Below, in pieces: positions 1-64,000 of a DNA stretch of 64,000 bases. Position 1 is the first letter of the stretch. Each line of letters starts with the position of its first letter. Under the pieces are notes generated by a model. That model had not been told where the DNA came from, searched no databases, and saw only the letters and a list, made by a program, of their open reading frames with translations. The DNA comes from Alphaproteobacteria bacterium. GTDB lineage: Bacteria; Pseudomonadota; Alphaproteobacteria; MPNO01; UBA830. Made by a program: the position numbers and the translations under genes. The stretch is taken from NCBI GenBank assembly GCA_964291215.2, contig OZ219791.1, positions 3,328,001 to 3,392,000 of the forward strand, in the 5' to 3' direction.

Positions 1-13
1 AGCGATCGCGCGG

Positions 14-1615
14 ATGGTTGATGAATGGGACCGGGTGCGGCGTGCCGGTCCTGGCGATGCCGTCGCGGTGGTCGTGCGGACACGGAACGAGGAGCAGGTC
101 CTCAACCATGTTTTCCGCGCCCGCCTGCTGGCGGGGTCCGCGGACGGTCCGCGCGTTCGCATGCATGTGCACTGCCGTACTGGCATGGAGTACGGCACGG
201 CGGTGCCAATCGAGGTCAAGGCAGGCGATTGGCTGAGACTCGGCGCCACGCTTTGGGAAAAGCGGTTGTTGAACGGATCGGTCGTGGTCGTCGAGGACAT
301 CGCGTTGGTGCCCTCCGGGTCGAAAGAACCGCGCTATCTGCTGCGTGTGCGGACGGAAGCCGGGCGCCGCGAGGAGTTCTTCCACGACGAGGTACGGGAC
401 CACCGTGGCGGCATCCGTCTCGGGCATGGATATGTCTCTACGGTTGCCAACGCGATCGGCAGATTCGACCGCCTCCTCGTTCTTGCCGACGACCGGTGGC
501 ACATCGAGCAGTTCGAGCGTGCGGCTTTCTGCTGTCGCGGCGAAATCGATGTACATGTCAATCGCGAGCTTCTTTCCGCCGCGCTCTGTCCGGTGGGTGC
601 AACGAACGACCCGCGATCCGCTGTCGACGATTCGCGAATTCTCGACCATCTCCGCCGCTGCTGGTCGGCGCGGCGTGGTTCCGTGCATCCCGAAAAAAGC
701 GTCCGGCCGGAAGTTTCCAGGCTCTATCCCGACGGTTGCGCAACCGCGGTCCGTTGGGTTTCTGCCAATGACGGTGGTGACGGATCGTTGCAGAGGCTCG
801 CACGGAACATTACTTGCGCCGAATTGGACCTGCGCCACGGTGAAACGGTTGCGGCTTTCGCCGGCGGACGGAACGAGGTGCTGGCGGAATGGTCGCGTTG
901 CCGGGAGCGAATCGCTGTGGAGGGCGATTCCGCGCTGCTTTCGCCGTCTGTCGGCAACACCATCCGGCGGCACGAGGAGCTTTTGGATCTCGCCAGGAGC
1001 CTGCCGCTCTTGTGGGGGACCGGAATGGCCGATCTTCTTGCGAAAAGGGGAAATCTGAAGGCGGGCGATGTTCGGGAATTCCACGACCTCTACCGGCGCA
1101 TGCGGACCGACCGATGGATTGCGGCAAGGAAGTCGGGGCGTCGAAAGCTGGCGGGAGACAATGCCGACGTGCGGACGGATGTGTCACGGAAAGAGCGCGA
1201 CGTCAGCCATGACGCGAAGCTTGTCGAGACGTACCTCGCAGAGGTCGGGCGCTGCCGCGAGTTTCGGCGCTTCACCCTCGATGTGGCGGCGCGTCAGGAC
1301 CGGCCGGTTGAAGAGCTCGCCTCGTGGGCGGAGAGCCTGGCCGACTACGACCGGATGATCGCCCGTGGTCGGGAAATGCTCTCGGGGGAGCTCGTCGCGA
1401 GCGGCTTGCCACGGGCCGAGGACACGGACATGGCTGCCGTCAGGACGGCTGTCGAAACGCTCGAAGAGGAGCGGCACCAGGGTCTCTCCGGGCCTGATCG
1501 GCGGTCCGACGACGAGAATGTCTGCGAGCGAAGGTGCCCGTTGCACGCCGGCACGGACGAGGCGCATCTGGCGCAGAGAAATTCGGCGGGGCAGGGCCGG
1601 TCATTTTCCTGGTGA
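14..1615 (+). CDS. C-terminal part of a TraA/MobA-like conjugative relaxase-helicase (5' end probably outside the window)
   Basis: Resembles the TraA RecD-like helicase tail (GDWLRL..TLWEKRLLNGS; HGYVSTV..IG.FDR; degenerate) followed by a coiled region and a G-R-S-F-S-W type end; judged by eye. Confidence 0.5.
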   Translation: MVDEWDRVRRAGPGDAVAVVVRTRNEEQVLNHVFRARLLAGSADGPRVRMHVHCRTGMEYGTAVPIEVKAGDWLRLGATLWEKRLLNGSVVVVEDIALVPSGSKEPRYLLRVRTEAGRREEFFHDEVRDHRGGIRLGHGYVSTVANAIGRFDRLLVLADDRWHIEQFERAAFCCRGEIDVHVNRELLSAALCPVGATNDPRSAVDDSRILDHLRRCWSARRGSVHPEKSVRPEVSRLYPDGCATAVRWVSANDGGDGSLQRLARNITCAELDLRHGETVAAFAGGRNEVLAEWSRCRERIAVEGDSALLSPSVGNTIRRHEELLDLARSLPLLWGTGMADLLAKRGNLKAGDVREFHDLYRRMRTDRWIAARKSGRRKLAGDNADVRTDVSRKERDVSHDAKLVETYLAEVGRCREFRRFTLDVAARQDRPVEELASWAESLADYDRMIARGREMLSGELVASGLPRAEDTDMAAVRTAVETLEEERHQGLSGPDRRSDDENVCERRCPLHAGTDEAHLAQRNSAGQGRSFSW

Positions 1616-1654
1616 CATTCTGTGCCAGCATCGGCGTTCTTTCGGGGAGGCTCC

Positions 1655-1828
1655 CACGACGATCCCATGCTAATTCGGAGACGCGAAATCCGAATGCGTT
1701 GGGGCTCGGGTCATCACAGATCGCCTCCTTGATCGCAATTTTCGTGCCGAGAAGGTCCCATCGAGCCTTTGCGGTACGATTGCAGCGCGACGCAAACTGA
1801 AAAAATCTTGCCAGTCGTCGCCGAATTA
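1655..1828. repeat. MITE copy 1 (truncated on the right by an IS insertion)
   Basis: Starts with the TIR CACGACGATCCCATGCT; body matches copies at 34038, 41217 and 46988; right TIR missing. Confidence 0.8.
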
Positions 1829-2822
1829 GTGCCCGCAAGAAAAAGTACAATTATTTGATTCCAATACCTGAATCGCGGTATGGGCGAAACGAAAAATCCC
1901 GCTTTGGGGCGGGAATCGGCCGGTTTGACCGAGAATCAACCGGATTTTCAGGAAACTTCGCGAGAATAGCCATGCGAGACGTCATCCGCCCTCAGTTGGA
2001 ATTGGGACAGGTTGCGATCGAGAAGATCGATCTCAACGAGAACTCGCGGGACGACATGCGCGGGATTCAGCACGTGTACGCCGACCCGGCTGTTTGAGAT
2101 CCTGGAGGAGGGGATCCTTCCGAGAGTATCCCACAGGAAAGGGCGTCCCGGCGCTGTGGAAGATCCTGGTGTCCTGAAGCAGGGCCTGGGGTATGACTTC
2201 GATCACCTGCACGAGCTGATGAACGAGATGGTTCGCAAGTTCCTGGGTCACATCTGGTACGACACACGCTACGGGCATCAGACGGTGGTGGACAACGTGA
2301 GCCAGCTGACGCCGGAAGTGCTGGGGAAGGTGTCGCAACTGGTCGCGGAGAGCGGCCATGCGATGATACGTAGCAAAGATTGTCCCAAGTCGGACGGTTC
2401 TCTGCGAGGCCGCTGCGATTCGTTCGTGGTGGAGGTGCACTACCCGACGGACATCAATCTTCTGTGGGATGCGTTGTCTGGTGCGCGATACAGGCCGCGC
2501 AGCGTGCGCACGGGAATGATCGAATGGCGTCAGTGGAAGCATCGGACCCGGGTATTACAGAAGCACTTTCAGAAGGTCCGTCGGGCCTCTTCGGAGGATG
2601 GTACCTCGACGCCGGCTGGGAGTTGGGGTGCAAGAGACGGTTCCTGTATTTCTGGAGAAGGGCGTTGAGGCCCTCGCAGTTCTCAAGATCGAGTCGTATC
2701 TCAAGCATGCCCGCCGACAGATCGACCAAGTGGACCGCCGCCTAAGGCGAGAAGATCCCGCAGGAAGAGAAGGTGTTTTCGATCTTCGAGGAGCGCTGGT
2801 GCGTGAAGGGCAGTGCCGGTGG

Positions 2823-4462
2823 GAGCGCCAGGCTAACTGGTAGGATGTCGCCGGGTGAGAGTTCCGGCAGGAAGAGAGGCTAACCACCACTTCCTCCGTG
2901 AACCATGCGTCGTGAGGCGAAGCGTTGGGGAGCGGCAAGCCGGGCTATTGAGCCACGAGATACTGTGAAACCGGAGTGCCGAGGTCGTCCACCAGGCCGA
3001 AGGCAACACCCTGCGAGCCGCGTTTGGTGAGGCGAGCAGGGCTCCGCGGGGTCTGAGAACCATGGCTGAAGCAGGGACCCGGGAGGTCTTGCCCCACTGT
3101 CGTAGAGGGGTCGCAGAGGAAAGGAACTATTCCGTAACCCGATGATGAACGAGAAGTCAGATTCGGCCATAGTACCGTCGAAGGCGGCGAACAAGGGTTC
3201 CTCGGAGCCTGCGGAGCTGCTGGAGGGAAGGGAAATGCGGTTGGCCCGCGCCGCGCAGAAGCGGGAAAGCGGGTCACAGGCGGCGCATACGACAAGTTGC
3301 GAAGAGGAATCCGGAAGAGCGTCTTGTGACGTTGCTCCATCACGTGATGTCCTGCACGCGGCGTTTCACTCCTTGAGAAAGGACGCGGCAGCGGGCGTGG
3401 ACGGAGTTACGTGGCACGCGTATGCGGAAGGTGTGGAACTGGTCGACCTGCCGTGTGCCCAGGGGTGCGTATCGGGCGCCTCCGTCGGGCATACATACCC
3501 AAGGAGGGCAACGACCGCTTGCCTCGGACAAGATTCTTAAGCGGGCAGTGACGGACACGATTCTGGTACCGCGAGACGGAGTTCCTCGGGTTCAGTTATG
3601 GTTTCCGGCCGGGACGCACAACGCGCTCGATGCAGTCACGGTGGAACGGCGGAAGGTCAACTGGATCGTTGACGCCCCTTCGACAATCTCGACCACCTGG
3701 TCGCGATGCTCGAGAGACGGATCGGGGGGTCTGATCATCAAGTGACGCTGGCGTCATGGAGCGACACCGGTGTTGGTTCGCCGCAGGGCGCAGCCCCTGC
3801 CTGGCGAACGTTTACCTGCACTACGTGACTGGTTTCAGAACCATTGGCGCAAACGGATGACTGACACGATCATCGTGCGCTATGCGGATGATTTTGTGTG
3901 CGGCTTTCAGGATCAGGGCGATGCGAAGCGCTGGGACCTCGGGGAGAGGTTGGCTCACTTGAACTGCACCCGGACAATCATCGAGTTCGGTCGGTTTGCG
4001 AGAGCGAACCGCCGGAAGCGGGGGCAAGACGTTCGACTTCCTCGGTATGAGGCACTATTGCGAGCAGACGTGGAAGGGCAAGTTCAGGGTCGGCCGCAAA
4101 CCATCCCGGAAACGGGCACCTTGCGGCGGATCAAGGAGGCGCTGCGCAAGCGGTGGCACGACAACCGGCACAAGACGGCCAAGTGGCGAGTGATCAAAGG
4201 CTGCTACTACGCCGTTCCGGGAAGCAGCCTGCAGGGGTTCATATACCAATGCAAACGGCTGCGTGCCCTTCGGCGGCGTTCCCAAAAGGATCGCACCGAA
4301 TGGAGGGACATGGACACCCTCATCGAAGCTCACTGGCCTAAGGCCAGCATCCGCCACCCGTGGCCAAACCAGCGCCTTGTCGTCAGGACCTGAGGGAGGA
4401 GCGAACAGCGCAAGTCCGGATCTGTGCGGGGGAACCGGGGAAACCCGGTTCCCTACCGCGAT
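2823..4462 (+). mobile_element. Group II intron
   Basis: 5' GAGCG (variant of GUGYG); degenerate domain V (..CGGATCTGTGCGGGGG) and domain VI hairpin ending CCCTACCGCGAT; removal rejoins the transposase frame GTGCCGGTGG|AACTCGGC (VPVELG). Confidence 0.85.
3232..4393 (+). pseudogene. Group II intron reverse transcriptase/maturase, frameshifted
   Basis: LRKDAAAGVDGVTW (RT0), VRYADDFVCGF (RT5), IEFGRFA, TFDFLG, LRRRSQK and IRHPWP maturase tail, spread over several frames. Confidence 0.8.
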
Positions 4463-4845
4463 AACTCGGCGTGCCGGTGGCCGTTCTGGAGGATCAGCAC
4501 GGCTTTCTTCTGCACCACCGGATCCTGTGGGAAGGCAGTGACGCGGACCATGCGGTGCCCATGATCCGTGAAGTACAGGCCCGCTTCCCCGATCTGCGCC
4601 TGTGCAGTTTCGATCGGGGGTTCCACAGTCCTCGGGTCGCACTGGACGAACTACTGGATGTGCTTCCGAAGAAAAGGATGCTCTCGGACCGGGAACGGGA
4701 AGCTGAGACGACATTCCGGGAGATGCGCCGGCAGCATCCGGCTGTGGAGTCCGCGATCAACAATCTCGAGCAACGCGGCATGGACCGGGTCCTGTCCTAT
4801 GGAGTGGACGGCTTTGCGCGGATGGTGGCGCTGGTGGCCTTCAAT

Positions 4846-5450
4846 GTCCCCACCGCCTGCTGGCCATGCTGGAAGCGCTCGCCGCACTGGAGCCCTCCCA
4901 CACCAGGCGCTCCGGGGAACAGGTCCGGCTCCAGCAGTTCTCGACCCCGCTGCCGCTCGCTTATGCGGCATTGCAGGCCGCCGCAGTCCGACCGGACGAT
5001 ACCGTGCTGGAGCCGTCCGCCGGCATGCTGGCGGTGATGGCGCAGTGCGCGCTGGACGACCGGGCGGCAGGCGCGCTCCATCTCAACGAATACGCGCCCA
5101 CGCGGGCGCTGACGCGGCTCTTCCCCGGGGTCGCCGTCACCGCGTTCGACGCCGAGGCGATCGCCGACCGGCTGCGCGGCGTCCGCCCCACCGTGGTGTT
5201 GATGAACCCGCCGTTTTCGGCGTCGACCGCATCGCCCGCGGCGCCGACCTGCACCATGTCCGCTCGGCCGCCTCGATGTTGCCGCCCGGCGGCCGGCTGG
5301 TCGCGATCACCTCGGCCCATTGCGCGCCCGGCAACACCGCATGGCGTGATGTCTTCGGCTCGCTAGACGACGCCCGCTGCCTCTTCACCATGGCGACCGA
5401 CGACCGCGCCTATGCCAGGCGCGGCACCGGCTTCGACACCCGCTTGACCG
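4846..5450 (+). pseudogene. Fragment of a strawberry-notch-like methylase/helicase (plasmid/ICE type)
   Basis: PSHTRRSGEQVRLQQFSTPLPLAY, VLEPSAG, LMNPPFS, GGRLVAIT, YARRGT.FDTRLTV. Confidence 0.7.
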
Positions 5451-5489
5451 TGGGGAGGCTCCGGTCGCGTCGAACCCGTCGGCGGGATG

Positions 5490-5800
5490 GCGCGGTCCAG
5501 TGCCCTGGCAGGATGTCGGGGCGAGCGGATCCACCACCAAATCGCGCTTGCTCCATCTCTGAAACTCGCACAGCCTCCGCGCCTGCCCGATCACCTCGCG
5601 CCCCCCCTGGATCGCGCTTGCCGGCAACCCCGACCATATCTTTACCGTCGCCACCGACCCCACGCAGACCCGGCAGCAGCAGGCCTTCGAGCTCCTCGGC
5701 GTCGACCCGGACGGAATGTTCCCGGTCATCGGCCAGATCGATCAGCCGTTACTGCCTGTTTCCACACAGAACCCGGGCCAAACCTCGATGAAGTTCCGCC
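5490..5800 (+). mobile_element. IS1634-like transposase 3' remnant
   Basis: Encodes FTVATDPTQTRQQQAFELLGVDP, like the IS1634 C-terminus also seen near 55870; AAGTTCCG end-like motif near 5790. Confidence 0.45.
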
Positions 5801-5853
5801 CGGGCGGAAGACCGACCTGCTCTGGATGGGGACGATCCGCTACCCTTGCATTC

Positions 5854-7925
5854 CAGGACTTTCTCACGCTGCATTCGATCTTGTCGACTGCTGATGGAGG
5901 GAGGTTGTACAACCTGCCGGGTTTTCTGGCTTCAGGGCCGTCCGCGGTCGTCGCCGGCGGCGTTGCCGGTGCGCGGGCGGGTTGTTTTCGGGATGTGGGC
6001 GGGTTGTGGGCGGTGTCCGGGAATCGGCCGGACGCCATTGGCGCTCAGGGCTGAATCAGAGCTGCGACGGCTTCTCGGCGGTCGAGCTGCAGCCGCCGCC
6101 GTGTTTCGGCGAGGCTCTCGCGTCGGTTGGCGAAGATCACCGCGAGCGCGATGTTGTTGAGGCTGGCGCGGTTTGCGGGGCCGTTGCCGGTGCGTGTCAG
6201 GCAGGCATCTTCGCCGAAGACGCAGTCTCTCTGGCGGTGGTTCATGTTTTCCACAGCCCAGTGCCCGCGATTGAGCCGCAGCAGTTCCTCTGGCGACGCG
6301 TGTTGCGCATCGAGCGAGGTGATGATGTATTCGGTACAGTCGTTGCCGCTCGCTGCGCCGCTGGCGCTCTTTCCCAGCGGCTCACGGTAGCGCTTGATGC
6401 GGGCGATCTGGCTGATGCCGGGGTAGTTGATCAAGCCCTTGAGCGGCGTCAGGACACGTATCGAGCGCTGCTCGAGGCGTCCGTGGGCCTTGTCTAACTT
6501 TTCCTTGAAGCGGCCGCTGGCATCTGTCTCCCAGTCGATGCCGTCGAGGATATCGAAGGTTTCGGGCGCATTGCCCTTGACCGAGAAAACATAGTCTGCG
6601 CCGCAGCGCCGGGTGATCAGCGCCGCCGTCTTGCGCGTCGTGGCGTCGAGGGTGATCACCTTGCCGCGGACATCGGTGCGCTCGAGGAGGTGGCCGCCAA
6701 CTCACCTCCCTCGTCGTCGAAATTCAACAGCGCGAAGGGTGCGCCGGAGGCGTGAGAGCCACGGTCTCGTGGTGGCCGTCGCCGTTGCGGTTGGCGCCGC
6801 GGATGCGCTTGCCGTCGGCGGCAAGCGCTCGGGCGAGCCTGCGCCCGCCATAGCGGCCGAGTACATCCTCGAGCGCCTCGGGGTCGATCGACTGCCCGGT
6901 GGAGGGTCGCCTTGGAGGGCGGCTCGCGCAGCTCCGTCCTCGGGTTCCGCCATGCGCCGATGGCCTCGAGCTCGTCCTGAGACAGCGACCGCGCAAACTG
7001 CGCAGCTGCGAGGCAGCCTTTCATGTTCGCAAGCTCGGCGAGAACGTGTACCGTGAGCACGCAGGCCACCGTGTGCTTCCTGCCCTGCGCGCGGCGGAAG
7101 TCCTCGATCGCCGCCAACTCTTCGTGCAGCGAACGCATCACCTCGGAACCCCGGGGAGCGAGGAGGCAGGCGGCGCTACCGCAGCGCCTGCGGACGTGAC
7201 AGCAGCCGCCGGGCGTCGCGCCGCAGCGGCACAACGAAAATCTCCTTGGGCTTACCATGGGGGTCGGTGTAGCGCCCGTTGGCGCGGGCAAACCCCTTGG
7301 TCCGGCGCACGCCAGCCTGCCGCCTTGTGCCCGCAAAACGCGCCGGATCGCAGAATGTCTCCGCCACAACCACCTGGTGGCCGTAGGCCTCCAGCCAATC
7401 GTCGGCCAGCCGCCGCGTCATATGCGCAAGAAAGAAGGAGGCAAGGTTCGGAAACGTTCCCGGCGCCGCAAGTACCAGCAGTCGCGTGTTGTTCGCGATC
7501 AGATCAAGCCGCCGGAACTGCTGCTCTGACTTCCAGCCAATCCACCGGTCGCGGCACTTGAAGGCCCCGTTCTGCCACGCCGCCAGACCCAGCCACTGCC
7601 CCCTGAAGGACGCAATGTAGCGCAGACCGCGTCCTGCCAGACGGCGAAACCCGAGATAATGATGCTCGTCCATCAACGCATCCCACAGCAGACGCTCCTC
7701 AGGCTTCGCGAACCTCAACCTCGGACAGGCGAAACCCTTCCGGAGCTGCGACGTGAATCGGACAGGATGCGATGTGCTTGTGAACCGACATCCCCGCACC
7801 ATGACAACTTCAGTGCAAGAAAGCCAGCGAAAACTGTAAAAAAATCTCCCGCACCAACCCGCGACCCCGCAAAGCCCAGGTACTGCCTTGAAAAATCAGA
7901 CAGAATTTAGCGTAAGACCACCCTG
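5854..7925 (-). mobile_element. ISAs1-family element with N-terminal DUF4338 (DruA-like) domain, subtype 1, copy A
   Basis: TIRs CAGGACTTTCTCACGC / CAGGGTGGTCTTACGC; 9-bp TSD CTTGCATTC (5845-5853, 7926-7934); ADGKRIRG, ITLDA, VKGN, HGRLEQR, RGHWAVEN and D.VFGED motifs; HHYLG..GRGLRY and ETF.DP DUF4338 motifs. Confidence 0.9.
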
Positions 7926-8070
7926 CTTGCATTCCGACATCGATTGAGCGCGGCCACGAAACCGTCTATGTTGTCCATGTCGCTCCAGCGTGAACCCGGC
8001 ATCCGCGCCGCAGGATGTGGAAGGCTTCGCAAGGACTGGGGATGGGGAGGACAGCAGTTGTCTTTTTGTG

Positions 8071-8101
8071 TTATACAACATTAATTCATACTGTTGTATA
8101 A
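8071..8101. promoter_or_regulatory. Inverted repeat (putative operator) just upstream of the nucleotidyltransferase gene
   Basis: TTATACAACA-N11-TGTTGTATAA, AT-rich in a GC-rich background, 2 nt before the ATG. Confidence 0.55.
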
Positions 8102-8103
8102 TC

Positions 8104-9135
8104 ATGACCAACGATCTCCGGTTCCACAGCCACACCGGCAACGCCGCTTATCACGACCTTCGGCGGCTCCTCATGGACGCCGCAGTGTCCGAAATCCGCG
8201 GTACGCCAACCCGGATTGCCGTCAAGGGCCGCCATTTCTGGTATGACAAATACCGGATCGGCGATGAGGTGCGACAACGCTACATCGGACCCGAAACCAA
8301 CGAACTACTCGCCAGACTGGGCCGCCTAGGCCGGTCGAACGCCGACCGCAGGGCATTGCAGCAGGAGCAGGCCCGCCTCGTCCGGCTCCTGAGAGCCAGC
8401 AACTACCGATCGATGGATCGCGGCACCGGCAGCCTCTTGGCTGCATTCGCCAGATGCGGTGTCTTCCGCCTGGGCGGCACGCTGGTCGGGACGGTCGCCT
8501 TCCAGCACTACGAGGGCGAACTCGGCGTGGTCATGGACTTCGACCAGACCGCCCGCACCGACGATATTGATATCGCTAGCTTCGAACGACTGTCCTTCGC
8601 GCTTGGCGACAGTGTTGAAACACCGCTGGATGACGTCTTCCGGGACCTGAAGTTCCAGCCCGTTCCCTCTCTGGACCGGCAGCACGTCTGGCGCTGGCGC
8701 CAGACAAGCGGACCGGTCCTGGTCGAGTTCCTGATGCCGGCGCACGGGAAAGAAGGTGTGCGCAAACTGCCGGCCCTGGGCGTCAGCGCTCGGGCCCTGC
8801 ACCATCTCGACTATCTCTTCGAGGACCCCGTTCCGGCTGTGTCGCTCTACCGATCCGGCGTGCTCGTCCAGATCCCGCGGCCTGAACGCTACGCCATGCA
8901 CAAGCTGATCGTGGCTGAACGGCGTCACGACGGGCCGGACTCGTTGAAAGCTGCAAAGGACCGTGCCCAGGCGGATTTTCTCATCGCTGCCTTGGCAGAG
9001 CTGCGCCCGGATGAATTACGTCTGGCCCATGACGAAGCCATGGAGCGCGGGCCCGGCTGGCGCAACCGGATCAAAGCCAGCTTGGACAGGCTGCCGGACG
9101 CAAAGGAACACCTGCTTGAGACAGCCGGCGGCTGA
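8104..9135 (+). CDS. GSU2403-family nucleotidyltransferase-fold protein
   Basis: GGTLVGTVAF..YEGELG, TDDIDIA, IPRPERYAMHKLIVA and KDRAQA motifs; intact ORF. Confidence 0.75.
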   Translation: MTNDLRFHSHTGNAAYHDLRRLLMDAAVSEIRGTPTRIAVKGRHFWYDKYRIGDEVRQRYIGPETNELLARLGRLGRSNADRRALQQEQARLVRLLRASNYRSMDRGTGSLLAAFARCGVFRLGGTLVGTVAFQHYEGELGVVMDFDQTARTDDIDIASFERLSFALGDSVETPLDDVFRDLKFQPVPSLDRQHVWRWRQTSGPVLVEFLMPAHGKEGVRKLPALGVSARALHHLDYLFEDPVPAVSLYRSGVLVQIPRPERYAMHKLIVAERRHDGPDSLKAAKDRAQADFLIAALAELRPDELRLAHDEAMERGPGWRNRIKASLDRLPDAKEHLLETAGG

Positions 9136-9399
9136 GCTCAACCATACCCGGCCTCCGCTGAGAGGGACTGATGTACAGCACATCTCCGAAGTGACGCCGG
9201 CACGGCTGCGGGACTTCGCGCCCTTCCGTCGGCCTTGGGGCAGTGCATCCGCAGGCTCGCGCCGTCCTGCGACGTGTCGGAAAGACCTGCGGGGCCACGA
9301 GTTCCGACCGGTGGAGCATCGCATCACTGGGGGCTGTCAGTGATTAGTCCCGATCGATCTGTCCATGGTAAATCTCGCTGCGCGTTCAGTTGCATGGCC

Positions 9400-9605
9400 G
9401 TATCTACTCACCCCTAGTTGGGTTCTGATTGGTCGTAGTGCTCGTTGATGATGTCTGCGGCTTTTCCGTCGAGGGCGATCTGGGTGGCGACGAGTGGGTT
9501 GTAGCTGAGTGCGGCCATGGAGGTGAGGTAGCTTGAGCCCCGGCACCATGCTTTTGCGTGGAGCATGGTGCGGAAGCATCCGGATACCTTGACCTTTGCC
9601 ATCCT
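9400..9605 (-). mobile_element. IS66-family right-end fragment
   Basis: TIR GTATCTACTCACCCC at 9400; encodes RMAKVKVSGCFRT C-terminus, matching 62190-62394. Confidence 0.8.
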
Positions 9606-11120
9606 GTAACTGCTCACCCCTGGTTCCGGCTTGATGTCGGGGTAGAGCAACGAACGGGTTTTCGTGGAGATTTGACACTGCAGGCCGTTTCGTTTAGTGG
9701 TGGTCATTGAGAACGACGGGGACCGCCAGTGAGCTACTTTGGATCGAAGGCGACGAGCGGGCTGTGCTATCGGAGGCGGCGCGCTGATGAAGCGCAAGGC
9801 CGGGCGGCGGAGTACCGGAAGATGCCGCCGGGCGAGCGCCAGGCGATGCTCGCGACGATCATGACCGTCGAGGCCGGGTGATGGCGACGGTCAACGCGGC
9901 GTCGCTGCGCGAAGAGTTCGAAGCGGCCAAGACCCGGATCACGGCGCTGCGTGCGGCCGGCAAGGTGCCGAAAGAGGCCGTGATCCGCGTCCTCGTCATC
10001 CTGCTCGACATCATCATCGTCGTCCTTCTGGAGAAGACCACGCACGAGCCGGAGCTCCGGTCTGCCGCCGTCACAGACGGACAAGGACGAGAGCGTGCCG
10101 GGAGCAACGGCAAGGGCCCGAAGCCGAACCGGCAGATGGGCGACAACCTGCGCAAGATCATCGTTGAGGAGACGGTCGCGGCCTGCGACGCCTGCGGCGC
10201 CGACGGCGTCGACCCCGTCGATCGGGAGCGCCGCACGACATCGTGTTCGAGGTCGTCGAGCGCCGCGCCGAGATCAAGGAATGCCCGAAGTGCAAGGCCC
10301 GGGGCCGGTTCCCCGACAACATCCCGTGCAGTACGGCATCGGCATCAAGGCCCTCGTCATCAACCTGCTGGTCGCCCAGATGCTGTCCCTGCGCCGTGCC
10401 GTCGCGTTCGTGCAGGCGATCTCCGGCATCAAGCTCTCCGAGGCAACCTGCCTCGGCTATGCTTTCACGATGCGTCATGGGAGGAGGCCGCCGTGGCGCA
10501 CAGTTCGTGGCGGCGATGGAGGATGTACTTGACATTTATCAGCGGGACTTTGCCGGGGACGAGGTGCTGGTGTGCATGGATGAAACCAGCCGGCAGCAGA
10601 CGAAGGAAACCCCCCGTCCTCCGGTCAGCCGGAGGTGGTCAACTATGAATATGAGCGCAACGGCACGGCCAACCTCTTCATGGCCTTTGCGCCCAACGAG
10701 AACTGGCGCACGGTGAAAGTCACCGACCGCCGCGGGACTGGGCGCACTTCATCCGGGAGCTTGCCGACGACCATTTCCCCGACAGGAAGATCGTGCCGGA
10801 CAATCTGAACACGCACAGTCACTGTATGAAGCCTTCGAGCCCGAGGAGGCGGGTACGAAAGCGGTTCGAGTTTCGCTATACGCCGAAGCATGGAAGCTGG
10901 CTCAACATGGCCGAGATCGGTGCGCTGTCGCGGCAATGCCTTCGGCGACGCATTCCCGACCGCGACACCATGCTGCGGGAGACCGTGGCGTGGGTCGAGC
11001 GCCGCAATGCGGCCGATGTCACTGTCGACTGGCGTTTCACGACGAAGGATGCCCGGACGAAACTGAAGTCACTATATCCATCAATCTAATAATGTTAAAC
11101 TACTAGAGGTGAGTAGATAC
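9606..11120 (+). mobile_element. IS66-family element (internally deleted, contains an IS630 piece)
   Basis: Left TIR GTAACTGCTCACCCC at 9606 and right TIR GGTGAGTAGATAC ending 11120; CDACG and CPKC zinc motifs; same element as 60877 and 62525. Confidence 0.8.
10500..11106 (+). mobile_element. IS630-family transposase 3' part, ending at CTAG inside the IS66 right end
   Basis: FVAAMEDVLDIY, VCMDET, DNLNTH, YTPKHGSWLNMAEI, WRFTTKDARTKLKSLYP. Confidence 0.8.
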
Positions 11121-11473
11121 CCGCCGGGTTGCCGATCCGATCAGGTAGAAGCGGAAAGGCGAAACCGATTGAGCGTGGAAGGCTGGTGTAGCTGGCGGCC
11201 CCGCGCGTGACCGTGCCGATGACGATAGCTTGGAGAAAACCCCTCGCTCCCGGCGTGCCACAAGACCGCCCACGGCATCGGAGCAGCTTGGGCGCTGTGG
11301 CCATTTCCCGACGGGCCACCCAAGCACGATCTCACCAACTGGACCGCCATCGATGACTGGCCCGATCCCGTGCCGTTTGTGGAGGCCGAGATCGATGTGT
11401 TCGAGCGATGGTTTGGCGACCTGTTCGATGAACTGTTCGACCCGGATTTCTGAGTGTCTCCATGCCGGGGCCG

Positions 11474-13398
11474 CACGGCGATCCCACGCTAGGTTTGTTG
11501 GAAGGGTCGGTTTTGCTTGTTCAGGATGATTCGCATTTTCGCTGGCTTTTTGTGAAGCGGCGTAGTATCCGTTGTCGTGGGGGCAGCGGATTTTTTTGAG
11601 ACGACTCTGGAGGGTTTTGCGCTCCGGGATGTGGTTGTGCGCCTTGCGCGGCCTGATGTCGCTGGAACCGTGTTGTTGACCGTATCTTGGTTTCAAGCAG
11701 TTTGCCGGTCGAGGTCTGCGTATTCACTTGGCGCGGGCGGTGGATTGGTGCTGCGGGCTGGCAGACGGGCGCCCTCAGCTGCGCACCCGTTGGCTGGCGC
11801 CGCGAGGAACAGTTCAGGCGGTTGCCGGGAACAACACGAGGTTTGTTGTTCTTGGTGGTCGTTTCCGGGCCTCGTTTGTGTTGTCGCGGATGGTGCGGCG
11901 GCGACTGGGAGGCTGCCGTTGCTTGTTGCGGAGTCGTTTGTCTCGCCGACGAAGTTCAGCGGCACCATGTACAAGGCAGCGAACTGGGAGTGCGTTGGCA
12001 GGAGCTATGCGCGCGCCAGCGGGCGCTATACCGACCGGGGAGGCGAAGGATCTTTACGTGTTTCCGCTGCGTCGTGACGTCGGCTGCGGGATCGTTCGCC
12101 GCTTCCTGTGGCGTGGGAGTTGCGGGCGCCGCTGGTCGGCGCAGGAGTTGCGCTCGATTTATCAGCGGCGCTTTCCGGCGCGCGCAGGGGCACCGCGGCG
12201 ACGCCTGGAGCTACGACGACGAATTCGTCCGACTTCCGGCGCGCGCAGGGGCGCAAGCACCGCATCGCCTCGGTGCTGTGCGTGATTTTGCTGGCTTGCG
12301 AACCGGCACGGTGCGGTTGCGGCGGCGCACTACGCGATGACGCAGAAGGAGCTGGAGCAGCATGGAAGAACAGGGACAAGCCGGTTTCCAAATCGACCGT
12401 GCACCGGGTGCTGCAGAACACCGACCCGGGATGGATCGAGGATGCGGCGCGCAGCCGCGCCTGGAGGTCGGCAACGCGGTCGACGGCAAGCGCATCCGCG
12501 GCCGCACCGGCGAGGATCATTACGAGACGGTCTCGCTGGCCGGTATTCGATCCTCAACTATCACGACGGGGAGATCGCTGCCGTCCACGCCGCGACGGCA
12601 CCGGTTGCCGGCCGTCTGCTCACCCTCGACGCGCTCCATACCACCCGCGAGACCGCGCGGCTGATCGTCGAGACCCATCGCGCGGACTGGATGATGATGG
12701 TCAAGGGCAACGCGCCCGAGACCTTCGAGACCTTCGAGAGCATCAACTGGAAGACCGCCAGCGCTACAACGAAAAGCCCGCGCATGGCCGCCAGCGCACC
12801 ATCGAGGTCTTCACCCCGCTGGCGAAGATGATCAACTAGTCAAGCAGATCTTCCGCGTCACCCGACGCGTCGAATTCAAGAAATCCAGAAAACGGACAAC
12901 CGAATACGCCATGACCTCGGTCAAGCGCGCCTCGCCGCAACAGCTGCTCGCATGGAATCGCGGACACTGGGTAGTCGAGAGCCACCATCATGTCCGCGAT
13001 GCCACCTTCCGCGAAGACGACTCCATGCTCCGAACGCGCCAGCAAACAACGCGATCACCCTCGCAATCGCCGTCATCATCCGCAACAAACGCAAGCTGCC
13101 CAAACCCTTCAACAGCTTCGTCGACGCCCGCCACCACTATGCCGACAAGCGCAAGCAGGTCCTGCACGCAATCACAAGACCAGGCTGACCGCGCCTCTCT
13201 CCCCGACAGAAACTGCAAGCTCTCGAGCCCGGCAACCAAACCCGGCAGGCCTCTCGCTCACCCCGGATACGCCGACCAATCGCGCCCCGCGCCGTAACAG
13301 CGCGTCAGCAAATCTCAAAATCGCAGCCTCGAACGCGTCGACCCGCGCCACGATCAGGACTCCGATCACATCACATCAACAAGCATGGGATCACCTTG
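11474..13398 (+). mobile_element. ISAs1-family element with DUF4338 domain, subtype 2 (probable autonomous partner of the MITE)
   Basis: TIRs CACGGCGATCCCACGCT / AGCATGGGATCACCTTG; 10-bp TSD GCCGGGGCCG (11464-11473, 13399-13408); VDGKRIRG, LTLDALHT, VKGN and RGHWVVESHHHVRDATFRED motifs. Confidence 0.88.
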
Positions 13399-13453
13399 GC
13401 CGGGGCCGGAGTCAGGCTTGCAAATGGTACCAATAACTGATACTGACCACTTC

Positions 13454-13708
13454 ATGAAAAAGCGCCATAGAGCCACGCTGGAACTGATCTTCGTCCGCCC
13501 CGTCAACGGCTCAATCCGCTGGTCCGACATTGAGGCGCTGTTTGCCGCTCTTGGGGCGGAAATCAGCGAACGGGAAGGTTCGAGAATAGGCGTGTTTCTG
13601 TTTGGCGAAGTTCGCGTCTTTCACCGCCCGCATCCGTCACCGGATACGGACAAGGGTGCGGTTGCCAGTATTCGCAAGTGGCTGGAAGAACACGGAGTGA
13701 AACCATGA
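13454..13708 (+). CDS. hicA: HicA-family toxin
   Basis: IRWSDIEALF, EREGSR and FHRPHP motifs; 84 aa; ATGA overlap with hicB. Confidence 0.9.
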   Translation: MKKRHRATLELIFVRPVNGSIRWSDIEALFAALGAEISEREGSRIGVFLFGEVRVFHRPHPSPDTDKGAVASIRKWLEEHGVKP

Positions 13709-14055
13709 TCAATGTGATCGAGATCGATGGGGAGAAGGCGGTCGTTACCTTTGACTCAGACATTCAGATGCTGCGCGGCGAGTTTATCGGGCTGAATGGC
13801 GGCGCCGACTTCTATGCCGAGAGTGTCCACGATCTGATCGAGGAAGGCCGGAAATCGCTGGCGGTCTATCTGGAGATGTGTCGGGAAAAGGGCATCGAAC
13901 CGGGCCGAAAATTTTCCGGGAAGTTCAATGTCCGCCTCGATCCTTCCGATCATGCCGCAGCAGTCATTGCAGCCGCCGCAGCGGGCAAGAGCCTGAATGA
14001 ATGGGTCGTCGGGGCGATCAGGGAAGCCGCCGAGAGTGGCAACCAGGCGGCCTGA
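13705..14055 (+). CDS. hicB: HicB-family antitoxin
   Basis: RGEFIGLNGGADFY, YLEMCREKGIEP, FSGKFNVRL..H and KSLNEWV (RHH). Confidence 0.9.
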   Translation: MINVIEIDGEKAVVTFDSDIQMLRGEFIGLNGGADFYAESVHDLIEEGRKSLAVYLEMCREKGIEPGRKFSGKFNVRLDPSDHAAAVIAAAAAGKSLNEWVVGAIREAAESGNQAA

Positions 14056-15728
14056 TCTTGAGCCTATGACTGGATCGTTTCGGTATCGACATATGTTTGA
14101 GAAGGAGACCGGGCATGAACGCCCCCGCTTCCACCATCACTCGGCACGCTGCCCCTTAGCTGTGCGTCTCGACGGCGCGTCAGGCCCAGCATGAGGTCTC
14201 CATTCCCGACCAGAAGCGACAAGGCGAAGTCCAGGGTGGTCTTACGCTAAATTCTGTCTGATTTTTCAAGGCAGTACCTGGGCTTTGCGGGGTCGCGGGT
14301 TGGTGCGGGAGATTTTTTTACAGTTTTCGCTGGCTTTCTTGCACTGAAGTTGTCATGGTGCGGGGATGTCGGTTCACAAGCACATCGCATCCTGTCCGAT
14401 TCACGTCGCAGCTCCGGAAGGGTCTGTCCGAGGTTGAGGTTCGCGAAGCCTGAGGAGCGTCCGCTGTGGGATGCGTTGATGGACGACTATCTCGGGTTTC
14501 GCCGTCTGGCGGGGCTGCGCTATATTGCGTCCTTCAGGGGGCAGTGGCTGGGTCTGGCGGCGTGACGGGGCCTTCAAGTGCCGCGACCGGTGGATTGGCT
14601 GGAAGCCGGAGCAGCAGGGCTTGATCTGACAACACGCGACTGCTTGCGGCGCCGGGAACGTTTCCGAACCTTGCCTCCTTCTTTCTTGCGACGCGGCGGC
14701 TGGCCGACGATTGGCTGGAGGCCTACGGCCACCAGGTGGCGGAGACGTTCTGCGATCCGGCGCGTTTTGCGGGCACAAGGCGGCAGGCTGGTGTGCCAAG
14801 GGGTTTGCCCGCGGGCGCTACACCGACCCCCATGGTAAGGAGATTTTCGTTGTGCGGCGCGACGGCTGCTGTCGCAGGCGCTGCGGTAGCGCCGCCTGCC
14901 TCCTCGCTCCCCGGGGTTCCGAGGTGATGCGTTCGCTGCACGAAGAGTTGGCGGCGATCGAGGACTTCCGCCGCGCAGGAAGCACACGGTGTGCTCACGT
15001 TCTCGCCGAGCTTGCGAACATGAAAGGCAGCTGCGCAGTTTGCGCGGTCGCTGTCTCAGGACGAGGCCATCGGCGGAACCCGGGGACGGAGCTGCGCGAG
15101 CCGCCCTCCAAGGCGACCCTCCACTGGGCAGTCGATCGACCCCGAGGCGCTTGAGGATGTACTCGGCCGCGGGCTCGCCCGAGCGCTTGCCGCCGACGGC
15201 AAGCGCATCCGCGGCGCTAACCGCAACGGCCACCACGAGACCGTGGCTCTCACGCATCCGGCGCACCCTTCGCGCTGTTGAATTTCGACGACGGTGAGCT
15301 GGCGGCCACCTCCTCGAGCGCACCGATGTCCGCGGCAAGGTGATCACCCTCGACGCCGGCGGCGCTGATCACCCGGCGCTGCGGCGCAGACTATGTCTTC
15401 TCGGTCAAAGGCAATGCGCCCGAAACCTTCGACATCCTCGACGGCATCGACTGGGAGACAGATGGCCGCTTCAAGGAAGAGTAAGGCCCGCCTCGAGCAG
15501 CGCGTGCCGCTCAAGGGCTTGATCAACTACCCCGGCCAGATCGCCCGCATCAAGCGCTACCGCGAGCCGCTGGGAAAGAGCGCCAGCGGCGCAGCGAGCG
15601 GCAACGACTGTACCGATACATCATCACCTTATATGACTAGGTTTTGTCCCCTTGATGATGAAATCATCCACAGCAGTTGGGGGCGGGAAAATGTGGATCT
15701 GTGGGAGAGCTATGGTTGCAGAGAGATT

Positions 15729-15904
15729 CCGCTCCCCTGAGCGAACACGCACAGGGGAGCGGGGATCAAACGATCTCCGCGGAGGTTGCCGTTTTCACCT
15801 TGACAGGGCCGCGAGCGAGTGTGGTCGGCCAACCTCCCTTGACGTCCCTCGCATGGATGCTTGGGTTTGAACCCGTATCATCGTAAGGCGAGGAGCAAGG
15901 GACG
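15729..15904 (+). ncRNA. Putative IS110 bridge RNA, copy 1
   Basis: 5' hairpin CCGCTCCCCTG/CAGGGGAGCGG; target loop with TTTTCACCT (15792-15800) and CGAGCGAG (15812-15819); donor loop with CATGGATGCTT (15852-15862) and GTAAG (15883-15887). Confidence 0.75.
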
Positions 15905-16636
15905 ATGGTCAAGATAGTAGCAGGGGTCAGCCAGTCTGGACATCTGGCGCATTGTTTTGCGAACGACGCCACGGGCAAGTGGCTTCGCGGCCTCGGGGTG
16001 AGCCGGGTGGTGGGCGACAGGCCGCTATCACCGCAAGGTTCACCAGTGTCTTCATGACCGGGGCTTCGAGGTTATTCTCGTCAACCCGTTGCGGGCGCTT
16101 CGCCGAGGCGATGGGCCATCTGGCCGACCGCGTCGACGCCAAGATCGGCTGGGCGATCTTGAGCCTGTGGCTCCGCCTTCCTCAAGAGCCTGGAGGATCT
16201 CCTGGTGCCGCGCTTGTCGACGCCAAGCAGGTGGCAGATGAGGTGGATGGCGAGACCGTCACAAGGGCCTCAGCGGCCGATCTCGATGACCGCATTGCCG
16301 GCGCGGCGATCAAAGCGGTGATCGCCGGTGATCCCGAGCAGAGGTACCCTGACCTCGATCCGGTGACCGCCGCAGCCCTTCTGGATGCCCGAACTCGGCA
16401 GCGTCGGCAGGCGGCAGCCTTGATCGGGGTGGCGCCGATGGCCAACGACTACGGTGCTCGGCACATCCGTGGCGGGCGCCGAAGGCCACGCGATCTCCTG
16501 GCCGCGACCGGCACGCTTCAACGCGGACCTGGTGCGCCTCAAGACTGCCGGCAAGCAAGGTCGCGATTGTCGCCGTGATGCGCAAGCTCTGGCGAACACC
16601 TTGCTGCGACAGCAGCGTTGCCTGAAGTACCGGTGA

Positions 16637-16837
16637 GTGAGCGAAGGAGACACGGCCCTCACCCCTGCCGAGAGCGCGATCGGGACTGTCTCGACAGTCT
16701 CCCTCTACGACACGACTTGGGGAGAATGTCTGCAGATCATCGTCGAGGTCGACATCAAGGAGATCGAACCGCCTTGGGACACCTGGAACCCGGACGGTCA
16801 CGTGCCCGGGGACGGCAAGGTAGCCGCGTTCACGTGA
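16637..16837 (+). CDS. Small unknown ORF in the IS110 right region (copy 1)
   Basis: 66-aa ORF whose sequence is conserved in copy 2 (58720-58912), where it has an AAGGAGA RBS and ATG. Confidence 0.45.
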   Translation: MSEGDTALTPAESAIGTVSTVSLYDTTWGECLQIIVEVDIKEIEPPWDTWNPDGHVPGDGKVAAFT

Positions 16838-17509
16838 CCAATGGACGGCAACCCGCCGCCGGGACCACAAGCTTCATGTCGCCTCGCTCGCAGAGCAAAC
16901 CCCACACCGCTTGTGGACAACCACAGAAAACATCACCACAGACACCCGCAAAAACCTTGCCAAGAAACATGGATGCTCGCTCGATGCGCAACACGCCAGA
17001 GGAACCGCTGCGGCCGCGGGCCGTGGAAAACATGAACCACCGAGACTGCGTTTTCGGCGAAGACGCCTGCCTGACACGCCCGCAAACCGCGCCAGCCTCA
17101 ACAACATCGCGCTCGCGGTGATCTTCCGACGCGAGAGCCTCGCCGAAACACGGCGGCGGCTCGACCGCCGAGAAGCCGTCGCAGCTCTGATTCGGCCCTG
17201 AGCGCCAATGGCGTCCGGCCGATTCCCGGACGCCGCCCACAACCCGCCTACATCCCGAAAACAACCCGCCCACGCGCCGGCAACGCCGCCGGCGACGACC
17301 GCGGACGGCCCCAAAGCCAGAAAACCCGGCAGGTTGTACAACCCCCCTCCATCAGCAGTCGACAAGATCGAATGCAGCGTGAGAAAGTCCTGGCCTCCAA
17401 GACGAAGCGCTTGTCATCGGACCCTCCCGGGTGTAAACTTACCGTCTTCGATGCGACTTTACGTATCGTCGGTGATGATGGCTTTTCATGCGTCCCGGCG
17501 GCACAACCT

Positions 17510-17585
17510 GCCCAGGTAGCTCAGTTGGTAGAGCATCGCACTGAAAATGCGGGTGTCGGTGGTTCGAATCCGCCCCTGGGCACCA
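17510..17585 (+). tRNA. tRNA-Phe (GAA)
   Basis: GCCCAGG acceptor stem, D-arm AGCTCAGTTGGTAGAGC, anticodon loop CTGAAAA, GTTCGAATC T-loop, 3' CCA. Confidence 0.97.
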
Positions 17586-17661
17586 CTCTTTCCATGCCTT
17601 CGACAACCAATCCTGAAGGCGTCCGGGACTCCGCTGCGCGGGCACCGGCCTGCGCCGTTCG

Positions 17662-20043
17662 TCAACCTTCCTTGCCCGAGATCGCCTTCCAGACGGTCTC
17701 GGGTGTCAGAGGCATCGCGAGATCGGTCACGCCTGTCGGGGCGAGCGCATCAAGCGCCGCGCCGACCACGGCGGCCGGCGAGCCGATGGAACCCGATTCA
17801 CCGCACCCCTTCGCGCCGAGCGGGTTGTGGGTGCAGGGATGGGACTCGTCGAGCCTGCCTTCGAAACTCACGAGGTCGTCGGCTCGCGGCATGCAGTAAT
17901 CGAGATAGGATCCCGAAAGGAGTTGTCCCGAGCGCGGATCGTAGCTGCAGTGTTCCGTCATCGCCTGGCCGATTCCCTGCGCGAGGCCGCCATGGACCTG
18001 ACCCTCGACGATGAGGGGATTGATCACGGTTCCGATATCGTCGACCGTGAGGTAGCTCATGATCTCCATGGTGCCGGTCTCGGCATCGATCTCGATCTCG
18101 CAGAGGTGGCCGCCGTTGGAATAGGCGAAGTTGGGCGGGTCGTAGAACGCGTTCTCGTTCAGGCCCGGTTCGACCCCTGCGGGGAGGGCATGGGCGACAT
18201 TGGCGGCTGCGGCAACGCTCTGGAGCGGCAGCCGCCGGTCGGTGCCGGCGACCGTATACATCCCGTCGTCGAAAACGAGGTCTCCGGGATCGGCCTCGAG
18301 CAGATCGGCGGCAATCAACCGTCCCTTGGCGATTATCTTGTCGGCGGCGGCGGCGATCGCCGATCCGCCCACCGCGATGGAGCGCGAGCCAAAGGTGCCG
18401 GTTCCCATCTGCACGACGCCGGTATCGCCCTCGATGACCTCGACCGTGGAATAGGGCAGGCCCAGACGCTCGGCGACGATCTGGGCGTAGGTAGTCTCGT
18501 GGCCCTGCCCGTGATTGTGCGTGCCCGCGAGAATCTGCACGCTGCCGTCTCCGGCGATGCGGATCTCGGCGCTTTCGAAGAAACCGACTCGAGCGCCGAG
18601 CATGCCTGCCAGGCGTGACGGGGCGACGCCGGACGTCTCGACGAACAGGGCCAGGCCGATGCCTCGGAGCCTGCCCCTGTGCGCCGATTCCTCGCGGCGT
18701 TTGGCAAAACCCCGCCAGTTCCCGACCTTGAGAAGCGCATCCAGAATTCCAGGGAAGTCGCCGCAGTCATAGGTCGGTCCGATCGGCGTTGCATAGGGCA
18801 TGCAATCGGCTGGAATCAGGTTGCGGCGTCGGATTTCGACCCGGTCGATGCCAAGCAACCGGGCGGCCTCGTCGGCAAGGCGCTCGAGCACGTAGCAGGC
18901 TTCGGGGCGGCCAGCGCCGCGATAGGCGTCGACCGGCACCGTGTTGGTGAGCGCGGCCGTCACATCGATGCGGATGGCCGGTGTGCCGTAGATGCCGGCC
19001 AGCAGTGCAGTGTAGATCGCACCCGGAATCGCGGCGCCGAACGTCGAGACGTAGGCGCCGACATTGGCGGTGGTGACGACGTGCAGACCCAGGAACCGGC
19101 CGTCGGCATCAATGCCGAGCCTCGCCCGCGTCAGGTGGTCTCGAGCCTGTGTATCGCTGCTGAAGGCCTCCGAGCGGCTGGAAATCCAGCGTATGGGAAC
19201 ACCGAGGCGGCGTGCGGCCCAGACGAGGATTGTCTCTTCGGGATAATGCTTGCCTTTGGTTCCGAAGCCGCCGCCGACATCAGGCGCGATCACGCGGAGC
19301 TTGTGCGTCGGCAGCGACAACGCTTCGCAGACCGAGCGGCGGATCAGATGCGGGGCCTGGGTGGCATCGTGAAGAACCGTGATATCCGATGTCGGGTCGT
19401 GCGAGGCCAGACAGGCCCGTGCCTCGATCGCTCCGCAGGCGAGCCGGTTGTTGATGAGTTCAAGTTCGACCACATGGTCAGCGGTTGCGATCGCTGTTGC
19501 CGCCTTGTCCGCATCTCCCCGGCCCCAGGAGAACAGGCGGTTGCCAGCGATCTCCGGATGCAAGAGCGGCGCGCCGTCGGCGAGTGCGGTGCTTGCGTCG
19601 GTGACCGCGGGCAGGGGGCGGTATTCGACCCCTACCTCCAATGCCGCGTCCCCGGCCTGCGCCTCTGTTTCGGCGACGATCATCGCGACCGCCTCACCGA
19701 CATGGCGCACGCGGCCGCGTGCCAGTGGCCACCGTTCGGGGACGATCATCCTGGAGCCGTCAGAATCTTCCATGATCCACATGCAGGGCATCGGCAAAAT
19801 ACCCTCGTCTGCCATGTCCTCGCCGGTGAGGCAGGCAACGACACCCGGCATGCGTGCGGCTTCCTCCACATCCACGGCGACGATCTCGGCATGGCTGTGT
19901 GGCGAGCGGATGAACGCGGCATGATGCTGGTTCGGAACCACGATGTCGGAAACGAACCGTCCCCGTCCCTGCAGGAAGCGTTCGTCCTCCTTGCGGATGA
20001 GAGGCTGGCCGATTCCTTGCGAAACGGCTTTGGAATTGGTCAT
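17662..20043 (-). CDS. Xanthine dehydrogenase-family molybdopterin-binding large subunit (CoxL form II-like)
   Basis: DVGGGFGTK, AYRGAGRPE, HGQGHET, TFGSRS, GQVHGGLAQGIG and GAKGCGESG motifs. Confidence 0.9.
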   Translation of the reverse strand: MTNSKAVSQGIGQPLIRKEDERFLQGRGRFVSDIVVPNQHHAAFIRSPHSHAEIVAVDVEEAARMPGVVACLTGEDMADEGILPMPCMWIMEDSDGSRMIVPERWPLARGRVRHVGEAVAMIVAETEAQAGDAALEVGVEYRPLPAVTDASTALADGAPLLHPEIAGNRLFSWGRGDADKAATAIATADHVVELELINNRLACGAIEARACLASHDPTSDITVLHDATQAPHLIRRSVCEALSLPTHKLRVIAPDVGGGFGTKGKHYPEETILVWAARRLGVPIRWISSRSEAFSSDTQARDHLTRARLGIDADGRFLGLHVVTTANVGAYVSTFGAAIPGAIYTALLAGIYGTPAIRIDVTAALTNTVPVDAYRGAGRPEACYVLERLADEAARLLGIDRVEIRRRNLIPADCMPYATPIGPTYDCGDFPGILDALLKVGNWRGFAKRREESAHRGRLRGIGLALFVETSGVAPSRLAGMLGARVGFFESAEIRIAGDGSVQILAGTHNHGQGHETTYAQIVAERLGLPYSTVEVIEGDTGVVQMGTGTFGSRSIAVGGSAIAAAADKIIAKGRLIAADLLEADPGDLVFDDGMYTVAGTDRRLPLQSVAAAANVAHALPAGVEPGLNENAFYDPPNFAYSNGGHLCEIEIDAETGTMEIMSYLTVDDIGTVINPLIVEGQVHGGLAQGIGQAMTEHCSYDPRSGQLLSGSYLDYCMPRADDLVSFEGRLDESHPCTHNPLGAKGCGESGSIGSPAAVVGAALDALAPTGVTDLAMPLTPETVWKAISGKEG

Positions 20044-20137
20044 CGGCAGGTCCTCGTCAGGCAGCACGGCATGGGACGGCCAGTCCGGGGCGTCCTCCGG
20101 GAAGTATCCGGCGCGGCTGTGTCATCGGCAACCGGCC

Positions 20138-21325
20138 TCAACCGCGGGATTCGGCCGCAGCTGCCGAGAGTGCAAGGAGGGCCTCGTCGCTGCCCGGCGG
20201 TCCGATCAGGGAGATTCCGAGCGGCGCGCCGGCGGTTGCCAGCGGAAGGGAGATCTGGGGGAAGCCGGAGAGCCCGGCAGGACAGGTGAGGCCCATCGTA
20301 CGCACCCGGAACGCGTCGACCTCCGTCGAGCCGGCGTCGCGTCGCGGGCTGCAGGGCGCGGTCGGGATGACGAGCAGCGTCTCTCCGCGGCCCACCAGTT
20401 CGTCAAGGCGCGCGCGGGCGACATCGCGCACCGGCTGGTGTTCCTCTGCGTGATGCTCGGTCAGCGTCGCAGCGAAGGCGAAGCGTTCCTTCACGCCGGG
20501 GCCGAACGCGGGTTCGTGTTCGGTGATCCACGCGCCATGGGCCTGCCAGATCTCGAGGGCCTGGAGGTGGCGGAAGGCGTCGAACCACCGGTCAAGTCCC
20601 TCCGCGGCAATGCGGACGGTTTTCGTACGTAGGCCGAGAGCCTCGACAAGCGCTCGCGCCTCGGCTTCCGAGGCCCGGCGCTCGTCTCCGGGCAGGCGGG
20701 CGAAGGCGTCTTCCGCGACGAGCGCCGTTTGCGGAGAGATGACGCGTGCGGCCCCGTCGAGCAGAACATCGCCGACGGCGCTGAATAGCGCGGGGTCGTG
20801 CGCAAACCATCCTATGACATCAAATGAATCGGCGAGCGCCACAACGCCGCGATCGGGTACGCGGCCGTGCGTGGGGCGAATGCCGTAGATTCCCGAAAAG
20901 CTCGCGGGACAGCGGACGGAACCGCCGCAATCCGTGCCGAGCGCCAAGTCGGCAAGGCCGCCGGCGACGGCAGCGGCTGATCCCGACGATGATCCGCCGA
21001 TCGAATGTTGCGGTGCGGCCGGGTTCACCGGCGCTCCGTAATGGATGTTGTTGCCGGCGAGGCTGTAGCACATCTCGTCGCACACGGTTTTGCCGACGAG
21101 CGAAGCCCCGGCGTCGAGAAGGAGCTTCACCGCTGTGGCGTGGGCCGCTGCCGGTGGATGGGTCGCCAGCCAGATGGGCTGGCCGTTGCCGGTCTTGCGG
21201 CCGGCGACATCGAACACGTCTTTTGCCGCAAAGGTGGCGCCCGAAAGCGCGCCGCTGCCCGTCGCAGGTTCGCTTACCGCCGGGCCGGCGAGAAAGGCGC
21301 CGAAATCGTCAGTCATTGGCCGCAT
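20138..21325 (-). CDS. Amidase signature family protein
   Basis: KDVFDVAG, GKT, GGSSSGSAAAV and GTDCGGSVRCPAS. Confidence 0.9.
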   Translation of the reverse strand: MRPMTDDFGAFLAGPAVSEPATGSGALSGATFAAKDVFDVAGRKTGNGQPIWLATHPPAAAHATAVKLLLDAGASLVGKTVCDEMCYSLAGNNIHYGAPVNPAAPQHSIGGSSSGSAAAVAGGLADLALGTDCGGSVRCPASFSGIYGIRPTHGRVPDRGVVALADSFDVIGWFAHDPALFSAVGDVLLDGAARVISPQTALVAEDAFARLPGDERRASEAEARALVEALGLRTKTVRIAAEGLDRWFDAFRHLQALEIWQAHGAWITEHEPAFGPGVKERFAFAATLTEHHAEEHQPVRDVARARLDELVGRGETLLVIPTAPCSPRRDAGSTEVDAFRVRTMGLTCPAGLSGFPQISLPLATAGAPLGISLIGPPGSDEALLALSAAAAESRG

Positions 21326-21408
21326 GCTCCTGGATTTCTGCGCCCGGGCGCGGCTTGGCTGCCTGCCGGTGTCGCGGCGCTCCGGTTACTGCTGCTCTTG
21401 GCGACGCC

Positions 21409-22401
21409 TCACAGGCCGAGTTCCCATCGCAAATTCCCCTCGTACATTGCCTCGCGGTCGGCGTCCGTGCAGCGGAGATTCTCGATAACTCCGATAGTCG
21501 AGCGGATGAGGCGTCCGCCGCCTTCCTCGTCATAGGGGCAGTCGGTGGCGAAGAAGGAATGATCGGCGCCAAAGAAATCGAGGCCGGCCTGGCTCGCCGC
21601 CTGGGCGCCGAACATTGCCGTATCCCCGAAATAGTCCCTGAAATACTCCACCAGAGGTTTCTTGAGCACATCCCGGAAAGAGCGGCCCTCGCCCATGTCG
21701 GCGTTGCGGCTTTCCCAGCTCGGCGTGAAGCGGCCTTCGGCATGGGGAACATAGGCGCCCCAGTGATGCGCGATGATCCTGAGGCCAGGGATCTCATCGA
21801 ACATTCCTGAACACGCGATCCGCGCCATTGCTGCACTCGTCTCGTAGGCCCATCCGAATCCCCAGAAGATCTCGTGAAACGAGCGGTCCTCGGTGAGGTA
21901 ATCGGGATGTGTCGCCGGGCGGGTCGGGTGAAGCCAGATCACCTTTCTGCGCTCCGTTATCTTGGCAAAGATGTCTCGGAATTCCGGCTGGTCGAGCGCC
22001 CGGTTGTTCACGTTGGTGAAGAGCTGGAAGCCGACCGCGCCCAGTTCGTCGATCGTGCGGTCGATCTCGGCAAGGGCCGCGTCGGTGTTGTTCATCGGCA
22101 GCGAGGCGATGAACCACGGCATGCGGTCGGCGCGCTCGCGGCAGATGCGGGCCATCCCGTCATTTGCTACGCGGGTGAGGCCGGGGCTGTCATCGGGGCC
22201 GGCGATCGAATCGATTGGAGGCTGGGACATCGAGATGATCTGCTGGTAGTCGTCGAATTCCTCGAGCATCCGCTCGCGCGCGTCCATGTCGTATATCGTC
22301 CGGATCGCCTTCCAGCGTTTGACGGCGGCATCGGGCATCAGGCCCTCGACCTTCTCGAAGAACTCGGGCGGAAAGACGTGGTTGAAGACATCGATTTTCA
22401 T
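21409..22401 (-). CDS. Amidohydrolase_2 family protein (decarboxylase/hydratase-like)
   Basis: IDVFNHVFP, WLHP, IIAHHWG and FATDCPYD metal-binding motifs. Confidence 0.85.
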   Translation of the reverse strand: MKIDVFNHVFPPEFFEKVEGLMPDAAVKRWKAIRTIYDMDARERMLEEFDDYQQIISMSQPPIDSIAGPDDSPGLTRVANDGMARICRERADRMPWFIASLPMNNTDAALAEIDRTIDELGAVGFQLFTNVNNRALDQPEFRDIFAKITERRKVIWLHPTRPATHPDYLTEDRSFHEIFWGFGWAYETSAAMARIACSGMFDEIPGLRIIAHHWGAYVPHAEGRFTPSWESRNADMGEGRSFRDVLKKPLVEYFRDYFGDTAMFGAQAASQAGLDFFGADHSFFATDCPYDEEGGGRLIRSTIGVIENLRCTDADREAMYEGNLRWELGL

Positions 22402-22495
22402 CTGGATCGCTCCTTGCCCGGGCGGCGCCCGGCGGGACTGAAGGGTGGGCGATGTTGCCGCGGCGCCGTGCGGCGGCACGGACAGGACGGGAAGC

Positions 22496-23113
22496 CTAGT
22501 ACGGGCCCCAGGCGCGTCCGGTGGCCGGGCGTGCCCCGATCGTGTCATGCCAGCGGCGGACATTGGCGAACTCCTCCAGCCCGATGCCGTTGACACCATG
22601 GAGGTGGACGTCCGGATAGCAGGTGATGTCGGCGATCGAGAAATCGCCTGCGAGATATTCGCTTTCCCCGAGACGGCGGTCGAGCACGCCGAGGAGGTCG
22701 CGTAGCGTCGCCTCGTAATGCCTCTTCGCGGCCGGAACATCCTCGCCGAACCTGAGGAAGAAGAGGCCGTATTGCTGGGCGAGCGTAGTGAAAGTTGCCG
22801 AACCGAAGATGAACCACTGGTCGACCATGATCCTGCGCACCGGATCCCCGGGATAGAGGCCCGGTGCCGCCTTCTCCGCGAGGTACTTCAGGATGGCGCC
22901 CGATTCGCAAAGCGTGACACGCTGGCCGCCCGGCCCGTCGTCATCGACAATGGCGGGAATCTTGTGGGCGGGACTGATCTTCATGAAGTCGGGATCGTGC
23001 TGTTCCCGCTTCGTCAGGTCGATCGGACGGATGGCATATTCCAGTCCGCTTTCCTCAACCATCTGGCGCGCCTTGTAGCCGTTGTCCGTAGTCCAGAAAT
23101 AAAGTGTGAGCAT
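22496..23113 (-). CDS. Glutathione S-transferase (YfcG/YghU-like)
   Basis: WTTDNGYK, KIPAIVD, ESGAILKYLAEK, FSIADI. Confidence 0.88.
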   Translation of the reverse strand: MLTLYFWTTDNGYKARQMVEESGLEYAIRPIDLTKREQHDPDFMKISPAHKIPAIVDDDGPGGQRVTLCESGAILKYLAEKAAPGLYPGDPVRRIMVDQWFIFGSATFTTLAQQYGLFFLRFGEDVPAAKRHYEATLRDLLGVLDRRLGESEYLAGDFSIADITCYPDVHLHGVNGIGLEEFANVRRWHDTIGARPATGRAWGPY

Positions 23114-23413
23114 TCATTCCTCCCTGTGCCGCCGCAGGTATTCCGTTGCTCCGCTGCTTGGCGGACCGTTCCTGCCGCGGCTGGTAGAGTTTCCCAGAAT
23201 GGGCCGGTTGCGTAAAGGTGCAAAACTCGCACAGCCCGACGTGCCGCGGAGAATCGGCTGCATCCGGTGGTGTCCTGCGGCAAGCCTCGTCGCCGGCGCA
23301 TGGGGGTCGCCGACAGGGTCGTTGTATGCGGAGGAGACGGCTGTTATAGAGCGGCGAGTGCAAATTCGATCCGGCCCGGTCGGCATCGGGCGCGTGAGGT
23401 CCCGGAAAGGCTC

Positions 23414-24049
23414 ATGGATACGGTAGCAGAGAAGATACTGACGTTCTGGTTCAGCACGGTCGACCTCTCCCGGGAGATCGAGCGCCGTCCGGCGTGGTTC
23501 AAGGCCACGCCGGAATTCGACGCGGACCTCGTGCGCAACTTTGCAGCTGTGCACGAGCGGGCGGCGCAGGGGGATTTCGACCAGTTCGTCAGTGACGCTG
23601 CCGAATGCCTGGCGCTGATCATCGCGCTCGACCAGTTTCCGCGCAATCTCTATCGTGGCACGCCGCGTTCCTACGCCACCGATGCCAAGGCGCGGTCGAC
23701 CGCGGTTCTGGCACTCGAGCGCGGCTACGACCGCGGCTTCAGCCATTTTCCGAGGGTTTTCACCTATCTGCCGTTCGAGCACAGCGAGGCGCTGGCGGAT
23801 CAGGAGAGGGCCGTCGATCTGTTCTCCGCGCTGGGCGAGGAGCGTTCAACGGACTCTGCGATCGCCCATCGCGATGCGATCAGGAGGTTCGGGCGATTCC
23901 CCCATCGCAACAGGATCCTCGGGCGCTCCAACACCCCGGAGGAGGACGAGTACCTCAAGGACCCGCCCTTGTGGGGCATGACGGCCGCCGAGGCGGCTGA
24001 ACTCGAGGAGCGCAAGGCGAGAGAATCCGGGAAAAACGCGACGGCCTGA
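23414..24049 (+). CDS. DUF924 family protein
   Basis: ILTFWF, IIALDQFPRNLYRG, YLPFEHSE, FGRFPHRN.ILGR. Confidence 0.9.
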   Translation: MDTVAEKILTFWFSTVDLSREIERRPAWFKATPEFDADLVRNFAAVHERAAQGDFDQFVSDAAECLALIIALDQFPRNLYRGTPRSYATDAKARSTAVLALERGYDRGFSHFPRVFTYLPFEHSEALADQERAVDLFSALGEERSTDSAIAHRDAIRRFGRFPHRNRILGRSNTPEEDEYLKDPPLWGMTAAEAAELEERKARESGKNATA

Positions 24050-24067
24050 ACCCCCGGCCTCGCCGGA

Positions 24068-25591
24068 TCAGTCCAGCAGCGCCCGCAGTCGGGTCTTGAG
24101 GATCTTTCCGTAGTTGTTCTTCGGAAGCTCGGTCAGGAAGCGGTAGGCCCGCGGCCGCTTGAAGCGCGCGATGTGGGCAAGGCAAAGCTCGTCGAGCTCC
24201 GCCTCGCGCACCGGTCTTCCCGGTTTCGGGACGATGAACGCGACCACCCGCTCGCCCCAGTCTGGGTGAGGCTCGCCGACGACGGAGGCTTCGAGTACGC
24301 CGTCGTGGCGCAGCAGCACCTCCTCGACCTCGCGCGGATAGATATTGGATCCGCCCGAGATGATCAGATCCTTGGAACGGTCCTTGAGCGTGAGAAAGCC
24401 GTCGTCGTCGAGCGCTCCCATGTCCCCGGTATGGAGCCAGCCGTCCCTCAACGTGCCGGTGGTGGCGTCCGGGTTGCGGAAATATCCCCGCATTACCACC
24501 TCGCCGCGGACGGTGACCTCACCGATCGTGCCGGTTGCCGCCTCGCCGCCCCGCTCGTCGACGACACGAACCTCGACGCCAGCTTGGGGGCGGCCGACGG
24601 ACGACAGGCGCGCCTCATGACGCGAATGGTCGGCATTCACATGGTCTTCGCGGGACAGCGCGGTGATGGTCATCGGCGCTTCCCCCTGACCGTAGATCTG
24701 GACCAGGCGGGGGCCGAGAACCTTGATCGCCGTGAGCATGTCCTCCCGGTACATGGGCGCGCCGCCATAGACGATGGTCTTCAGGTTCCCGAGATCATGG
24801 CGTTCGATGCCGGGCGATCGAATTAGGCGCGTCAGCATGGTCGGCGCGAGGAAGAAGGTTGCGCCCGGCCAGCAACCGATCAGCGCGAGGCACTCCTCGG
24901 GATCGAACCCGCCGGACTCCGGGATCACCTGACAGGCGCCGCGCGCGACATGCGGCAGCAGGTAGAGGCCTGAGCCGTGACTCATCGGTGCGGCATGTAT
25001 GATGCAGTCGTCGGATCCGATGCTGTCGACATTGGCAAAATACGCCGCCGTCATCGCCCGCAGGTTGCGATGACTCAGCATCGCACCCTTGGGACGTCCA
25101 GTGGTGCCCGATGTGTAGAACAGCCAGGCGAGATCGTCGGCGCCAGCCTCCTCGGGCAGCATCTCCGTCCCCTCGAACAGAGACTGGTAGGACATGCTTG
25201 TGCACAGGATCGAATGCCGAAGGCCGGCCACGTCGTTCCGGATGCTGGCAAGGCCGCCTGCCAGCGTCTCGTCCACGAAGACCGCGGCCGCGCCGGCATT
25301 GTCGAGAATCCACGCGAATTCGCGCCGATGCAGCCGGGCGTTCATTGGCAGCACGGCGCAACCGGCGTGCCAGGCGGCGAACATGATTTCCGAATATTCG
25401 GGGCAGTTGCCCATGGCGAGCGCAACGACATCGCCGCGCCGGAGGCCGAGCGACATCCGCAGTCCCGCCGCGAGATGCGCCGACCGCGTCGCGTGCCTTT
25501 CATAGGAGGCAACGACCCGGTTGCCGGCCGCCAGTGCTGGCGCGCCCGGCCACCGCGCCGCGGAATCTATGAGCAGCCGCGCAAGATTCAT
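24068..25591 (-). CDS. AMP-dependent acyl-CoA synthetase
   Basis: FYTSGTTGRPKG, YGQGE, GWLHTGD, IISGGSNIYPREVE, LPKNNYGK. Confidence 0.92.
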   Translation of the reverse strand: MNLARLLIDSAARWPGAPALAAGNRVVASYERHATRSAHLAAGLRMSLGLRRGDVVALAMGNCPEYSEIMFAAWHAGCAVLPMNARLHRREFAWILDNAGAAAVFVDETLAGGLASIRNDVAGLRHSILCTSMSYQSLFEGTEMLPEEAGADDLAWLFYTSGTTGRPKGAMLSHRNLRAMTAAYFANVDSIGSDDCIIHAAPMSHGSGLYLLPHVARGACQVIPESGGFDPEECLALIGCWPGATFFLAPTMLTRLIRSPGIERHDLGNLKTIVYGGAPMYREDMLTAIKVLGPRLVQIYGQGEAPMTITALSREDHVNADHSRHEARLSSVGRPQAGVEVRVVDERGGEAATGTIGEVTVRGEVVMRGYFRNPDATTGTLRDGWLHTGDMGALDDDGFLTLKDRSKDLIISGGSNIYPREVEEVLLRHDGVLEASVVGEPHPDWGERVVAFIVPKPGRPVREAELDELCLAHIARFKRPRAYRFLTELPKNNYGKILKTRLRALLD

Positions 25592-25613
25592 GTCCCCGCG
25601 TCCGGAGGAAGGG

Positions 25614-26780
25614 TCAGCGGACGGCTTCGAGTATCGACGTGTAGTTCGCGACCGCGGATCCGCCCATGTTGAACACGGCGGCGATCTCCGCGCCCGGAAT
25701 CTGGAGGGCTTCGGCGTCGCCCCGGGTCTGCATCGCGGCCATCACGTGCATCGAGACTCCGGTGGCGCCGATCGGGTGGCCCTTCGACTTGAGGCCGCCC
25801 GAAGGATTGACCGGCAGGGTGCCATTCTTGACCGCGGCGCCATCGGTGACGACGCGGGCTCCGTCGCCCTTGTCGGCGAGGCCCATGGCCTCGTAGATCA
25901 GCAGTTCGGCGATGGTGAAGCAGTCGTGCACTTCGGCGACATCGAGATCATCGACCGTGACACCGGCCTGTATGTAAGCCTCCTGCCACGCCCGCGCCGG
26001 CCCCTCGAACTGGATGACGTCGCGCTTCGACATCGGCAGGAAGTCGTTGACGTGCACGGCGGCGCGGAACAGGACGGCCTTGTTCATCGCCATCGCGGTC
26101 TGCACGTCGGCGAGCACGACCGCGGCGGCGCCGTCGGTCACCGGCGAGCAGTCCGAGCGCTTCAGCGGCCCGGAGACCACCGGGTTCTTTTCCGAAGGAT
26201 GGCGGCAGAACTCGTAGCCGAGATCCTTCTGGAAATGGGCGAGCGGATTGACCGCGCCGTTGGCATGGTTCTTGGCCGCGATGCGCGCCAGCGCGTCGGA
26301 CTGGTCGCCGAAACGCTGGAAATAGCTTTCGGCGATGCGGGCGAAGATGTCGGCGAAGGATCCGTTCTCACCGCCCTCCTCGCGCACGTAACTGCCCTTG
26401 GTCAGGAGCTCGCCGATGGCCTCGCCGGCAAGTTCGGTCATCTTCTCTACACCGACGCAGAGAACAACGCGGGCCTTTCCGGCAGCGATGGCGTTCAGGC
26501 CCTGGAAGATGGCGGCGCTGCCGGTCGCGCACGCGTTCTCGACGCGGGTAGCGGGCTTGAAACGCAAGTCCGGGTGGGCCTGCAGGACCAGGGACGCTGG
26601 GAAATCCTGCATGACGAAGCCGCCGTTGAAATGACCGATGTAGATCTCGTCGACATCGGCGGGCGGGACGCCGGCGTCGGCAAGCGCACCGGTTGCGACT
26701 TCGGTGATGAGATCCTCGACCTCGACACCCTCGTGCCGACCAAACTTGGTGTGGGCCCAGCCCACGATGTAGCCTGTCAT
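25614..26780 (-). CDS. Acetyl-CoA acetyltransferase (SCP-x-type thiolase)
   Basis: VENACATGS, AEVHDCFT, NPSGGLKSKGHPIGATG, NMGG. Confidence 0.9.
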   Translation of the reverse strand: MTGYIVGWAHTKFGRHEGVEVEDLITEVATGALADAGVPPADVDEIYIGHFNGGFVMQDFPASLVLQAHPDLRFKPATRVENACATGSAAIFQGLNAIAAGKARVVLCVGVEKMTELAGEAIGELLTKGSYVREEGGENGSFADIFARIAESYFQRFGDQSDALARIAAKNHANGAVNPLAHFQKDLGYEFCRHPSEKNPVVSGPLKRSDCSPVTDGAAAVVLADVQTAMAMNKAVLFRAAVHVNDFLPMSKRDVIQFEGPARAWQEAYIQAGVTVDDLDVAEVHDCFTIAELLIYEAMGLADKGDGARVVTDGAAVKNGTLPVNPSGGLKSKGHPIGATGVSMHVMAAMQTRGDAEALQIPGAEIAAVFNMGGSAVANYTSILEAVR

Positions 26781-26866
26781 TTCCGCCTCCCGTTGATGCC
26801 CCAATGCGAGTCTCGCACATCAGACCGGCCGGTCAAGTTCCGCGCCGCCGATTCGGGAGGGCCGCG

Positions 26867-28063
26867 TCACCAGTCGAAGGGCAGTCCGGCATATTGCTCG
26901 GCGAGTGTCCCGAGCGCGCGTTCGGAACGGGTGAGGTAGTCGAGCTCGTCCTCGCAGGCGCGCCCGTCAAATGGGTCGTCGTCCGGAAAGCGGTGCAGAA
27001 GGCGGGTCATGTGCCAGGAGAAACGCTCGGCGTTCCAGACCCGCCGCAGGGCGGCGTCCGAATAGGCTTCGAGCCAGCGGTCGTCATTGTCGGCATAGTG
27101 ACCGATGAACGCGCGCGACAGGTAGTGGACGTCGGAGAAGGCCAGGTTGAGACCCTTGGCGCCGGTCGGCGGAACGATGTGGGCGGCGTCCCCGGCGAGA
27201 AACAGGCGGCCGTGCCGCATCGGCTCGGCGACGAAACTCCTCAGCTGCGCAATCGACTTCTCGATCGAGGGCCCGGTCTCGATGGTCTCCGCGATGTCCG
27301 CCGGATAGCGCGCTTTCAGTTCTTCCCAGAAGCGGTCATCCGGCCAATCATCGATGCTGTCGTCGAGGCTGCACTGGATGTAATAGCGGCTGAGCCGTTC
27401 GTTGCGCATCGAGGCGAGCGCGAATCCGCGGTGGTGGCGCGCATAGACGAGATCGGGCAGCGGCGCGGTCTCGGACATGATCCCGAGCCAGCCGAACGGA
27501 TAGGCCTTCTCGAAGACCCTGAGGGTGGTTCCGGGAATGGTCTGGCGGCAAATGCCGTGGAACCCGTCGCATCCGGCGATGAAGTCGCAGTCTATGCGGT
27601 GTTCGCGGCCATCCTTGCGGAATGTGACAAACGGATTTTCTGTGGCGATGTCGCATGGCCGCACGTCTTCGGCTTCGTCGATGATCTCGCCGCCAGCGCT
27701 GTCCCGCGCCTCGTAAAGATCCTCGGTTATCGCGGTCTGGCCGTAGGCGACCATCGGTTTTCCGGTAAATCGCATGGTGTCGATCAGAAGCCTGCGGTCG
27801 CCGCCCCAAACGATGTACGAGCCGTCATGGCGCCGGCCCTCGCGATCCATGCGCTTGCCGAGCCCGATGGAGCGCAGGATGTCCACGGATCCGCTCTCCA
27901 GCACGCCGGCGCGTATGCGTTCGAGCACGTAGGCTCGGCTTCTCCGTTCAAGGACGATGCTAGCGATGCCGGAGAGGTGGAGGATGTGCGAGAGCAAAAG
28001 GCCGGATGGGCCTCCTCCGACGATCGCGACCTGGGTGGGCCGTGCGGCGGGGTTCGCTGCCAT
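26867..28063 (-). CDS. pobA: 4-hydroxybenzoate 3-monooxygenase
   Basis: TQVAIVGGGPSGLL, RIRAGVLE, CDFIAGCDGFHG, GDAAHIVPPTGAKGLN, LAEQYAGLP. Confidence 0.95.
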   Translation of the reverse strand: MAANPAARPTQVAIVGGGPSGLLLSHILHLSGIASIVLERRSRAYVLERIRAGVLESGSVDILRSIGLGKRMDREGRRHDGSYIVWGGDRRLLIDTMRFTGKPMVAYGQTAITEDLYEARDSAGGEIIDEAEDVRPCDIATENPFVTFRKDGREHRIDCDFIAGCDGFHGICRQTIPGTTLRVFEKAYPFGWLGIMSETAPLPDLVYARHHRGFALASMRNERLSRYYIQCSLDDSIDDWPDDRFWEELKARYPADIAETIETGPSIEKSIAQLRSFVAEPMRHGRLFLAGDAAHIVPPTGAKGLNLAFSDVHYLSRAFIGHYADNDDRWLEAYSDAALRRVWNAERFSWHMTRLLHRFPDDDPFDGRACEDELDYLTRSERALGTLAEQYAGLPFDW

Positions 28064-28185
28064 CCGTCAACCGGTCCCGTCCGGCACCATCTGTCCGATG
28101 CCGATTCCGGCAGGGATCCGTCCGGGTGAGAGTTTCGTATGGCACAGTTGCAGGCTCAGTTCCATTTGTTCATCTCACAGTGGCG

Positions 28186-28613
28186 GGGTGTGATTTGGGT
28201 TGATGTTGTTGTTGGCTGGTGCGTCGTCTGCACCGAATCATGGCCGTCCACGCGCTCTCGAAGCGGCCGGATCAGGGCGCGGAAGGTGATTGTCCGCTGA
28301 CGATGCGCCAGCGCATGCCGGAGCGTTTCATGCGCTGTGTGACGAGGGTCTTGTTTGCCGCCTCGACAATTCCCGAGCCGGTTGCTTCAGCGCGTGGTAG
28401 CGGTGGCGATGCTTGCGGAAGAAGGACAGTTCCCTGTCGGCCCGTTGGCGCCGCGGTGTCGCGAAGGTGGCCCCGGATCACCCTGTCGATGCCGCGGGGG
28501 TCGTGACAAAATCCTGTCCTGAAACGGGCGATTGTCACGAAAACCCGTTTTCGCCGCTGCCTCGCGACCATGTTAAATCAATGACTTGGATTCGCCATAC
28601 GAGAACTGCACCC
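28186..28613 (-). mobile_element. ISKra4-like remnant
   Basis: GSGIVEAANKTLVTQRMKRSGMRW motif; GGGTG-type ends at 28186 and 28613. Confidence 0.55.
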
Positions 28614-28888
28614 ATCCGTCCCGGCGCTTCCTACCGTGCGCCCGCAGCGTTCCAGGTGGCGAGAAACCGTTCGCGGATCCCGTCGCGGCGACGAGCGCAG
28701 TACCGCGTCAGCCAGCCGCAGGCCCTCATGAGCTGTCCTCGTCTGCCGCGAGTGCCCGACGACACTCCTTCCTCGCAAGCGACATTGCGGGTCGGTCGAC
28801 GCGATAGCGGTGCCGCGCCTGCCCGTCGCAGAAAACTCCGGTGTCTCCGGCGGCACGACCCTTTCTGACCTGTCGCGCCGTTCGTCGA

Positions 28889-29713
28889 TCACTTCGCCAC
28901 CGCGGGTTCGATGTTCAGCATGTCCGCGACTTCCGGCCAACTCCGCGCGCCGTTGGTCCTGAGATCGTCTGTCAGGTCCTCGGGCATCCAGCGCCAGATC
29001 GCGGCCTCGAAGGTCGGGCGTGCCTTGATGCCGGCCAGCCATCGGGTGACGCCGGGCAGGCGGCCGCCTTCCCACATCCCCTGCATGGACATCATGTCGA
29101 GCCGCATCACATAAGGCGTCATCGCGATGTCGGCAAAGCTGAAATTGTCACCCGCAAGCCACGTGTTGTCCTCGAGAGCATCTTCCATTTTCTTCAGGTA
29201 GCGGTCGTAGAGCTCGACCTGCTGGCGCGCGCCCGGAGCCTCGAAGCCCAGGCGCACCAGTTCCTTCTTGCGTTCATGCCAGTTTGCACTGACCGAGAAC
29301 GGCGGTGTCGAATCGAGGAATTCCCGGAGTCCCTTTTCGCCAAGCCCCCTGATGGTGTGACGGTGCGAGGCCATGAAGGTCAACGCCCCACAAGCCGGAT
29401 GAAGGTCCTCGTCGACGGCCTTGGTCCAGTACCGCACCTCTGCGCGCTGCACCGGATCCTCGGGGCGGATCCGGTTTTCCGCAAAGACATCATCGAGATA
29501 TTCGCAGATATTCGTCGACTCTCGGATGATCGCGCGGTCGTGAACGAGGGTCGGAACGACGGCCTTGGGATTGATCTTGGTGTATTCGGGCTTGAACTGG
29601 TCGCCCTTGAGGATGTCGATATAGTGCCCCGTCCAGGACAGCCCCTTTTCCTCGAGAAAGAAGCGGACCTTTGCCGCGCACACGGACGATCCGTGATGAT
29701 AGAGTTCAAGCAT
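28889..29713 (-). CDS. Glutathione S-transferase family protein
   Basis: LYHHGSSVCAAKVR, INPKAVVPTL, ESTNICEYLDD, FSFADI. Confidence 0.88.
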   Translation of the reverse strand: MLELYHHGSSVCAAKVRFFLEEKGLSWTGHYIDILKGDQFKPEYTKINPKAVVPTLVHDRAIIRESTNICEYLDDVFAENRIRPEDPVQRAEVRYWTKAVDEDLHPACGALTFMASHRHTIRGLGEKGLREFLDSTPPFSVSANWHERKKELVRLGFEAPGARQQVELYDRYLKKMEDALEDNTWLAGDNFSFADIAMTPYVMRLDMMSMQGMWEGGRLPGVTRWLAGIKARPTFEAAIWRWMPEDLTDDLRTNGARSWPEVADMLNIEPAVAK

Positions 29714-29871
29714 GCTGGGCTCTCCCCGATTTTTGATCAATTCTCCCGCCTGCGATCCCCGAAGCGGGAAGCGGCAATGTTCCCGCCAGGTTCGCGGAAA
29801 TCAAGTCAGGCTCCGGCGAGCGGCTTCCGGCGGCTCCGCGCCGTGGGCAGCGCGCTGTCCGTTCTGCCGGG

Positions 29872-30405
29872 TCAATCGACGGCATGGGCGCTGACGAGGA
29901 TCGCGGCCAGGAGGCATGGTTCGTCGGTGCGGACGCTCCAGGAGTGATTGGTGCCCCGCTGGACCATGACGTCGCCCTGTCTGAGGCACACCTCGCCGGT
30001 CTCGAGAATCGCCCAGATCTCTCCCTTGAGAACGATGAGGTAGTCCACCGTCGAGGTCTTGTGCATCATCGCATCGCTGCTTGTCATGTCCGCTGCATGC
30101 CTGGCGCCGATGGATTCGAATGCGTCACGCGCGTCGGCGCGGTTGCGCCAGGCCTTGTCGGGAGGGAACTCGACGATGCGGAAAACGGTGCCGCCCGGCG
30201 GCGGTTCGAGTACGACCGGGCGGTCGGCGGCGTCCTCCTGTCCTGAATTGTCGGCCGGCACGCCGACGGTCTGCCACAGGTCGGTGAGCGCGAGCCCCGG
30301 CATGGACTCCATTTCCTTGACCGCCGTCGCGTGCCCGTCGATGACAAACACCGATCTTCCGTCCTCGTCGTGCGCTGTGACCACGCGGCGGATCTTCTCG
30401 ACCAT
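29872..30405 (-). CDS. Cupin domain protein
   Basis: IRRVVTAHD, MHKTSTVDY, GDVMVQRGTNHSW. Confidence 0.88.
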   Translation of the reverse strand: MVEKIRRVVTAHDEDGRSVFVIDGHATAVKEMESMPGLALTDLWQTVGVPADNSGQEDAADRPVVLEPPPGGTVFRIVEFPPDKAWRNRADARDAFESIGARHAADMTSSDAMMHKTSTVDYLIVLKGEIWAILETGEVCLRQGDVMVQRGTNHSWSVRTDEPCLLAAILVSAHAVD

Positions 30406-30408
30406 CGT

Positions 30409-31383
30409 TCAGTTCTCCCTGACGACCCTGTTGCGAAGGATTCCGATCCCCTCGACTTCGAGTTCTATCACGTCGCCGTCCGACAAGTAACGTTCAAGCT
30501 CCAGCCCGCACCCGCCGCCGACGGTGCCCGAACCGAAGAACTCCCCCGGATGAAGGGTCTCGGAGCGTGATATCCGGGCGATCAGGTCCTCGAACTTCCA
30601 GTGCATGCTGCCGGAATGTCCGCGCGACCATTCCTCGCCGTTGACGCGCGCGACCATCGAGCAGTCATAGGGCTCGATCTCGTCAGCGGTAACGATACAG
30701 GGGCCGATCACGTTCCCGGTGTCAAAATCCTTGCCCTTCGCGGGTCCGAGACCGCCCGGCATTTCGAGCGCCTGCGCGTCGCGTGCAGAGATGTCGTTGA
30801 AGATGGCGTAGCCGAATATGTGTCGGCGCGCATCGCGGCGGCTGATGTCACTTCCTCCGGTGCCCAAAAAGAACCCGAATTCGAGCTCGTAGTCGAGTAC
30901 GTCGGCATAGGCGGGCCACACTATGTCCTCGTCGTGCCCGATGACAGAGAAGCGGTTGGCCTTGTAGTAGATCGGCTGCCGGTACCAGACATCGGGAACC
31001 TGGAAAAGGCCGTTTGTTTCGATTTCGCGGAGTGCGGCCTCGGGATCGGGCCGGGACGCGGCATAGTTCTTCCGCAGTACGCCATAGGCTTGTTTCAGGT
31101 GTTCCTCGAAACACAGGCAGTCGCGGATCTGGGGCGGTTCCGGCACCGGCGTCCGCAAGGTTATGCGGTCCGCGGGGATCACGGATCGGGCTGGCGGGTC
31201 GACGGATGCGAGACGGGCGGCCTCAAGCGCTTCGCCACCGGCGCGGATCAGGGCAAGCATCGACGAGAAGGCGGAACCGCCCGGGGACCGGCTCAGATCC
31301 ACCACTGCGATGTCGTTTTCGATGAGGGCGCCGACCCGGTCTTTGCCGTCGCCGCCATCCCGGCGGAAGGTCACGAGTTTCAT
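30409..31383 (-). CDS. Fumarylacetoacetate hydrolase family protein
   Basis: RDCLCFEEH, LDYELE, IFNDISARD, KGKDFD, GSGTVGGGCGLE. Confidence 0.9.
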   Translation of the reverse strand: MKLVTFRRDGGDGKDRVGALIENDIAVVDLSRSPGGSAFSSMLALIRAGGEALEAARLASVDPPARSVIPADRITLRTPVPEPPQIRDCLCFEEHLKQAYGVLRKNYAASRPDPEAALREIETNGLFQVPDVWYRQPIYYKANRFSVIGHDEDIVWPAYADVLDYELEFGFFLGTGGSDISRRDARRHIFGYAIFNDISARDAQALEMPGGLGPAKGKDFDTGNVIGPCIVTADEIEPYDCSMVARVNGEEWSRGHSGSMHWKFEDLIARISRSETLHPGEFFGSGTVGGGCGLELERYLSDGDVIELEVEGIGILRNRVVREN

Positions 31384-31734
31384 CGCGTTATTGGTATTCC
31401 CGGCGGAGCCGTGTTCCCTTCGGACCGCGCAAGTGGATCCAGACCGCACGGCGGTTGTTCCTCATCATGGCATGATTGCCTCCTGCCGCAACAGTAGTGC
31501 TCGGTGTCGGCGAATCGACGGCAAAGCGCGTTCGGCTGCGGGCTTGAATGGCGAGCTGGCGGGCGTTGGCGAAATGGGAACCGGGGTTTGGCGGTTGACT
31601 GCGGCAAACGCGGTCACGCCGGTCGCCAGGGTGCGACGCTGCGCAGCGCGGCAGAACTCGAACGAACGCTTACCTTCGGCCTAAGGGTGGACCACTTTGA
31701 CAGGAGAGGATCAGTGCGCAGCAATGCACATTCC

Positions 31735-32281
31735 TACCGCGACGACGGCGCTGCGCGATGTCTTCCCCGACATACGCGAGCAGAGATGCTGGGTTCACAA
31801 GACATCGAACGTCCTGGGCGCCATGCCCAAATCCATGCACGAACAGGCCAAGGCTGATCTGCAGGGCATCTGGATGGCCGAGACCAGGAAGGAGGCCAAT
31901 ACCGTCTTCGATCCCTTCGTCGAAACCTACGGCGTGAAATACGAGAAGGCCGTGGCCAAGCTGGTCAAAGACCGCGACGAATTGCTGGCCTTCTACGACT
32001 TTCCGGCCGAGCACTGGAAGCACATCCGGACCACGAACCCGATCGAGAGCGTCTTCGCCACGGTCCGCAACCGCACGCGAAAGACCAAGGGGTGCCTGAA
32101 CCGGAAGACCGCTCTCGCCATGGTCTTGCGGTTGATGATGTCAGCCAAGAAGAAGTGGCGGAAGATCAACGGGCCAAACCGTCCGTTTGAGGTCATTCAG
32201 GGGGTTGAGTTCAATGACGACATCAAGCAAGTTCAAATTGCCGCCTCATGACGATCGTCCCCAACTTTTTGGCATAGCTCC
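31735..32281 (+). mobile_element. IS256-family transposase 3' fragment with right end
   Basis: EQRCWVHK and HWKHIRTTNPIES motifs; 5' part absent. Confidence 0.8.
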
Positions 32282-32591
32282 GAGATCGTCCCATCTCCGA
32301 TTGTGGTAAATCAAGAAGCGGCCGCAGCCCGCAGACGGGCGGGCATTCGAACGCCTTGGGTCGATTGATCGTTTTCGAACAAGAGCGCGGACCGGACTTC
32401 CTGCGCCTCGCCAATGCACTTTCCGCCCTCTACCCGCGTGGCAGCCGCGAGAGGCGGGTTACGGGCGCCATGAAGACCCGGATCGCCGAGCGACAATCCT
32501 TGGGCCGGTCGGCGCCCCGAGACCGGGCCGGCGGCGGGCTTCATCCGGCGGGGACAGGAACCGGAGAACGTAATCCAAGGAGGACAGGATC

Positions 32592-32849
32592 ATGACGGAA
32601 GAAACCGAACTGCTGGACCGTATCACCGTGCGGGCCGATGTCTTCGGCGGTAAGCCGATCATTCGCGACATGCGCATCGCGGTGGAGCATGTGCTGGGTA
32701 AGCTGGCGGCGGGAGAAAGCGTGGAAACCATACTCGGCGAGTATCCGCTTCTCGAGCCCGAGGATATCCGGGCCTGTCTGGTCTTCGCCCATCGTTCCTT
32801 GGCCGGCGAGCGTGTCCATGACCGCATTTCCGTGCGACAGGCTTCGTGA
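32592..32849 (+). CDS. DUF433 antitoxin
   Basis: RITVRADVFGGKPIIRDMRIAVE, YPLLEPEDIRACL. Confidence 0.9.
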   Translation: MTEETELLDRITVRADVFGGKPIIRDMRIAVEHVLGKLAAGESVETILGEYPLLEPEDIRACLVFAHRSLAGERVHDRISVRQAS

Positions 32850-33000
32850 AGTTTCTTCTTGATGTTTGTGTCGCGTCGCGCGTCCTGCATCGGACCTTGG
32901 TCGGCCTCAGGCACGATGTGCTGTCCGCTGGCGACGGACATGCGAACGCCTAGGATGAGGCGCTGCTCGCCGTCGCCTACCGCGAAGACCGTAAGCGTTT
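32846..33000 (+). pseudogene. DUF5615 PIN-like toxin with a nonsense mutation, truncated
   Basis: MKFLLDVCV..HDVLS..NA*DEALLAVAYREDR; in-frame TAG at 32951-32953. Confidence 0.75.
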
Positions 33001-33242
33001 TGTCCCGACTCCGACACCGCCGCTCGATCAAGCCGCCGCTCGGCGGACGGCAAGCCGCGGCCGTCGGTGCAATCATGTTCCCGTAATGTGCCTGCCACGC
33101 GCCGGATCACGGCAGTCTGCAACCACGTGACGGGAGGGCAGGCGATAGCCGACCGCCAAAATTCAGCCGTGCGCGATCAAAAGTCCCCACAGCGCACACG
33201 CCTCGTCTTTGACATGTGCCATAATACACATTACGGTCGGCC

Positions 33243-33521
33243 ATGATACGGAGCTTCAGGAGCCGGGCGCTCAGGCGGTTCATGGAACGCGGCGACGAAC
33301 GCCGCATCCATCTGGAACATCGTGAGACCGTGCGCGACATCCTCGTGCGGCTCAACGCCTCGGCCGCGCCGGACGACATGGACCTGCCCGGATTCCGGCT
33401 GCACCGGCTCAGGGGCGCGTATGCCGGGTTCTGGGCGGTCACGGTCCGTGCCAACTGGCGGGTGATCTTCCGCTTCGAGGACGGCCACGCCGCCGATGTC
33501 GACTATCTGGACTACCACTAG
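33243..33521 (+). CDS. higB: HigB/RelE-family toxin
   Basis: MIRSFR, PGFRLHRL.G, WAVTVRANWRVIFRF, DVDYLDYH. Confidence 0.92.
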   Translation: MIRSFRSRALRRFMERGDERRIHLEHRETVRDILVRLNASAAPDDMDLPGFRLHRLRGAYAGFWAVTVRANWRVIFRFEDGHAADVDYLDYH

Positions 33522-33534
33522 GGAGGTAACGCCC

Positions 33535-33822
33535 ATGCTCATGCATGATCCGCCCCATCCCGGCTTGTTCATGCGGCGCCGGTGCCTCGACCCACTGGGT
33601 CTGACCGTGACCGAGGCAGCGAAGGGGCTTTCGGTCTCGCGCAACACGCTGTCGATGCTGCTCAACGGCCGCCTCGGCATCTCCCCGGAGATGGCGATCC
33701 GGGTGTCCGAGGCCTTCGGCGGCAGCCCCGAGAGCTGGCTAACGCAGCAGATGCAGTATGATCTTTGGCACGCGCAGCACAACCGGGCACCGGTCGAAGT
33801 CCGCAGGTTCGCCGCCGCCTGA
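33535..33822 (+). CDS. higA: HigA antitoxin
   Basis: PPHPG, LTVTEAAK.L.VSRNTLS, ISPEMAIR, PESWL..Q.QYDL. Confidence 0.92.
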   Translation: MLMHDPPHPGLFMRRRCLDPLGLTVTEAAKGLSVSRNTLSMLLNGRLGISPEMAIRVSEAFGGSPESWLTQQMQYDLWHAQHNRAPVEVRRFAAA

Positions 33823-33992
33823 CCGCGGCCTTCAAGCAGGATTACAGGCGCGAGACGAAGGGCCGGCCAGGACCGTCGATGCTGAGCTCGCGCATGTCGT
33901 GGCCGGGCTGGCGGGGGACCGGCCGCTCCCGCCGCGCCATCGCGACCACGCGCCTAGCGGGCAACGGAAGGAGATTTGCAAAGAACAGTTGA
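33820..33992 (+). pseudogene. YafQ-family toxin remnant
   Basis: TAAFKQDYRRETKGR / VDAEL..VV..LAGDRPLPPRHRDHAPSG across a frameshift; no start codon, no C-terminus. Confidence 0.6.
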
Positions 33993-34037
33993 CGGCGAGG
34001 CCTATCCGTCGACCGGCCTCTTTCGATGCCCCTATAG

Positions 34038-34229
34038 CACGATGATCCCACGCTGCTAATCAAGCGGCGACCGGCGAGATTTTTCGGTCTGCGTCGCGCT
34101 GCAATCGCGCCGCCAAGGCTCAATGAGACCTTCTCGGCGCGAAAAATTGCGCTCAAGAGGCGATCTGTGATGACGCGAGCCCCAACGCACTCGGATTTCG
34201 CGTCTCGGAATCAGCATGGGATCACCGTG
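34038..34229. repeat. MITE copy 2 (192 bp)
   Basis: TIRs CACGATGATCCCACGCTG / CAGCATGGGATCACCGTG; 9-bp TSD CCCCTATAG (34029-34037, 34230-34238). Confidence 0.9.
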
Positions 34230-34271
34230 CCCCTATAGCCGTTGCCGTGGAACCGGGGAGGGTGCCATGCT

Positions 34272-34968
34272 ATGAAAAACGTGCCCGTGTACTTCGACAT
34301 AAATGTGCTCCCCGAGTCGCAGAGACGGCTTTGGGAGATGCTTAACGGTACGCCGTCAGGTTTCGTTCTTTACGGAGGCACAGCGCTTGCATTGAGGCTG
34401 GGGCATCGTCAGTCCGTCGATTTCGATTTCTTTTCCCGCGACGCCTTCCAGCCCGATTCGCTCCGGAGAAACATTCCCTACTTGAGCGGGAGCCTGACGA
34501 TCCGAAGCGAGGAAAACATCCTGTCATGCGTTCTGAACCTGGTTGGCGAGGTGATGGTGTTGTTTTTCGGAGGCCTCGGTATGTCCAGCGTCAACGACTC
34601 GGATAAAGCGGACGGACCTGGCATTCTTGTGGAGTCCTTGCTGGATATCGCCGCGACAAAGGCGGCTGCGGTTCAATCGCGTGCCAAGGACTATATCGAC
34701 CTGGACGCCCTGCTGCGCTCGGGTCTCTCGCTTGAGGAGGCGCTGGGGGCCAGCCAATGCCGTATTCGGCCCTGAGTTCAATCCCTTGGTAACGCTCAAG
34801 GCGCTTGCTCATTACGAAGACGGCAATTTGCACCAGGTGCCGAATGAGGTTCGTGTAAACCTGACGAAAGCCGTTGCAGCGGTCAATGTTGAGAACCTGC
34901 CAGTATTCGAACCGCGCGCACGCCTTTGTCCCGACGAAACAGTAACGGAGCACGACAATGGCTTCTGA
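34272..34968 (+). pseudogene. AbiEii/AbiGii-family nucleotidyltransferase toxin, frameshifted near 34760
   Basis: FVLYGGTALALRLGHRQSVDFDFF, K..AVQSRAKDYIDL; C-terminus FNPLVTLKAL.YEDG in another frame. Confidence 0.75.
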
Positions 34969-35446
34969 GATTTCGGATGATGCTCTCGGAGCAAGGGAGC
35001 CAGCCTCCCCGGACCGCAGTCCAGAGCAGGCTCCTCCCGGTCCGGCCGGGCCGACCCTGCTTGAGATTGCGCGGCGGGTGGTATGGTTCCAGCCGCCTCA
35101 CGAGACGCTGCGCGACGAGGTCCAGTTCCTGAATCATGCGATGATCTACGGCTCCTCGGAGGATACGGCGACGATTCGTCGTGCCTGCGGGGACGAAGCG
35201 TTGCGTGACGCCTTGCGTAATGCTTGGCCCGGGATCTTCGATCCACGCTCCTGGTCCTACTGGCACACGGTTCTTGGTATGCTGCCCGTGCCCCCGATGC
35301 GCGTCCGGCAGTTTCCCGCCGAGTCGGGGGAGGCGGTTCCGGAGGTGAGCCCGGCCATTCAGGGGCATGGCGGCCCTCCAAGGGGCCGGGAAACCGGGGC
35401 GCCGGACCGGAATGTACCGGCCCCGGCTCCGAACCCGTTAGGCTGA
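34958..35446 (+). CDS. Hypothetical protein, probable partner (antitoxin) of the upstream nucleotidyltransferase
   Basis: Overlaps the upstream stop; ARRVVWF..P, M.YG..ED and PGIFDPRSWSYWH pattern seen by eye. Confidence 0.6.
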   Translation: MASEISDDALGAREPASPDRSPEQAPPGPAGPTLLEIARRVVWFQPPHETLRDEVQFLNHAMIYGSSEDTATIRRACGDEALRDALRNAWPGIFDPRSWSYWHTVLGMLPVPPMRVRQFPAESGEAVPEVSPAIQGHGGPPRGRETGAPDRNVPAPAPNPLG

Positions 35447-35599
35447 TCCCCCTTCTTTACGGAGTAACCGCTCCCGGCGCCGTCTTCCGATAAGCAGGGC
35501 TTTGTGTTTGGGCCCGCGTGCCGGGCAGGAGATGGCGCCTTGTCGCTGAGAACTCCCGCGGCAAGCACGGCTGTTCGGTTTATCGAGACCTTCGAACAG

Positions 35600-35880
35600 G
35601 GCCTCGAACTGGGCACGAGACAGGGGCATCGTGCCGTCATGAACCGTCGGCCAGGCGAAACGAGCCTGCTAAAGGCGCTTGTGGGCCAGGACCAGGCCGA
35701 TTCCGTCCCACCAGAGCACCGTGATCCGGTCCATCCGGTTGCACGGAAAGACCACGGCTACCCCGGAATAGGGGTCGAGACCCAGCTCGTCCTGGACGAT
35801 CGCCGCCAGCCCCTCGCGCTGCTTGCGGAAGTCGACGGGCCGCGTCGCCACCACAATCCTCACACCGGACCCGGGAACGA
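35600..35880 (-). pseudogene. IS66 accessory protein TnpB fragment
   Basis: ATRPVDFRK..GLA, VF..R.DRI.VL.WDG.GL.L..KRL. Confidence 0.75.
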
Positions 35881-36022
35881 TGGACTCGATAGTGTCAGAT
35901 TGAAAGCCCCCCCCCCCCCGTTATCGGCGACGGCCGGGTCGGACCGCCGGGAGCCGGAGTGATTTCTCCGCAGTGCCAGGGACGCCGGCTGCCGCGATCA
36001 GGCCGTGGATGTCCGTTCGGCT

Positions 36023-37663
36023 TCAGGCTTCGGCGTCTGGAGGATAGAGGGAGGAAATCCGTGCGCCGCCGAAGGCCTGCCAGCTGACCAGCTCATGCGG
36101 GTCTTCAAGGTGTATCTCGCACACGACATCCCGTGAAGCATCGCGCTTCATCTCCCTGATGCGGGTCCAGTACGGCATGTCGTTGAGGTGCCATTCCTCG
36201 CGTTTCCATTCGTTCCAGGTCAGGTCTCTGACACTGCAGGTGCGGGTCAGTTGCTCGCGCATCGGCAGGCAGGTCGAATCGATGATGAACATGTTGTCGT
36301 TGGGCAGGCGGTGGGCATCGCCCATCGCCCAGGAAATCACCCGTTCCGGGTCGTCGTCGTCCGAGGATGTCCAGACTTCGCGTACGGTCCCCTTTGCCTC
36401 GTCGACCTCGTATTCGATCGCGCGCGCGAAACACTCGTAGGGCGCCGCCTGCGGTGCGTAGGGCTGGGCGCGGCACAGCCCGTTGTCGTACATGACGATG
36501 GTCCCGTCGACGGTCACCCGTGGATTGTGCCCGTGATAATGCCAGCGAAGCTCGTGCGCGGGATCCAGGAGCCTTTCCTTCTGCGGGCTCCTCCAGTTTC
36601 CGTGGTCGCCGAGGATCCACCTGATCTCGCCCGACGCCTTGTCGATCTTGATGATAGCATCCTGATGGCGCAGCGAGACGATGACGCTGTCGTCGGAAGG
36701 GTCGTAGGTGATGCCGTTGCCGTGCGTCCAGTCGAGGTGTTTGGGGAAGCCACGATTGTGCCAGTACGCCTCCATCAGGTGGTAGGACCACCGGTGGACA
36801 TCGAGATGTTCGAAGGTGTCCCAGTTCCAGATGATTTCGCCTTCGGGCGTGAATTCCACGAAATTGTCCCCGACTACCGGCTGGGTGGTGCGAGGGGCGT
36901 CGGGATCGGTCTCGCTCGTATAGTAGTTCTCGATCATGCGGGCGTTCGCCGTCATCGCGAGAAAATTGCCGTTGGGCACCTGGTGCGGTTGGTGGTGCAG
37001 GCTTGCTGCAGCGATGGGAATGGCGCCTTCTACCGGTCCCTGGGGCCGGCCGCTGGCGTAGAAGGTGCGGATTACCTTTCCCGTAAGGTCCATCTCGATC
37101 GACCGGAAATCCACATGATGAAAGAACAGATTGCCGTTGGCCAGCTGGTGAACGCCCGCGATCCGGGCGTCCGACCGGTAGTACCAGACCACTTCCCCTT
37201 CCGCATCGAGGATCAGGAGGAGTCCCCACCGGGTCGTGAAACGGAGCTGGGCCGGTGTCATGAAGGATTGGCGCGCGTTGACCCGGCGCCGGACGCTCAG
37301 AAGTGTGAAGCCGGGCTGCATCTCGGAGGTTCTCGCTTCACGGACTGTGATCGTTGGCCATTCGGCGCTGTCAGCCGGAAGCGACGGCGTGCGGTACCAG
37401 AGTTCGACAGGCTCGGCATCGCCCGCCACGACCGTGATGCGGTGTTTGGTGTCGGCCCGCATGCCTATGACCGGCAGGCCGTCTTCCGGCCTGTGCGATG
37501 GCCCATAGGCGACGGTGCGTGTCGAGCATCCGTCGTTGATGGTCAGGGTGGTCGTTGCCGGCGTATCGGTCCCGAAGCGTACCAGCGCCACGAGGGGCAC
37601 GTTCTCGTTGGGATTTCTCTCCACTGTCGGTGCAGTCACGAACACGGCTTCGTCCTTTCGCAT
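36023..37663 (-). CDS. Aryl-sulfate sulfotransferase (ASST-like beta-propeller), no evident signal peptide
   Basis: N-terminal NP...PL.A Ig-like domain, LHHQ, DWTHGN, IVSLRHQDAIIKI, YHGHN, YDNG; start could be 37699 or 37735. Confidence 0.82.
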   Translation of the reverse strand: MRKDEAVFVTAPTVERNPNENVPLVALVRFGTDTPATTTLTINDGCSTRTVAYGPSHRPEDGLPVIGMRADTKHRITVVAGDAEPVELWYRTPSLPADSAEWPTITVREARTSEMQPGFTLLSVRRRVNARQSFMTPAQLRFTTRWGLLLILDAEGEVVWYYRSDARIAGVHQLANGNLFFHHVDFRSIEMDLTGKVIRTFYASGRPQGPVEGAIPIAAASLHHQPHQVPNGNFLAMTANARMIENYYTSETDPDAPRTTQPVVGDNFVEFTPEGEIIWNWDTFEHLDVHRWSYHLMEAYWHNRGFPKHLDWTHGNGITYDPSDDSVIVSLRHQDAIIKIDKASGEIRWILGDHGNWRSPQKERLLDPAHELRWHYHGHNPRVTVDGTIVMYDNGLCRAQPYAPQAAPYECFARAIEYEVDEAKGTVREVWTSSDDDDPERVISWAMGDAHRLPNDNMFIIDSTCLPMREQLTRTCSVRDLTWNEWKREEWHLNDMPYWTRIREMKRDASRDVVCEIHLEDPHELVSWQAFGGARISSLYPPDAEA

Positions 37664-37865
37664 GCTGTCTCTCTCCCCGGAGCGGACGCGCTTCCACATG
37701 TCCGCGACGGAGATCCTAGCTGTCCAGAATACCACGGATCATCGGGATCGATCTGATGGAGTTTTCGGTACCGGCGCGCTGACCGATTGACGGCCACAGC
37801 CATACGGCTGACCAGTTCACCTGCTGCGAGGGGAAATCGGTCGGACGGTACCGGGGTCCTTGCCG

Positions 37866-39890
37866 CTACAGGATGAGCCACTCCGGAATCCATTTCGGAA
37901 ACCTGCCGGCGAGCAACGCCGCGATCAGCGGTTCGTGAAAAAATAGACGGATGACGCGGTCGTAGAACCCGAACATGAGGACCCAGACGGCAATCGCGTA
38001 GGCAGCCGCGACACTCGGCCGGAAGCGGCCCCAGGCCACCAGGTAGGCGAAGACGAAGATCGGCAACGCGAGCTTCTGACCGATGAGCAGGGTGGCCACG
38101 ATGATCGCGGCGAGCCAGCCGAGGAAGTGCAGCGACCGGTCGAGTACCGCCTGCGCCGCATACTCCCGGAAACGGCCCCCCTGGCCGATCTTGTCCTCCG
38201 AGATCAGCGATCGCGCATCGCGGAGGACGGCTGCAGCGGCGAGCAGGACGCCGGGTACAGCCATCACCAGCGGGAACTGTCCGACATCCTGCTCCCAGGA
38301 CCATGCCATCCATACGGCTCCGGCAAATACCGCAAGGAACAGCATTGAGACGGGCAGCGACATCACCGGGTTTCTGGCCCGTCCTTCGCCGGTCTGTGGC
38401 GTGTCCGCGCGCGCATTCGACCTGATCGTGCTGCGCGCCGAGAGGACGACGGTGATGATGCCAAGGACGAGGACGATGATGACGATGGGGTTGGTGAGCC
38501 ATCCGATACCGTCATGGGTGCGTATGCTCAGCAGGAACCTGTTCTCGACGATGGTCCCGAGAATGAGGCCTAGAATGAGAGGCGGCCGGGCCCAGCCGCC
38601 GCTCTTCATCAGATAACCGACGATTCCGAAAACAAGGCACGTGACCCATGCCTCGATAGTGGACTGGCCTCCGAGCCAGGATCCCATGAACACGAACACG
38701 ATGACCCCGGGCACGAGCAGGTGTCCGGGCAGAAACGCAAGCCGCGCGACCTGACGGCTCCAGATCATCAGAAGCCCGGCCGCCACCAGATTGGCGATCA
38801 TGATCATCCACACCATCGAGAACGTGATGTGAAGATCGGTCGACAGCATGTCCGGCCCCGGGCGGATGTCCTGGAGGATGAGCGCGCTCAGCAGGATCGC
38901 CGTTCCGAGGCTGCCGGGAATGGCGAAGGCGACCGCGGGGATGAGGGCTCCGCCCTTGGTCGCATTGTTGGCCGCTTCCGGCGCGATCACGCCGCGGATG
39001 TCCCCCTGCCCGAACTGGCTCTTGTCTTTGGCCGACTGCACGGCATGGCCGTAGGCGACCCAGTCGACGATCGCCGCGCCGAGGCCTGGCAGCATGCCCA
39101 CATAGGTCCCGATTGCCGCGGAGCGCGTGGCAAGCCAGCCATGGCGGACGGCGTCGCGAATGCCGTCCCGTATGCTGCTTCGCGTGTCGGCGTTTTCGGT
39201 TTCCCGAGCAATCGAGATGTTGCGCGTCGCAAGTTCCATGAGTTCCGGAATTGCGAATACGCCCAGAACGACCGGAATCAACGGAAGGCTGTCGACAAGA
39301 AACTCAAGGTTGAACGTGTAGCGCTCCTCGGCAACCGTCTGTGCGGTGCCCACCGTGGAGAGCAGCAGGCCCATCGCCGCGGACGCGATGCCCTTGACCA
39401 TCGAACCGCCGCTGAGCGCGCCGACCATTGCAAGCCCGAGGAGGGCGAGCGCGAATATTTCGGGCGAGCCGAACGCCAGAATCAGCGGCTGCACGATGGG
39501 CAGCGATACCGCGAGCGCGAGCGCGCCGAACAGGCCGCCATAAGCCGAAACCGCAAACGCGGCGCCAAAGGCGCGGGGCGCTTCGCCGCGCTTTGCGAGC
39601 GGATAGCCATCAAGGATTGTCGCCTGCGAGGCCGCGGTGCCCGGTATGCCCAGCATCACCGACGCGATCGTGTCGCTCGTGGTGGTGACCGTGTACAGGC
39701 CGAGAAGGAGCGCGATCGCGACCAGTGGCTCCATGTCGAAGGTGAACGGCAGCAGCAGCAGCATGCCGATGATGCCGCCGAGGCCGGGGACGGCGCCGAA
39801 CCATATTCCGATGAATATCCCGAGGGCCAGGAAGGCCAGCACCCGGATCTCGAAAATCGACGTCAGGCCGGTGACGAGGGCGTCAAACAT
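37866..39890 (-). CDS. tctA: Tripartite tricarboxylate transporter permease (TctA with fused TctB-like C-terminus)
   Basis: GIPGTAASQATILDGYP, GVIAPEAANNA, IPGS, RPPLILGLILG; ~170 extra C-terminal residues with hydrophobic segments. Confidence 0.88.
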   Translation of the reverse strand: MFDALVTGLTSIFEIRVLAFLALGIFIGIWFGAVPGLGGIIGMLLLLPFTFDMEPLVAIALLLGLYTVTTTSDTIASVMLGIPGTAASQATILDGYPLAKRGEAPRAFGAAFAVSAYGGLFGALALAVSLPIVQPLILAFGSPEIFALALLGLAMVGALSGGSMVKGIASAAMGLLLSTVGTAQTVAEERYTFNLEFLVDSLPLIPVVLGVFAIPELMELATRNISIARETENADTRSSIRDGIRDAVRHGWLATRSAAIGTYVGMLPGLGAAIVDWVAYGHAVQSAKDKSQFGQGDIRGVIAPEAANNATKGGALIPAVAFAIPGSLGTAILLSALILQDIRPGPDMLSTDLHITFSMVWMIMIANLVAAGLLMIWSRQVARLAFLPGHLLVPGVIVFVFMGSWLGGQSTIEAWVTCLVFGIVGYLMKSGGWARPPLILGLILGTIVENRFLLSIRTHDGIGWLTNPIVIIVLVLGIITVVLSARSTIRSNARADTPQTGEGRARNPVMSLPVSMLFLAVFAGAVWMAWSWEQDVGQFPLVMAVPGVLLAAAAVLRDARSLISEDKIGQGGRFREYAAQAVLDRSLHFLGWLAAIIVATLLIGQKLALPIFVFAYLVAWGRFRPSVAAAYAIAVWVLMFGFYDRVIRLFFHEPLIAALLAGRFPKWIPEWLIL

Positions 39891-40046
39891 GCAAGTCCCC
39901 TGCGCGGCTGCTGCCATCGGGTCAGCATGCGGCGCACACCGGTGGTCGCAGGATGGGCGGCAGGTCTTCCGCCGTGGCGGTCGACGCCCGCCGGCAAGTC
40001 TTCAGAGCGGTTCCGCGCCGTCGCGGCGCGGAACCGCATCCGGGGG

Positions 40047-41111
40047 TCAGCGGATGATCGATTTCAGGTAGGCAACCGCTTCCGGGCTGATGTTCTTGTA
40101 GCCGGAGAGGACCTTGGCCGCTTCCTTTCCCGGCAGCCAGAACGGACGGCTCTTCGATGCCTTCATGAAGTTGTTCACGGTGCGCTGGTCGTTCCAGTTC
40201 GCCGCATAGGCCTTGCGCATCGTCGCCACGATATTGTCCGGGGTTCCCGGCGGCAACATCATCCACATTGCCCATGTCTGACGGCTGGTGAACCACTTGT
40301 AGACTTCATATTTGGGGCCCGATGGTTCCTTGCCCGTGACCTTCTTGTAGAACGACACGAAGTTCGGCATGTCGCCGTAACTCTGCCCCATGTCCCTCGG
40401 CGTGTCGCCATCGAACGGCGAGTGGTAGTACATGTCGATAGCGCGTCCGTCCTTGACCAGATCCTTCTTGTAGAAGACCCAATAGCCGATGTCGCCGGTG
40501 GAAATCGCCTGGATCTCGTTCTGCATCAGCGCCGCCTTGAGCTTGGGCTGGTTCTTGTAGCCCACGGCAAAACGATACGGGATACCGAGCATGTCGAAGG
40601 ACATCCGCGAATAGAGGCCGAGCGCGCCGCCGGGGATGCGCCCGCCGACAACGAAGTTCTTGGCCTTGAGAAGGTCCTCCCGGCTTTTCAGCCCGCCGGC
40701 GAGGTCGGACCGGACAACGGTGACGAACGCTATGCCGGTCACGCCGACGGGATTGAATTCGGCCGGCACGTATTTGACGCCCTTGAGGCCGAGGAGCAGG
40801 CCCGAAAAATTCATCGGCCCCCACAGCATCTGAGTGCCGTCCTTTTTGGCGCGGTTGAAGACGAAGTTGATGCCCTTCTGGCCGCCGCCGCCAGCCATGT
40901 TCTTGACCTTTATGGTTGGCTTGCCCGGGATGTGATCGACAAATGTCTTTGCAAAGCGTTGTGCCTGGCGGCTCAGCCCGCCGCCGGCTCCAGCCGGCAC
41001 GATGAGTTCGATCGTCTTGCCTGAAAAATCCTGCGCCGCCGCCTGTGTTCCGGCAGACAGCAGGCCAAAGCAGGCAATACCCGCCGCCAAAAGTGGCAGT
41101 TTACCGTTCAT
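40047..41111 (-). CDS. TTT substrate-binding protein (TctC/Bug-like)
   Basis: Signal peptide, GKTIELIVPAGAGGG, IPGKPTI.VKNMAGGGG, PPGTPDNIVATMRKA. Confidence 0.85.
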   Translation of the reverse strand: MNGKLPLLAAGIACFGLLSAGTQAAAQDFSGKTIELIVPAGAGGGLSRQAQRFAKTFVDHIPGKPTIKVKNMAGGGGQKGINFVFNRAKKDGTQMLWGPMNFSGLLLGLKGVKYVPAEFNPVGVTGIAFVTVVRSDLAGGLKSREDLLKAKNFVVGGRIPGGALGLYSRMSFDMLGIPYRFAVGYKNQPKLKAALMQNEIQAISTGDIGYWVFYKKDLVKDGRAIDMYYHSPFDGDTPRDMGQSYGDMPNFVSFYKKVTGKEPSGPKYEVYKWFTSRQTWAMWMMLPPGTPDNIVATMRKAYAANWNDQRTVNNFMKASKSRPFWLPGKEAAKVLSGYKNISPEAVAYLKSIIR

Positions 41112-41216
41112 CCGATGTCCTCCCGTTGTCTGATTGTGCGCGAACTCTCTAGTCCATGAGTATAGCGGAGTTTAGACCTCCGCCGATGGTTGATGCAAGG
41201 CGGGAAGGTCTCCGGG

Positions 41217-41397
41217 CACAGTGATCCCATGCTGATTCCGAGACGCGAAATCCGAGTGCGTTGGGGCTTGCGTCATCACAGATCGCAATTTTTCGCGCCG
41301 AGAAGGTCTCATTGAGCCTTGGCGGCACGATTGCAGCGCGACGCAGACCGAAAAATCTCGCCGGCCGCCGCTGGATTAGCAGCGTGGGATCGTCGTG
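41217..41397. repeat. MITE copy 3 (181 bp)
   Basis: TIRs CACAGTGATCCCATGCTG / CAGCGTGGGATCGTCGTG; 9-bp TSD GTCTCCGGG (41208-41216, 41398-41406). Confidence 0.9.
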
Positions 41398-41717
41398 GTC
41401 TCCGGGTCGACGGTGTTTCTCGACGCCTGGGTTGGGCGCACTGCAACCGCGCCAGGATCAATCGCCGACTCCGCGACGGCAGCGGTTCCCTGGACGCCGC
41501 ATTGCCACATCCGGAACGGCACGGCCTGTTCTTCAATCAGCCGCTGACAATTCTCGCAAACCGCAGAGCGAACCGAAACATGTTCTCGTCCGGCGCGGTT
41601 GTGTGCCGGTCGAGAGATCGCCAGAATTGGCTTTCGGGCATTTCGCCTCCTCGGGTTCCGCGGCGCGGCCGCCGATATCGAAGACCCGCGGTTCGGGCCC
41701 AACAAAAGGAGGAGCGC

Positions 41718-42578
41718 GTGGCGATTCCGGCACAGCATCCGGAGCCAGCGGATGCCGCCGAACGGCGGGCCGCAGCCCCGGTGACGGTGTACACCATGGA
41801 CCGGCTTCCGGCCTATCAGGGGGATTTTTACGAGAATCTCCGAAAGAAAATGGTGCTCGTCGAAAAACGGAACGTGCCGCCCCGGGATGCGGTGGCTCTC
41901 GAGATCCCCGCCGGGCACTTCTTCCGCATCGTCAGCGTCGAGGGTCCGCAGGTCGGCGACCTGAACCTGTGGAACGCCGCCGACCTTTCGGAGCGGTTCT
42001 ACAGCGGCAAGACCCGGGCCCTTCACGCCACCCATGTAAGCACCGGCGACAGGCTCTGGAGCTGTTTTCCGAGGTTGCGGCCGATGGCGACCATTACCCG
42101 CGACACCCTGGACTGGTACGGTTTCGACGAATCCGGCGCTGGCGTTCACGACGTGATCGGAACCCGGTGCGACCCCTACACGAACTTCCTGTTGACGGGT
42201 GCGGAGTATCACCATTGCTGTCATTCGACTCTCGCGCGCGCCCTGGCGGCGGCTCGGGGCCTTCCGCTGGTCGAGGCCGAGCGACATGTGCACGATGTCG
42301 TCAACATCTTCACGTGCACGGGCTACACCCGCGACACGCATCAGTATTTCATGAAGGCGAGTCCCGTCCGCCCGGGCGATTTCATCGAGTTCTTTGCGGA
42401 AATCGACCTGCTGGCCGCGTTGTCGACCTGTCCGGGCGGGGACTGCGGCGCCGGCCATTCGAGCGACAGCGCGGCCTGCTATCCACTGCAGGTCTTGGTC
42501 TTCCGGCCGCAGGCGGGGAAGCTTGAGGGCTGGACGCCTTGGGCGCCCAACGGATTTGGTGCCAGCGACGGGGAATGA
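41718..42578 (+). CDS. Urea carboxylase-associated family protein (DUF1989/YcgI-like)
   Basis: AGGAGG RBS plus GTG; EGPQVGDLNLWN, HDVIGTRCDPY, HHCCH, VHDVVNIF, LSTCPGGDC. Confidence 0.85.
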   Translation: MAIPAQHPEPADAAERRAAAPVTVYTMDRLPAYQGDFYENLRKKMVLVEKRNVPPRDAVALEIPAGHFFRIVSVEGPQVGDLNLWNAADLSERFYSGKTRALHATHVSTGDRLWSCFPRLRPMATITRDTLDWYGFDESGAGVHDVIGTRCDPYTNFLLTGAEYHHCCHSTLARALAAARGLPLVEAERHVHDVVNIFTCTGYTRDTHQYFMKASPVRPGDFIEFFAEIDLLAALSTCPGGDCGAGHSSDSAACYPLQVLVFRPQAGKLEGWTPWAPNGFGASDGE

Positions 42579-42732
42579 GCGAAGAGGCGTGGCGGCCGCG
42601 GCTCGACGGTGCTCCGTCGCGGCCGGATGAACCGGGGCCGAACGTTCGCCTGAAGAGGATCGGGCCCGGCGATACTTGCTCAAACGGCAGGCGTCGGGCA
42701 TACCTACAGGTGCGGGCGAGCGAGGGCTGTGG

Positions 42733-43647
42733 ATGGAGTATTTTGTCCAGCAACTGATCAACGGCGTTACCCTCGGGGCGATCTACGGCCTGATAGCGAT
42801 TGGTTACACGATGGTCTACGGGATCATCGGCATGATCAATTTCGCGCATGGCGATGTCTTCATGATCGGCGCATTCATCGCCCTGATCTCGTTTCTCGTG
42901 CTCGGCGTCATCGGGCTGACATGGGTTCCGCTGGCGCTGCTCATCGTCCTGATCGTGGCCATGCTGATCACTGCGGTCTACGGCTGGACCGTGGAGCGCG
43001 TCGCCTACCGCCCGTTGCGCGGATCGTTCCGTCTCGCGCCGCTGATCTCGGCCATTGGCATGTCGATCTTTCTTCAGAACTATGTTCAGCTTTTGCAGGG
43101 CGCCCGGGTGAGGCCGATGCAGCCGGTCATCCAGGGCGGCTTCACCGTCATGGAACGCGACGGGTTCGGCGTGTCGCTGAGCTATCTTCAGATTCTCATC
43201 GTCGTCGTTACGGTGATCCTCATGGCTGCCTTTTCGTTGCTGATCGCCCGCACGGCTCTCGGCCGCGCCCAGCGCGCCTGCGAACAGGATCGAGGCATGG
43301 CGTCGTTGCTCGGAATCAATGTCGACCGCACGATTTCGCTGACGTTCGTGCTGGGTGCGATGCTGGCCGCGGTCGCGGGCCTGATGTTTGTGGTCTATTA
43401 CGGTGTGATCGACTTCTTCATTGGTTTCCTTGCCGGCATCAAGGCGTTCACGGCGGCTGTGCTCGGCGGCATCGGTTCGCTGCCCGGAGCGATGCTGGGC
43501 GGCCTGCTGATCGGGTTGATAGAGACCTTCTGGTCAGCCTATTTCACCATAGAATACAAGGACGTGGCGGCGTTTTCTATCCTTGTTTTGGTGCTGATCT
43601 TCCGGCCGACCGGCCTGCTCGGCAAACCCGATGTCGAGAAGGTGTGA
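42733..43647 (+). CDS. livH: Branched-chain amino acid ABC transporter permease
   Basis: [30 protein letters not shown]. Confidence 0.95.
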
Positions 43648-43651
43648 CGGG

Positions 43652-44964
<1,313 letters not shown>

Positions 44965-44968
<4 letters not shown>

Positions 44969-45789
44969 ATGCCACCGCCACGGCGGCAGCCGATCCGCCA
45001 AGACTGCTTGCGGTCGAACACCTGACGATGCGTTTCGGCGGACTGCTCGCGGTCGATGACGTATCTTTCGATGCCGCTGACGGAGAGATCACGGCAATAA
45101 TCGGACCGAACGGCGCGGGCAAGACGACGGTGTTCAATTGCCTGACCGGTTTCTATCGGCCGACCCAAGGCATGCTGACCCTCGAGACCGGGGGACAGAC
45201 GTTCCTGCTGGAGCGGATGGAGGGCTTCCGGATCGCGCAGCAGGCCCGGGTCGCCCGCACGTTTCAGAATATCCGCCTGTTTTCGGCCATGTCGGTGCTC
45301 GAGAATCTCGTGGTGGCGCAGCACAACGAACTGATGCGCGCATCCGGCTACACGGTGGCCGGTCTCTTCGGATTTCCGGGATACCGGCGTGCAGAACGCG
45401 TGGCGGTCGAACATGCCCGCTACTGGCTGGAAAAGGTCGGCCTCGTCGCGCATGCTGACATCGATGCCCGTGCACTGCCCTACGGCGACCAGCGCCGCCT
45501 CGAGATCGCCCGTGCAATGTGCGCCCGGCCGGTCCTGCTGTGTCTCGACGAGCCGGCGGCGGGACTGAATCCGCGCGAATCCGAACTGCTCAACAAACTC
45601 CTGCTGCAAATCCGGGCGGAGCAGAAGATCGGCATCCTGCTGATCGAGCACGACATGAGCGTCGTGATGGAAATCTCTGACCATATTGTTGTTCTCGATT
45701 ATGGACGGAAGATTTCCGACGGCACGCCCGCTGCGGTGAGGAGTGATCCCGCCGTCATTCGCGCCTATCTCGGGGCCGAGGAGGCCTGA
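44965..45789 (+). CDS. livG: Branched-chain amino acid ABC transporter ATPase
   Basis: [39 protein letters not shown]. Confidence 0.95.
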
Positions 45790-46505
45790 TGCTGTGCGTC
45801 TCCGGAGTTCACACGTTCTACGGCAACATCGAGGCGCTGCGGGGTGTCGATCTGGATGTTGCGGAAGGTGAGATCGTGACCCTGATCGGGGCCAACGGCG
45901 CGGGCAAGACGACGTTGCTGATGACGATCTGCGGCGCACCATCGGCATCGCGGGGATCGATCCGCTTCGAGGACCGCGAGCTGGTCGGCATGCCGACCCA
46001 TGAGATCGTCCGTCTCGGGATCGCCCAGTCGCCGGAGGGGCGGCGGATATTTCCGCACATGACGGTAATGGAAAACCTGCAGATGGGCGGAATAGGTACG
46101 GAAAAAGAGAACTTCTCTGAGGATATTGACAGGGTCGCCGGACTATTTCCCGTGCTTGCCGAGCGTTCGAATCAGCGTGGCGGAACCCTGTCGGGCGGGG
46201 AGCAGCAGATGCTGGCGATCGCCCGTGCGCTGATGAGCCGGCCGCGCCTGCTTCTGCTTGACGAACCGTCCCTCGGTCTTGCGCCCCTCATCGTTAGGCA
46301 GATCTTCGACGTCATTCGCGAGATCAACGAGCGGGACGGTATGACCGTCCTCCTGGTGGAGCAGAATGCGCACCATGCGCTGAGGCTCGCGCATCGCGGC
46401 TACGTGATGGTGAATGGCCGCATCACGCTGTCGGGCCGCGGCGAGGACCTGCTGGTGCGCCCGGAAGTTCGCGCCGCTTATCTCGAAGGAGCCGTGGCAC
46501 CATGA
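45789..46505 (+). CDS. livF: Branched-chain amino acid ABC transporter ATPase
   Basis: GANGAGKTT, PEGRRIF, LSGGEQQMLAI, LDEPSLGLAP. Confidence 0.95.
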   Translation: MLCVSGVHTFYGNIEALRGVDLDVAEGEIVTLIGANGAGKTTLLMTICGAPSASRGSIRFEDRELVGMPTHEIVRLGIAQSPEGRRIFPHMTVMENLQMGGIGTEKENFSEDIDRVAGLFPVLAERSNQRGGTLSGGEQQMLAIARALMSRPRLLLLDEPSLGLAPLIVRQIFDVIREINERDGMTVLLVEQNAHHALRLAHRGYVMVNGRITLSGRGEDLLVRPEVRAAYLEGAVAP

Positions 46506-46873
46506 TTCCCTATCTCGACGCGCCGCTGATCGGGTTTCTCAGCGTCACCGTCTTTCTCGGCTGCGGGGCATCCTGGATGATGGGCCAGGCCGTGGCCGCG
46601 ACATGGCGCCCGCTCTGGCAACTGGTCCTGTATGCCGCGATGCTCGGCCTCGTGGACCGGTTCATGAACTACGGGCTGTTCCAGGGCGAGCTTCTCTCCG
46701 CCAGCGGCTACCTACTTGATACGGGCCTGATCCTGATCGCGGCCCTGATCGCCTACCGCATAACTCGTGCGCGCATCATGGTACGGCAATATCCCTGGCT
46801 CTATGCCAGATCCGGTCTCTTCGGCTGGTGTGAGGTCGGGAAGGTGCCGGAAGATCCTGATTCCGGATCGTAA
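46502..46873 (+). CDS. Small membrane protein of alphaproteobacterial liv operons (DUF6867-like)
   Basis: GQAVAATWRP, RF..YGLF.GELLS, MVRQYPWLY; lies between livF and livK. Confidence 0.8.
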   Translation: MIPYLDAPLIGFLSVTVFLGCGASWMMGQAVAATWRPLWQLVLYAAMLGLVDRFMNYGLFQGELLSASGYLLDTGLILIAALIAYRITRARIMVRQYPWLYARSGLFGWCEVGKVPEDPDSGS

Positions 46874-46987
46874 TGGCTGCGCCGACGTCCGACCGGGAAT
46901 TACGGAAAGCGGCGACGGTCCCGAGAGGCCGCAAGGGCTGCTGCGGCTTGCGGCCAGGGCGGCGGGAAAATCGCCGGAGCGTGGATT

Positions 46988-47179
46988 CACGGTGATCCCA
47001 CGCTGCCAATACAGCGACGACTGGCGAGATTATTACAGTTTGCGTCGCGCTGCAATCGTGCCGCCAAGGCTCGATGGAGCCCTCTCGGCGCGAAAATTGC
47101 GATCGAGGAGGCGACCTGTGATGACGAGAGCCCAACGCATTCGGATTTCGCGTCTCCGAATTAGCATAGGATCGCCGTG
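46988..47179. repeat. MITE copy 4 (192 bp), between the DUF6867 gene and livK
   Basis: TIRs CACGGTGATCCCACGCTG / TAGCATAGGATCGCCGTG; only GATT is duplicated outside the TIRs. Confidence 0.88.
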
Positions 47180-47300
47180 GATTGGGCCTCGGTTGCTCGG
47201 GAAAGAAAAGCGAACTAGAGTTGGCCTCTGAAACCGCTGGATCTGGTGACGCGTGGCACGGGTGCGGCACGTTCTCCCGGCTCAAACGGAAGGAACCGTC

Positions 47301-48407
<1,107 letters not shown>

Positions 48408-48431
48408 TCGTTCCGGTGTGATTGCTGATGG

Positions 48432-48466
48432 AGCGGCCCGCCGCTATGCGGCGGGCCGCTTTCGTT
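48432..48466 (+). terminator. Rho-independent terminator of the liv operon
   Basis: 13-bp stem AGCGGCCCGCCGC-TAT-GCGGCGGGCCGCT followed by TTCGTT. Confidence 0.8.
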
Positions 48467-48835
48467 GTGTGCCGAGCGCATGACCGACAGCTTGGAACGG
48501 GCGCCGGTCGGCCGCGTCGCGGACCCAAGTGGTGAGCGAACGCCGCATTCGGGGCAGCTACCGGACTGCTAGCCCCGCGTCTCTCATTGAACAGCATTTG
48601 TCTTATGTCTTCGTGCGTCCAACGCTCAGATGCGACGAACCGGTCTACGAAGGGCAGAGCAACGGGCGGGCCAAGCCTGCCAAGGCGTACGGGCCCGTTG
48701 TCGATGAGGTGGTTGCCGTCGTCGAACTCGCGCGGCCATACGCTGCGGGAGTCCTGCCGAGAGGTCGCATTTCTTGGCCAACGGCTAGCCTGTCATGGAA
48801 GAGAAGCCGACCGCCGCGCCAGCGACGGGGCAGTC

Positions 48836-49058
48836 ATGAACGACGAACTGATAGACAGGAATCCAGACATTCTGGGTGGCACGCTGGTGTTCGCCCGCAC
48901 GAGGGTTCCGGTGCGCATACTCATCGAGTATCTGGAAGCGGGTGATCGGCTCGACGACTTCCTTGAGGACTTGCTTCGGGTCCCGGGATCAAGCCGTCTC
49001 GGTGCTGGAAAAAGCGAGGCTGATTCTCGCCGGCGAGCAGGATGAGGCTGCTGCTTGA
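48836..49058 (+). pseudogene. DUF433 antitoxin, frameshifted
   Basis: IDRNPDILGGT.VF..TRVPV..L.EYLEAG..LDDFLED; C-terminus SRDQAVSVLE in another frame. Confidence 0.75.
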
Positions 49059-49370
49059 CGAGTCCGTACCCCGGGCTCTACGGATGTCCCTTCCTGCCGC
49101 CTGCAAGGTTCGAACCGTCCCTCAGATGGGATGGGCGGCACCGGAAACGGCACCCTTCTCGGTCTCGGTACGGATAGCGGATTCGATGCGCTGCTCACCG
49201 CAGACCGTGGATTCGCGCGTCCGCAGAGCTTGGACAAGCTGCCGCTTCCGATCGTCATCTTGCTTGCTGAAAGCAACCGGCCGGATGATCTGCGACCGCT
49301 TGTCCCCAAGGTGACATGCGTCCTGTCCGGCATGCTGCAAAGGCGCGTCTATCACGTCTCGACCGAGACT
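49042..49370 (+). pseudogene. DUF5615 PIN-like toxin, frameshifted
   Basis: MRLLLDESVPR..TV.QMGW / G..NG.LL...FDALLTADR. Confidence 0.7.
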
Positions 49371-49373
49371 CTG

Positions 49374-50380
49374 ATGGCGGATTGTGCGCCGCCTGCCAGC
49401 CCGCGGACCGTGCGGCCGCGCCTCTGCAGCCCACCGGCGAATATAGAGAGGCTCGCCGAACTGGTTGCGCAAGCCGCGAACCCGATGGTGCTCACTGAAG
49501 CCGCGGGGCGCGAGACCGAAACCTGCGAGGCGTTGGTCGCCTTGGCCGAACGCGCGACGCTGCCCGTAGTCGAACGTTCAACGATGTTGTTCCCCTATTT
49601 TCCGAAGAATCACCCGCTGCATCAGGGTCCGGATCTCGACGCGTTGGGGAACGACGCCGATCTCGTGATCCTGATGCGCACCAGGGTGCCATGGTATCCG
49701 CCGAGCGCCGCTCCGCCCGGGGCAGTGATCGTTGTCTTCGACGAAAAGCCGCATCGGGATTCGATGGTCTATCAGAGCCTCCAGACGGACATATATCCCG
49801 AGGACAATGTCGCGCAGACGCTGTGCGATCTTGCCGATGCTCTCGACCGGGTCGGCCTCGACGACGCGGCGGTCGCGTATCGTCGGTCGCGCCTTGCGCG
49901 GATCCACGCGGACCATGGGGCGGCCCGGATCTAGGCAGCCACCAGTAAGGAGCCGATCCGCCAGGTCGGGCTCGGGGGCAGGGTATCGGGTTGTCGCTCG
50001 GGATCCGGCTCGCGAGGCCGGACGTGCCTGTTGTGACGCTGATCGGCGACGGCGCCTTCCTTATATAACCCCGTTCTCCAGAGTCTCGGCGCGGAGCGGG
50101 ACTACGGGCTCCCGACGATTTCCGTGATCTTCAACAACCGCAGGTACGCATTGATGCAGAATATGCATCGGAAACTCTATCCGGACGGCCCAGCCGTCGG
50201 CGCCGACACCTATTACGGCACCCACATCAATGCACCGGATTTCGTCAAAATTGCCGAGGCGTTCGGTGCCCATGGCGAACAGGTCGGCGATCCCGCCATG
50301 CTTGACGACGCGATCAGGCGCGGCTTGGAAGCTGCCAATGGAGGCCGGTCGGCCATCTTCGACGTCTGGTTTCCTAGAAT
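49374..50380 (+). pseudogene. Thiamine-pyrophosphate-binding enzyme fragments
   Basis: Central domain AANPMVLTEAAGR; TPP motif LIGDGAFLYNP..IFNN; N-terminus missing, internal stop and deletion. Confidence 0.7.
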
Positions 50381-50542
50381 GTCTCAAATCCCGCCCGGAA
50401 CCCGCCAGGCAGACGGCGCACAACCGATGGTCTATCCAGTGATCAGGCGCTATGCTCGGAGTCTCCGTGTGGATGTGCATGGTCTTCCGTGAATACAGCC
50501 ATGCGAATCGAAACCGTTTCAGAACCAGTTCCGGAGGAAGGG

Positions 50543-51319
50543 ATGCCGCGCCGCCTGATTGACATTTCCGTTCCCCTCGAGGTCGGTATCCGGTCCGATC
50601 CCGACTTCATGCTGCCGAAGATTGTCTACCACGCGCATGATGAAACGGCGAAGGATATCTGCGCCCTATTTCCGGGCCTCGAACCCGAACAGCTTCCCGA
50701 CGGCAAGGGGTGGGCTATCGAGGACATTGAGCTCACGACACATAACGGCACCCATGTCGACGCGCCGTGGCACTATCATCCGACGATGGATGGCGGCGAC
50801 CGTGCGATTACCATCGATGAGATTCCGCTCGAATGGTGCTACCAGCCCGGCGTCAAGTTCGATTTCCGGCATTTCGATGACGGCTACCTAGTGACGCCCG
50901 CCGACATGGAAAGGGAGCTTGGGCGCATCGGCCACGATCTGCAGCCGCTCAATATCGTCATCGTAAACACGTCTGCCGGGGAGCGTTACGGGAAGGACGA
51001 TTACCTCGAGAAAGGGTGCGGATTTGGCCGTGAAGCGACGCTGTGGCTGACCGAACGCGGCGTGCGGGTCGTCGGCACTGATGCGTGGACTTGGGACGCT
51101 CCGTTTCCGCAGACGCACGAAAGATGGAAGGAAACGCGCGATCCCTCGATCATCTGGGAGGGCCACAAGGCCGGTCGCGACCGGGGGTATTGCCAGATCG
51201 AGAAAATGGGCAATCTCGACAGGTTGCCGCCGACCGGTTTCGATGTAATCTGTTTTCCGACCAAGATCAAGGGCGCGTCGGGAGGCTGGACCCGCGCCGT
51301 TGCCGTGGTAGAGGAATAG
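50543..51319 (+). CDS. Cyclase family protein (kynurenine formamidase-like)
   Basis: LIDISVPL, THNGTHVDAPWH, GTDAWTWD, QIEKM.NL, GASGGWTRAVA. Confidence 0.9.
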   Translation: MPRRLIDISVPLEVGIRSDPDFMLPKIVYHAHDETAKDICALFPGLEPEQLPDGKGWAIEDIELTTHNGTHVDAPWHYHPTMDGGDRAITIDEIPLEWCYQPGVKFDFRHFDDGYLVTPADMERELGRIGHDLQPLNIVIVNTSAGERYGKDDYLEKGCGFGREATLWLTERGVRVVGTDAWTWDAPFPQTHERWKETRDPSIIWEGHKAGRDRGYCQIEKMGNLDRLPPTGFDVICFPTKIKGASGGWTRAVAVVEE

Positions 51320-51449
51320 CGCACGGCAGGCGCTGCGGTTGTTTCAAGTTCGCCCGCGGTGTCGCGGGTGCACCCGATATATTGGTTGCGGATCTGGCTG
51401 GCGATGACAACCTGTATTCTGGCATAGTGCCGGGTTTCGGGAGGCGGAG

Positions 51450-52220
51450 ATGAGCGCATTGTTGGCGGAGCATCGGGCGGCGGTTACGGGAGGCGGTTCC
51501 GGAATCGGCCGCGCGATCGCGATGGGATATGCGGAAGAGGGTGCAGAAGTGACCATTCTCGACGCGAATCCCGAGGCGGCAACACGGGTCTGTGACGAGA
51601 TCGCGGCAGCCGGTGGCCAGGCGCGCTCGTTCGAACTTGATGTACGCGACCGCAACGCATGCGTCGCCATCGCCGGGAAGATTGCCAGCGAGTTCGGTGA
51701 TATTACCGTCCTGGTGAACAATGCCGGAATCAACCGGCGTACCCCGTTTGCCGGCGATGAAGACGCGGTTCGGAAAGACTGGGATGACATCATCTCGGTC
51801 AACCTGGACGGTATGTTTAATGTCACGCATGCTTTCGTTGACCAGCTTCGGGCGACTGGGGGACGCGTGGTTAACATCGCTTCGGTCCAGTCCTTCGTCC
51901 ACATGCGCACCCCCAACTCGCTCGCCTACACGACATCCAAACACGGCGTGCTGGGATTCACACGGGCCCTAGCCGCAGAACTGGGCAGGGACGGGGTGCG
52001 GGTGAATGCGATCGGGCCGGGGCTGGTGGAAACGCCGCTGAACGCGGAAGCGCGGGCCAGGAATCCCGATCTGGTGAGGATGATCCTTGAACACACCCCC
52101 CTGCGGCGCACCGGCCAGCCCGAGGACATCGTCGGGCCAGCGGTCTTCCTTGCTTCGGATCTGTCGCGATACGTCACCGGCGACATCATCATGGCTGACG
52201 GCGGCTACAAGACGATCTGA
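51450..52220 (+). CDS. SDR family oxidoreductase
   Basis: TGGGSGIG, NNAG, YTTSK, VNAIGPG, DGG. Confidence 0.92.
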   Translation: MSALLAEHRAAVTGGGSGIGRAIAMGYAEEGAEVTILDANPEAATRVCDEIAAAGGQARSFELDVRDRNACVAIAGKIASEFGDITVLVNNAGINRRTPFAGDEDAVRKDWDDIISVNLDGMFNVTHAFVDQLRATGGRVVNIASVQSFVHMRTPNSLAYTTSKHGVLGFTRALAAELGRDGVRVNAIGPGLVETPLNAEARARNPDLVRMILEHTPLRRTGQPEDIVGPAVFLASDLSRYVTGDIIMADGGYKTI

Positions 52221-52232
52221 GAACTTGCCGAG

Positions 52233-53207
52233 ATGACGTCCTGCAGGCTGAGCATTGCGCTGGAGCGCTACGACAGGCACGTTCCGTTCTTCATGGGTCT
52301 GGTTGCGACGCCACCGGACATCGAGCTGGAGGCGCTAGAGGTCGGCATGGTGCCGCCCCGGCGTGACGGTGTTGATCGCCATCGACGCATGCTGGCCGAC
52401 TGCGAGTTCGATATCGCCGAGGTCTCCCTGGCTTCCTACATCATGGCGCGGCGCCGAGGTGTTCCGCTGACAGCGGTTCCGTGCTTTCCGAGACGCCTGT
52501 TCAGCCAGAACCACATCTTCGTCAACGCGGACTCGGGCATCGCGAGGCCAACCGACCTGATCGGCCGCAGGGTCGCCATATGGGCCTTTCAGGTGACCAT
52601 GTCGGTGCTTGCCAAGGGCGACCTCCAGACGGAGTACGGGGTGCCGTGGCGCGAGGTGACGTGGCTAACCGAGCGGGACGAGGAAGTTGCTTGGACCGGG
52701 ACTGGCGGCAACATCGAGCGGATACTGGCGGGCCAGAACGGCGTCGAGATGGTGCTGACAGGCGCGGCGGATGCCTACATCAATCCGCATCCGCCGGAAG
52801 AAATCTTCGCCGATGGCCGGGTGAGGCGGCTGTTTGCCGACCCGAAGGGAGAATGCCTGCGCTACTGGCGGAAGCACGGCTACTATCCGATCATGCACTT
52901 GCTGGCGATCAGGGAGGGGACTGTTGCGGATTGCCCGGATCTGCCGCGGCAGCTGGTCGAGATGTGGGACAATGCGCGCGAGCAGGCGTGCGAGTTCTAT
53001 GTCGACCATGATTACACAGTGCTGCCCTTCGGAAGATACGCCTTCGAGAGTGACCGGAATGCATTCGAGGGCGAGTTGTGGCGGTCCGGGCTGGCCGCGA
53101 ACCGCGACAATCTCGACAGGTTCATCGGCTACATGGTCGACCAAGAGCTACTTGACGCACCGATCTCCCCGGAGTCGCTATTTCACGAGAGCGTCCTTGA
53201 CACGTAG
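52233..53207 (+). CDS. 4,5-dihydroxyphthalate decarboxylase-like protein (periplasmic-binding fold)
   Basis: ERYDR, EFDIAEVSLASY, PCFPRRLF, YPIMHLLAIR, G..AN...L..F..Y...Q. Confidence 0.7.
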   Translation: MTSCRLSIALERYDRHVPFFMGLVATPPDIELEALEVGMVPPRRDGVDRHRRMLADCEFDIAEVSLASYIMARRRGVPLTAVPCFPRRLFSQNHIFVNADSGIARPTDLIGRRVAIWAFQVTMSVLAKGDLQTEYGVPWREVTWLTERDEEVAWTGTGGNIERILAGQNGVEMVLTGAADAYINPHPPEEIFADGRVRRLFADPKGECLRYWRKHGYYPIMHLLAIREGTVADCPDLPRQLVEMWDNAREQACEFYVDHDYTVLPFGRYAFESDRNAFEGELWRSGLAANRDNLDRFIGYMVDQELLDAPISPESLFHESVLDT

Positions 53208-53472
53208 CGCCGGGAGCGCCTGCGTCGTTGCTGGATCCCGGGCGCTCAGGCTGCGGCGCTGCCTGTCCGTTGCCGGTTCCGGAGCAGGACATGCAGTGAG
53301 GGGCTTCGAACGGCAAACGGGACGGCGCAATTTCCTTGAGCCGGGGCTGCGGAGTCCGGCCGCTTGACTGGGGCCTTGCGCCGTTCATATTGCTGCCGTC
53401 GCTGGGAATTGTCGGCGCACGCCGCCCGATCCCGGATCGAAGAGACGGTAGGAGACAGGAAGGAAACCGACA

Positions 53473-54411
53473 ATGGCCAAGGACGGAAAAGTCATCATCA
53501 CCTGTGCGGTCACGGGATCGATCCATACGCCGACCATGTCGCCGCACCTGCCGATCACGCCGGATGAAATCGCGACAGACGCCGTCGCCGCGGCCGAGGC
53601 CGGGGCCTCGATCTTGCATCTTCACGCCAGGGATCCAAATGACGGTCGGCCGACGCCGGATCCGGCAGTGTTTATGGAATTCCTGCCGCGCATCAAGCAG
53701 CAGACGGATGCCGTGGTCAATATCACCACCGGCGGCGGTCACGGAATGACCCTCGAAGAACGTTGCGCGGCGGCCCTGCATGCCAGCCCCGAGATGACGT
53801 CGCTCAATATGGGCTCGATGAATTTCGGGCTGTTTCCCATCCTTGAAAAGAACATGGCTTGGAAGCATGACTGGGAGCCCGCCTATCTGGAGATGACACG
53901 GGATTTCATATTTAGAAATACTTTCAAAGATATAGAATGGGTTCTCAAAGAATTGGGAGAAAATCACGGGGTGCGCTTCGAGTATGAATGCTACGACATG
54001 GGCCACCTCTACAATCTGGCGCACTTCCTTGATCGCGGAATGATCCAGCCGCCTGTCTTTGTCCAGACTATCTTCGGCATTCTGGGTGGCATAGGCGCGG
54101 ACATCGAGAATCTCGCCCACATGCGGCGGATCGCCAACAAGCTGTTTGGCGAGGAAAACTACGAATGGTCGATCCTCGCCGCCGGCCGCCACCAGATGAA
54201 CTTTGTGACGACGGGTGCGATCATGGGCGGGAATATCCGCGTGGGGCTGGAGGACTCGCTCTATCTGGGCAAGGGACAACTGGCGGAGAGCAATGCCGAC
54301 CAGGTCTCCAAGATTCGCCGCATCATCGAGGACCTCTCGCTCGAAGTTGCGACCCCCACCGAGGCTCGCGAACGCCTGCGGCTGAAGGGCGGTGACCTCG
54401 TCAAGTTCTGA
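53473..54411 (+). CDS. Beta-keto acid cleavage enzyme (BKACE/DUF849)
   Basis: KVIITCAVTGSIHTPTMSP, ILHLHAR, SLNMGSMNF, ECYD.GH, RVGLED. Confidence 0.92.
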   Translation: MAKDGKVIITCAVTGSIHTPTMSPHLPITPDEIATDAVAAAEAGASILHLHARDPNDGRPTPDPAVFMEFLPRIKQQTDAVVNITTGGGHGMTLEERCAAALHASPEMTSLNMGSMNFGLFPILEKNMAWKHDWEPAYLEMTRDFIFRNTFKDIEWVLKELGENHGVRFEYECYDMGHLYNLAHFLDRGMIQPPVFVQTIFGILGGIGADIENLAHMRRIANKLFGEENYEWSILAAGRHQMNFVTTGAIMGGNIRVGLEDSLYLGKGQLAESNADQVSKIRRIIEDLSLEVATPTEARERLRLKGGDLVKF

Positions 54412-54826
54412 CCGGGAAAGCCAGCGAGGGGCTGTTCGGCTTGCCATTGACAGAGAGCGGACAGCCTGCAGACTATGAGGACGCCCGTTGCAGGTTCTCC
54501 CCGGATTTCGCAGTGGGCGGCACCGGCATCCTCGCTGATCTGAAACGGTGTTTCCGGTTTCCCATGTCGGTCTTTGCGTTGTTCCGTGCGCGAGGATGCC
54601 GAGCCGGTTCCACGGGAGAGTAAGCTGCAACTATCTGGCGGATGCACGCGATTCCGGAAGCTGTTTTCCTGCAGTTCGAGCAGCGCGACCAGGAGCGTGT
54701 CCGCCCGGTTGCGATGGTTCGCCACGACCTTTCGATGTCCGGCCCCTCCTGTCGGGTTTGCGCTATGGTCCCGTCCTCCGGACGCGGGCAATTACGTCGG
54801 AAGGTGTCCGAATCCACCCGCCCGGA

Positions 54827-55129
54827 TCAGCTCTCGCGTATTGAGAAGGCGTGATTTTTGCGTGCGGCGTCGAGCCCTGTCTCCGTGCGGGCCTCGATGC
54901 GGTAGAGCGGCGTGTCCGGCTCGACCCGGGCCCCGCGGCGCACCAGCAGATCCAGTCCTGCGCTCTTATCCGAGGGAGCGCCAGCAGCGTGGGCGATGCC
55001 GGCGAGCCTGAAACAGTCGCTGGAGTCGACAACTCCATGGGTTTCCGCGGGAATCTCGCACACGTGGGACGCGTTCGGCACGTCTTCCGGCGGCGGCCCC
55101 TGCGCCGCTGCCATTTGTGCAAACGTTTC
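54827..55129 (-). pseudogene. Thymidine/AMP phosphorylase C-terminal fragment truncated by IS630
   Basis: AQG, D..RLAGIA..AGAP.DK.AGLDL...G..VE...PLYRI. Confidence 0.65.
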
Positions 55130-55786
55130 CTAGCAGGGTGACATTATTGGATTGAAGGGTATAGTGACTTCAGTTTCGTCCGAGCATCCTTCGTCGTGAA
55201 ACGCCAGTCGACGGTGACATCGGCCGCATTGCACCGTTCCACCCATGCTGCCGTCTCCCGCCGCATGGTGTCTCTGTCGGGAATGCGTCGCCGAAGGCAC
55301 TGCTGCGACAACGCACCGATCTCGGCCATGTTGAGCCAGCTTCCGTGCTTCGGCGTGTAGCGAAACTCGAACCGCTTTCGCACCCGCCTCCTCGGGCTCG
55401 AAGGCTTCATACAGCGACTGTGTGTGTTCAGATTGTCCAGCACGATCTTCCTGTCGGGGAAATGGTCGTCGGCAAGCTCCCGGATGAAGTGCGCCCGGTC
55501 CCGCGGCGGTCGGTGACTTTCACCATGCGCCAGTTCTCGTTGGGCGCGAAGGCCATGAAGAGGTTGGCCGTGCCGTTGCACTCATATTCATAGTCGGCCA
55601 CCTCCGGCTGACCGGGGGATGCGGGTTTCCTTCGTCTGCTACCGGCTGGTCTCGCACCAGCACCTCGTCCCCGGCAAAATCCCGCTGATAAATGTCAAGC
55701 ACGTCCGCCGCCACGAACTGTGCGCTCCGGTGCGGTGGAATGCAGCACCAGTACTGCTTCAGCCACGGCTTGGTCTCTTTTTTTAG
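55130..55786 (-). mobile_element. IS630-family element 3' part
   Basis: Same transposase as 10500-11106 (DNLNTH, YTPKHGSWLNMAEI); ends at CTAG 55130-55133. Confidence 0.82.
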
Positions 55787-57468
55787 CCCGAAGTTCCAGA
55801 GATGATCAGACCTAAGTATCTGATAGAAATGACATTCGATACATTTCAGCGGTCTCGGTACACTATGGCTTCACGCCCAGGAGCTTGAATGCCCTTCTCT
55901 GGAGCGGCGTGGGCCGTGTGGTGACCGGGAAGGGTTCGGCGCCCGCAAGGCGGGGCGCCACGGTGTTGCGGGTCGCAAGATCGCCGATGAGGGTGCGGAA
56001 GCTGTGCCCCCTCCGGGCGTCCTCTTCGTTGTCGCCTTGGCCCGAGCGCTCGCCGAGACTTCTGCCGGCGCCACGACGGACGGCCGCCTTCGGCATCCTC
56101 GTCGTCGAACAGCATGGGCTTCAGTCGCATGTGCCATGTAGTAGGCGAGCATGCACAGGAAGATGTGGGCCCGGGGCGGTGGTAGACGGGACGGACCTTC
56201 AGGTCCTTGAGGCTGCGGAAGGCCCGTTCCACGGAGCTCAGCCGCTTGTAGGCGCGCGGGACCGTCGAGCTCGCTCTGCGGCAGGCGGACCACGTAGAGG
56301 AGCCTCGGCAGCGATCGCAGCCTCATCGCGCCCATAGGTGAAGACACCGTCATCGTCGATGGACCACGTGAAGTGCTTCGCCATCCTGCCGATGACCTTC
56401 CGCTCCCCGATCTTCCCGGCGCTTGTCGCGCCGTGTCGCTGCGGCAATCGGTGCGAGCCTCGGTGGCCTCGAGCAGTTCCTGGCGCTTGCGAGCCCGATC
56501 CAGCAGGGGGTTGCGGCAGAGGCGTTCGCCGGGATACACATCGCTGGTGATCTCCACCAGGTCTCTCTCGTCGAAGAGCGACATCGTCGCCGGCCTCCAC
56601 CAGTGAACGGATGCCCCTCAAGGCGCTGGCCCGCAGGCTTGACCTCCTCGCGGGCCTCGGTCCCCCACCACCTTCGCAAAGGAGAACCGCTCCCGCAGCG
56701 TGGCGATCTGTGAGGACACCGTGGCCGGGTGTTGCCGGGGAACACTCGCACCGACACCCGTCCCGGTCGCACAGAAGGCCAAACTCGATCTGCAGCTTGC
56801 CCTTCTTGCCATCCCGGGAATGACCCCGTTGGGCCAAAGGGCATGCTCTCCCCTCCATCCACACGGAAGTCAGGAGCACCAAGCAGCCCTCTTCGAGGTG
56901 CCGCCAGGGGATCCTCTCCTGACGTTCCAGGAGCCGTAGAGGGCATTCTCGTCCAACTCCGCATCTCACCCAAGGTGCTGACCGCTGTCGCCAGCCCCCT
57001 GGCCAGCTTCGAGGCGGGCTCAAGGATGCGTGCCACGATCATGGCGAGAACCTGATCGCGCTCGGGAGAAGGCTTCGGGTCGATCCGCCGGTCCAGTTTC
57101 TTCAGGGTTCCCAGCACCGCGGCGACATGGGGAAGAGAGCGGACGAGGCGTCGTTGAGACCTGCGGTTCCTCCCTTGAGCAGAATGCGCAATCCCTCGAT
57201 GAGAGCGGGCTTGGAAAGGTTGGCGAGGGTGCGCTTCTTGACCGTTCCGGCTTCGCGACAGGACTCGCGGAGCAGGATGGCGGGCGGGGACGAGCGGTTG
57301 GGGATGGATTCGATATACATGGCTACTGAATATGGGCGGAAAATCCATGGATGTCAAGCATCTAACACAATATTACATGGGTACAATATGACGCACGAAA
57401 AATCCGATAAACCACGCTGCATCAATGACTTGACGTGCATTTCAACCGGAATTTTTTGGAACTTCGGG
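55787..57468 (-). mobile_element. IS1634-family element, transposase frameshifted
   Basis: TIR CCCGAAGTTCCA at both ends with TTAG flanks; MYIESIPNRSSPPAILLRES..RTLANLS, GHSRDGK, VERAFRSLK, AHIFLCMLAY. Confidence 0.88.
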
Positions 57469-57719
57469 TTAGCGCCGCGGATGCGCTTGCCGTCGGCGGC
57501 AAGCGCTCGGGCGAGCCGGCGCCCGCGGCCGAGCACATCCTCGAGCGCCTCGGGGTCGATCGACTGCCCGGTGGAGGGTCGCCTTGGAGGGCGGCTCGCG
57601 CAGCTCCGTCCTTATATGACTAGGTTTTGTCCCCTTGATGATGAAATCATCCACAGCAGTTGGGGGCGGGAAAATGTGGATAACCTCGACTATGGGAGAG
57701 CTATGGTTGCAAAGAGATT

Positions 57720-57901
57720 CCGCTCCCCTGTGTGAGAACGTACAGGGGAGCGGGGATCAAACGATCTCCGCGGAGGTTGCCGTTCCGCCCTTGGCTTTAT
57801 AGAGCCGTTCCCGAGCGTGGCAACCTCCTTTGGCGTCCCTTGCGTCCTGAATGGATGCTTGGGTTTGAACCGTATCATCATAAGGCGAGGAACAAGGGAC
57901 G
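57720..57901 (+). ncRNA. Putative IS110 bridge RNA, copy 2
   Basis: Target loop closed by GGAGGTTGCC/GGCAACCTCC containing TTCCGCCCT (57783-57791) and CCCGAG (57810-57815); donor loop closed by GTCCCTTG/CAAGGGAC containing ATGGATGCTT (57851-57860) and ATAAG (57880-57884). Confidence 0.78.
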
Positions 57902-58719
57902 ATGGTTACGGTAGTAGCAGGGATTGATGTCAGCAAGGCCAGTCTGGACATCTGGGGCGTCGTTTTACGAACGACGCCACGGGCACGTGGCTTCGCAGCC
58001 TCGAGGTAACCCGTGTGGTGATGGAGGCGACAGGCCGCTATCACCGCAAGGTTCACCAGTGTCTTCATGACCGGGGCTTCGAGGTTGTCCCGGTCAACCC
58101 GTTGAGGGCTTCGCCGAGGCTTTGGGCCATCTGGCCAACCGCGTTGACGCCAAGATCGGCACGGTGCGATCTCGAGCCTGTGGCTCCTCAGGAAGCCTTC
58201 CTCAACTGCCTGAGGGATCTCCTGGTGCCGCGCTTGTCGACGCCAAGCAGGTGGCAGATGAGGTGGATGGCGAAGGCGAGACCGTCACAAGGGCTTCGGC
58301 GGCCGATCTCGATGACCGCATTGCCGGTGCGGCGATCAAAGCGGTGATCGCCGGTGATCCCGAGCAGAGGTACCCTGACCTCGATCCCCGGTCCAGTGAC
58401 CGCCGCAGCCCTTCTTTGTTGGATGCCCGAACTCGGCAGTCTCGGCCGTCGGCAGGCGGCAGCCTTGATCGGCGTGGCGCCGATGGCCAACGACCACGGT
58501 GCTCGGCATATCCGAGGCGGGCGCCGGAGGCCACGTGATCTCCTGGCCGCGACCTCGGCAGCACGTTTCAACGCGGATCTGGTGCGCCACAAGACCGCCG
58601 GCAAGGCCCACAAAGTCGCCATTGTCGTCGTGATGCGCAAGCTCTGGCGAACACCTTGCTGCGACAGCAGCGTTGCTGGTCGACCGAAGCACCGGTGAGT
58701 GAGCGAAGGAGACACCCTC

Positions 58720-58912
58720 ATGGCCCTCACCCCTGCCGAGAGCGCGATCGGGACTGTATCGACAGTCTCCCTACTACGACACGACTTGGGGAGAATGTCT
58801 GCAGATCATCGTCGAGGTCGACATCAAGGAGATCGAACCGCCTTGGGACACCTGGAACCCGGACGGTCACGTTACCATGCCCGGGGGCGGCAAGGTAGCC
58901 GCGTTCACGTGA
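58720..58912 (+). CDS. Small unknown ORF in the IS110 right region (copy 2; 1-nt frameshift near 58774)
   Basis: AAGGAGA RBS, ATG at 58720; sequence conserved with 16637-16837. Confidence 0.45.
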
Positions 58913-59270
58913 CCAATGGACGGCAACCCGCCGCCGGGACCACAAGCTTCATGTCGCCTCGCTCGCAGGGCAAATCCCACACCGCTTGTGGACAACCACA
59001 GAAAACATCACCACAGACACCCGCAAAAACCTTGCCAAGAAACATGGATGCTCGGACAGACCCTTCCGGAGCTGCGATGTGAATCGGACAGGATGCGATG
59101 TGCTTGTGAACCGACATCCCCGCACCATGACAACTTCAGTGCAGGAAAGCCAGCGAAAACTGTAAAAAAATCTCCCGCACCAACCCGCGACCCCGCAAAG
59201 CCCAGGTACTGTCTTGAAAAATCAGACAGAATTTAGCGTAAGATCATCCTGGATTTTTGCCTGGTCCACC

Positions 59271-59330
59271 TTGACATTCGTTTTCTTGCCCTGTATATGC
59301 GTCCTGAGGACGCATATACAGGGCAAGAAA
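59271..59330 (+). promoter_or_regulatory. Sigma70 promoter overlapped by a perfect 24-bp inverted repeat (putative AbiEi operator)
   Basis: TTGACA (59271)-N17-TATATG (59294); arms 59282-59305 and 59307-59330 are exact reverse complements. Confidence 0.85.
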
Positions 59331-59331
59331 C

Positions 59332-60240
59332 TTGGACTCTACTCAGCAACGAATTCACGGTCCAAAACTCACCCGGGCAGCGGCCCATTTGACTGACCGG
59401 CTAGAAGCCAACGACAAGCCCGTCCTCTCTCAGTTCGAGTTCTACCGGATCGTACTGGCAATGTACCGGGAGTCGTCCGGCAAGAAACTGTATCTGCGCC
59501 GGGAAACCCCCGACCGTGACGATATTGCCCGCTTCCGGTCAATTCTGAAGACCGCCGGTGCGATCATCGGTGATCGGGACTACGGCTCCCGTGTCATTCG
59601 CGTGCTGTCAGTTCCCGATCTGCCGGCCGAAGACATCGTCTGCCTGGTCGACCCAACCTGCTACGTCTCCCACTTGTCCGCCATGCAACGCTGGGGACTT
59701 ACCGATCGAACGCCTCGCGCCCTGGCGCTTACGCGCCCTGACCGCAAGACTTCCGCCGCGGCTCTTCGTGTCCACATGAACGAAGCGATGAAGAAGGCAG
59801 AAGACAACCCGTATCCGCTCACGCTGGTGCAACACCCCCATCGGGTCAGGCGTCGCGACGTCACCATGTACGAGAGCAAGACGGCCGGCGCCTTCATGAC
59901 CAACCGCGGAACCAACATTCGACTGTCGACAGTAGGGCAGACCTTTCTCGACATGCTCCAGAGGCCGGACTTGTGCGGAGGCATGTCCCATGTCCTGGAT
60001 GTCTGGGAAGAACATGCTTCCACGTTTCTCGACGAAATCGCCTCGACCGTAGACCAGACATCCAAGGCGCTTATCAAGAGCAGGGCCGGCTACATACTCG
60101 AAGAGCGTCTGGGCCTCCATCATCCATGCATCGAACGCTGGAAGGCTTTCGGGCAACGGGGAGGCAGCCGAAAGCTGGACCCCACCCGTGATTTCGCCCC
60201 CGTTTTTTCGGAAACTTGGATGATCTCACTGAATGTCTGA
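59332..60240 (+). CDS. Type IV TA antitoxin (AbiEi-like)
   Basis: DP.CYVSHLSAMQRWGLTDR.P, TFLDML.RPDLCGG, RAGYILEE, RGGSRKLDP, W.ISLNV; overlaps the toxin start. Confidence 0.8.
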   Translation: MDSTQQRIHGPKLTRAAAHLTDRLEANDKPVLSQFEFYRIVLAMYRESSGKKLYLRRETPDRDDIARFRSILKTAGAIIGDRDYGSRVIRVLSVPDLPAEDIVCLVDPTCYVSHLSAMQRWGLTDRTPRALALTRPDRKTSAAALRVHMNEAMKKAEDNPYPLTLVQHPHRVRRRDVTMYESKTAGAFMTNRGTNIRLSTVGQTFLDMLQRPDLCGGMSHVLDVWEEHASTFLDEIASTVDQTSKALIKSRAGYILEERLGLHHPCIERWKAFGQRGGSRKLDPTRDFAPVFSETWMISLNV

Positions 60241-60876
60241 GCCTCCACACCCGGTCGACGTCGCTGCCTGGGTCGCGCGCGTCGCGCAAGATCCCGTAGC
60301 GCATCGACAACGCCAAGCGGTGGAAATCATTCTCAACGCCATCGCCATGACGGGGCCGCTCAATACCGAATTGTTCCTCAAGGGTGGAATTCTGCTGGGT
60401 CTTGCATATGGAAGCCCGAGGCAGACCACGGATATTGATCTGACCGCTGCGTTCGCCGCCGATGGCGACATCGACGACAGGATCGGGACATTGCTGGATT
60501 CCGCCTTCCCCCGCACAGCGGCTAGTCTCGGCTATGCGGACCTTGTTCTCCGCACGCAGTCCGCGAAAGGCCACCCGAACCACATTTTCCCGGAAGCCGA
60601 ATTTCCTGCCTTGAAGCTCAAGATCGCCTACGCGCGCCGCCGCACGAATGAGGAGAGAGCGCTAAACGAAGGAACCGCCTCCAGCGTGATCAATGTCGAT
60701 ATCTCGTTCAACGAGCCCCTGAACCATGTGCAGGTCCTGGAATTAACAGGTGGGCAGGAACTCTACGCCTATGGAGTAATCGATCTTGTGGTAGAGAAGT
60801 ACCGTGCCTTGTTCCAGCAGATTCCACGTAATCGTTATCGGCGCCAGGATGTCTACGATATCGATATGCTTCTGCC

Positions 60877-62394
60877 GTAACTGCTCACCCCCTGGTTCCG
60901 GCATGATGTCGGGGTAGAGCAACGAACGGGTTTTCGTGGAGATTTGACACTGCAGGCCGATTCGTTTAGTGGTGGTAATCGAGAACGACGGGGACCGCCA
61001 GTGGGCTACTTTGGATCGAAGGCGACGAGCGGGCTGTGCCAGCTGCTTCCGGGGCTCCGGCCCCCGCATGATCTGTATGTGAAAACGCATCTCGGAAGCG
61101 GCGCGCTGATGAAACGCAAGGCCGGGTGATGGCGACGGTCAACGCGGCGCGCGAGGAGTTCGAAGCGGCCAAGACCGCGGCGCTGCCGGCAAGGTGCCGA
61201 AAGAGGCCGTGATCCGCGTCTTCGTCATCCTGCTCGACATCCTCATCGTCGTCCTTCTGGAGAAGACCACGCACGAGCCGGAACTCCGGTCTGCCGCCGT
61301 CACAAACGGACAAGGACGAGAGCGTGCCAAGAGCAACGGCAAGGGCCCGAAGCCAAACCGGCAGATGGGCGACAACCTGCGCAAGACTATCGTCGAGGAG
61401 ACGGTCGCGGCCTGCGACGCCTGCGGCGCCGACGGCCCCGTCGATCGGGAGCGCCGCACGACATCGTGTTCGAGGTCGTCGAGCGCCGCGCCGAGGAATG
61501 CCCGAAGTGCAAGGCCCGAACCAAGGGCCGGTTCCCCGAAAACATCCCGTGCAGTACGGCATCGGCATCCAAGCCCTCGTCATCAACCTGCTGGTCGCCC
61601 AGATGCTGTCCCTGCGCCGTCGCGTTCGTGCAGGCGATCTCCGGCATCAAGCTCTCCGAGGCCTCAGCTATGCTTTCACGATGCGTCATGGGAGGAGGCC
61701 GCCGTGGCGCACCTCCTGCAACGCCCGATGTCGACGATTTCGGATCAACGGCAAGTGGCTCCATGTCGTGGGACCCTGACGTGCAAGTTCCCGCACCGCA
61801 AGCGCGGGCAAGAGATCGGCCCGTGCTACAAGGGCGTCCTGGGCCTCGTACATGGGCCAGTGTAGCCACCAGCTGTGCGGTAGCCACCTGCTGCGCGAAC
61901 TGACCTTTGTCGTCGAGGCTACCGCGCGACTGATGAAGAGCCTGCTCCCTGCCACAAGGTCAACAAGAGCGCATCCAAAACCCTGAACGACGCCGGGCGC
62001 AAGCGCTACCGCACCATTAGGGCGCCAGGGAACTGCCCGACATCCCGCCGCCGCCGAAAGGAAAACGTGGACGCATCGCAAAGTCCGACGCGCACAACCT
62101 GCACGAACGTCTCGTGAAACACGAAAACCTGCGCTTCACAGACGACCCCAACGTCAGCTTCACCAACAATGCCGGAGAACAGAAGATCAGGATGGCAAAG
62201 GTCAAGGTGTCCGGGTGCTTCCGCACCATGCTCCACGCAAAAGCATGGTGCCGGGGCTCGAGCTACCTCACCTCCATGGCGGCACTCGGCTACAACCCAC
62301 TCATCGCCACCCAGATCACCCTCGACGGAAAAGCCGCAGACATCATCAACGAGCACTACGACCAATCAGAACCCAATTAGGGGTGAGTAGATAC
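60877..62394 (+). mobile_element. IS66-family element with both ends (single transposase plus methylase remnant)
   Basis: TIRs GTAACTGCTCACCCC / GGGGTGAGTAGATAC; 8-bp TSD CTTCTGCC (60869-60876, 62395-62402); HLLREL and FTNNAGEQ.IR motifs. Confidence 0.92.
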
Positions 62395-62524
62395 CTTCTG
62401 CCTAGCATTCTTGCGGACGAAATTGCTCCAGCAGAAATTCTGGAAGCTCTCCTCAACAAGTGTTCCGCGCGTCGTCTCAAGCCGAACCGCCGGTCTCTCG
62501 ACAATTCGGAGATCAAGAACAGAG

Positions 62525-63526
62525 GTAACTGCTCACCCCCTGGTTCCGGCTTGATGTCGGGGTAGAGCAACGAACGGGTTTTCGTGGAGATTTGACACTG
62601 CAGGCTGATTCGTTTAGTGGTGGTAATCGAGAACGACGGGGACCGCCAGTGGGCTACTTTGGATCGAAGGCGACGAGTGGGCTGTGCCAGCTGCTTCCGG
62701 GGCTCCGGCCCCCGCATGATCTGTATGTGAAAACGCATCTCGGAAGCGGCGCGCTGATGAAGCGCAAGGCCGGGTGATGGCGACGGTCAACGCGGCGCGC
62801 GAGGAGTTCGAAGCGGCCAAGGCGCTGCGTGCGGCCGGCAAGGTGCCGAAAGAGGCCGTGATCCGCGTCTTCGTCATCCTGCTCGACATCCTCATCGTCG
62901 TCCTTCTGGAGAAGACCACGCACGAGCCGGAACTCCGGTCTGCCGCCGTCACAGACGGACAAGAGCGTGCCGGGAGCAAGGGCCCGAAGCCAAACCGGCA
63001 GATGGGCGACAACCTGCGCAAGACTATCGTCGAGGAGACGGTCGCGGCCTGCGACGCCTGCGGCGCCGACGGCCCCGTCGATCGGGAGCGCCGCACGACA
63101 TCGTGTTCGAGGTCGTCGAGCGCCGCGCCGAGGAATGCCCGAAGTGCAAGGCCCGAACCAAGGGCCGGTTCCCCGAAAACATCCCGTGCAGTACGGCATC
63201 GGCATCCAAGCTCTCGTCATCAACCTGCTGGTCGCCCAGATGCTGTCCCTGCGCCGTCGCGTTCGTGCAGGCGATCTCCGGCATCAAGCTCTCCGAGGCC
63301 TCGGCTATGCTTTCACGATGCGTCATGGGAGGAGGCTGCCGTGGCGCACCTCCTGCAACGCCCGATGTCGACGATTTCGGATCAACGGCAAGTGGCTCCA
63401 TGTCGTGGAACCCTGACGTGCAAGTTCCCGCACCGCAAGCGCGGCCGGGAGGCAAGAGATCGGCATCATCCCGTGCTACAAGGGCGTCCTGACTGCTGGG
63501 CCTCGTACATGGGCCAGTGTAGCCAC
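62525..63526 (+). mobile_element. Shortened IS66 derivative lacking the normal right end
   Basis: Left TIR at 62525; 8-bp TSD GAACAGAG (62517-62524, 63527-63534); ends at ..GTGTAGCCAC. Confidence 0.85.
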
Positions 63527-63719
63527 GAACAGAGCAGGCAAAGATTGGAACACGATGGAGCTGGAGATCGACGATTTGCCGAAGTTCGAGGACAGTTACG
63601 AGCGTGTGGCGACCTTTTATCGATCGCTGCCCTGGGAGGGTGCATAGACGCCATCCAACCCCGTGAGAATTTCCTCGCCGACCTCGGTCGCGGGCGCTAG
63701 CCCGCCGACTACATCGTCA

Positions 63720-64000
63720 AGCCCTTCTCGCGGGTCGAGGTCTGCGCTACGTGTTCACTTGGCGCGGGCGGTGGATTGGCGCTGCAGGCTGGCAGACGGG
63801 CGCCCTCAACTGCGCACCCGTTGGATTGGCTGGCGCCGCGAGGAACAGTTCAGGCGGTTGCCGGGAACAACACGAGGTTTGTTGTTCCTAGTGGTCGCCG
63901 GGTGTTTTCGGGCCTCGTTTGCGTTGTCGCGGATGGTGCGGTGGCGACTGGGAGGCTGCCGTTGCTTGTTGCGGAGAAATTTGTCTCGCCGACGAAGTTC
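63720..64000 (+). mobile_element. ISAs1/DUF4338 subtype 2 fragment running off the window edge
   Basis: Near-identical to 11705-11960 (GRGLRYVFTWRGRWIG, NNTRF). Confidence 0.75.

Follow-up and report, generated by a model that had tools for sequence, protein, structure and literature searches.

Naturally differing target guides in a predicted bridge-RNA family within single bacterial genomes

Introduction

Among known systems, the IS110-group elements IS621 and ISCro4, which have their bridge RNA in the left end, come nearest to the family described here (PMC11208160, PMC11208158, PMC13626964). In the parts of those reports drawn on here, they combine a DEDD plus Tnp recombinase with a long left end, a CT core, a circle-junction promoter with a 17-nt spacer, a discontinuous right donor guide, and target and donor loops in each of which the left guide corresponds to the bottom strand and the right guide to the top strand. 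According to published work on IS621 and CazIS110, it is the circle junction that creates the bridge RNA promoter. The family analysed here is alike in all these features. Unlike in the portions of the IS621/ISCro4 literature considered, however, its right target guide reads 5 nt past the core and the left one only 4, its targets lie mostly within other insertion sequences, and all copies in the genome under study are broken.

A natural switch in the target-reading portion of the RNA, with the scaffold conserved, is, in the sections of PMC11187229 used here, also seen in ISEc11 and ISXne4 of the IS1111 group; unlike the present element, these have transposases that are 72% identical and carry the RNA downstream. 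The same sections raise, but do not report as found, the possibility of IS621 versions more than 95% identical with different targets, and it is this situation, near-identical versions with different targets, that the present family shows. Guide variation as treated in the consulted part of Durrant et al. was pooled over orthologues from many genomes, whereas here 5–15 guide pairs coexist per genome on backbones 90–99% identical. Half-match and copy-out models, judged by the available portions of their descriptions (10.64898/2026.08.31.748434; 10.1101/2025.10.25.684509; 10.64898/2026.08.14.744561), would explain mobility despite guide-flank mismatch as well as one-sided junctions; they concern the reaction mechanism and element growth, whereas our subject is the evolution of the target guide. 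Our literature searches turned up no account of guide repertoires inside single genomes, although the natural guide-target pairs in Supplementary Data 1-2 of PMC11208160 could include members of the family.

Results

An IS110-group family with fifteen target-guide pairs

The window, that is, the whole 64,000-nt stretch that was analysed, contains two IS110 elements, copy 1 at 15630–16977 (+) and copy 2 at 57613–59052 (+), whose common ends, with CT at both, are as the sequence-only reading had described them. They belong to 64 copies of one small IS110-group element in this genome (G000). Among the 62 readable copies there are 15 versions of the target-guide pair, a repertoire far larger than that reading had seen. 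There is thereby strong support for a predicted bridge RNA of the IS110/IS621 type, the target guides of which differ naturally among copies inside one genome.

Two lineages of the element, A and b, could be defined, the consensuses of which differ at 75 of 1303 positions (~6%). The differences are densest near the guide (14/137 at positions 150–300) and sparsest beyond position 1050 (6/363). Copy 1 belongs to lineage b and copy 2 to lineage A; the two share 92% column identity, with 81 substitutions per 1323 aligned positions. They had been taken for siblings with a switched guide, and while their target guides do differ, they do not share one backbone. Finer steps are seen among guide families B, C and D, in which single-base changes separate the guides and backbones are 1–3% apart. 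The right guide GATCG is carried by copy n34 at a non-matching site and by n1 at a matching one, so that n34 is a possible source of the guide of n1; for guide D and for a variant in the related genome G047 no source copy was seen.

The recombinase places the family in the IS110 (IS621) group. An intact relative, L002, to which both window copies align, scores above the cut-offs for DEDD_Tnp_IS110 (PF01548) and Transposase_20 (PF02371), and its residues D9, E51, D93, D96 and S233 align with the catalytic residues of IS621; an intact same-genus relative matches IS621 (PDB 8wt6) with E = 4e-27. Remnants in copy 2 give sub-threshold matches to both Pfam domains (E about 0.001). None of the 57 full-length copies retains the catalytic D, E, D, D and serine in one frame, the motifs being present in 2, 7, 8 and 17 of them, and tblastn detected no intact recombinase homologue in this genome. 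Judged by sequence, the copies in this genome are pseudogenes of an IS110-family element. Membership of the IS1111 group could be ruled out, since the guide region lies upstream of the gene and the ends read TATATG.../...ATGGATG, rather than there being a right-end guide with 7–17 bp sub-terminal inverted repeats. A search of Rfam with the element matched no family. Of 40 relatives of the host genome that were compared, a single same-genus genome gave a strong DNA match, and the sponge-metagenome run X5 has only short pieces in common, too little to assign a habitat. A literature search found nothing on short deletions in sponge-symbiont repeats.

Bridge RNA architecture, donor guide and junction promoter

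The non-coding left end upstream of the gene contains two internal-loop hairpins. In a structure drawn by hand from a 21-sequence alignment, 93% of cells are paired and 10 of 32 pairs show two-sided changes, a support above that of all slid controls. The left ends of copies 1 and 2 fold with z = -4.2 and -4.5, respectively, in line with the three-part hairpin scaffold proposed earlier; the scaffold of copy 1 is not intact, however, deletions having removed 6 nt of the inner hairpin in its target loop and 7 nt of the stem of its donor loop. Scaffolds free of such damage are found in copies of the n8 or n25 type and in the relatives. A conserved donor guide matching the circle junction had also been proposed. 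The left donor guide ATGGATGCT is indeed identical to the right end of the element. On the right side the donor guide proved longer than had been proposed, as CAT-c-ATAAG pairs with CT-TAT-ATG and leaves a single RNA base bulged. All four copies with a TGTATG left end carry ATCACAAG, as do three more copies without that end, and relatives with other left ends have other right donor guides.

In 33 of 37 copies, joining the two ends would create a putative promoter, TTGCCA-17-TATGAC; the other four have related hexamers. Most relatives have TTGA(C/T/A)T-17-TATGTT as the candidate promoter, and related hexamers occur in 45 of 51 relative rows. In copy 1, the left end as integrated has no promoter-like site. 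The public runs listed included none of RNA, which carries no weight for or against expression. The circle-junction joint was not among the public-run contigs examined, contigs being prone to drop rare forms. With CT at both ends, flanks joined with one CT reproduce the empty sites; there are no terminal inverted repeats and no longer duplication.

Copy 1 matches its site, whereas copy 2 is chimeric

Copy 1 (n61; guide D) is 1348 bp long including the right-hand CT core. It is flanked by the left target TCATCAC plus the CT core (15621–15629, +), for which the empty site is known, and by the right target CGCTCG (16978–16983, +). Its predicted bridge RNA region (15719–15903, +) comprises two 5' hairpins, the target loop and the donor loop, with the deletions damaging the inner hairpin and the donor stem. 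The left target guide TTTTCACCT (15792–15800, +), read at positions 4–7 plus CT, and the right one GCGAGCGAG (15811–15819, +), read over 5 nt plus AG, match the flanks at all nine programmable positions. The earlier count of 7/9 on the left is accounted for by mismatches at unread positions, because the first three left-guide bases are not tied to the target. An empty target of this guide is present in the window itself at 6311–6325 (-), where 0.02 would be expected by chance; the claim that copy 1 matches its own site was thus borne out. The donor guides ATGGATGCT and CATCGTAAG lie at 15853–15861 (+) and 15879–15887 (+), and the broken, frameshifted DEDD recombinase remnant (15905–16625, +, end approximate) retains the DxxD motif alone.

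The empty target of copy 1 is one of three target sites in an empty host-element copy (5845–7925, -) with a DruA-like gene and remnants of DDE_Tnp_1-associated and DDE_Tnp_1 transposase regions. A second site, at 6932–6944 (+), is used by lineage A and supplies the left flank of copy 2 and both flanks of a sibling at G000:C1:2048494. The third, at 7713–7726 (+), is the target of guide family C and supplies the right flank of copy 2.

Copy 2 (1440 bp) has a predicted bridge RNA region at 57710–57900 (+), in which the target-loop stem is shorter in both arms with pairing preserved. Its target guides are TTCCGCCCT on the left (57783–57791, +), where the remaining 18 copies of its guide family have TTCCGTCCT, and GTTCCCGAG on the right (57807–57815, +). 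The donor loop (57851–57884, +) holds the left guide at 57851–57859 and the right guide CATCATAAG at 57876–57884. In the DEDD recombinase remnant (57902–58680, +) GIDVS and EATG are present, while the DxxD and catalytic serine regions are deleted. That copy 2 matches its own insertion site did not stand: agreement with its own flanks is 3/4 on the left and 3/5 on the right, and the right flank CGGACAG (59053–59059, +) is the family C target, ~780 bp distant within one and the same host element. Nowhere in the genome does an empty site show this junction. The 6/6 right match noted earlier belongs to the site occupied by the sibling at G000:C1:2048494, the left guide of which, TTCCGTCCT, fits that site one base better than that of copy 2. 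Copy 2 is therefore the product of recombination between two insertions, located at host sites 6940 and 7721, and carries a decayed guide base.

Guides covary with flanking DNA in this genome and its relatives

Both target-loop guides, the left one corresponding to the bottom strand and the right one to the top strand, covary with the flanks. In G000 we counted 142 left matches against 106.8 expected (41 copies) and 255 right matches against 203.0 expected (57 copies); none of 20000 shuffles was as high (permutation p = 5e-5). The result also holds on 23 + 23 distinct guide-site pairs and in lineage b by itself (p = 0.004 and 0.007). The proposed covariation of guide columns with flanking DNA over further copies is thus upheld, as it also is in five related genomes, where 186 left matches were counted against 134.4 expected (53 pairs) and 171 right matches against 127.6 expected (39 pairs), the expectation coming from shuffles confined to single genomes. 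These statistics cover 8 of the 20 G042 regions, the guides of the other 12 having been read separately. Over the 53 distinct left pairs of the relatives, the first three left-guide bases match at rates of only 0.15, 0.09 and 0.28. Natural guide-flank data thus indicate nine positions read, four left and five right. That every copy fits its own site is true of part of the family: among copies with both junctions, 16/37 match exactly and 26/37 have at most one mismatch, the rest, copy 2 included, being scrambled by recombination.

The five related genomes show the same pattern as G000, with 5–9 guide pairs each. These counts are lower bounds, the coverage being 20 regions in G042, 23 in G046, 14 in G045 and the best 30 loci each in G041 and G047, a fraction of the copies in each. 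In three related genomes, with 8, 13 and 6 copies read, a single dominant guide is accompanied by one stray. G045 and G046 have three identical guide pairs in common on backbones 7–9% apart, and unread loop positions differ in blocks between some guide families.

Targets lie mostly in other insertion sequences

The majority of targets are inside other multicopy insertion sequences. The host element with the DruA-like gene and DDE_Tnp_1 remnants has ~34 empty copies in the genome. The main A site is perfect in 1 of 13 empty host copies versus 14 of 14 occupied right junctions, and the B site is perfect in 7 of 21 empty copies; mismatched A and B sites are thus enriched among empty copies, although these counts are not independent, because copies at one host site may share one founding insertion. 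For the three main guides, 6–10 perfect 11-mers in unique DNA remain empty, and therefore saturation is true of repeats only. Translations of two related transposase genes suggest that the codons targeted by families B and D are homologous. A guide variant in G047, changed by one base, occupies the matching host allele; both alleles are common in empty copies, at 6 and 5.

Guides diverge fast, with no sign of a dedicated diversifier

Mean diversity is 0.27 in guide columns versus 0.05 in 1291 other columns (p = 6e-5). Within two pairs of intact or near-intact copies, each pair from one genome, 8/9 guide positions differ versus 14/177 four-fold sites (8%; L095/L102) and 6/9 versus 19/172 (L155/L156). 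Pairwise rate tests gave P < 0.05 in only 7 of 15 cases, the excess disappears between genomes, and backbone conversion alone could give the same excess.

Half-guides are mixed: all four gametes occur in lineage b (12/9/6/4), and in G042 seven of nine combinations of three left and three right multi-base alleles were seen. Linkage in the element decays within ~20–30 nt, with fine-scale mosaicism. The half-guides, 24 nt apart, have r2 of 0.20 and D' of 0.48, against averages of 0.14 and 0.61 in 14 pairs at distances of 16–30 nt, and hairpin markers show no consistent co-travel with the right guide. A hot spot between the half-guides, made by the element's own recombinase cutting guide DNA, is unsupported, as linkage resembles that of similarly spaced markers. 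For no shuffled combination is it proven that a new matched family grew from it; such an origin would fit n17 and a 2x2 set in G045/G046, but so would stepwise mutation. Among the distinct guide-site pairs, 44 of 88 on the left and 38 of 81 on the right have family guides unchanged at mismatched sites. The suggestion of a dedicated guide-diversification mechanism consequently found no support, reshuffling being no commoner than between equally spaced markers and about half of the distinct pairs keeping unchanged guides at mismatched sites.

Discussion

Origin of new guides

The observations are probably best explained by a donor guide that hardly changes and a target guide that changes fast, with point mutation followed by circularisation and matching reinsertion spreading new guides and gene conversion reshuffling half-guides. 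Point mutation at nearly free guide positions is the likely source of new guides. A copy with a mutated target guide would still be mobile and its own circle would provide its own guide, so the guide could drift at little cost; the mutated copy would likely circularise and reinsert where the new guide matches. Variants matching an abundant, harmless and unoccupied repeat would multiply into a guide family, and gene conversion between copies, which likely reshuffles the two half-guides, would then blur backbones and strand some guides at non-matching sites. In the part of 10.64898/2026.08.31.748434 available to us, copy-out can run on donor recognition alone and excision is target-independent. 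The portion of PMC13626964 considered describes excision via a complex using both loops; in that case guide-flank mismatch would cost more than our explanation assumes.

Alternatively, the guide families might be old lineages that entered separately with preset guides and had their backbones homogenised by conversion, with little retargeting here. The concentration of A/b differences around the guide, the identical guide pairs of G045 and G046 on distant backbones, the rapid decay of linkage and the block differences at unread loop positions would all fit. We nevertheless regard this as rather unlikely, because one or two bases separate families B, C and D and the GATCG variant, with different sites in the genome's own repeats as their targets, B and D aim at apparently homologous codons of related genes, and the one-base variant of G047 follows two alleles of a resident host. 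Very improbable, in our view, is rewriting of the guide after insertion with the flanking target as template, by which an off-target copy would gain a matching guide, even though n37, n25 and n61 (window copy 1) lie at one site with nested 2, 1 and 0 mismatches and are among each other's nearest neighbours, n1 and n4 at a second site differ by a single match-completing base, and L059 and L064 of G047, with a common 46-nt insertion and host site, each have a right guide matching their own host allele. Besides the persistence of mismatched family guides, several lone changes reduce the match (n3, n62, L028, L184, L188), and block copying predicts flank matching at the first three left-guide bases, where there is none. 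Moreover, the fully matched copy of the trio has the shortest branch (distances 13, 17 and 23) and the trio's mismatching alleles are the commonest in the genome, as would be expected if conversion had led away from a matched founder.

In long-read metagenome assemblies, reads from near-identical repeats can become mixed, and the public-run contigs examined are too short for phasing the whole element. That assembly or polishing created the mosaic of guides and deletions as an artefact is still hardly credible, given that alternative guide alleles and short indels occur in contigs of three public runs (of one study, one of which may be the assembly source), the empty-site joint of 15627–16976 occurs in contigs of two, marker genes put the completeness of the genome at 99.3%, and covariation recurs in five other assemblies.

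It is quite unlikely that guide evolution is active, with flank-templated rewriting or productive half-guide swapping combinatorially building specificities as the adaptation step in a chase with the parasitised insertion sequences. If it were, bridge RNAs would have an adaptation step comparable to spacer acquisition.

Implications

Differences in bridge-RNA guides between orthologues have been published, in the parts of that work used here; the present family catches the change inside single genomes. Its guides change in steps of one base, siblings occur with and without a match, alleles of a single target are seen both empty and occupied, and there are intact relatives such as L095 and L175. 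It is also a natural read-out of the guide positions read, four left and five right. The relatives may also provide a set of intact recombinases already working with many guides. The repertoire likely shows how RNA-guided elements retarget themselves in nature.

Guide variants within one genome

The genome that contains the window (G000; 6.15 Mb in 2 contigs, 99.3% complete) has 64 left ends of the element starting near its terminus and 71 right-end hits, and none of its copies encodes an intact recombinase. Guides are readable in 62 of the 64 left ends and, at the read positions (four left and five right guide bases), comprise 10 left and 8 right alleles in 15 target-guide pairs, which bears out the sequence-only reading in its suggestion that a family of guide variants exists within a single genome. 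Large guide families are A, with 18 copies, C, with 12, B, with 9, and the two B/C hybrids, with 6 and 4. Covariation of guides with flanking DNA across all copies, which that reading had proposed to examine, is indeed found: guide-flank matches amount to 142 on the left and 255 on the right, versus 106.8 and 203.0 expected, values never reached in 20,000 flank shuffles. The excess also holds for distinct pairs only (23 left, 23 right), and covariation is kept inside lineage b alone (p=0.004 and 0.007). Both junctions are present in 37 copies, of which 16 match at 9/9 positions and 26 have at most one mismatch. The donor guide is nearly invariant; changes in its right half go together with changes at the element's left end. 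Contigs from three public runs of one study, none long enough to phase an entire element, contain alternative guide bases and short indels; the empty D site is visible in two of these runs. One copy with a B/C hybrid guide (G000:C1:2111783-2112912) occupies a single matching site, inside what, judging from its translation and a motif, is probably a further IS110-type transposase gene.

The two copies in the window

The two elements, at 15630-16977 (copy 1) and 57613-59052 (copy 2), are confirmed; each has CT at both ends, and they align with each other at 92%. They belong to lineages b and A, respectively, which differ along the whole length (66 diagnostic sites; 75 of 1303 consensus positions). 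That each copy matches its own site holds for copy 1, whose guides fit the flanks at 9/9 read positions and whose empty target is found by sequence match at 6311-6325 (minus strand), but not for copy 2, where the right flank is mismatched. On the left, copy 2 is flanked by the 6932-6944 site; on the right, by the 7713-7726 site, about 780 bp further along the same host element. Because the flanks come from two sites, no empty site in the genome shows their junction, and a sibling (G000:C1:2048494) sits in a 6932-type site with both flanks proper, copy 2 is a recombinant.

Around 16630-16890 and 58690-58960, the right end, which is ~370 bp long compared with ~200 bp in relatives, contains an extra segment that has no Pfam hit; several older copies carry a different version of it. 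The window also contains a match to group II intron domains D1-D4 (RF02005; 2859-3061), a tRNA gene (17510-17582) and, to the right of the copy 2 host fragment, an AbiEi antitoxin-like gene (PF09407; 59332-60240).

Targets

Other multicopy elements, for which 8-34 empty copies exist, contain most of the targets; a few targets are single. One host, consisting of a DruA-like gene (PF14236) and adjacent DDE transposase remnants (window 5845-7925, minus strand, and 14227-17401; ~34 empty copies), has three sites targeted by three guide families. Translation gives M-T-S-V at site B and I-T-S-L at site D, in apparently related transposase genes, presumably ISAs1-like given a PF13808 hit. Mismatches are frequent in empty host copies: the main A site is perfect in 1/13 empty host copies versus 14/14 occupied right junctions, and perfect sites remain in 7/21 empty host copies for B, 1/9 for GATC and 19/34 for the rare guide D, none of these counts representing independent events. 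In unique DNA, 6-10 perfect sites are left empty for guides A, B and C. The GATCG variant has a perfect target within the element's own recombinase gene (window 16350-16360); its 63 perfect sites in repeats are probably mostly this self site. Two host copies (G000:C1:2031741 and C1:2039107) are broken one base past the D site by a different sequence that both share; a second element, or a deletion, may make use of nearly the same spot.

Relatives

A same-genus genome encodes an intact 315-aa homologue that has the two IS110 Pfam domains as well as the catalytic residues of IS621. A scan with this protein yielded 79 loci, mainly from alphaproteobacterial (Paracoccaceae-type) metagenome-assembled genomes, whose left ends have the same two-loop scaffold and the same junction promoter. 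Match rates are 0.83-0.94 at the four left read positions (53 distinct pairs) and 0.82-0.92 at the five right ones (39), but only 0.09-0.28 at the first three left-guide positions. When flanks are shuffled inside each genome, p=5e-5. Several relatives have multiple guide pairs: 6 in 19 copies of G041, 9 in 18 of G042, 5 in 15 of G045, 7 in 25 of G046 and 8 in 15 of G047, with 2 in 8, 13 and 6 copies of three other genomes. These are lower bounds, from part of the copies (20 regions in G042, 23 in G046, 14 in G045; the best 30 loci of G041 and G047). In the intact same-genus copy (G001:C47) the junction is one-sided: 7 bases of the right flank are matched, and there is no match to the left flank, which adjoins a hydrolase-like ORF.

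Origin of guide diversity

In G000, diversity is 0.27 in the nine read columns versus 0.05 elsewhere. Two intact G041 elements differ at 8/9 guide positions versus 14/177 four-fold sites, and a G042 pair at 6/9 versus 19/172; such comparisons give P<0.05 in 7/15 pairs, though not in the two between-genome pairs. Faster guide change and backbone homogenisation predict this excess alike. Half-guides are also shuffled. All four B/C combinations are present (12/9/6/4), and in G042, where three multi-base alleles occur on the left and three on the right, 7 of the 9 possible combinations are found, mostly at mismatched sites. Two G041 elements, L104 and L108, have one site and one backbone in common (2/164 four-fold sites differ), with the right guide of L104 belonging to another family. 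Since linkage in G000 is lost within 20-30 nt over the full length of the element, with nothing exceptional in the guide interval, this shuffling seems to be a side effect of general conversion.

Alternatively, guides might be rewritten from the target flank after insertion, as might be read from a trio of related D-site copies with 2, 1 and 0 mismatches and from two G047 copies with a common 46-nt insertion, each fitting its own host allele at one base. However, family guides are unchanged in 44/88 left and 38/81 right mismatched distinct pairs, several lone guide changes make the fit poorer, no copying of the flank is seen at unread guide bases, and the matched copy of the D trio is the least changed. 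Both cases can be explained, with no need for new chemistry, if a matched founder was altered by conversion or if a mutated derivative inserted independently.

In the likelier route, the target guide would mutate in place, the mutated copy would leave on a circle expressing the new guide, and the circle would land at a new matching site; variants aimed at abundant dispensable repeats would multiply.

In the G000 copies, whose genome retains intact marker genes, deletions of 4-9 nt fall into 78 distinct alleles, each copy having 14-38; at least 3 bases of microhomology accompany 22 of the 78, versus ~7% expected. Many alleles are common to more than 40 of 57 copies, host elements carry the same deletions, and 5-8 nt deletions are pervasive in repeats, possibly a finding in its own right; this suggests short-patch conversion biased to deletions. 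The target-loop stem (window 57772-57829; in copy n8, at G000:C1:1320147) has lost 6 nt from its 5′ arm in 61/62 copies; 36 copies have additionally lost 5 nt from the 3′ arm, which brings back perfect pairing. This hints that selection still acted on the shortened predicted RNAs or that structure drove the second deletion.

Relation to known systems

From its sequence, the element is a decayed IS110-group member predicted to work like IS621, in which a bridge RNA from a junction promoter pairs through its loops with target and donor around the CT core (PMC11208160, PMC11208158). According to a preprint, donor matches alone suffice for excision, which proceeds by copying instead of cutting (10.64898/2026.08.31.748434); two other papers describe similar copy-out (10.1101/2025.10.25.684509) and an excision complex using two loops (PMC13626964). 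Natural variation of guides has already been described across orthologues (PMC11208160) and for elements whose transposases are 72% identical (PMC11187229), whereas here it occurs between closely related copies in one genome; near-identical IS621 versions with different targets were considered in the latter study, and none was found. We found no account of a within-genome guide repertoire in the openly accessible main-text literature searched, nor do the available portions of PMC10849738, 10.64898/2026.10.21.760802 and 10.64898/2026.08.14.744561 describe any. The mechanism is thus known and the member new, and it provides an unusually clear natural record of retargeting.
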